A DNA stretch of 35,515 bases from Asterionella formosa (taxonomy: Eukaryota): the NCBI GenBank assembly GCA_002256025.1, contig NKIB01000071.1, positions 1 through 35,515 on the forward strand, written 5' to 3'. Under the pieces are notes generated by a model that searched no databases, had not been told where the DNA came from, and was given only the letters and a program-made list of their open reading frames with translations. The position numbers and the translations under genes are program-made. Position 1 is the stretch's first letter. Each line of letters begins with the position of its first letter. Shown in pieces: positions 1 through 35,515 of this stretch.

Positions 1-894
1 TTGACCTCGATCGACGCCCTTTGTCTGCTAATACTGCAGTCATCATTGTTTGGTCTGATATGATGACGCCGTCTCTATATCTATCGAATACCAAGATATT
101 ATTGATTGTGACGTAGACAACATTGGCGGCTGCAATGGATCGTTCACCCATAGCTTTGGACAATATTTCATTTGCGGTCGGTGTGTTGTCATTGTCACCA
201 CTGCGCTCGGGAGATACTATAACTAGATCCACCGATGAGTAGTATAGCATTTCCATTCCCCCAGCCTCGTAGATGTCGACCCCTTCATCCTGCATGGCTT
301 GCAACAACGATTGTGCGGAAATTTCTAGCGTCTCCTGCACATCTGACGTATCATTTTTCTCGCTCGCCTTTAGGACGTCTGCTAGGGTTTTGCTTTGTTT
401 TGGATAATGAAAGCATCGGCATCTACCTTTCTTTCCTGCTTTTAGATCATCACATTTGCCAGTAAAGAATTGGTTCTTGCAGAGTACAGGAGCGATTAAC
501 GATTTATCTCCTTGGTCTAGACCTTCTATCTCCTTCCTGGTTTGTGAATGCTTGTTTGCAATACAAGAAGTTTCCCTAAACGAGCCAGATTGACCTGCTT
601 CTTGTGATTTTTGTTTCGCACTTGCAGGATATTCTCCAATCGATTCGGATCGGGCTTTCCCCTTCCGTTTTGGGTCCACGCTCGGGAGGAAACTTCGACC
701 ATGTCGTTTCCCTTTGGTGTCCTGCTCTTCATCCATTTCAAACAAAGGTGCACTATCAGAAGGAATGATATCAGTCCAGATATGTAATTTCCATGTGGGA
801 TCAGCACGTCGCTCAATCATTTGAGAATGCTGTTCAAGAAAGGCGAGTAAGCTTTGAACCAAAGTTTTGTAGTTAGATCGGTTGTTCTGTTTCT
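1..894. repeat. Left arm of long inverted repeat (partner 34622-35515)
   Basis: Base-by-base comparison: 1-894 is the reverse complement of 34622-35515 with ~11 substitutions and no indels, and ~465-843 is identical. It reaches the window edge, so it may extend further. Confidence 0.97.
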
Positions 895-964
895 GCTTGC
901 GTTGCTTCGACTCGACTCGACGAGCACCGGCAATTTCCACGCGTCTTTGCCAACCCCTGACCAT
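1..964 (-). CDS. 5' part of a hypothetical protein with a CCCH-like Zn-finger motif (copy A), open at the left window edge
   Basis: ATG at 964; stop-free frame to position 1: MVRGWQRRVEIAGARRVESKQRKQKQNNRSNYKTLVQSLLAFLEQHSQMIERRADPTWKLHIWTD...LCKNQFFTGKCDDLKAGKKGRCRCFH (C-x8-C-x10-C-x3-H)...VVYVTINNILVFDRYRDG. Differences from copy B are mostly synonymous. Confidence 0.88.
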   Translation of the reverse strand, partial: MVRGWQRRVEIAGARRVESKQRKQKQNNRSNYKTLVQSLLAFLEQHSQMIERRADPTWKLHIWTDIIPSDSAPLFEMDEEQDTKGKRHGRSFLPSVDPKRKGKARSESIGEYPASAKQKSQEAGQSGSFRETSCIANKHSQTRKEIEGLDQGDKSLIAPVLCKNQFFTGKCDDLKAGKKGRCRCFHYPKQSKTLADVLKASEKNDTSDVQETLEISAQSLLQAMQDEGVDIYEAGGMEMLYYSSVDLVIVSPERSGDNDNTPTANEILSKAMGERSIAAANVVYVTINNILVFDRYRDGVIISDQTMMTAVLADKGRRSRS

Positions 965-1779
965 TGTGAATATCAGCGAAATGGTTGCAGAAAGTTTCTG
1001 TCGTTAATGTTTTAGAGAACCCAAATCTGAACTCAATGATACATTTTGCATGATTTGACAATCAGCCTCAGATTCTAATCCAGCGATAAATTGCGTGATC
1101 ACGAGTTGCAAATCAGCCGTTTCATCCGACAGTAATGTGACACTCTATGAATGCACAGGTCATCATAGGCCAATGTGATATACCGGTTTATGAGCGATGA
1201 ATTCTAAGCAAACCATCAAAGAGAGTTTCCCACAAGACAGAATCCAGAATCCTTTTCACAGAAACAATACAACAAAACACATGTCGGGATTACAGTTCGC
1301 CCCTTGCTATAAATACTGGTCGGGAAATTTACTAAATTTGTCAATTCCCGAGGAATTCAAACCCGGCGGTGATTCTCCAATGCAAAAAAGCCAATTTCTA
1401 CCAAGGAGGAATTCCATTTGGGGGGTTGCTGGAAACTTTTTGGAAAAAGCTGTTCCTTACCACACCAGAATTCTGTCAGATGTTTAAACTGACAATGGTG
1501 AATATCAAGAGGTTTTTCGCTGTTGGCAACAATTCATCAGCAATGTTTGCTCCATGGATGACTCTGTTGACGATGATGGCTGGTTTAATCAGCATCATCC
1601 AACCTTTTGGATCCTTTCTATGCTGAATTCTTGATTTATCAACATTCTGGTGCGCCCATAGATCCTGACACAGCTACTCTACAGGCAATGGCATCAACAC
1701 CGGTATGTGCTGCTATCATTGTTGGCATGCCAATATTATTTGTAAAATCGCTGTCATTGACCAGCTATACATTTTTATA

Positions 1780-2968
1780 ATTTACTCACATAGCTAACAT
1801 CGCTCATCAACAGCCTATCCAGGAGCCAATGGTGATCCTTGCTACTCAAGCAAGACTTGCATTCAAATCGAGGAAGCACACAACAAGCTTCTCAGCAATG
1901 ACAGAGAAAAGAAGTTCATCAGAGCATTTTGTTTTAAGATTATTTTCGAATGTGGTGTTTCAATTTTATCTTGCAAAGTGACCAATTTGGAGGACATCTG
2001 CAAACAAATAGAGACAGAGTTCTACCAGAGATTGCATGCATTCAAGCCCTTAGCTAGATGTATCAAATGAACACCATGAAGCTGGATTGAATGTCAGAGA
2101 GACCATGGAGGCACCAGTGGTGGTTTGCTTGCCACTCTTTGCTTTACGTGACCTTCACCACCTTGACGATAGCGCAAGGATTACCTATTTGAGCGGGCTG
2201 TATTCAGGGACCTGAAGTCTCAGTTTATCAATTAGTGTCAACCACACTATAAAGTGATCAGTGGTGAAACGCAAGATTCTGACAAAGCAGCAATTTAAAG
2301 GGTCCTTCCACATGTTTGGGTGTTTATCAAGAAAGAGTCAATTTATAAAATCAGGAACCGTATGAAGAAAGAGAGCAGGCATACTTCTGTCATCAGTGAT
2401 GCAAAGCTAGAATATTGTCCAAAAGAATTTTACCCACCTGAAGTTGTGGCATTCACCAGGGCATTCCGTGATGATCCCATTATGGCAAGAACAACAACAG
2501 GTGGGACCACAGCAGCAAGAAGTTAAAGTGCAATTGATCGATGACAATGCTGGTTCTCTTACTAAACACAAACTCAAGAGCCGTAATGAGTAAAGACGTG
2601 AGGCTAGGAATGCAAAGAGTCAGGCATTTGAATCAAAGCAATCAACAAGTGTGCATGTTGTTAATGAGAGGAATAGAGTTGCATTAATGAGAGGTAATGC
2701 TGCAATGACACTGGTGGACAACATTAAAGTGAAGAATAAAATGCATGCAATCACGTTGGCCAAGTCTGCAAACTTACCTGGTGGGCGGGTGGTGGGAACG
2801 CCTCCTTCAGATTCACATTCCTAATGTCTTTCCTGCAGCTGTTCCAAATAGAAGTACTGTCACTGCCTGCAAGTATTGAATGCTGATGTTGTATGCTCTT
2901 CTGATGAAAGAAACTCGTCATCTGATGAGGAGGACGATGAAAATAATTGTAGTGCAGTCAGTGAATGA
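1780..2968 (+). pseudogene. Degraded ORF convergent on the Harbinger transposase; possibly the element's accessory (Myb/SANT-type) gene
   Basis: Protein-like fragments broken by stops and frameshifts (e.g. 2320-2526), ending in an acidic tail (SSDEEDDENN) near 2968. The tail-to-tail position beside the transposase fits PIF/Harbinger architecture. No Myb motif was confirmed. Confidence 0.35.
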
Positions 2969-3047
2969 TTAAGTAATTTTATAATTAATTAGCTCCACAC
3001 AATTTCATCTTTTTCGATGCCTTGACGTCTGTATTGATGCACTCAAT

Positions 3048-4560
3048 TTACATATATACTTGTTTCTCACTTCTTGCAGTTGGGGCAACAATAGTGTCCT
3101 CCGCATTTTCAACATCAAAATGATTGCGACCAGCAACAAACTCTGGACTATATTGCTTATTGTTTGTTTCTAAAGCTTGCGCCATCCGACGCTGATGTCT
3201 GTTGTATCCATCAGATCCGCCCTCATTCATTCCTCTTGGGAAACCATCTTCATCATTCACTCCATCAACTGCATCTTCAACATCATCATCGCCAATCGAT
3301 TCTTTCCAGCAGTTATCCTCACACACACATCATATAATAGCAAAATATTGTGAATACAGCAGCAAATAACAACATTCCTAATTTTCTTACTGTTATTAAG
3401 TAGCATTCTTGGATTCTTGAGGATCATGAACCTCTTCTTAAGAATGCCAAAGAAACATTCCACATCTTTTCCTATCGATTCTAGATGATCGCTCCAAATC
3501 CATTCAGCGGAATCATCGAGCTGATGATTGTAGTAGGGAGCAAGCTATCAGCTGCCTGGTAGTATCCTCCATCACAAATAAAATAGGAACCCTTCTCGAT
3601 TCCAACAGTTCCATCTTGTTTGTAGTACTCCCAGACACTGTTGCTCCAAATGCTTGCCTGATTTCTTAAGTTTGTAATTGCGGCATTGAATCTTGCTGTT
3701 GTTTTGTCATCGTCACAACCGAAATGGGTATTCGAAACAGATAGAACTTTTTTGTATGTGAAATTGCAAGGCAAGCATTGGCTGGTGCCTTCTCCTTTCC
3801 TTTCCCTTGCATTGAGTGAGTAGTCCAGCAGGAAATAAATTCCAAAAGAAATGAACACAACGAATAGATCCAATGCAACCAGGCAATCCAAGATTGCGAT
3901 AGTGGTATTGAATATGTTCAATGAGATCAACTGATTCAGGAAACACTATCCATTCATTCTTTATCAGGGTCATCTACCCAACAAATTCATGAAAAAAAAT
4001 CGGGGGTTTTCTGCTGATTCCAGTGAGTTTCGCAAGTGAATCAAAAGGTATATCCCTAACCAGAACTCGCGGTATTGCTAAGACAAGGATATGACAATAA
4101 TATGACTCTTGTCCCTTATTGCCGCTCTTAAGCATGGCATCAGCTTCTCTTAAATTTTCGCTGCAGAGGCAATCAAAGACTTTATAGGGGACCCAAAATC
4201 TGTTCGTGAAAACTGCATCAAGCCTGCTTTAAAGTGGGTTCCATACTATGCCCAACGTAGATTTTTTTCATGCAATAATCAGCCTTGACAATGTATTTAG
4301 AGTAGAAATATGAATTCTTTGATGATTCAGGACCAAAATTTCGCCTTCCTCCTCTCTTCTTTGGAACATCATTCAGCGCTGATGTCTGTTCTTCATCTTC
4401 TGAGCTATCCTCAGCAATCAAGTCCAACACCTCATTGACTAAAACATTGTAGACATTATATTTCCAAGGATCATCAAAACTAGAATCCCTCTGGAAGGAC
4501 AGCAAGAAGGACGACAAGAAGAAGACCATGACGGATGAGTGGGCGATTGTTGATTGCAAT
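3048..4560 (-). mobile_element. PIF/Harbinger-superfamily DDE transposase pseudogene (Plant_tran/DDE_Tnp_4-like)
   Basis: Fragments in shifting frames: LGLPGCIGSI-CVHFFW..PAGLLTQCKGKE, YFICDGGYY, RKDVECFFGILKKRFMILKNP, ICCCIHNILL. Multiple frameshifts. Confidence 0.88.
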
Positions 4561-4646
4561 CGTTCTGGTTTTTATAAATAGAGGATGAAGAGTCGGCCAG
4601 TCTAGTCAGATTCTATTTTTAATTTTATTCTATCTAATGCTTTAGA

Positions 4647-5930
4647 TGTTAAATAAAATTTCCGAACGTGACTAATGTTTCCGAAGAAAATCGTCTGTAT
4701 TATCAGGAAAATCGAGGATTTTCCCAATGTGACTGAAAATATTTTGAGTTTGGGAAATAAAAACCCGGACAGGCCACCATTGGTTACTGCGCCGGAAAAT
4801 GACTCGAAGCAACTTGAGTTTAGAAAGAAAAATTGAATGAAAGAGAATGAAAGTTTGTAAGTCACAATGGATTGATCCAAAGATCGTGACAAGATGAGTG
4901 TGAGACTTCCAACGTTTGATGGAAATCACAAGAAATTTCAAATGTGGAATACTCGACTTGGAGTATTTGGCACAGTTAGCCGATTTGCTGAGGCATTAGC
5001 CCAATAGGTCATGATGCCAGAAAAAGGAGATGAGTTGATTGGTGAAACAACTAAGGATGGCAAGTTGAAAGCATTGGACAACAGGATAAATGATGTAGCT
5101 ATGGCAAATCTGTCAATGGCGTTCACATGCATCTGAAGGAACAATGGGATTGGTGTACAAGGCGCGTGATGACTCCTCCATCGTGGCCAAGTGGGCTAGC
5201 TTATTTGGTAATCGATGCTGTGAAAAAAGAAGAAGTATCGACCTCAAGACACAATTACAAGAGTTGAGCTCAGGCAGAAGCTCAATAAAGTGGCCATGAA
5301 GAAAAAAACAAGACCCTGCTCCATTGTTTGAGCAGGTGAGTAGTATTGAGAAACAATATAATGCTCTGGGGATCAAGATAGATGAAGATGACTTTATTGT
5401 TGTGATTCTAGATACATCACCAGAATAATGTCATGCAGTGCTTATGTCAGAACAGAGGCTTTGAAGCGATAAGTTAGCTTTGAATTATTTGGAATCAATT
5501 TGAAGGCAAGGGAAAACCCCAAAGACTAATGATGGCAATGATGCTTCTGGAATAGTATGATTGAGTGCATTTAGAGGAGTATGCTATAATTTCAAGAAAA
5601 GGGAAAATAAACCAATAAGTTTCCAGAAAATTAGAAAAATGATTAAAATAGTGCAAGACCTTAACAAATGGTGAAAATTTCAATGGAAAATGTCATTAAC
5701 GTGAAAAAGTTCATGGGCACAAAGAAGCCAATTGTTATAAAGGGCCAGAGGGTTTTAAGTCCAGAATTGCAGAGACTGCAGCATCTGCAGTTGATAATGG
5801 ATCAATAGTTGAATTTCTATTGTGTGGAATGACTTTTCCTACAGATCAGCAATACTGATGGATCCGAATGCATGGATAGCAGATGCTGCTGCCGCAGGAA
5901 CAGTCCACAACAGTCCACACATGGATGGCA
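4647..5930 (+). mobile_element. Ty1/copia (diatom CoDi-type) LTR-retrotransposon relic: gag, zinc knuckle and start of protease, 3'-truncated
   Basis: From ~4895: MSVRLPTFDGNHKKFQMW, AMANLSMAFT, WPSGLAYLV, KYRPQDTITRVELRQKLNKV, DPAPLFEQVSSIEKQYN. Knuckle remnant FNGKCH..GHKEANCY (~5680-5740). Protease-like DPNAWIADAAA..TVHNSP (~5860-5920). Possible TG...CA LTR at 4647-4779 followed by TGG (tentative). Confidence 0.85.
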
Positions 5931-6830
5931 TATCCAATTAACGTGAGCGGATTGGCGAGTATAACAGTGTAACATAGAATGTGGAATGTAGATGCCATTT
6001 GTCTAATTTTGATTTGATTGCTTCGATTGTCCGTTTTGATCGCTTCCGCCATTTTTTGAGGTTCTGTACTGTCGTTTTGGTTCTATTGTATCTACCTAAA
6101 CAAGGGCCTATTTATGTATCAATGCCTACTCTTTGAAGATGTTTTGTTGTTGATCTTATTTGTTCCTTTGTATAGTCGTTGACCATGATGTCAATATTGC
6201 TGCCAAGCAAGTAATGATTTTCTTGTTGTACTAAATCAGGTTTGCTATCTTTCTACTAGTACTCGGCGTTTGTATCACAAGCAATGTTAGATATGAATCA
6301 ATAATGGTTGATTCAAAGTGGGGAGCTGATACGGGAGTGGACTGGCTATCAAGCACTGAATCATGTGATCAGGGTTGTTTGGTTGGAGCAGCGGAAGGAT
6401 GACTGCTAGTATTTGGATTCTAGTATATAGCTATGTGAATGGTTTCAGCAACCAAATCATCTGCTGTATAGCATGATACAGATTTCAATTGTGCGTGTTC
6501 AGGGTTTCTATTTATTTTCTGGGTTGACTTCGTCCTTCGAATGTGTGATGGAAAGTCAATGCTGCCTGTGTAAGTAATAGCAAAATGCATACATCTCCAT
6601 GGAAACTGATACTTTTGCTTCATTTCTAAGCAAAAGAATTCTTTTTATTTCTCGCAATAATATGCTACTTTTTATATTTTTATATCATCCTTTGGTTGCT
6701 CCAAACATCATGTTCAATTTTTATTGATATTGTATGCTATCATCATTCTCTTGTGTTTTGATCCTCATTCTAGTACCATGCAAAATATGTATATCTATAT
6801 ATATCATATATTCTACTGTGCGTCATTTCT

Positions 6831-6953
6831 GCTGTCATGCTAAAATCTGCAATTCTATTGCCGAAAATTCCATGTGCCCCATATTGCCCCTAAAAAATTT
6901 ACTTAGAGGTGTGTACCCAAATGGCAACAAGATAGCTGGAGTGGTAATTGCCA
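6831..6953 (+). repeat. Dispersed repeat; inverted copy at 29294-29445
   Basis: gctgtcatgctaaaatc.gcaatt..a.tgccgaaaa...ccccatattgcccctaaa..ttacttaga..gtacccaaatggcaa...gatagctggagtgg.aattgcca matches the reverse complement of 29294-29445. Confidence 0.85.
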
Positions 6954-7607
6954 TTAAATTATAAATTGATATGCTATGCGACATATTGCACTTCTTTTTG
7001 CAGCCTCGATTTTGTTCTTGGAACTTCTTTGTCAGAGCACTGCAGCTTAACCAGATTTTTGTTTTCTTTTTTTTTCACTGCGGTTGCTCGCTTTGGCAAC
7101 ACATCGTCCACTTCGGCCCACAAGTCATCCAGCTTGAGGTTGCTTTCAGTGACAAAATGATATATGTTTGACTGGATTTTTTAATTGGAAAAATATCTTT
7201 GGTCGATTTGTTGAGAAAATCCAGCCTTTTTTCAATGGAAATGATTAGGTAGAAGTTCCAGTTTTGTTTGGTATGACTGTGCCCAATTGTTAATTTGCAT
7301 ACCTTATTGATGACGTCTTTACCCATTTTCTCGTTTTCCTTGTCATCATGATTGTTTTTTGCTGAACCCCTTTCATATGCTGACTCTTTGTTCATACTTT
7401 GGTCAGGACTCCTTGCTCCTGATGCACTGGCTGTCCATTCCTTTTTTCTGGAGTGTTTAAATCTGGTCTCCAAGATGGAAACTGAAGATTTAATTGTTGA
7501 TGATCCATTTTGTTTTCCTCACTTCAATGATTTTTACTTCAACATCATCTTCACTTTTGACTACAATCATCAATGAAATTCAGAGATACTCACAAAATGC
7601 CTGTTTC

Positions 7608-7858
7608 TTAGAATGCTTGAAAAACATGTATCAAAATCAGTCAATTGCATCATCATTTGCCACTTTCAAAACTTTTTTGATGATGGGCACTGAATATTTC
7701 TAAAATCTTTGGCTCACTTGCATTCTTCGCCACGCCCACCAAATATCTGTGTATTAGAATGCTTGAAAAGCATGTATCAAAAATCTCACAATTGCATCAC
7801 TTTAAAACTCGCTTGACTATTGGCACTGAGTATTTCTAAAATCATTTGCTTAACTGCA
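7608..7858. repeat. Degenerate direct duplication, two ~105-115-bp units
   Basis: ttagaatgcttgaaaa.catgtatcaaaa...caattgcatca...ggcactga.tatttctaaaatc occurs at ~7608 and ~7754. Confidence 0.8.
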
Positions 7859-7937
7859 ACTATCACCATCAATTTACATAAAAGTCCACATTTCCAGGCG
7901 TCAAGAAAAAATAATGCAATTGCTCAAGAGATTTGTC

Positions 7938-9346
7938 TCAAACATCATCGCCATTGCTGGAACTATCAAGTGGTCCTTCTTCTGTGTCAGCAATATCATG
8001 GAGCCGATCAAGGATTTCATCTTCGTTGGCGCCGTCAAGTGAAGACGTGTCAATAATATGATCTGTCTCATGAAATGGTTTGGTTGGAGATTGCATTGCT
8101 GCATCATCGCTTGCTATGGAGTTTGGCGAACAGGGAAGGGTTTCTGTTGTCGCACTTTCAGGGGAGGTTCCCATATCATTCTCGTTTGTTGTCACAACTT
8201 TCGGTTTCAGAGCAAGTGAATCGACTGCTGCAAGCGATCCTGGAACAATCGCTCCTTCACAATAAATGTAGCAGTTGCCATCGGCGGCAAGCTCGCGTGG
8301 GGCGATAGTTGCATCAACAAATACAAGGTCTTTCTGAAACGTCTCCTTGCGTCGCCTTCTTCGAGTTATAAAAATAGATAGCAATGATAAAACAAGGATG
8401 GATCCTACAGCAATGAAAGCAATTCCAATGGAAGTGACCCCAGCGTCTTCTCCTGAATCTGTATTGAACGCAACGTTGCGGTCGCTGGTACTCGAGGCGC
8501 CCCCATCATCCGCTCTTGTACCAATAAAAGACACTTTACTCACGCTCCCGGAAGCGTAAACGTCGTCGATCATACCCTGCTTAATCACTTGCAAAATTCC
8601 ATTCCGAAGATTTTCTTCCAGAACTGGTTCCTTGATGAGATCAGCGGTAATGAAAGCAGTAATTGCACCAATCATCGGCTCACAACCAGAATCTGAGATC
8701 GACGAGGATTGAACAGGAACAATGCAAGTGTCTGTGAAAGTAACAACGAGTAAGAAAACGAGACTATCCATATTCGCGTGAGAATCCATTAAATAAACCT
8801 ACCAAACTTTTCATCAATCATGTCTGCTGGGGCAGAGCCAACTCCAACAAAATATCCCAATTCGTTACTTGTCAAGGATTGCAGCCTTCGATTGGAGCTT
8901 TGTCGATTGATGCTGGAAACAACACTCTGTGTCGCGCATGTGTCTAGTCCTGTGAACGACGCTAAGTGCTCCAAAATCGATCCCTCCAGTGCTCGTAGCG
9001 TTTGGTTGAAGTCAGCACCCACTTGAGTCCACAACTCATACTGAAACGATACCACCAACGCAGAAACTCCTGTTGTGTTTTTCGCAATTCCAGTTGCATT
9101 TGTAGTATTATAGGTTAATCCTCGTTCTTTGAAACAATCGAATGATGTAATGTTACAAGGACCAGTGGTTTTATAAACATATGATGGACTTAATGGGTCG
9201 TTTGAAACCCTTTCTTGGCATGAACTGATATAGAGCACCGAAAATGGATCTGTCTCGTTATCGCTCAATTCTCTCCACGGCAGAATAGGCAACAGCAGTC
9301 CCCGACGTCTCAAAGAAGGCATACCGTCCGAGACAACAGGCATCAT
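7938..9346 (-). CDS. Single-pass membrane protein with RXL (RRL) motif and acidic cytosolic tail; 2 exons (9346-8803, 8731-7938)
   Basis: A GTAGGT...TTTCACAG intron at 8802-8732 joins the two ORFs in frame (EKF-D-TCIVP). TM helix IGIAFIAVGSILVLSLLSIFI is followed by RRRRRK; NRRLQS motif; N-glycosylation sequons. Confidence 0.8.
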
Positions 9347-10083
9347 TCAGAAGGCAATGGTGCAAAGCCCGCGAAGCAGCTTGCCAAGTCGGCTTGTCCA
9401 AAATCAGCACTGTTGCGAGAGTGAGGTTTTCCTTCTGTTCACCTTTTCGTCTCTCTATAAACAGCAGAGGATGAGGATGCTTCCTTCCTGTCACACGTGA
9501 ATACTTTCAACAATGATGAGGCAGATCTTGATTGAAAATGTGTTTCTTTCTATATAGAACGGAATATTATCCGGAAACAAGTGATGACACAAACAACGCA
9601 AATGCATGAAGCTTGGTTTTTGTCTCTATGTACTTGGAACATGATGTATCATTTTGTTCCTGTCAAAAGTCATGCCCTGCCTCCTCCCGAAGAAGCTTTT
9701 GGCGGTGTCACTGGCACATCCAGCACAGCAGTTAAATCCAGAATACTTCGCATTTAATAACATGTTGCATTGTATGTATGATACACATATATTTATGACA
9801 CTCCGACAACAACGTTCGGTATCGACTCTCGCCGGCCGGATAAATCGCCTTATTTTTAAAAAGGTTCTCAACGGACGCGGAACCATGTGGCAAAAAACTT
9901 ACGTAGCAACTTTCTAACTTGGTGGCCGGCGGAGCATCAAATCATAGTGTTCACCCACATCTATATATATCACCGGTAGTTAGCAACGAGGGCTCGTAAT
10001 AAATGCACCACGTCGGCGCTCATACAGGAAGCCAATGAATACTGTACCTGATGTGACATACATGCAAGTTGCAGTAATTTTGC

Positions 10084-10400
10084 TTATTTCACGATCTTTA
10101 TATGCTGGGTAACTGTGCATGTGTGGTAACACTCAGAACCTTGTCCAACTTGACTTCCTTGGCCAATCATGAAGCACAAGCTCCAATAATGCTCCAGCCA
10201 AAAGCCCTTAGTATTAAAAAAATTATTCCAACCAAATGGTGTATATGATTTGATTTGCATGGGGGGATGAACAGAGTGAAGGAGAAAAGTATCAGCCATA
10301 GAAATATCAGTAAGAGCCAGAGTGGGAGGAGCAGCATGGGCAGAAAGCGCCATGGTCAAGGGTGATTGAAGCAGCAGAAGAACTGTGGGAAGAAAGCCTG
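10084..10400 (-). pseudogene. Possible non-LTR retrotransposon C-terminal fragment
   Basis: PFGWNNFFNTKGFWLEHYW resembles, from memory, the 'IGW-NF--G-----W' motif seen C-terminally in algal LINE ORFs. Short and degraded. Confidence 0.25.
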
Positions 10401-10879
10401 TAGGCCGTGTACCATTGTAGTATAATTAATAGAGGACAAGTACCCAAGACATTTAATGTTGCATTGTTGAAAAAGTGAGTTTATCCATGATATATACATG
10501 GTCAGCCAGAACACCAACCATTACCAGCAGGTTGTAGCTGCAATCGCGAAATCGAGTATCGGTACCAGATAGCATGAAGAATGTCATCATATCCCGGTAC
10601 TACCAGTATCCAGGTAGACTGCCAGTATTATCTGGTCATCTGGCTGGTACTACTTACTACCTGGAAGGTCCAGTAGTGCATGTCTTATGCGCACCTTTTC
10701 AGTTACAATTAACTGCCAATGATATGTCACATGCCTGCAAGACGAGATAAGCAAGCTTTCGATGAAAATAATATCATTCCTAAATTAATTTTGGAAATCA
10801 TTAGACTTTTATTGACCAATGACGATTTGCAGTATCAAATTCTGAACACAACTTGGATTTGCTGCATGATGAACCTGTT

Positions 10880-11457
10880 CAGCAAACCGTCTTCTAGCTT
10901 CGGAATCCAAAAAGGAATCATTATGTGTTTACAACTTGCTGATAACGACTAGAACTCGTTGGCAAATATGAATAGATTTTCTGAATGACCCGTTTGCAAA
11001 TGAAGTATATACATTAGCTAACATACACAACTATGAACTATATACCCCTTAATAGCCGTGCTAATGATACTATGAACAACTGTATTCAGCCGCTGGAAGA
11101 CGGTTTGCTATACTGGTTTAGCAAGCAGCAACTTTTATGTAGTCGTAGTCAGTAGCTTCTAGTTGCTTGTTTTCAACAATTTCTATTAATATTCAGCAAT
11201 TTATATTTGTGATAATGATTACTATGACCATAGATTTATATATTACTACCTTACATATGTTCATTACCACGGCTATCAGGGGTACCAGTTGTATGTATGA
11301 TATGAAAATATCTACTTCATTTATGCAAAGGATCATTCAGAAAATCTATTCATAGCTATTCAGCAACAATTTCTAGTTGCTGTCAGCAGATTCTATTCTT
11401 AGTCAGCAAGTTCTAAACATTGAAAGACATTCTTATTCATTTTCCGGAACTAGAAGT
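10880..11457. mobile_element. Foldback/MITE-like element with ~190-bp degenerate inverted arms
   Basis: 10890-11075 pairs with 11250-11457: tatgaatagattttctgaatga vs tcattcagaaaatctattcata; atagccgtg.taatga vs tcatta.cacggctat; aacttgctga vs tcagcaagtt. Non-coding. Confidence 0.7.
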
Positions 11458-11859
11458 CAGCATAGCCCATCATCAAGTTCAAGAGCTTTTGCACATGAAT
11501 CTGTTGGTCATGTTGGTGTGGATTTGCCATGCTCAACATTAAAAAGGTAATAGATCAACTAAATCATGTTTTCCTGCACTACTTGATGTTTTTACCTGTA
11601 GCGCTGCTCATGGCGGAGATATTGATAAATCAAGCGGTGTGGGAGCCTACCCGGGTATTCTGTTTTTGAGTAAGGAAACCAACAAAATAATTCCGACATG
11701 ATCAATTTGAGTTTAACAAGGGATTTAATTAATGCGCAAAATGTTATATATAATAGGGTCAGGGTTTTTGCTAAGACCCGGTAGTAGGTCTACGGGGTTT
11801 ATCTGTTGGCCCCAGAAATTGGACCCAGCCGTACATAAGCTACGTCTTGATGCTAGGTG

Positions 11860-11945
11860 TAGCAGGTACCAGGTATCAGTACCTGGACCATGGTAAACAG
11901 GTACTCCCTGGTACTCCCCGTACCCAGGTACCCTGGTACCGTATT
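11860..11945. repeat. GGTACC/CCAGG-rich low-complexity tract
   Basis: caggtaccaggtatcagtacctggaccatggtaaacaggtactccctggtactccccgtacccaggtaccctggtacc. Confidence 0.7.
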
Positions 11946-12543
11946 CGTGTTCTCCTTCTGATCGTTCGTGACTCCGGATGTCTTTGTTAAGAACCGGGAA
12001 TAGTTTTCTTTTCGTCCTGTAAATATGTACAATATGTGATACCGGTACGCCGGTATGTATATACCGGCATATATGCAAGCGAAAAAATAAGTGGGCCAAA
12101 AATGACATCAGCATCTACGCAGCACTGCTACGTATCGGTAGCTATGGTGCCAGTTACCTGGATATTAGCGATTGGAAAACCAACTAACCACCCACCACAA
12201 AAGACTCGCTCTGCCCCTGATAAGAAGAAAATGTATGTACATGTCTATATATAATGATGGAAAAAATCAGACAAGTATCAAATAAGTATATTGACTACCT
12301 AAATTAAACAGATATACGTGCCGGGATATAACGGATATATAAAATACTCACGATGAGAACAAAACAATTTTTGATCACAGCAAGTCATCGACATCACCCA
12401 TATAGCTTTGTCCTTTTCGAATCCTCGTTGACGACCCGTTCTTGTCACTCTAGCAGCATACGCAAGCTGAACATATAGTCTAGCATCCTCCATTCTCTTC
12501 AAAATTATATTCTTTTGAAAGGGTTTTCTCAGACAAGTTCAAA

Positions 12544-13164
12544 ATGACAAAGACCGAAATTGACGGTGAGCCCAAGCCGGACGATTTGCTTGCTAGTGCC
12601 CGCGCAACAAATGATGCCGATGCTTATGACAATAGTGTAGGTGACGTGCTGGACGCAAGCTTGCAGAAAATGGACGATGAAGCGAACGCTATCATGGATT
12701 CGATTCGAGAAGAACTCTTCACGCCTCCTTCCAACAAGTCAAATCACGACAGGCCCGACGATAACGTCCTTACCGACGATGAGATGCACGATGACTTTGA
12801 GATGGATGATGAGCTGACAAGGCTGAACAAGGTTGTGGCCAGTATCAAGGAAGACCTGGATGCCCAAAGTGTGGCTAGTATGGCAAGCGCAATCTCCGAT
12901 ATTGATGGACCTCCTCCACGTTATCGTTACAGTCAGCGCACTATTGCCATACGAGTGGAAGAAGCCGAGCAGTTCCTTCGAAAGAACAATTTGTATGGTC
13001 CAGGAGTTGGCGGCGAGGATACCAGTATTCCATTATTAGTTTTTACTGTTGCGGTGTGGACCATGTTGCTTCTGTTGGTTCTTCACGTCAAATTCGGGGC
13101 GTTGGATGAAAACGGTAATCTGAACTCACTGCCAGGCATAGTTCAATCTTTTGGATTGTGGTAA
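12544..13164 (+). CDS. Hypothetical acidic coiled-coil protein with C-terminal TM helix
   Basis: 206-aa intact ORF with coding-like composition; TM segment IPLLVFTVAVWTMLLLLVLHV near the C-terminus. Confidence 0.8.
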   Translation: MTKTEIDGEPKPDDLLASARATNDADAYDNSVGDVLDASLQKMDDEANAIMDSIREELFTPPSNKSNHDRPDDNVLTDDEMHDDFEMDDELTRLNKVVASIKEDLDAQSVASMASAISDIDGPPPRYRYSQRTIAIRVEEAEQFLRKNNLYGPGVGGEDTSIPLLVFTVAVWTMLLLLVLHVKFGALDENGNLNSLPGIVQSFGLW

Positions 13165-13337
13165 AAAACCCGTCCGTTCCTGATTGCGCAGTGATGTGTG
13201 ATGGAGATATTGCATGGTAAACTTCTTGTGAATCAAGCTATAGAGTATAGCCCAACACTGTGGAGCTAGTTAAGTTACAATCCCCCCTTCACGTTAGAAA
13301 TGTAGCACATTAGGTTCTCATGTGGTTCAAGGGTCGA

Positions 13338-13964
13338 TTACTTAGGTTTCGTGCCTTCTGGGAGCCACACAGTTGCTTCACCGCTCACGCAGGTGCGCTC
13401 TTTACACGTTACTGAAGTGTCACATGAAACCAACAAGCCTCGCGCAATTTTGACTTGCTTGACTTGTATTCTCCCCACCACTAGATCATTGGCATATATG
13501 GGAGCTCTAAACTGCAAATCTTGACTGCGATAAACGGCACCAGGTATTAAAGTTCCAAAGATGCACGAGAAGAGCGATGACGCTAACATGCCATGTACCA
13601 AGGCTTCAGACTTGTCATCTTGTATCTTTATCAAGCCAGCGTGTTGTAATGTAGGAAAGTCGGATGCATCGTCTCGAGTCATACAAGCGTGCAATGGGTT
13701 CTTATCTCCCACCAAGTCACCAAACCGAGCTACGTCTTCCACAGTAAATATTCGTTCGATCTGAGAAGTTATGATGCATAATATTTAAGTTGGAGCTGCA
13801 GACTGAAATAGCTGTAATTGCACACGCACACTGACCTCTGCATATTGGCCAACCTCGACTCCTTTTCCATACTGTGGCAACGTTCCTCGAATGGGTGGTT
13901 TCGCAGCGTCAGTGAAACGTCTTGTACTGGTACTACCAAAAACGTAAGAAATCGATCGTCGCAT
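13338..13964 (-). CDS. MaoC-like (hot-dog fold) R-hydratase / 3-hydroxyacyl-thioester dehydratase, probably mitochondrial; 2 exons (13964-13836, 13760-13338)
   Basis: Motifs VEVGQYAE|IERIFTVEDVARFGDLVGDKNPLH, LVHGMLASSLFS, QDLQFRAPIY. GT-AG intron at 13835-13761 in phase 0. R/S/T-rich N-terminus MRRSISYVFGSTSTRRF. Confidence 0.9.
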
Positions 13965-14878
13965 CGCAAGAAGGTGCGAGCGATTCCAGTCTTCGCCTCG
14001 TTCTTGATGTGTATAACAGTCGCTTTGTCTTTCCTGAATATAGAAACAAGCCAGCGAAAGGATTTACCTGTAACCGATAGAAGGAGGAGACCGCCGTCGT
14101 ACGATGATACATTGACTAGTTACAATAATCAAGTATAGAAGAAGTCGACATACTACACCTGCAGCTTTGGGAAGTGTTGTGTGTTGTGATACATAGAAGG
14201 ATATCGATGGAATTGTTGACGAGGCATCTGGTAGTTACTGCTACATTCATTTGTAACGGTGTAATAATTCAAATTTGTTGTACCCGTACACATGACGTTC
14301 CTTTAGACAATAAACTGGAGCAAAATTTCCATCAGTCATAAGGACCGCGCCATGTGGATGGAGTTGGAGAGAAACTATTAATTTAGCAACATCTGCTTAA
14401 ATACGACCGCAAATACGATGCTATTGCCCTGGCATCCGAATCCTATCCGTAACGAGAAGTGCTCAATGGGTACGTACCACCGGTATGTTGACCAGCCAGT
14501 GCGATACATACATAAGCAATTTCCTATCGTTGAAATGATTACCAGGACACCGGTATACGAACTACCGGTAGTAGAAGGAATTGGATGCACGGCTGGCTCG
14601 ACCATTGTCGTTACCACGGGATTAAAGCATTCGTGCGTGGAGAATGATGGCAATTTTACAACAAGCACTTCTCGAGGGACGCCTGATCTTATCATCGCCC
14701 CGATTGAGGGACAAAGCTTACTATAGAGTCGTCCGCTAATGGGTACCAGGCACTATATAAAAGCAGCCATCAATATCTGAATCAAGCCAGAACGATGATG
14801 AGACACAACTAAATAGTAAACTTATGAACTGCACAGACTCACCTAACTAAACTGATACTATCAAGCACTATCAACTCT

Positions 14879-16186
14879 ATGCGCCGGTACACGCCTTTCG
14901 ACGGAAGAAATGGTCGGTCCTTGGACGATCAAGATTGGTCATTCTCGTCACTTTCACCCCAGCCTCGACGACGACAACTGCGGCGCCAGTTTCACAATGA
15001 CGCTCATCTTTATGGATATCAATTCATGTCACGACAATGGATCATAGCGCTCAGCGCTTCCGGTATCGTCTTTTGCATTGGGGTGCACCTCTATCTTTTG
15101 CGTGCTTTTTCGGTCAGCCAGTATGCGTTCAAAAATACTTCAGCTAATGCCCTGATAGAAAATGTTGTTCCTCGTTCGTCCCGGCAGCTAACCGAACTAC
15201 GAGAGATTGACCGGAGACAGTACACGATTCGAATCAACACATGGCAACGTTTGGAGCAATTGAAAGCTTCTATCCATCACCATGTCACTTGTCCTGGGGT
15301 GGCTGCCATTCAGGTTGTTTGGTGCAATGAACAAGGAGAACCTCCAGACTTTTTGTATGAGTATGAGTTGGTACATGTCGAACGACATGATGTTAACACA
15401 CTGAATGAGCGATTTCATATTACGGACGAGCCACCGACTCTGGGAATTTTGAGCATGGATGATGATGTTCTGAGATCATGTGAAGCGATAGACGCAGGGT
15501 TCTTCAAGTGGGTACGTAACCCAGATCGAATGGTGGGATTTGACGCTCGATCCCATGTAGTAGACGAGAAAACTGGGGTATGGTCCTATGCGTACTTAAG
15601 TACAACTGACAAGACGAATCGATACAGCTTGACATTGCCGCGATATGCGTTTCTCCATCGTGACTATATGGATCAATATATGACAGAAATGTCTCCACGG
15701 ATATTTCAGATGGTCGCCAAAAATTTCAACTGTGAAGACATTGCGATGAGTTTCTTTGTATCATCCTTGACAAATGGGAAACCACCCTTATTAGCAGACT
15801 ATTGGGCGATGAAGAGCATGGTGAAGCTTTATTCTGAAAAGAAAATTAGTGGATCAGGTGTTCACAAAGCTCTTCGAGACGAGTGTGTGGAGACTTTTGC
15901 TCAGTTACTTGACCTGAAGACAAGGCTCAAGGCCAACAAATTAGTTCATGAAAAGCATGTCATGTTTGAATGTGGTGCCGACGACAAGGAGGAGCGTAAT
16001 GTACATGCAGCAAGTGAACGCCAAGATGCACTCTATGCCAAGGTATCGGGCTGGAAGAAGATATCGCCAAAAGAACTCATGAAGGAGTTAGGCATAATGA
16101 AAAAAGCAATTGGCAAGAAAGCCTATGAAATGGGATTGATAGAGCACAGCAAGCCTTGGGTAGAACGATGGAAGGACAAACATTAG
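14879..16186 (+). CDS. Glycosyltransferase family 64 (EXTL2/EPC1-like alpha-1,4-N-acetylhexosaminyltransferase), type II membrane protein
   Basis: N-terminal TM; YTIRINTW, IQVVW, NTLNERF, ILSMDDD, PDRMVGFDARSH, AFLHRDY, FNCEDIAMSF, R-EC motifs. Confidence 0.92.
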   Translation: MRRYTPFDGRNGRSLDDQDWSFSSLSPQPRRRQLRRQFHNDAHLYGYQFMSRQWIIALSASGIVFCIGVHLYLLRAFSVSQYAFKNTSANALIENVVPRSSRQLTELREIDRRQYTIRINTWQRLEQLKASIHHHVTCPGVAAIQVVWCNEQGEPPDFLYEYELVHVERHDVNTLNERFHITDEPPTLGILSMDDDVLRSCEAIDAGFFKWVRNPDRMVGFDARSHVVDEKTGVWSYAYLSTTDKTNRYSLTLPRYAFLHRDYMDQYMTEMSPRIFQMVAKNFNCEDIAMSFFVSSLTNGKPPLLADYWAMKSMVKLYSEKKISGSGVHKALRDECVETFAQLLDLKTRLKANKLVHEKHVMFECGADDKEERNVHAASERQDALYAKVSGWKKISPKELMKELGIMKKAIGKKAYEMGLIEHSKPWVERWKDKH

Positions 16187-16339
16187 CTTCTTAATAAGTG
16201 ATACAAACTAGATAACACGGCTACTACACTATGCAGAATAGTGATGATACTGCCTACCTTTCCTGAAAACAAATAAAATGGTTGGGTGGAGGCGCAACAA
16301 TAGGTGCCCCTCCCCTCTCGCTCCCTGTCTGCTGTTACT

Positions 16340-17174
16340 TCAGACGATTCGTCGGACATTCTGTAGTCTTTGAAAAACTCCGTGAAGCGATACACATTCC
16401 GCAGAAAACAAGTCTCCATTTCCTACTCGGTCTCCATGAGCTAATGCTTCCGGAAAATGTGCATAAAAGCAGCATTCAATCCAGACTCCATGTGATACTA
16501 CCACCACATTTGTTTCGGGTCGCCGTACGATCCATTCCAGAAACTGATTAACTCGATTGACAACATCATGGATACTTTCTCGTTCAACTAGTTTCCAAGC
16601 CTCGTCTTCTTCTGTTATACTTGGATCAAAGTGAATTGTTGGCCACCTGGCAACTAACAGTGACTTTTGACGTCGTCTGTCAGGATATGACATTCCGTAC
16701 GCTTCTCTGACTAAATCCATACATGCAAAGTTGGGCTCAGGGTTTTCTCTGCTGTATTGATCGCCGGGCAAAAATGCCAAACAAGTCGTCTGCAGACACC
16801 TGGTTAACGGGGAAGAAACCACCAATTCGATCTGTTCTCCGGTTTGGGTGGTATGCCACCAAATCCGAAGCTTTTCCCCCGCGTCGAGGGCTTGTTTCTT
16901 TCCTTCCAATGTCAGTGGTGGATCAAACAGATTTGGATCGTTCAATTTTGGTGGATTTCCTTGGTCGTCCAGTAAATTGTGCCTCGCTACTCCATGTCTG
17001 ACAAAGACAATTCTGTGCGTGCATAATATATGAGATGGGTTCTGAGAAGCACAAGCAAATTTAAATATGGGACACGAAGGGACGATGTTCCACCTATAAG
17101 GTACAGGAGACAAATATGTAACAGAAGGCAAGTTCTTACGTTTGAACGTTAAGCGCAGGTAACGCATTCTGCAT
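16340..17174 (-). CDS. Histidine phosphatase superfamily (phosphoglycerate mutase-like) protein; likely intron 17139-17013
   Basis: FVRHGVARHN, DPPLTLEG, VVSSPLTRCLQT, ES..V.R, VVVVSHG. A GTAAGA...CACAG intron gives MQNALPALNVQT-IVFVRHG. The exact start is uncertain. Confidence 0.9.
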
Positions 17175-17404
17175 ATCAATGGCTTCTATATTGTCGGATT
17201 AAATGTCAAGTAAGGCGTGTGGGTATGGATGCAAGGGTGTGGCACAAGGGTGGAATAATAATGAACTAGGCAAGCAGTACCGGTACTGATATTCAGGAGA
17301 CGCCGAATGCTGTTGCTTGAAGTCATTTATCAACATTCTTTTTGTAATTTTTCTGCAAGTTCTCAAGGCGGAAACATAACATAGGTCCTCCTTATTATGT
17401 ACAG

Positions 17405-17660
17405 ACAGCTACCGGTATTTACCTTGTACCAGGTACACCTGGTACCAGGATGATGAACATCATACGGGTATCCATCTCGCTGAGGATACTGCTATGATAC
17501 CAGTTTCTTATGCTGAATGTATACCGGTAGTCTAGTCTGCTATTATTTTATAAATTCTACCTGTATTTAATAGCCAACAATACCGATGGTAATCTGTGCG
17601 TATCACACCTTAAAATCCGGACAGATCACTTACCGGTATCAGGTATCAGGTACCAGGTAC
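17405..17660. repeat. GGTACC/ACCGGT-rich tract in a divergent promoter region
   Basis: Repeated taccggta and taccaggtacacctggtaccagg motifs between the divergent 17174(-) and 17739(+) genes. Confidence 0.6.
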
Positions 17661-17738
17661 TTACAATGAAGCGCGTAATGATAGTTGGGTCTATCGCAAC
17701 CGCATCCAATGGATTGCTTCCCAAAGAAAAGTGCTCCA

Positions 17739-18506
17739 ATGAAGATGTTGCCGCTCTTGTTGATAATATGGATAAGCTCCCTTGCCAGTCTATTAGAGGC
17801 ATTTTCTGTTATTGGCAAATCAGAGGAATCAAAGGTAGTACTGAGTATCGATCCATCGTGCCGACGAAAAGTCGTTGCGAGGCTTGTCGGCTCACTGGCG
17901 ATCAGTGGGGGGATTGCTGTGATGGCACCAGCTATATCACACGCCGCTTGTCTAATGGGAGATACATCAGAGGACTGCATTGGAATTTACAAGATGCCAT
18001 TGGATGATGAAGTCTTGCCTTACGTGGACACTGCTGAGAAGCTCAATAAGTTTGCACCTGGGATCAGGTGGGTTCCTCCAGTGGAGTACCCCAAGAGCTA
18101 TCGTGATGCAAGAACAGAAATGCTATCATTGAGAGATTCTGCATCTAATTTGAAAGAAATTGTTATCAAGGGACTTTTTGTTGATGCTGGATCTAGACTC
18201 TTGTCGCTCATTCCTAGAGTCACTGTTGCAGGTCGAGTCATGATTCAAACTCTGGAAGCAACCAAGGGGACTAACGAGGATCTATCCATGCGAGCCTTGC
18301 GACTAGAAGCCGCACATACAGAACTTCTAGGCAAGCTAGGTCAGTGTGATATCATTGTTGGTCAAGCATTGAGTGGACAACTTGGATCTACCACCTTCGC
18401 TCAAATACAAATTCTTGGAGAATTACAAGAGGCCGATGTTCTCTTTGATGAGCTTATTAGAGCAATTCCTGACTCATATTCTGGACAGGAGGGAAAATAT
18501 AGATGA
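17739..18506 (+). CDS. Nucleus-encoded thylakoid lumen protein (unknown function)
   Basis: Signal peptide MKMLPLLLIIWISSLASLLEA-FSV (ASAFAP-type cleavage), short transit peptide, twin-Arg RRKVV, hydrophobic stretch and SHA-A cleavage site. Mature part begins ACLMGDTSEDCIGIYK and looks helical. Confidence 0.82.
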   Translation: MKMLPLLLIIWISSLASLLEAFSVIGKSEESKVVLSIDPSCRRKVVARLVGSLAISGGIAVMAPAISHAACLMGDTSEDCIGIYKMPLDDEVLPYVDTAEKLNKFAPGIRWVPPVEYPKSYRDARTEMLSLRDSASNLKEIVIKGLFVDAGSRLLSLIPRVTVAGRVMIQTLEATKGTNEDLSMRALRLEAAHTELLGKLGQCDIIVGQALSGQLGSTTFAQIQILGELQEADVLFDELIRAIPDSYSGQEGKYR

Positions 18507-18754
18507 CAATACCTGCATTGAAATAGAGGAAAACTTAGGTGTGTAAATCACAAATGAATGTTGCAGTAGTACATAGGTGGCACCCTCATATACACACTGA
18601 TGGTATATAATCTTTAGACTATCTATACTGGAACTACACAAATATGCTAGTACCCGATAATCCAGAGTACTGGTGATAAAATATATGGAATCCAATGAAT
18701 CGAGAATCAATATTCTTAGTAGTGATTAGAAACCAAGACCCAAAAACATCTCGT

Positions 18755-18936
18755 CATTTATTAACAAATGACTGGAGATGTTTACTTATTGACAAATGAC
18801 TGGACTGGAGATGTTTACTTATTGACAAATGACTGGAGATGTTACTTATTGACAAGTGAATCAGATGCTCACTTATTGTCAAAAGAATAAGTGCTGCTCA
18901 CTTATTGTCAAATGAATATGCTTACTTATTGTCAAA
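18755..18936. repeat. Minisatellite, 7 copies of a ~24-33-bp unit with core ACTTATTG(A/T)CAA
   Basis: Cores at ~18756, 18784, 18817, 18844, 18871, 18900 and 18924. Confidence 0.9.
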
Positions 18937-19757
18937 GTAAGCAAGATCATTTTGACGGGATCAAGGAAAGTGTGAGAAGTCTTGTTCGGGATTACATGAG
19001 TAATCAGGCAAGAACAAGACTAGATAGACTATTAACAGAAAGCTCACAATATTACAAAGTGTAAAGTGAAAATACGTTTTCAGCTTTAGAGATCTTAAAA
19101 GTAAGATCTGTGATATTTCAACTAGACAATTTAACATACTGGTACCAGGGTATTCAACATGATTTGTTCACATATAAATGTGTACGATATGAGAGTTCCA
19201 CGGTGAAATAGATCTCCTGAAAATGAGTGCTGCCAGGGTACCATATTACCGGCATTTAGCATTTTGCAAACATCACCACATGGTCCCTATATTTATAAAT
19301 TATTCCAGCATCCTTTTAAATAGATTTGGTTGTGTGTTGACATCTAAGGAAGATTTCAGTTTTGCTAATACAAGCAATCATTGGCTGGCTGTCACATTTC
19401 TTGCTAATAAAACTTACTCATTGATCGAAACTATTTTATGGAACCAGTTTGGATCTGAGTTAGACTTGAATACCGGAATATATGTATACAATTCATATTT
19501 CACCATGCAAATATTGTAGATAACAAGTATGTAAGAATAATAATTCAAATTATGCTTCATGAATTTTTGGGCTTTCAAAATTCATCAGAAATGACGTGTG
19601 ACATCATTACAGGCAAAGCACAACACAATCCTCTTTGGAAAAAGATCGACTGCAAGCACAACATCGGTAAAATGTTCAGAGGAAGAGAAGATCAATGCTG
19701 TCTCAGACAACCTGTCCATGATCCTTGCACCACACAAGTAAAGCGTCTAAGAATACC

Positions 19758-21671
19758 ATGGGCGCTGCTATTCCAGTCATTCGTATTCTCATACTCGGGT
19801 GCTTCTTTCGGTGCTATGCAAACGTAAGTGTACGCCTGCCACATTTGCCGAGGCGTACAACCCCCATTTCAGCCCATGGAGTGGGTGCTCGCCTGAAGAG
19901 TGGGGCTATGAGTGACGACGATGAAGATCAATCAAATATCGAAATGCAGCTTCCAAAATGGAATAACCCAGCGGAAGGAATCAAGGAAACTGCTTCACGG
20001 ATTTTGAAATTAGCAAGTACTCCCTTTTACTTTTTGGGTTCTGCAGCAGCGATTAGTGGAATCCTCCGGAGCCAAGAGACTGTACGAAGATGCTTTTATT
20101 TCTGGTCAAATGCAGGTCCAATCGTCGCTCATTACAAAATAGCGCAATTCGTTATGGACCATGTCACGAAACCGGAGAAAGAATATCGAGATAAGGTCTA
20201 TGAACGTCTACACGACAAATATTCTCAACCCTCGCTCTCTATTACTCTTCACCTAAAGGGGCTTTATGTAAAGATTGCTCAAGTACTTTCAATGAGACCT
20301 GACTTTGTACCTCGCCAATACGTAGAACTTTTCTCCACAGTGCAAGATTCTGTTCCACAATGGCCGTACGAGGAAGTCGAAAGGTTAATACGACAATTGT
20401 TAATTGACGAACTAGGACTCAGGTGGGACGATGTGTTTGAAGAGATCGATCATGATGCATTGGGATCTGCTTCTATTGGGCAATGCCATAAAGCTGTCTT
20501 GAAGGTTCCTTGGGATGAAGCAGGTGATTATCAAGGGGGAAGAGTCGTGGCAGTGAAAGTAATGCACCCTGGAGCCGAGAACCGCTTCTATAATGACTTC
20601 CAAGTATTTCGATGGCTGTGCCGAATCGCACTTCCCGGATGGAAACCAATTTTGGACGAGTTGAATCGTCAGTTCATGACTGAGTTTGACTATGTTAACG
20701 AAGCGAATAGCCTGCACGAAGTGAGACGAAATATGGCGGCATCGCCGTTCGCCAAATTTGTAACAGTGCCACAGCCACTCCGTTCACTGTGCTGCAAGCA
20801 TTTGCTTGTCATGGAAATGCTACACGGGAAGAAACTTTCAGATGATATGGAGGAGAGATTGGCATCTGCAATAGGTGGCGATAGACAAGCTGCTAGGCAC
20901 TTTCTTCAGAACAAGCGAGATGGTGAGATACTAATTTGTGCAATTGATTACGTTTTGCACGACAATCAACCAGATTAAACCCTCACCCCTTGCTTCCATA
21001 TGACAGAGTTCGTGTTAGGTAAGAGAAATACCAATGCGTTCATTCTCCCAAATGGTAATTCTCTCGTCCGTCGCGCGAAGATGACCCTACAACTTTGCTC
21101 GCTTTCTTGGCATGTTCGCCGATGCGTCGATATTTTGATCGATGTTCATGGATATCAAATTCTCCATGATGGCGTATTCAATGGCGATCCACACGGTGGA
21201 AATATCTTGCAACTGACTACCGGAAAAATAGGCCTCATTGACTACGGACAAACTCGACGACTAAACGATAACGAGCGGTTGGCCATTGCAAGAATAGTGG
21301 TGGAACTAAGCAAGGAATCTATGGACGAGCATCGGGTTGCCGACACAATGCGGGAATTTGGATTTAAAACCAAATACAACAACGACGAAATCATGGCTAA
21401 ATATGCCAAGCTCTTCTTTGACAGTGATACAGAAAGGGTGACGATGGGATGCCCAACACCTCAATTGTACTTGCTGAAGCTGTCAAAGATGGATCCTCTT
21501 CTGGACGTTCCAGATGCTGCGGTCTTTGTTGCTAGAGCAAGCTACATGTTCCGCGGAATGGGTTCCATGATCAATGAGCAAGTATTAACTGCTCAAAGGT
21601 GGGCGAAGTTTGCCAAAACAGCTTTGTCAGAGACTGACAAGATTTTCGAATTGGACAGGTCGAAATTGTAA
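19758..21671 (+). CDS. ABC1/UbiB (ADCK/aarF) atypical kinase; intron 20923-21006
   Basis: LKGLYVKIAQVLSMRPD, LGSASIGQCH, VAVKVMHPG, EFDYVNEA, LLVMEMLHG, FNGDPHGGNIL, IGLIDYGQ. A GTGAGA...GACAG intron joins the two ORFs in frame. The 5' end is uncertain. Confidence 0.93.
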
Positions 21672-21732
21672 ATGTTGCTTTTCTTATAAGTTAGCACATT
21701 GTTTTTTATATACAGTTCGATGTCAGCTTGCC

Positions 21733-23727
21733 TCAGACATGGTTTGGTTTGATCATTTCGTAACCACTGCGGATAGAACTGTGATGCCTATGTAAACGGT
21801 ACACCCAGAACAACCCCAAGCAAGGCAACAGCAAAATGGCACTTATATAGCCAGTAAAGATAACGCTGTGAGTGGTCGGAATAGAGTTGGGACGATATTG
21901 CCAAGGTAAAGTGTTGATTTCATATAACATTGCTCCCACAGCCCAACCAACTTTTTGGCCATTCACAATTTCTGTAGAAGTGACATAATCGTCTAATTCG
22001 AACCCATAGCCATTGTGTAGGATTTGAAAGGCATAAGCTGAGCGGAAGCAATAAGTCGCGATATCCTCAGCTTCGTCAATTCTATTACCGGCAAGGTTTG
22101 TAACCTGATCTAGGCTCATTTCACAGTAAGTGCGTGCAGCAGTTTGGACATCACGAAGCGAGGAACGAGCTGGGAGGTCCAGAAATTGCCAGACGTCAAA
22201 ATAGTTGGAGAACGCAAGGAATTCACCAAATCGCTCCGACTGCTGGGGAAGATCTGGCTGATACACACCGGCGAAGGAGCAGTCTCCACGATGGGAGAAC
22301 TCGCACCACTGGTTTTGCCCTTTATGAAGCAGCTGACGGGCAAGCTCGTTACACTTGTCGAAGTCTCCCTTTGCATTGTCATTCCTTAGGATCGCATTAC
22401 GGTAACCGTACTCGGACGAGTTTTCTAACCCAGATGTTTCGTCATCGCTGTAATTTGCCCACGTCTCATAACCATCCGACTTTATATGAATTTCAGAGCG
22501 CATCTTCCTGACAGTTCCACCTGGAAGGCAGGGGTGGTTGATACCATCAACAAGTCGCTGAGACCAGTCCTTCCCAGTAATGAGAGCCGCCTCGAGGCGG
22601 GCCTGAGCTTCGTTGATACCGTAAAAGAGAAATGAGTGGGCGTACAGGTTCCAATGTTTACCCTGTCCAATCTGAAGCTTGAAAAGGTCAGCCATTATGT
22701 CTCCATTGGGTTCGTAGAAGCTAATCTGGGTACTTGCTCCTCCCATATCAAGGGCACCGTAAGTCAACCTTGGTTCATTAACAGTACCAACACCTTCACT
22801 ATCCTCAATAAGGGTACCAAGCAAGAAATTGACACCAGTCCAGCCATATATGGCTTCTTCCTCCCCACTAAGGACTCGAGCTTGTTCATCTTCGAATTGA
22901 AAAGGACAAAAAGTGTTGTTGGAAAAAAGATTTCGAACAACGTTGATAACTCTCGCTCTATCCAATGGAGTAAGTATACGCATACCAGCAGTAGCGCGGA
23001 AGTAAACAGGAAAAGATCCGAAATTGCTTTCTTTCGTGTGCAACACTGTCCTGACAAAGTCCATGAACGGTTCAAGATATGAAGCAATGCCGTTCAAGAG
23101 CTGATCGTCGGGCAACTCAGCGAAAGTTGCAATCCCCGGACGAATTCGATCTGTCCAACGAGAGTCAGTTCCTGGATAACTGAGCTTGCCTCCTGAGACT
23201 GCGTCCTCTACCTCTTTTTCACTGTGGAGAATTCGAGGGTTCCATTCATACAGGTGAAGACGTGTTCCTGTGCTTCCTGCATCAATCTTAAGAAAAAAGG
23301 AGAAAAAATAACGCACAAGATTGGATTTGATCAAACAAATGACAATTATAAGGGCTTCTCGCGTTGCTTTTCTTACCATCATCCCATGGACAGTCGATTC
23401 TTTAATACCCGAGTGGTCGTACATATCCTTCATATTCTTCTTTCGCTTCTCAAGTTTCTTGGAAGCTTTCTCGGCCTGTTTGGCCTTGTATTCCAACTCT
23501 TGTTCCATATACTCGTTGTCAAGCTCCTTATTCAGTTGGTATATCTCGTTTCTACGGTCATCGTCCTCTTTCGTGCTGCCATCTTGGTGATGATGGTGTT
23601 TCAAGTGCCGATGGCTGGTGCTTTGGTGCCCTTGGCCAATTGATTCGCCCAGGCGTACCGAATATTCTTCCCAGGATTCCCTAGCCTCGAGAGGGTGCCG
23701 TTGAATCGATCGAAGTTTTGTTTCCAT
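21733..23727 (-). CDS. GDA1/CD39 family nucleoside phosphatase (apyrase/NTPDase) with C-terminal TM; in-frame 90-bp intron 23376-23287
   Basis: All five apyrase conserved regions: IDAGSTGTR, ATAGMR, LSGEEEAIYGW, DMGGASTQ, GWAVGAML. Removing GTAAGA...TTCTTAAG restores HGMM-IDAGSTG. Confidence 0.95.
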   Translation of the reverse strand: METKLRSIQRHPLEARESWEEYSVRLGESIGQGHQSTSHRHLKHHHHQDGSTKEDDDRRNEIYQLNKELDNEYMEQELEYKAKQAEKASKKLEKRKKNMKDMYDHSGIKESTVHGMMVRKATREALIIVICLIKSNLVRYFFSFFLKIDAGSTGTRLHLYEWNPRILHSEKEVEDAVSGGKLSYPGTDSRWTDRIRPGIATFAELPDDQLLNGIASYLEPFMDFVRTVLHTKESNFGSFPVYFRATAGMRILTPLDRARVINVVRNLFSNNTFCPFQFEDEQARVLSGEEEAIYGWTGVNFLLGTLIEDSEGVGTVNEPRLTYGALDMGGASTQISFYEPNGDIMADLFKLQIGQGKHWNLYAHSFLFYGINEAQARLEAALITGKDWSQRLVDGINHPCLPGGTVRKMRSEIHIKSDGYETWANYSDDETSGLENSSEYGYRNAILRNDNAKGDFDKCNELARQLLHKGQNQWCEFSHRGDCSFAGVYQPDLPQQSERFGEFLAFSNYFDVWQFLDLPARSSLRDVQTAARTYCEMSLDQVTNLAGNRIDEAEDIATYCFRSAYAFQILHNGYGFELDDYVTSTEIVNGQKVGWAVGAMLYEINTLPWQYRPNSIPTTHSVIFTGYISAILLLPCLGLFWVYRLHRHHSSIRSGYEMIKPNHV

Positions 23728-23924
23728 GGTGATTTATCTCTTGTTGAGTTGTGAAAGGACGAGTGAGTGAAACGACGAATGAAAGAAGAAGAAGACAAGT
23801 TTTGTGGTCCATGCGCATACGAACTGACGTTACTTTATATGTATGGTATTTAAATGCTGGAGGAAATATTACGTAAGATAGGGTCTTGTAGAGCATTTTG
23901 TACATGCGTACATGCATTCTGGTG

Positions 23925-24330
23925 GACCGGTACCTGGTACCTGGTACCAGGTAGTCTTTTTTAGAATACCGGTACATGGTATGGTAGACTACCCTGGTAC
24001 TGGTTTTCCGTACCCTGGTACCAGGTACCTTGTACTTGAGGTATTGGTACCAGGTCCGGCAGTCGACATACCGTCATTCGGTGTTCGTAGCTACTAGAAT
24101 AGTAGAGGCATTACTGGTAGTCTAGTCGACATAAATTTAACATTTAGAATTTGACACTCTGCCTGTGTGGTGATGGTTAGTTAGTCGTGTCTTCCTGTCG
24201 ACTGCCGATGTTTTAGTTGCTAAGACTGTCTACATACGTAGTTTGTTACATGAACGACACCTACCGGTACCGGTAGCAGGTACCAGGTACCAGATACTGT
24301 TATGGTACCGGTACCCGGTAGAACAGTGAA
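23925..24330. repeat. GGTACC/CCTGG/ACCGGT-rich low-complexity tracts upstream of the apyrase gene
   Basis: accggtacctggtacctggtaccaggtag, taccctggtaccaggtacc, taccggtaccggtagcaggtaccaggtaccag. Confidence 0.75.
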
Positions 24331-25255
24331 TACCAGAGCAGTTGCGGTCATTTTGCTTAAATCAACAATCTAATCTTGAATAAAGAAAACTAAACCTTTT
24401 GTTGAGCTAAATTATCACAACTTGCATGTCCCATTACTCCTACCAGGTCTCGGTACTCCAAAAGAAACGAAACCGAAAAGAAACACGACTGCGAAGGTTT
24501 GTGAATCTTCAAAGTCGAAGGATGAATCTTCTTTTATGTACTCGGTGAGCTCATTTCGTACCGGTACTCACAGTCAATGAGTCGAACGAGTCGACCCTGA
24601 TGTACCCAGCTCTGCCTCATCAACCACACATTAATCTGACTATAATGAGCCAGATGATATAAACTATCAAAATTTGAATTAAATCTATAGTTCATAAGCC
24701 ATCCACCAATTGCACTCGGGCCTGGGCCCAAATAAATGAACACAATTAGCACTTTTTTTCAGCTGCAACCCTCCCCCTCCAAACCCTAGGGACTACATGA
24801 AAATGACAGGTGGAGAACCCATAGTTTGAATTGAATGATCAATGGTTATAAACCTATGATAAGTAATTGTGAGAAAGACATGGGTCTATCTTGTGTCATG
24901 AAACCACCAACCCCAATAAACTGTCGATTTCAATGATATAAAAAATGTTCATATTTTTCAATATTCTTTTTAGAAATCAAAAAGAGTCATTTAGAATTTA
25001 GGTAGGAAATTTTCTATCATTGATAGAAATAATTATTAATTTGCTAGATATTTATTCAGAAAAGGAAACACGAATTCCCTGGACTAACTCAGCCTTTCTG
25101 CATTTTTGGACACTTTTGTGCAAAAAAGTGTAATGGACCGTGCACAGGGATCAGTATCATTTTTAATTGTCATTACAGTAAAATGGGGAACTTTCGTTTT
25201 TGTTCATTAGCCGCACCCCTGGAACCCTAGAGACTACCTGAAAAAGAAAGACAGG

Positions 25256-25320
25256 TGGAGAATGCAGGAATCGAACCCGCCACCTAGTATGAAGGCATGC
25301 TAACCAATAAGCAATCCCCC
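25256..25320 (-). pseudogene. tRNA-Ala-derived relic (pseudo-tRNA or SINE head)
   Basis: Minus strand GGGGGATTGCTTATTGGTTAGCATG...GGTGGCGGGTTCGATTCCTGCATTCTCCA has Ala-type ends and a B-box, but the D/anticodon region is shortened (65 nt). It is followed by a T-rich run. A more decayed copy with the same flank lies at ~24760-24820. Confidence 0.65.
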
Positions 25321-25479
25321 AGAACAAATTAGATACAATACATATATGATTGAATATGCATAGTAATTGAAATGTTTATATTTTAATTTGCGACGAAAAT
25401 AATTATACTTATTTTTAAGACCGATGATATATTGAAATAATATGATCATAGGATCATCATCACTACACAATACTGGAAA

Positions 25480-26220
25480 AGAATATGTGCAGTGCATCAA
25501 TCCAGATCTCATATGATATTTTGGTGATGTATAGATCAATGCATCGGTATACTTAGATCCTATTTGCAATGTGATGCTATCATATCAATTATTTGCTTTT
25601 ACTGTTTTTAAAATCGAACAAATAAATTAATATATTATAAGATTTATGATCAATCAATCTTATTGCTATGATGTATTGATAACACTTGTGTACCTATTTC
25701 ATCACATTAATTGTTATTGTATTATTTTAACATTATCATACTTTGATTAGAAATTTATCATAAACGTTATAATAAATGATCACAGTTTTTATGGTCAATT
25801 TATGATCTATATGTGATAGACATTCATATTTTGTTAATGCATGCATCGACATATCCCTATATTTGGTACTATTCGTAATATCATAATATATTATCAAACT
25901 TTCAATGTTTATTGGGAACTGCATCCTGCATACTATGGAGTATATGATACTGTAAGTCACTGCTGTACATACGTCTGCAGTATCATACTACCTGTAATGT
26001 ACACAACAAGTCGACAGTGTACATAATCACACGCTAAGTATGTTTGAGGCAACAGACAGCAGTTCCAACGAGCAAATGACGATATGGGTAACAACGTTTT
26101 CAGTGGCAAACCAAAATGATCATGATGAGTGACACTCATCCCTCTATTGATGATGACATGGATACCGGGTTTTCCAGAAGCAAACAACAATGATGAGAGC
26201 CACATGTCCTTCTATTGATA
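25480..26220 (+). repeat. AT-rich dispersed repeat, direct copy at ~31885-32620
   Basis: Collinear shared blocks: gcatcaatcca, tatacttagatcctat, ctatgatgtattgataacacttg, attgggaactgcat, gttccaacgagc, ccctctattgatga, gcaaacaacaatga. Confidence 0.88.
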
Positions 26221-27726
26221 GTCATCTGCAAATAAAAGTATCATGCATATAGGATCAAGGGTATTGTACGCTAAGTGGCACAGGATTTTCGTACATATGA
26301 TATGTTTTGGATCAAAACTATGATCAAGGTATCCTATAACTATGATGATTTATTAATATTTTACCGACCTTGAAGTATAATGTTAATAAGAACATTATCA
26401 TCACACAATGTTTATCAACTCATCAACAACATTTCTCATCAATATCATAAACCTTCTCATATTATTTTCACTTCTTGTGATTGCCAGATGTAAATTATCA
26501 CTACAACGCATCCTTAAATCAGCTAAACTCTATGCTATCATGTGAATTGTTTCATAGTAAATCTATCTAAAACAAGATCATAATTCTAATCACAAGCATT
26601 GTTCAAAATAGATTGTAATGGATCGTATTTAAATTAACAAATTTATCAATGATATTTCTGTTTCGACAGCTACCCGAGGAATGTTTCTCTCCTCTCCACT
26701 TGTCTCAATGTATATTGTTCCTGTCTCGCCCTTTTCTTCCTCTATTCTGAATCTTGTGCCAAGCATTGCCTACTAATGTTGCGTCTCTTTCCCTCCTGTT
26801 AGTGTCATTCTGAACTCGCCGACTATTCCGTTGTTTGATCGGTTTTATTGTCCTATGCAGTTACAGTAACAATGAGAAGGAATGACTTGTTAGCTAGACA
26901 TGCTACACTGACACAACATCACGCCATTCCATCGTATCCTACAGAAGTGAATAGGTCCAACGACAAGAGCACTTACCAATTTTGTTTTGTTTCACATCGG
27001 TGATCCCCAGAAACAAGCGAAACAAGCTATTGAATCAACTGAGAAAAAAGAAAATGTGCGTTTAGTTTACAATTTTTTGTTGTCCTGCCTCCCAACGATT
27101 GTCATCCAAGTACCACATAGATGGCTTCATTACCTTAAACATACTTCATCCTTCGAAGGCGCAATGTGTCGAAGCCACAATGTTTTTCGTTACTGCTTAA
27201 ACTTTCCTTGTCATATGCTGCACTACGATATTTCTTTTCATGAAGCAGGCATTGTTTATTTACATCATGACAGAGAGATTTCAAATATATTTGCCATGAA
27301 TATAGTTATAAAATTTGTAAATATATAAATATATCAAGTGTTGTACATTTATAAAATTTAAAGGCACTCTCAATATGGCATGTCTGGTATTGTTGAGATG
27401 ATCATATTAGCATACAGATAATTCGAACATATTCAATGCACCATAGGTCCATTGTTTTCCACGACTTCGTGTACCAGTACTGTTTCTGAAATTTTTTTGC
27501 ATCAATATTATCTACGTCCGTTACAACAAATTATTTAGGCCATTCCAGTGGTGTAAGTCATAACCCATTTTGTATCATTATTTATACGCAAGGATTTTGG
27601 TGGCAAATTATTTAAGCCCATTTTTTTGGCGGGAGTTCTTCATGTGTACCGGTACACCATTTGACAGTAACATTTTATCATATATATACAGAGTACCAGC
27701 AGCAGGTAGGAAGTGATATACTGGGG

Positions 27727-28072
27727 GTAGTCAGAGTAGTAAGCGAGAAACAGAACACAATATGTTCAGGACTGTTGCTACTGCAGCAGGACAGTAAATC
27801 ATCATAGTTTCAGGATTGTATGATCATAAAATTGAAAAAGGATAGTCGGAGTAGTAAGCGAGCAACAGAGCATCATATGTTCATGACTGGCTGTTGCTAC
27901 TGCAGCGGGACAGTAAATCATCAGAGTTTCAGGATTGAATAATCGTAAAATTGAAAGAGGGTAGTCGGAGTAGTAAGCAAGCAACAGAACACCATATGTT
28001 CAGGACTGTTGCTACTGCAGTGGGACAGTAAAGCATCATAGTTTCATGATTGTATAATCATATAATTGAAAA
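27727..28072. repeat. Tandem repeat, 3 x ~115-119 bp
   Basis: Units start at ~27727, 27841 and 27960: tagtc.gagtagtaagc...atatgttca.gact..gttgctactgcag..ggacagtaaa.catca.agtttca.gattg...aattgaaa. Confidence 0.92.
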
Positions 28073-28269
28073 CAAGATATGCCATTACTCAAAGTCAGTT
28101 CTGACTTTGATATGATAATGTAAATAGCACTGTTGGTTTTATGGTATCATATCTAGACAGCGTAAAATAATATATGTAGTGGCTGATGATTCATTTCATT
28201 GTAGCAACACCTGATTTTAAGATCATCGAACTTTAAGCAAGACAACGACAACAGTTATCTAGTAGCAAA

Positions 28270-29240
28270 TTGTCTTCAAAAAACCATAAAGAGGTTCATG
28301 GAAACAAGCGACATGTGGCAAATACTGCCGGTATGGAACAAAGAAGCAAGTACCAAGATGAGTTAACAAAGAAAAAGCGAATAGGCGATTATCCAAAGGA
28401 ACCCAATCGGCGACAGGGAGTTAGTGGGGGTACTACCCCATTGTCAATGGAGACACCATCAGCTACTAGTACAAAGGATCCCGTAATTAATACTGAAAGC
28501 GATGATGAGCGACGTTTCTTCTTCAGTTGTTGATACAAGAAAAATGGCTCCTGTCGTGATACCATTAATAACTCCCGGATGCAGATGGATGACATGGTAC
28601 CATATCATAAATTTTCTGATCACACGGAGCAACACGTACATGACAAACTGAGGGAAAAAAAATTTGCGCTTGCCAAAGGATATTATCAATTGGTCAATGA
28701 ACTCAATCACTACAAAGGTCGTAATTCGGTTCAAAACTCGTCCATGGGTTATCAAGAATCTTCAATTTCAGCAGCCTTATCAGAACGTCGTTCCCGCTTA
28801 GCTAAAATTGAACCGATCCATCAATTGTCATAAAGGTTGTGAGTTTTATTTTCAAGACCAAGAAGTTTTGCTGTGAAAATGTAAGTTTGATGTCATAGTT
28901 TGTGAATTACAGGTACTGTAAAACAGAGTATCCAATCTAATGTGCTTTTTTCTGTTCCAAAAAGAGAATCAAACATCCCGCCCTATCTGGTCCAAGTAGT
29001 ATGAAAGGCATTTCCAATCACAAACAGGATTGGTTTGCCCAATGTTGCCTAACTCGGCTATACATTATGAAACCAGAGTTAGGCAAAGAAGTGGAGAGTG
29101 ACCCAGAGCTTGCCGATTTCATATGGAATGGTTCTGATGCACTACTTCCGATGAATCAGACCATTTTTAGATACCTTTGACTCCAGAAAATACAGATAAT
29201 CGCATATTTCTTGTGGGGTACGTGTGTACAAATATTTCCA
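28270..29240 (+). pseudogene. Degraded intron-containing gene of unknown (probably TE-associated) origin
   Basis: Consecutive protein-like fragments (28270-28533, 28579-28833). A GTAAGT...CTAAT...AG intron-like stretch at ~28881-28964, then RIKHPALSGPSSMKG...PELGKEVESDPELADFIWNG with in-frame stops. Confidence 0.4.
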
Positions 29241-29293
29241 CAATTTAGTTGTCCATGTGTTTTCGGCAATCTCAATGGAATTGCAGTTTGCTT

Positions 29294-29445
29294 TGGCAAT
29301 TCCCACTCCAGCTATCGTCTTGCCATTTGGGTACTTCTAAGTAATTTTTAGGCTCTAAGTAATTTCTTAAGTAATTTTTATTTAGGGGCAATATGGGGAA
29401 CATCGAACTTTTCGGCATTAAAATTGCCGATTTTAGCATGACAGC
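29294..29445 (-). repeat. Inverted copy of the 6831-6953 repeat, with internal triplication of ctaagtaattt
   Basis: Reverse complement aligns with 6831-6953; lies ~240 bp downstream of the recombinase ORF. Confidence 0.85.
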
Positions 29446-29684
29446 CAGAATAATGGTAAATGTTGGTTTTTTCAATTGGTCAAAGAACACCATGGAGAAG
29501 AGGAGAAAATTTTTGACCATCGAAAAATTCACACAAAAATGATTGTAACATCAACGAGAAGATGATTCAAGTAGGGAGAGAGCGAAAGAAGAGAAAAGGA
29601 AAGGAATATAGATTGGGTGAGAAAACCGTCAACAAAATTATTTTTATCTTCAACATCATCAAAAACTTACATTCTGTTTTTTGC

Positions 29685-30551
29685 TCACATTATCACAGAA
29701 ATAAATTTTTCAATATGGAGGAAGAGGAGCTGGGGTAATAGTAAATTGATGTTGGTAAGGTTGAGGTGGATGGGTGTGTGTGTGCTGGAGTTGAAGCCGG
29801 CTGGTGGTGGTGGTTGACTGCTGGCCGGATGCAGCAGATGATAGTATGCTTGAGGAGGAGCAGGAGGAGGAGCATGGGAGTAGTACATTTGTTGTGGTGG
29901 CGCCGGCAGTGAATGAAAATATGGCTGCTGATAGGAATATGCAATGTTGTCGTGAGGGGGAAGGGGACCGGAATGGTGGATTGTTGCTTGTTGTGGAGGT
30001 GGCGGACCAGAACTGGTGTATATGTGTTGAGGTGTTTGAGGCGGAAGGGAGTAGTAGTGAACTGGAGCCGGAGCCACAGCCACAGCAGGAGGTGCCGCAG
30101 TAGCAGACATCAAAATAACTTTATAATCAACAGTAGGATCGTCAATTGGAGTTGAAATTCCAAAAGATTTGTTCAAATCAGGAGGAACAAATGCAAAGTC
30201 GGAAGTATAAATTTCGGGAGTTTCAAGCTGGTCCTTGGCATCTTCAAACTTCTCAAAAACTGCAATCCTTGCTTTATGCTGCATTTCCTTTGATTGGAGC
30301 TGGTACCTGGCATTTATTTCCGCTGATCCATGCCTGGATTTATCAAGAATAATCGTTGTAGGTAATGCAACACTAGAGTTGACAAGTGAAGAAATCATAC
30401 TCTTCCTCCTACCATGGGCAGTGCAACGAGCAGCATTATCCATGCCTGAAGCTGTAGCTAAGTCAACGCAAAGCCTAGTAGCATAGCCTTTACCAAAGTA
30501 GTCTCCCTTCTTGTGTCCTGCCTTGTATGTTAGCCCTAGCTTGCGTCGGTT
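29685..30551 (-). mobile_element. Tyrosine recombinase C-terminal exon (Crypton-like element), 5'-truncated, with P/Q/H/Y-rich tail
   Basis: Open frame from a splice acceptor at 30552 (branch point TTCTAAC upstream): ...FGKGYATRLCVDLATASGMDNAARCTAHGRRKSMISSLVNS...KSRHGSAEINARYQ, carrying H-x-x-R, second H and catalytic Y of the integrase family. The first catalytic Arg exon is not found. Confidence 0.72.
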
Positions 30552-30649
30552 CTTAGTACCAATTATACGAGAAGCAATGTAGATAGAGACGCATGTGAGT
30601 TAGAACATAGATATGCATATGATGCGCTATAGCGAGCTAAAATTGACAT

Positions 30650-31780
30650 TTACACCCGATGAGTGGGCAGTAGGTCAGCAAATGGCGCGACCTTAGCTAG
30701 TTTGTGAATTGCCTCAGCAATACCCTTCTCGGTGGCTACATGCCTTCTTGTACACATGTGTACTTGCAGGCATAAGACCACCTCGGGTGTGTATTGCCTT
30801 CAGCATAATAACTCTACACATTTCACATGCCGACTCTTCACAAAAGTAGCTGCCTTTGGGATTGTTGTCGATGATCTTACAAACAAATTCTTTTTCTTCT
30901 TCCATGTATGATTTGGAAAATGATTCAATTTTGTGCTTCAAACTTTGTTCCCAACTCAGTGCATCAACTGCCTTAGCCAGCATCACATCTCTGTCTGCAT
31001 TGATCTTCTTGAATTCGAGGTCTTGATCTAGCTCAGACTTTTTCTTGAATTTCTTGCTTTTCTTTTAGAAATGCAATAGTTTCTCTGCTTTCATGATGTT
31101 CATCTTGACGTTCTGGACGAATAGTGAGACATATTGTTTTTGCAACTTTTCAACCATTTCTACTACAGAAGTGATGTCTCCCACATTTCCGCCGGTATTT
31201 TTATTCATCGCATGAATTTGTTCATCAAATGAATGAGAATCACTGAGTTCTTCTTCGTTGTCAGCGATTTCAGGAGAAAGAGGAGCAAAATACAACACTG
31301 GATGGAACTGTGACTCTGTAGGAATAGAGTCTTCATCCGCGAAGAACAACTGTTTGGGTTTCCCTTCGAAAGCAATCTTTCCTTCTTTTCAATCGCTGCC
31401 ACTATTGAATCGGCATAGCTACTTAATTATTTTTTATTTTTTCTGGAGTATTATGAATTTGTACACATTCATCTGATCGCTCTTTGAGTGTATTTAAAGG
31501 AATCTTCGATTGATTTCATAAGTTCTTCATCTTCTTTTCCGAAAACATAAAGTTGTGTAGTGTAAAACAACGGAAGTAAGTCATGTTTCTTGTTTGACTG
31601 ATCCTTTCCAAGAAATCCCATGAAATGCCATTTGGAAAGTTGTCAAAGGGCCAGAAGGCTATGATGTAAAACAGTGGAAGGGAAAGGCGGAGCTTTTAGC
31701 GGCGCTTGTGGAGGTGCAACTGGTGTGATGGTAACCGAGTGTAGTAATTGTTGAACAGAGCACAGCAGTGTAATATGCAT
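30650..31780 (-). pseudogene. Degraded ORF of unknown function upstream of the recombinase exon
   Basis: Chain of fragments (31402-31205, 31349-31065, 30986-30714) broken by stops and frameshifts, ending ...IAEAIHKLAKVAPFADLLPTHRV*. Contains a C-x4-C-x2-C cluster. Confidence 0.45.
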
Positions 31781-31884
31781 GTTCCGCCAGCGTAGTGTTT
31801 ACACAATACATATGCCAGTACATATAGCTATAACAAGGAGAAACGACACGACAATGAACGTGATGGCTGGTTGTGGAGGATACC

Positions 31885-32825
31885 GGTATGTGATATGCAT
31901 CAATCCATATCACAAATCATATTATGGTGATGTACATATCATCGCATCTGTATACTTAGATCCTATCCACTGTATAATGCTATCAAATTAACTGTTGGCT
32001 TTTACTGTACACATGAAAAGTTGAATATATATATATATTAAGTAACATTTTATGATCAATTGATTCATTTTCTATGATGTATTGATAACACTTGCGTACA
32101 CATTTTATCTTATTTTATTATCATTGTATTATTTTAACATAATCATATTTTGATTAAAAATATATCATAAACATTTTAAAAAATCATCACAGTTCTATGA
32201 TCAATGCATCATAGCTATGTGATGTACTTTATTCAATATTACATATCATACTTTGGTGATGTATGCATTGATGTAACCCTATTGTGATATCACATTATCA
32301 TCTTATCAATCATTCAATGTTGATTGGGAACTGCATTCTGCATCGTACTACGGAGTATGATATTATAACGCACTTTAGTAGCTAAGTCACTCCTGTAATG
32401 TACACAAGTCAACAGTGCACATACACACACACTAATCAGGTTTGAGGAACAGACAGTGGTTCCAACGAGCGAATGATGATACCACAGGTACCAATTTTTC
32501 CAGCGGCAAACCGCAATGATGAAGGACACTTGTCCCTCTATTGATGAGGATGACATGGACACCGACTTTTCCAGGAGCAAACAACAATGAAGATACACAC
32601 CCACTTGTTGCTCTATTGATGGTAACAAAGGCATATGCGTACAAGTTCAACAGTGATTATAAGAACAACATACCAATGAAAACAAGTCGACAGTGTGTGT
32701 ATGCACACGCCAAGGAGGTTTGTGGCAACAGACAGTTCCATCAAGCAAATGACGATATGGATATCAAATATTTCCTACAAGCAAACAGCAATGAAGAGAG
32801 CCACTTGCTTTCGCTCTCTTGATGG
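31885..32825 (+). repeat. AT-rich dispersed repeat (copy of 25480-26220) plus internal partial duplication at ~32680-32825
   Basis: Collinear with 25480-26220; acaagtc.acagtg...caacagacag...gcaaatgacgatatgg...gcaaaca.caatga.gagagccac recurs at 32680-32825. Confidence 0.85.
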
Positions 32826-32959
32826 TATCAAAGATGCGGATAAATTCAAAAGTAAATACAAGTGCAGCATGCGAAATGCGGAAACGAGCGATATGAAAAA
32901 GAAATTGTAATCAAAATCATTCTATAACTAACTGATTTATTTATCCTGAAGGACAAGAA

Positions 32960-33948
32960 TGTCCTCAGGATCCTCCATTTATTGGTGAGCAATCCAAACG
33001 GTTGTGAAAGGAAATAGTCGTATGCATCTTTGTTTGTTGATTCCCTTTGATGCCATTGACTTCCAACAAATGGACAGAGCACTTGATCAGTCAATGTGTA
33101 AGCAGCATCCTCACTTACTATGTATTGTCCTTGATGAAGGTTGGATACAATCTGAAAAAGTTTTGTTCTTTCAAATGCCTTCTGACCTGGACATTTTCCT
33201 GGTGCCACAACACCAAAGTATAGGAAACAACAATTACTGTCGCAAACAGCTTGAACATTCAATCCATAAGACATTTAATGCCCAGACCAATATGCTTGAG
33301 TGAATCCTTGAATGAGGCCATCACAATCCTTTTTCCTTGGTTTAGCAATAGTCTGTAACTATCCATCTATAGTACCAATGCATCCACAAAATAGTCGCTG
33401 CTCGCTTTTTTCAAGGAATCCATTCATCACTGTTTGTCTCTCCTTATTTATTGTAGGTAATTTTATTGATAATGCTGTGCAGGAGTTCACCTCATCTTTA
33501 GTGATGTCATAAACAGATGGATAAGAACTTGGATAGACATGACAAATGTCTATGAGGTTTCCACCTGCAAGCCAGCAAAGGCCAATGGCAAGGATCAACT
33601 CAGGATAAATATGCTGATTTGAGCTGTATAAACCGGAACTTGCATTTGATTTGACAACATTAACTGTGATGGAAGGTCAAAGGAGTTCCAGTAGTTGATA
33701 GAAAGCTTCAAGAGACATGTGATATTCACAATGAAATCATGAAGACCCTTTGTGACATGCTCATTCCAGTGAATTCATTGATGTTCCCATTTTGGAATTT
33801 GCACTGGCTTCAAGTTTGGTCCATAGAGCTCCAAAAATGATAATGCAACTGCTGCACTTAACAAAAAGCTCTGTTGTTCTGCTTCCATATCATGATTGTC
33901 AATGACATCCCAACTGTCAGGTTCTTCCGGTTGATTTGTCATTGTCAT
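32960..33948 (-). mobile_element. Second PIF/Harbinger (HARBI1-like, DDE_Tnp_4) transposase pseudogene, different family from 3048-4560
   Basis: MSLEAFYQLLELL, LAIGLCWLAGG, LFCGCIGTIDG, GLNVQAVCDSNCCF, APGK, YIVSEDAAY, YFLSQ-FGLLTNKWRILR. Stops, frameshifts, an internal deletion and 3' truncation. Confidence 0.9.
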
Positions 33949-34548
33949 TACAGTTGTGATAGTTGAATAATTGACGCACACATTGCAAATATTTTTGCAG
34001 AGTCTGATGCACATGTTTGCAGAGACATAAAGAAAACGGCTAACTGTATTGCCATTACAGAGATATATTTGTGAAATGTATCTCTGGAAAATTTCCATTT
34101 TTTTTCCTGACAACAAAAAATAATTTGTGTCTCTGTTAAGATTGGCCCTACATACTTATCTTCACTCTCGTATTGACTTATATTCATATATACATCCCCC
34201 GTATTTCTTCGATATTTCGTCCCCCTTGAATATGTAGCCTTAATAAAAAGTGAATTGAATGTACCATGTCGTACCGGTATCCCCTCTTCGAAAATTGTCG
34301 CTTCGAGTTCCTCTTATTCATCGCATGGTTGCCCCTTCCAGTCCGTTTCTGTTGGTGGAACGAGAGTTCTAAACATCGAATTGTTGACTGTCCACTCGTC
34401 AGATAGAAGAATTAACAAGCGAAGAGCATTAAATAGAGTTGACTCTAAGTACAATTAATGAAACCCACGAGTTACTATTCCTTTTTATCCAAACTCAAGA
34501 ACCATTGTCCTGCAAACTGAATAAACAAGCACAGCTGGTATCGTCACT

Positions 34549-35515
34549 ATGGTCAGAGGTAACTATCAAAGCCGTATAGAGAAGGCCGAGGCTCGACGTA
34601 TAGCTTCAAAACAACTTAAAAAGAAGCAGAACAACCGATCTAACTACAAGACTTTGGTTCAAAGCTTACTCACCTTTCTTGAACAGCATTCTCAAATGAT
34701 TGAGCGACGTGCTGATCCCACATGGAAATTACATATCTGGACTGATATCATTCCTTCTGATAGTGCACCTTTGTTTGAAATGGATGAAGAGCAGGACACC
34801 AAAGGGAAACGACATGGTCGAAGTTTCCTCCCGAGCGTGGACCCAAAACGGAAGGGGAAAGCCCGATCCGAATCGATTGGAGAATATCCTGCAAGTGCGA
34901 AACAAAAATCACAAGAAGCAGGTCAATCTGGCTCGTTTAGGGAAACTTCTTGTATTGCAAACAAGCATTCACAAACCAGGAAGGAGATAGAAGGTCTAGA
35001 CCAAGGAGATAAATCGTTAATCGCTCCTGTACTCTGCAAGAACCAATTCTTCACTGGCAAATGTGATGATCTAAAAGCAGGAAAGAAAGGTAGATGCCGA
35101 TGCTTTCATTATCCAAAACAAAGCAAAACCCTCGCAGACGTCCTAAAGGCGAGCGAGAAAAATGATACGTCAGATGTGCGGGAGACGCTAGAAATTTCCG
35201 CACAATCGTTGTTGCAAGCCATGCAGGATGAAGGGGCCGACATCTACGAAGCTGGGGGAATGGAAATGCTATACTACTCTTCGGTGGATCTAGTTATAGT
35301 ATCTCCCGAGCGCAGTGGTGACAATGACAACACACCGACCGCAAATGAAATATTGTCCAAAGCCATGGGTGAACGATCCATTGCAGCTGCCAATGTTGTC
35401 TACGTCACAATCAATAATATCTTGGTATTCGATAGATATAGAGACGGCGTCATCATATCAGACCAAACAATGATGACTGCAGTATTAGCAGACAAAGGGC
35501 GTCGATCGAGGTCAA
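34549..35515 (+). CDS. 5' part of the hypothetical CCCH-like Zn-finger protein (copy B), open at the right window edge
   Basis: ATG at 34549; 322 stop-free codons: MVRGNYQSRIEKAEARRIASKQLKKKQNNRSNYKTLVQSLLTFL...LCKNQFFTGKCDDLKAGKKGRCRCFH...LVFDRYRDGVII. Confidence 0.9.
   Translation, partial: MVRGNYQSRIEKAEARRIASKQLKKKQNNRSNYKTLVQSLLTFLEQHSQMIERRADPTWKLHIWTDIIPSDSAPLFEMDEEQDTKGKRHGRSFLPSVDPKRKGKARSESIGEYPASAKQKSQEAGQSGSFRETSCIANKHSQTRKEIEGLDQGDKSLIAPVLCKNQFFTGKCDDLKAGKKGRCRCFHYPKQSKTLADVLKASEKNDTSDVRETLEISAQSLLQAMQDEGADIYEAGGMEMLYYSSVDLVIVSPERSGDNDNTPTANEILSKAMGERSIAAANVVYVTINNILVFDRYRDGVIISDQTMMTAVLADKGRRSRS
34622..35515. repeat. Right arm of long inverted repeat (partner 1-894)
   Basis: Reverse complement of 1-894, ~99% identical. 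Confidence 0.97.

Follow-up and report, generated by a model that had tools for sequence, protein, structure and literature searches.

Inversion in bacterial shufflons and invertase switches joins the constant portion of a gene to alternative ends, a process that needs a site-specific recombinase and short sites. In human genomes, inverted paralogous arms that are held alike by gene conversion predispose the spacer between them to recurrent inversion. Human inverted segmental duplications and palindromes, with gene conversion between the arms and recurrent NAHR inversions, are the subject of PMC3961182 and bioRxiv 10.1101/2021.12.20.472354. The flip/flop systems FF1/FF2, by which methylotrophic and other budding yeasts switch mating type (Krassowski et al. 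2019, PMC6692504), have the MATa and MATalpha genes at two ends, one of which is silenced by a centromere or telomere, and both orientations have been demonstrated; the inverted repeats consist of part of SLA2 in Ogataea, and those of Ascoidea rubescens are formed by the 5' end of MATa1. The known case closest to the locus described here is the flip/flop region of Saccharomyces chromosome XIV, a 24-kb region with 15 genes and a 4-kb homogenised inverted repeat of paralogous genes which, according to Salzberg et al. 2022 (PMC9731477), has inverted recurrently in evolution and is stable in the laboratory, having remained unchanged in ~53,800 mitoses and 950 meioses. Among the literature matches listed, none concerned nuclear inversion mediated by inverted repeats in diatoms, those on diatoms and algae dealing with organelle genomes or plastid-to-nucleus transfer, and nothing relevant to the F-box family discussed below was present.

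The DNA analysed here (the window) is a stretch of 35,515 nucleotides from the diatom Asterionella formosa. A repeat search of the window yielded one long inverted pair, positions 1–949 and 34567–35515 (no strand assigned to either arm), with a length of 949 nt, 97% complementarity and a spacing of 33,617 nt. Counted base by base, the arms differ by 11 mismatches over positions 1–890 (98.8% identity) and by 32 over 1–949, and the step in the alignment is sharp, from 1.2% in the near-identical part to 21 of 59 positions in 891–949, which are diverged, with dense mismatches from 895 on, but still homologous. The right arm mirrors the left. The outermost 127 nt are identical, the first mismatch being at 128, and both arms are truncated by the window ends at the identical repeat position; the ~900 bp are therefore a lower bound set by the stop of the contig and not the size of the repeat. 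Such paired arm ends have the look of a short-read contig terminating in a collapsed repeat. The window most likely corresponds to a complete contig from a short-read assembly of a freshwater diatom's nuclear genome, running from inside one gene copy to inside the other, and in all likelihood it halts where the assembler can no longer tell the two copies apart.

Public proteins and contigs place the full repeat at ~2.6 kb. When Logan contigs of sequencing runs were compared with positions 1–20000 of the window, contigs of 2548 nt from run X5 (DNA) and run X15 (RNA) were found to cover positions 1–843 together with 1705 nt beyond position 1; they correspond to CDS nt 122–2669, and their outer end lies within ~3 codons of the point where the two types of protein tail, X and Y, diverge. 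Independently, run X8 supplied a contig of 2882 nt that takes in positions 1–1177 and has its outer stop at the same point. The initial annotation had described the arms as ~894 bp long, ~99% identical and coding throughout; the base counts bear out length and identity within the window, the open reading frames at 2–964 (minus strand) and 34549–35514 (plus strand) both run off its ends, and only as a measure of the full repeat is the length too small, by the evidence of the X5, X8 and X15 contigs. In run X1, the probable source run, the letters of each arm occur at about half depth at variant sites (e.g. 681/1400 at position 152), with a single-copy contig depth of ~770–980, which indicates two copies and no multi-copy family.

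The arms belong to two outward-facing genes. Paralogue A (2–964, minus strand) is represented by the first 321 codons of a gene for an F-box protein of ~974–983 aa with a predicted beta-propeller, with the ATG at 962–964 and an N-terminus that begins MVRGWQRRVEIAG, and paralogue B (34549–35514, plus strand) by the first 322 codons, with the ATG at 34549–34551 and an N-terminus that begins MVRGNYQSRIEKAE; the remainder of each gene lies outside the window. The start codons and the differing first ~26 codons are situated at the inner edge of the arms, whereas codons ~27–890 of the two paralogues form the shared tract; within the arms, seven codon differences are synonymous and three nonsynonymous. 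Both paralogues are transcribed, as both N-terminal types occur in the RNA contigs of X15 (34.3/78.6 at site 844, and a loose end at 894 that matches the B arm), and both types are also present among public proteins. The family is conserved across diatoms, with 28 homologues at E <= 0.001. Residues 345–390 match the F-box-like family PF12937 (28.7 bits, cutoff 24.3), and no WD40 Pfam match was obtained for the protein at E <= 0.1. In the structure model (mean pLDDT 71.9), the helical F-box part is followed by a strand-rich part at aa ~448–932, and the best Foldseek matches are Cdc4, FBXW8, Fbw7 and beta-TrCP (E 1e-9 to 1e-7), at low TM-scores (0.19–0.22 by query, 0.36–0.41 by target). The N-terminal region has a CCCH-like cysteine spacing, and the combination of this region with an F-box and a predicted beta-propeller matches, as modelled, the architecture of substrate receptors of SCF ubiquitin ligases. 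Two other identities of the repeat were considered and rejected: A and B are not alleles, given that their 5' flanks are dissimilar and that the window joins both on one molecule, and the arms are not the terminal inverted repeats of a mobile element (Polinton-like element, linear plasmid or virus), being a host gene conserved across diatoms with reading frames that exit at both ends.

The segment between the start codons (965–34548, no strand) contains both promoters and 5' UTRs, transposon debris and, from the Pfam scan and the open reading frames, about 8 host genes; it would invert on an arm–arm crossover. These genes are, from left to right, a two-exon gene at 7938–9346 (minus strand; intron 8732–8802; no Pfam family; RNA contig coverage in X15), a 206-aa open reading frame at 12544–13164 (plus; no Pfam family; covered in part by an RNA contig), a MaoC-like dehydratase gene at 13338–14234 (minus; intron 13761–13835; PF01575, E 7.9e-09), a glycosyltransferase family 64 gene at 14879–16186 (plus; PF09258, E 2e-48), a histidine phosphatase (branch 1) gene at 16340–17179 (minus; PF00300, E 7.9e-15), a 273-aa open reading frame at 17685–18506 (plus; no Pfam family; RNA contig coverage), an ABC1 atypical kinase gene at 19725–21671 (plus; PF03109, E 8.4e-32 and 7.3e-10 for two reading frames that are probably separated by a short intron) and a GDA1/CD39 nucleoside phosphatase gene at 21733–23727 (minus; PF01150, E 3.8e-74). 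Pfam also recognizes a degenerate Harbinger/PIF-like transposase (DDE_Tnp_4) at 32849–33676 (minus), 0.9–1.7 kb inside the right arm, and a second Harbinger/PIF-like remnant (Plant_tran / DDE_Tnp_4) at 3260–3945 (minus), 2.3–3 kb inside the left arm; compared with each other as a possible shared origin of the duplication, the two remnants proved dissimilar. The stretch 4670–7413 (2.7 kb) has 25–100x the single-copy word depth, and the path of the contig through it is without independent support. A 469-bp element at 18668–19136 has a word depth of ~900x. The Pfam scan of 88 open reading frames (19 + 69) revealed no recombinase family and no cell-identity genes, the recognisable genes in the segment being housekeeping enzymes and transposase remnants.

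The far ends of the two genes can be seen in full-length public proteins, in which tail X ends in GFARGMSMQG (983/984 aa) and tail Y in GRAKSYN (974/975 aa), the two being divergent in the alignment over the last ~90 residues. The C-termini therefore differ, and the fully identical 3' halves that, as the initial annotation had pointed out, would rob an exchange of its effect are not what the two copies possess. Its description of the architecture, with each promoter and distinct N-terminus inside the segment and each 3' part outside, is likewise correct. Because tails X and Y differ, crossing over at any point of the common ~2.6 kb would preserve both reading frames and exchange promoter and N-terminus A/B against X/Y, as the initial annotation had proposed.

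Comparison with a related species, whose sequences were likewise taken from assemblies, is informative about the age of this arrangement. The A-X and B-Y proteins of the window species are identical at 17/26 positions in aa 1–26, at 33/34, 96/96, 164/164, 367/370 and 198/202 positions in aa 27–892, and at 42/82 in the tail. Their counterparts in the related species, P0004 (A-X) and P0046 (B-Y), agree at 16/26, 19/34 and 26/76 positions on the N-terminal side, at 160/166 and 356/378 in aa 157–690, and at 72/197 and 32/87 beyond. Identity of the middle is 99–100% within the window species and 94–96% within the related species, but only 62–65% between them (106/164, 227/368). At the ends, the A-type N-termini of the two species share 24/26 residues, compared with 17/26 for window A and related B and 19/26 for window B and related A; the B-type N-termini share 18/27, a value at which identity alone fails to separate the types. 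For the tails, Y with Y gives 45/78 and X with X 44/88, against 34/87 and 30/79 for the cross-type comparisons. Thus, end types group by type across species, whereas the middle is more alike within a species than between the two. All three full-length sequences of the related species pair A-X or B-Y, and the limits of the homogenised tract differ between the species (aa ~27–892 in the window species, ~157–690 in the related one). Since the same end types recur in the same pairing around a different homogenised tract, the duplication appears to be old, with a middle that evolves in concert by gene conversion, and a pattern of concerted evolution is apparent, at the level of sequence, in both species. 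Contigs of X5 mix A-arm and B-arm letters (positions 152, 236, 279, 336 and 383), as do those of X8 (152, 236 and 383); these mosaics are not taken to indicate conversion, since single-base bubbles can be collapsed when contigs are built, and Logan contigs, in which single-base differences may be fused, cannot show the identity of the arms in other strains.

The reading we favour, to which we assign a probability of roughly 60%, is that two old, outward-facing paralogues have had their middles homogenised by gene conversion and that rare crossovers invert the ~33.6 kb between them, with no regulated switch. In this reading, the ~2.6 kb of codons ~27–890 are held near-identical by recurring conversion events in which a double-strand break in one inverted arm is repaired with the other as template. 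The copies remain distinct in their promoters and first 26 codons (type A or B), as they do in the last ~90 codons and the 3' end (type X or Y). Some repair events would presumably resolve as crossovers, resulting in a ~33.6-kb inversion and a reciprocal swap of A/B against X/Y, and the 33.6 kb between the arms is a plausible candidate for an invertible segment. Inversion would be expected to be rare, an occasional by-product giving rise to orientation differences between strains and not to a regulated switch within a clone, with "rare" as opposed to "frequent" being a prior drawn from other systems.

A divergence of the arms of only 1.2% could also be produced by a young partial duplication, with no gene conversion involved. 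This explanation is extremely improbable, because counterparts of both end types are found in the related species, in which the middle is only 62–65% identical to that of the window (A 24/26, Y 45/78, with the same A-X/B-Y pairing) and the limits of the near-identical tract are unlike in the two species, so that the duplication would have to have arisen twice, with the old ends grafted on both times. We also consider it unlikely that the contig is misjoined, for instance within 4670–7413, such that two real copies would not bracket 33.6 kb or would not be inverted. Both contig ends lie in collapsed repeat, which puts the assembler in a tangled region of the graph, yet the window contains no N; and whereas the contig crosses the 2.7-kb high-depth stretch as well as the ~900x element, the latter is bridged by an empty-site contig of X5 that joins 18667 to 19137, which shows the path to be right there. 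An X8 contig that matches from 7413 onward diverges leftward into sequence absent from the window, a difference that can be a transposon insertion polymorphism; the 30-mers of the X8 loose ends (at 7413 and at 724) are absent from the window at <=3 mismatches, and so provide no empty-site bridge over 4670–7413. Most of positions 1–20000 is matched by co-linear pieces at 99% identity from X5 and X8, two independent runs, in a comparison that spans the left 20 kb only.

Of the flip-flop locus envisaged by the initial annotation, the architecture (an inverted repeat within genes, differing ends, frames kept) stands, and the programmed switch finds no support in the 88 open reading frames, which include no recombinase or cell-identity gene. 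An active switch, with frequent or regulated inversion within a clonal population re-pairing the ends into four receptor forms, would suit that architecture, the transcription of both A and B, and the precedent of yeast flip/flop repeats that are made of gene parts (PMC6692504). It would also suit the public proteins, since all four combinations of N- and C-terminal types occur, 3 each, with one hybrid (the tail of P0038), among the 13 full-length sequences of the 15 listed from a cluster of 20 members. A 3:3:3:3 spread is, in addition, what free, frequent exchange would lead one to expect. However, these combinations come from short-read assemblies, in which phasing across 2.6 kb of near-identical sequence is impossible, and internal variant sites no more than 126 nt apart (aa 400 and 442) show all four pairings, which points to copies, alleles and strains having been assembled into mosaics. 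The combinations are thus no evidence of physical recombinants, and short-read chimeras account for them as well as recombination does. The B-X combination (P0035), which is absent from the related species, lies on one 3052-nt Logan contig of a divergent strain and could be a true recombinant; no read or contig connecting an N-terminal type to a tail was found among the Logan contigs compared with positions 1–20000, and metagenome scans with P0003 and P0046 as queries found no locus. Given further that the scanned segment has no sign of a silencing site, that the four proteins would be distinguished only by 9 of the first 26 residues and one indel, together with the C-terminal ~90 residues, and that the orientation of the closest analogue is constant over the ~53,800 mitoses and 950 meioses reported (PMC9731477), we regard an active switch as very unlikely. 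That the segment is a genuine flip/flop region of the diatom's nuclear genome, inverting time and again, we put forward only tentatively and with some doubt: each inversion would reciprocally re-pair promoter and N-terminus A/B with the last propeller strands and tail X/Y of the two putative SCF substrate receptors. All four forms present in public assemblies would then exist in natural populations, perhaps even in single clones, and selection would maintain the end differences on account of the importance of the re-pairing.

Should both orientations exist, the locus would be, among the literature matches listed, the first flip/flop region mediated by inverted repeats to be reported in a diatom nuclear genome, and, unlike in known cases, inversion would change not only the position of the genes but the genes themselves, whose products, two putative ubiquitin-ligase receptors, would have their ends swapped. 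Even if static, the locus offers a clean example of concerted evolution confined to the middle of an old pair of paralogues, in which the position of the conversion tract varies from one species to the other. On the practical side, the chimeric "isoforms" of the F-box gene that appear in this organism's short-read assemblies and metatranscriptomes are not to be trusted as such.

Set against the described systems, the locus resembles shufflons in that inversion would re-pair a gene part with alternative ends, but it lies in a eukaryote, has no recombinase among the 88 open reading frames, and its repeat is 2.6 kb of generic coding homology. Human inverted segmental duplications have far longer arms than the 2.6 kb seen here, where the arms are, moreover, intragenic. 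With the yeast FF1/FF2 systems it would share inversion by homologous recombination between inverted repeats that may be gene parts, and it has in common with them short-read contigs that terminate in the repeat copies; in contrast to them, Pfam identifies no alternative cell-identity gene sets among its 88 open reading frames, its ends are two promoters and N-termini of one gene family, and its passengers are housekeeping genes. The likeness to Saccharomyces chromosome XIV is the closest: in both, several tens of genomic kilobases (24 kb there, 33.6 kb here) lie between inverted repeats of paralogous coding genes, the repeats are homogenised within species and divergent between species, and no dedicated recombinase is involved. 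One is found in a yeast and the other in a diatom, and it is for the yeast region that the two orientations are on record, in different strains and species. The main difference in outcome resides in the repeats, which in the yeast, by the same account, are whole genes, such that inversion alters no protein, whereas here they make up the middle portion of a gene, so that crossing over would generate reciprocal chimeras of promoter/N-terminus and C-terminal tail.

A repeat search of the window returned one long inverted pair, at 1-949 and 34567-35515 (949 nt, 97% identity), with the A arm at the left end and the B arm at the right. Counted base by base, the arms mismatch at 11 of the 890 outer positions (128, 152, 236, 266, 279, 336, 383, 464, 844, 866 and 890), and differences are dense from 895 inward, with 21 in the next 59 positions. 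The arms are the 5' portions of two outward-facing open reading frames, both of which run off the window: ORF A (protein fragment P0001) at 2-964 on the minus strand, with 321 codons, and ORF B (P0002) at 34549-35514 on the plus strand, with 322 codons. The initial annotation had described ~894-bp, ~99% identical coding arms within outward-facing genes, and the counts bear this out. The first ~26 residues of the two fragments are unlike (MVRGWQRRVEIAGARRVESKQRKQKQ in A, MVRGNYQSRIEKAEARRIASKQLKKKQ in B), and beyond them the fragments disagree at only 3 residues; the final 295 codons of the window fragments hold 7 synonymous and 3 non-synonymous codon differences.

Both arms stop at the same position of the repeat and their outermost 127 nt are identical, the first difference falling at 128. 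Ends of this kind are expected of a de Bruijn-graph contig that has reached a node common to two copies at k = 127, a value in use by common assemblers. Most likely, then, the window is an entire short-read contig, and the ~900 bp of each arm are no more than the portion of the repeat that could be resolved. Among Logan contigs of other sequencing runs, a 2548-nt contig present in both X5 (DNA) and X15 (RNA) comprises window 1-843 and 1705 nt beyond position 1, together CDS nt 122-2669, and a 2882-nt contig of X8 comprises window 1-1177 and ends at an outer point identical to that of the X5/X15 contigs. Since X5 and X15 possibly stem from one sampling campaign, they are counted together as a single line of support, and X8, which belongs to another study and another year, as a second. 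The limits at the DNA level in these other runs agree with the limits of near-identity at the protein level and, taken together, give a repeat of about 2.6 kb, while the equal length of the DNA and RNA contigs suggests that the shared part is free of introns.

The seven DNA runs beyond X1 (X2-X8, 4 studies), recorded as freshwater metagenomes or with no organism given, carry 0.70-0.77 of the window's sampled words, and lake-water metatranscriptomes carry 0.24-0.25; X5 and X8, the two of X2-X8 compared by alignment, match the window at 99%. The source organism appears to be a freshwater diatom of wide distribution.

A search for longer proteins yielded 28 relatives at E ≤ 0.001, nearly all of 820-1040 aa, the sole organism named among them being a member of the Bacillariaceae. 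The best match, P0003 (983 aa), differs from P0001 at a single one of the 321 residues (99.7% identity) and stands for 20 clustered sequences, which lie on contigs of ~3.0-3.4 kb. The sole Pfam match, at aa 345-390, is an F-box-like motif with a score of 28.7 bits (cutoff 24.3). In an AlphaFold model (26 homologues, mean pLDDT 71.9) a strand-rich part, aa ~448-932, comes after the F-box helices, and the best Foldseek matches of the model are Cdc4, FBXW8, Fbw7 and beta-TrCP, with E-values of 1e-9 to 1e-7 but low TM-scores. A C-x8-C-x10-C-x3-H spacing, recognized by eye, lies at aa 162-186, with C162, C171, C182 and H186 nearly invariant in the family; the Pfam zinc-finger models do not match the protein. 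We read the gene as encoding a putative FBXW-like SCF substrate receptor that carries an N-terminal extension specific to diatoms. A literature search returned nothing on this F-box gene family among the matches listed.

When the 15 listed members of the 20-sequence cluster were aligned with the two window fragments, residues ~27 to ~890 were nearly identical throughout, and two tails were found over the last ~90 residues. Tail X, in proteins of 983 or 984 aa, ends in ...KQDGFARGMSMQG, which is the conserved ending of the family (...KKDGFARGMSxRG in most homologues); tail Y, in proteins of 974 or 975 aa, has a 6-residue deletion and ends in ...GLAHGRAKSYN. Fully identical 3' halves, which the initial annotation had named as evidence against a switch, are thus not what is found. 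In X1, probably the source data (0.91 of sampled words), the alternative letters of the arms each have about half depth (681/1400 at 152, 673/1303 at 236, 695/1330 at 279), which, at ~770-980 for single-copy contigs, fits two copies. Both copies are expressed: the A and B types are present in the poly-A metatranscriptome X15 (34.3/78.6 at site 844), and the loose end of an X15 contig at 894 continues for 223 nt, with a 30-nt consensus that is B arm sequence.

Both end types are also present in a related species with 58% identity to P0001 over the first 321 residues. There, P0004 and P0045 (994 aa) join an A-type N-terminus to an X tail, P0046 (971 aa) joins a B-type N-terminus, with Ile-10 and SKQLKKK in common with window B, to a Y tail, and P0012 is an N-terminally incomplete Y form. 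Identities between the A-X and B-Y forms, given for the window species and then for the related one, are 17/26 and 16/26 over aa 1-26, 33/34 and 19/34 over aa 27-60, 96/96 and 26/76 over aa 61-156, 164/164 and 160/166 over aa 157-320, 367/370 and 356/378 over aa 321-690, 198/202 and 72/197 over aa 691-892, and 42/82 and 32/87 over aa 893-983. Between the species, the values are 106/164 over aa 157-320, 227/368 to 232/368 over aa 321-690 and ~36% in all three comparisons over aa 691-892. The middle is much more alike within species than between them, and the 62-65% identity between species rules out constraint as the cause of the likeness within species. The ends group by type across species, most clearly the A-type N-terminus and the Y tail: over aa 1-26, A matches A at 24/26 and B matches B at 18/27, against 17/26 for window A with related B and 19/26 for window B with related A, and over aa 893-983, X matches X at 44/88 and Y matches Y at 45/78, against 34/87 and 30/79 across types. 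The limits of the homogenised tract are unlike in the two species. A middle that groups by species, ends that group by type and shifted tract limits are together the hallmark of concerted evolution through gene conversion, and from these alignments the two genes appear to be old paralogues with a middle homogenised in this manner. A weaker point is aa 691-892, where the window is equidistant (36%) from both related forms, so that either copy may have been the donor. In another diatom lineage, the family members P0014 and P0022 share 74-90% identity along most of the protein but match at 150/150 in one internal stretch, and their N- and C-termini are unlike; homogenisation in patches may recur in this gene family.

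A relevant misassembly of the contig is improbable. X5 and X8 pieces are co-linear with window 1-20000, the part that the comparison covers. The 469-bp element at 18668-19136, with internal subrepeats of 28-33 nt and TACTGGT on both sides, has a word depth in X1 of ~780,000 against ~850 for single-copy sequence, and a contig of X5 joins 18667 directly to 19137 without it; the site is polymorphic for insertion of a MITE-like element of very high copy number, and the empty-site contig confirms the window's join. The weakest point of the path is a transposon-rich zone of 2.7 kb at 4670-7413, which in X1, X5 and X8 reaches 25-100 times the word depth of single-copy sequence, matches no Pfam family and has no independent bridge among the contigs compared; an X8 contig matching 7413 onward departs leftward into sequence absent from the window, which may reflect a transposon insertion difference or a misjoin.

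Other elements were noted in the window. Two degenerate Harbinger/PIF-like transposase remnants (Plant_tran / DDE_Tnp_4), at 3260-3945 and 32849-33676, both on the minus strand, each lie 1-3 kb inside an arm and have no protein-level similarity to each other. Co-linear direct repeats at 25484-26203 and 31887-32774 (~80% identity, 6.4 kb apart) may be the old terminal repeats of an element that has no recognisable ORFs; the ORFs between them, including a proline-rich one at 29685-30599, match no Pfam family. A 118-nt tandem array of 3 copies occupies 27772-28123. X15 RNA contigs skip short introns at 8732-8802 (71 nt, in the gene at 7938-9346) and 13761-13835 (75 nt, in a MaoC-like gene). One X8 contig matches the left arm from ~724 inward and continues outward into at least 255 nt absent from the window; it may represent a truncated third copy or derive from another strain or species of that metagenome.

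Crossovers between inverted repeats invert the DNA in between, and conversion between the arms would mean that they do interact. The initial annotation had predicted up to four combinations of N- and C-terminal types, and all four are present among the 13 full-length members listed (15 of the 20 cluster members are listed, two of them fragments): A-X in P0003, P0033 and P0040, A-Y in P0031, P0034 and P0044, B-X in P0035, P0036 and P0043, and B-Y in P0037, P0039 and P0041, with a hybrid tail in P0038. Read literally, the counts fit the prediction, but the sequences come from short-read assembly across 2.6 kb of near-identity, in which arbitrary path choice would likewise give 3:3:3:3. Residues 400 and 442, 126 nt apart, also occur in all four pairings (D-A 6, D-T 3, G-T 4, G-A 1; 14 covering sequences), and the counts are therefore not taken at face value. 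Among the Logan contigs compared with the window none links an N-type to a tail, the graph breaking at both repeat limits. The remaining pointer toward inversion is P0035, whose B-X pairing is absent from the related species and whose whole sequence, from a divergent strain, lies on one Logan contig of 3052 nt; we regard it as a hint. Inversion of the segment on population or evolutionary timescales is plausible.

The recognisable genes of the segment are MaoC, GT64, a histidine phosphatase, an ABC1 kinase, GDA1/CD39 and the two Harbinger-like remnants, and no recombinase, cell-type gene or regulator was found among them. With no recombinase family found among the 88 ORFs scanned, the locus is not an invertase switch. 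The literature search returned no nuclear inversion mediated by inverted repeats in diatoms among the matches listed. The locus differs from the yeast mating-type flip/flop systems in having no alternative identity genes and for that reason is not a member of them; it works like the regions, flanked by inverted repeats and homogenised by conversion, that are known from Saccharomyces and from human inverted segmental duplications. Its closest analogue among the systems compared is the flip/flop region of Saccharomyces chromosome XIV, 24 kb with a homogenised 4-kb inverted repeat, whose orientation has changed repeatedly in evolution and stayed constant through ~53,800 mitoses and 950 meioses (PMC9731477); like that region, the locus combines an inverted repeat of paralogous genes with apparent concerted evolution. 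What sets the locus apart is that its repeat makes up the middle of a gene, so that a crossover would give reciprocal chimeras of two predicted ubiquitin-ligase receptors.
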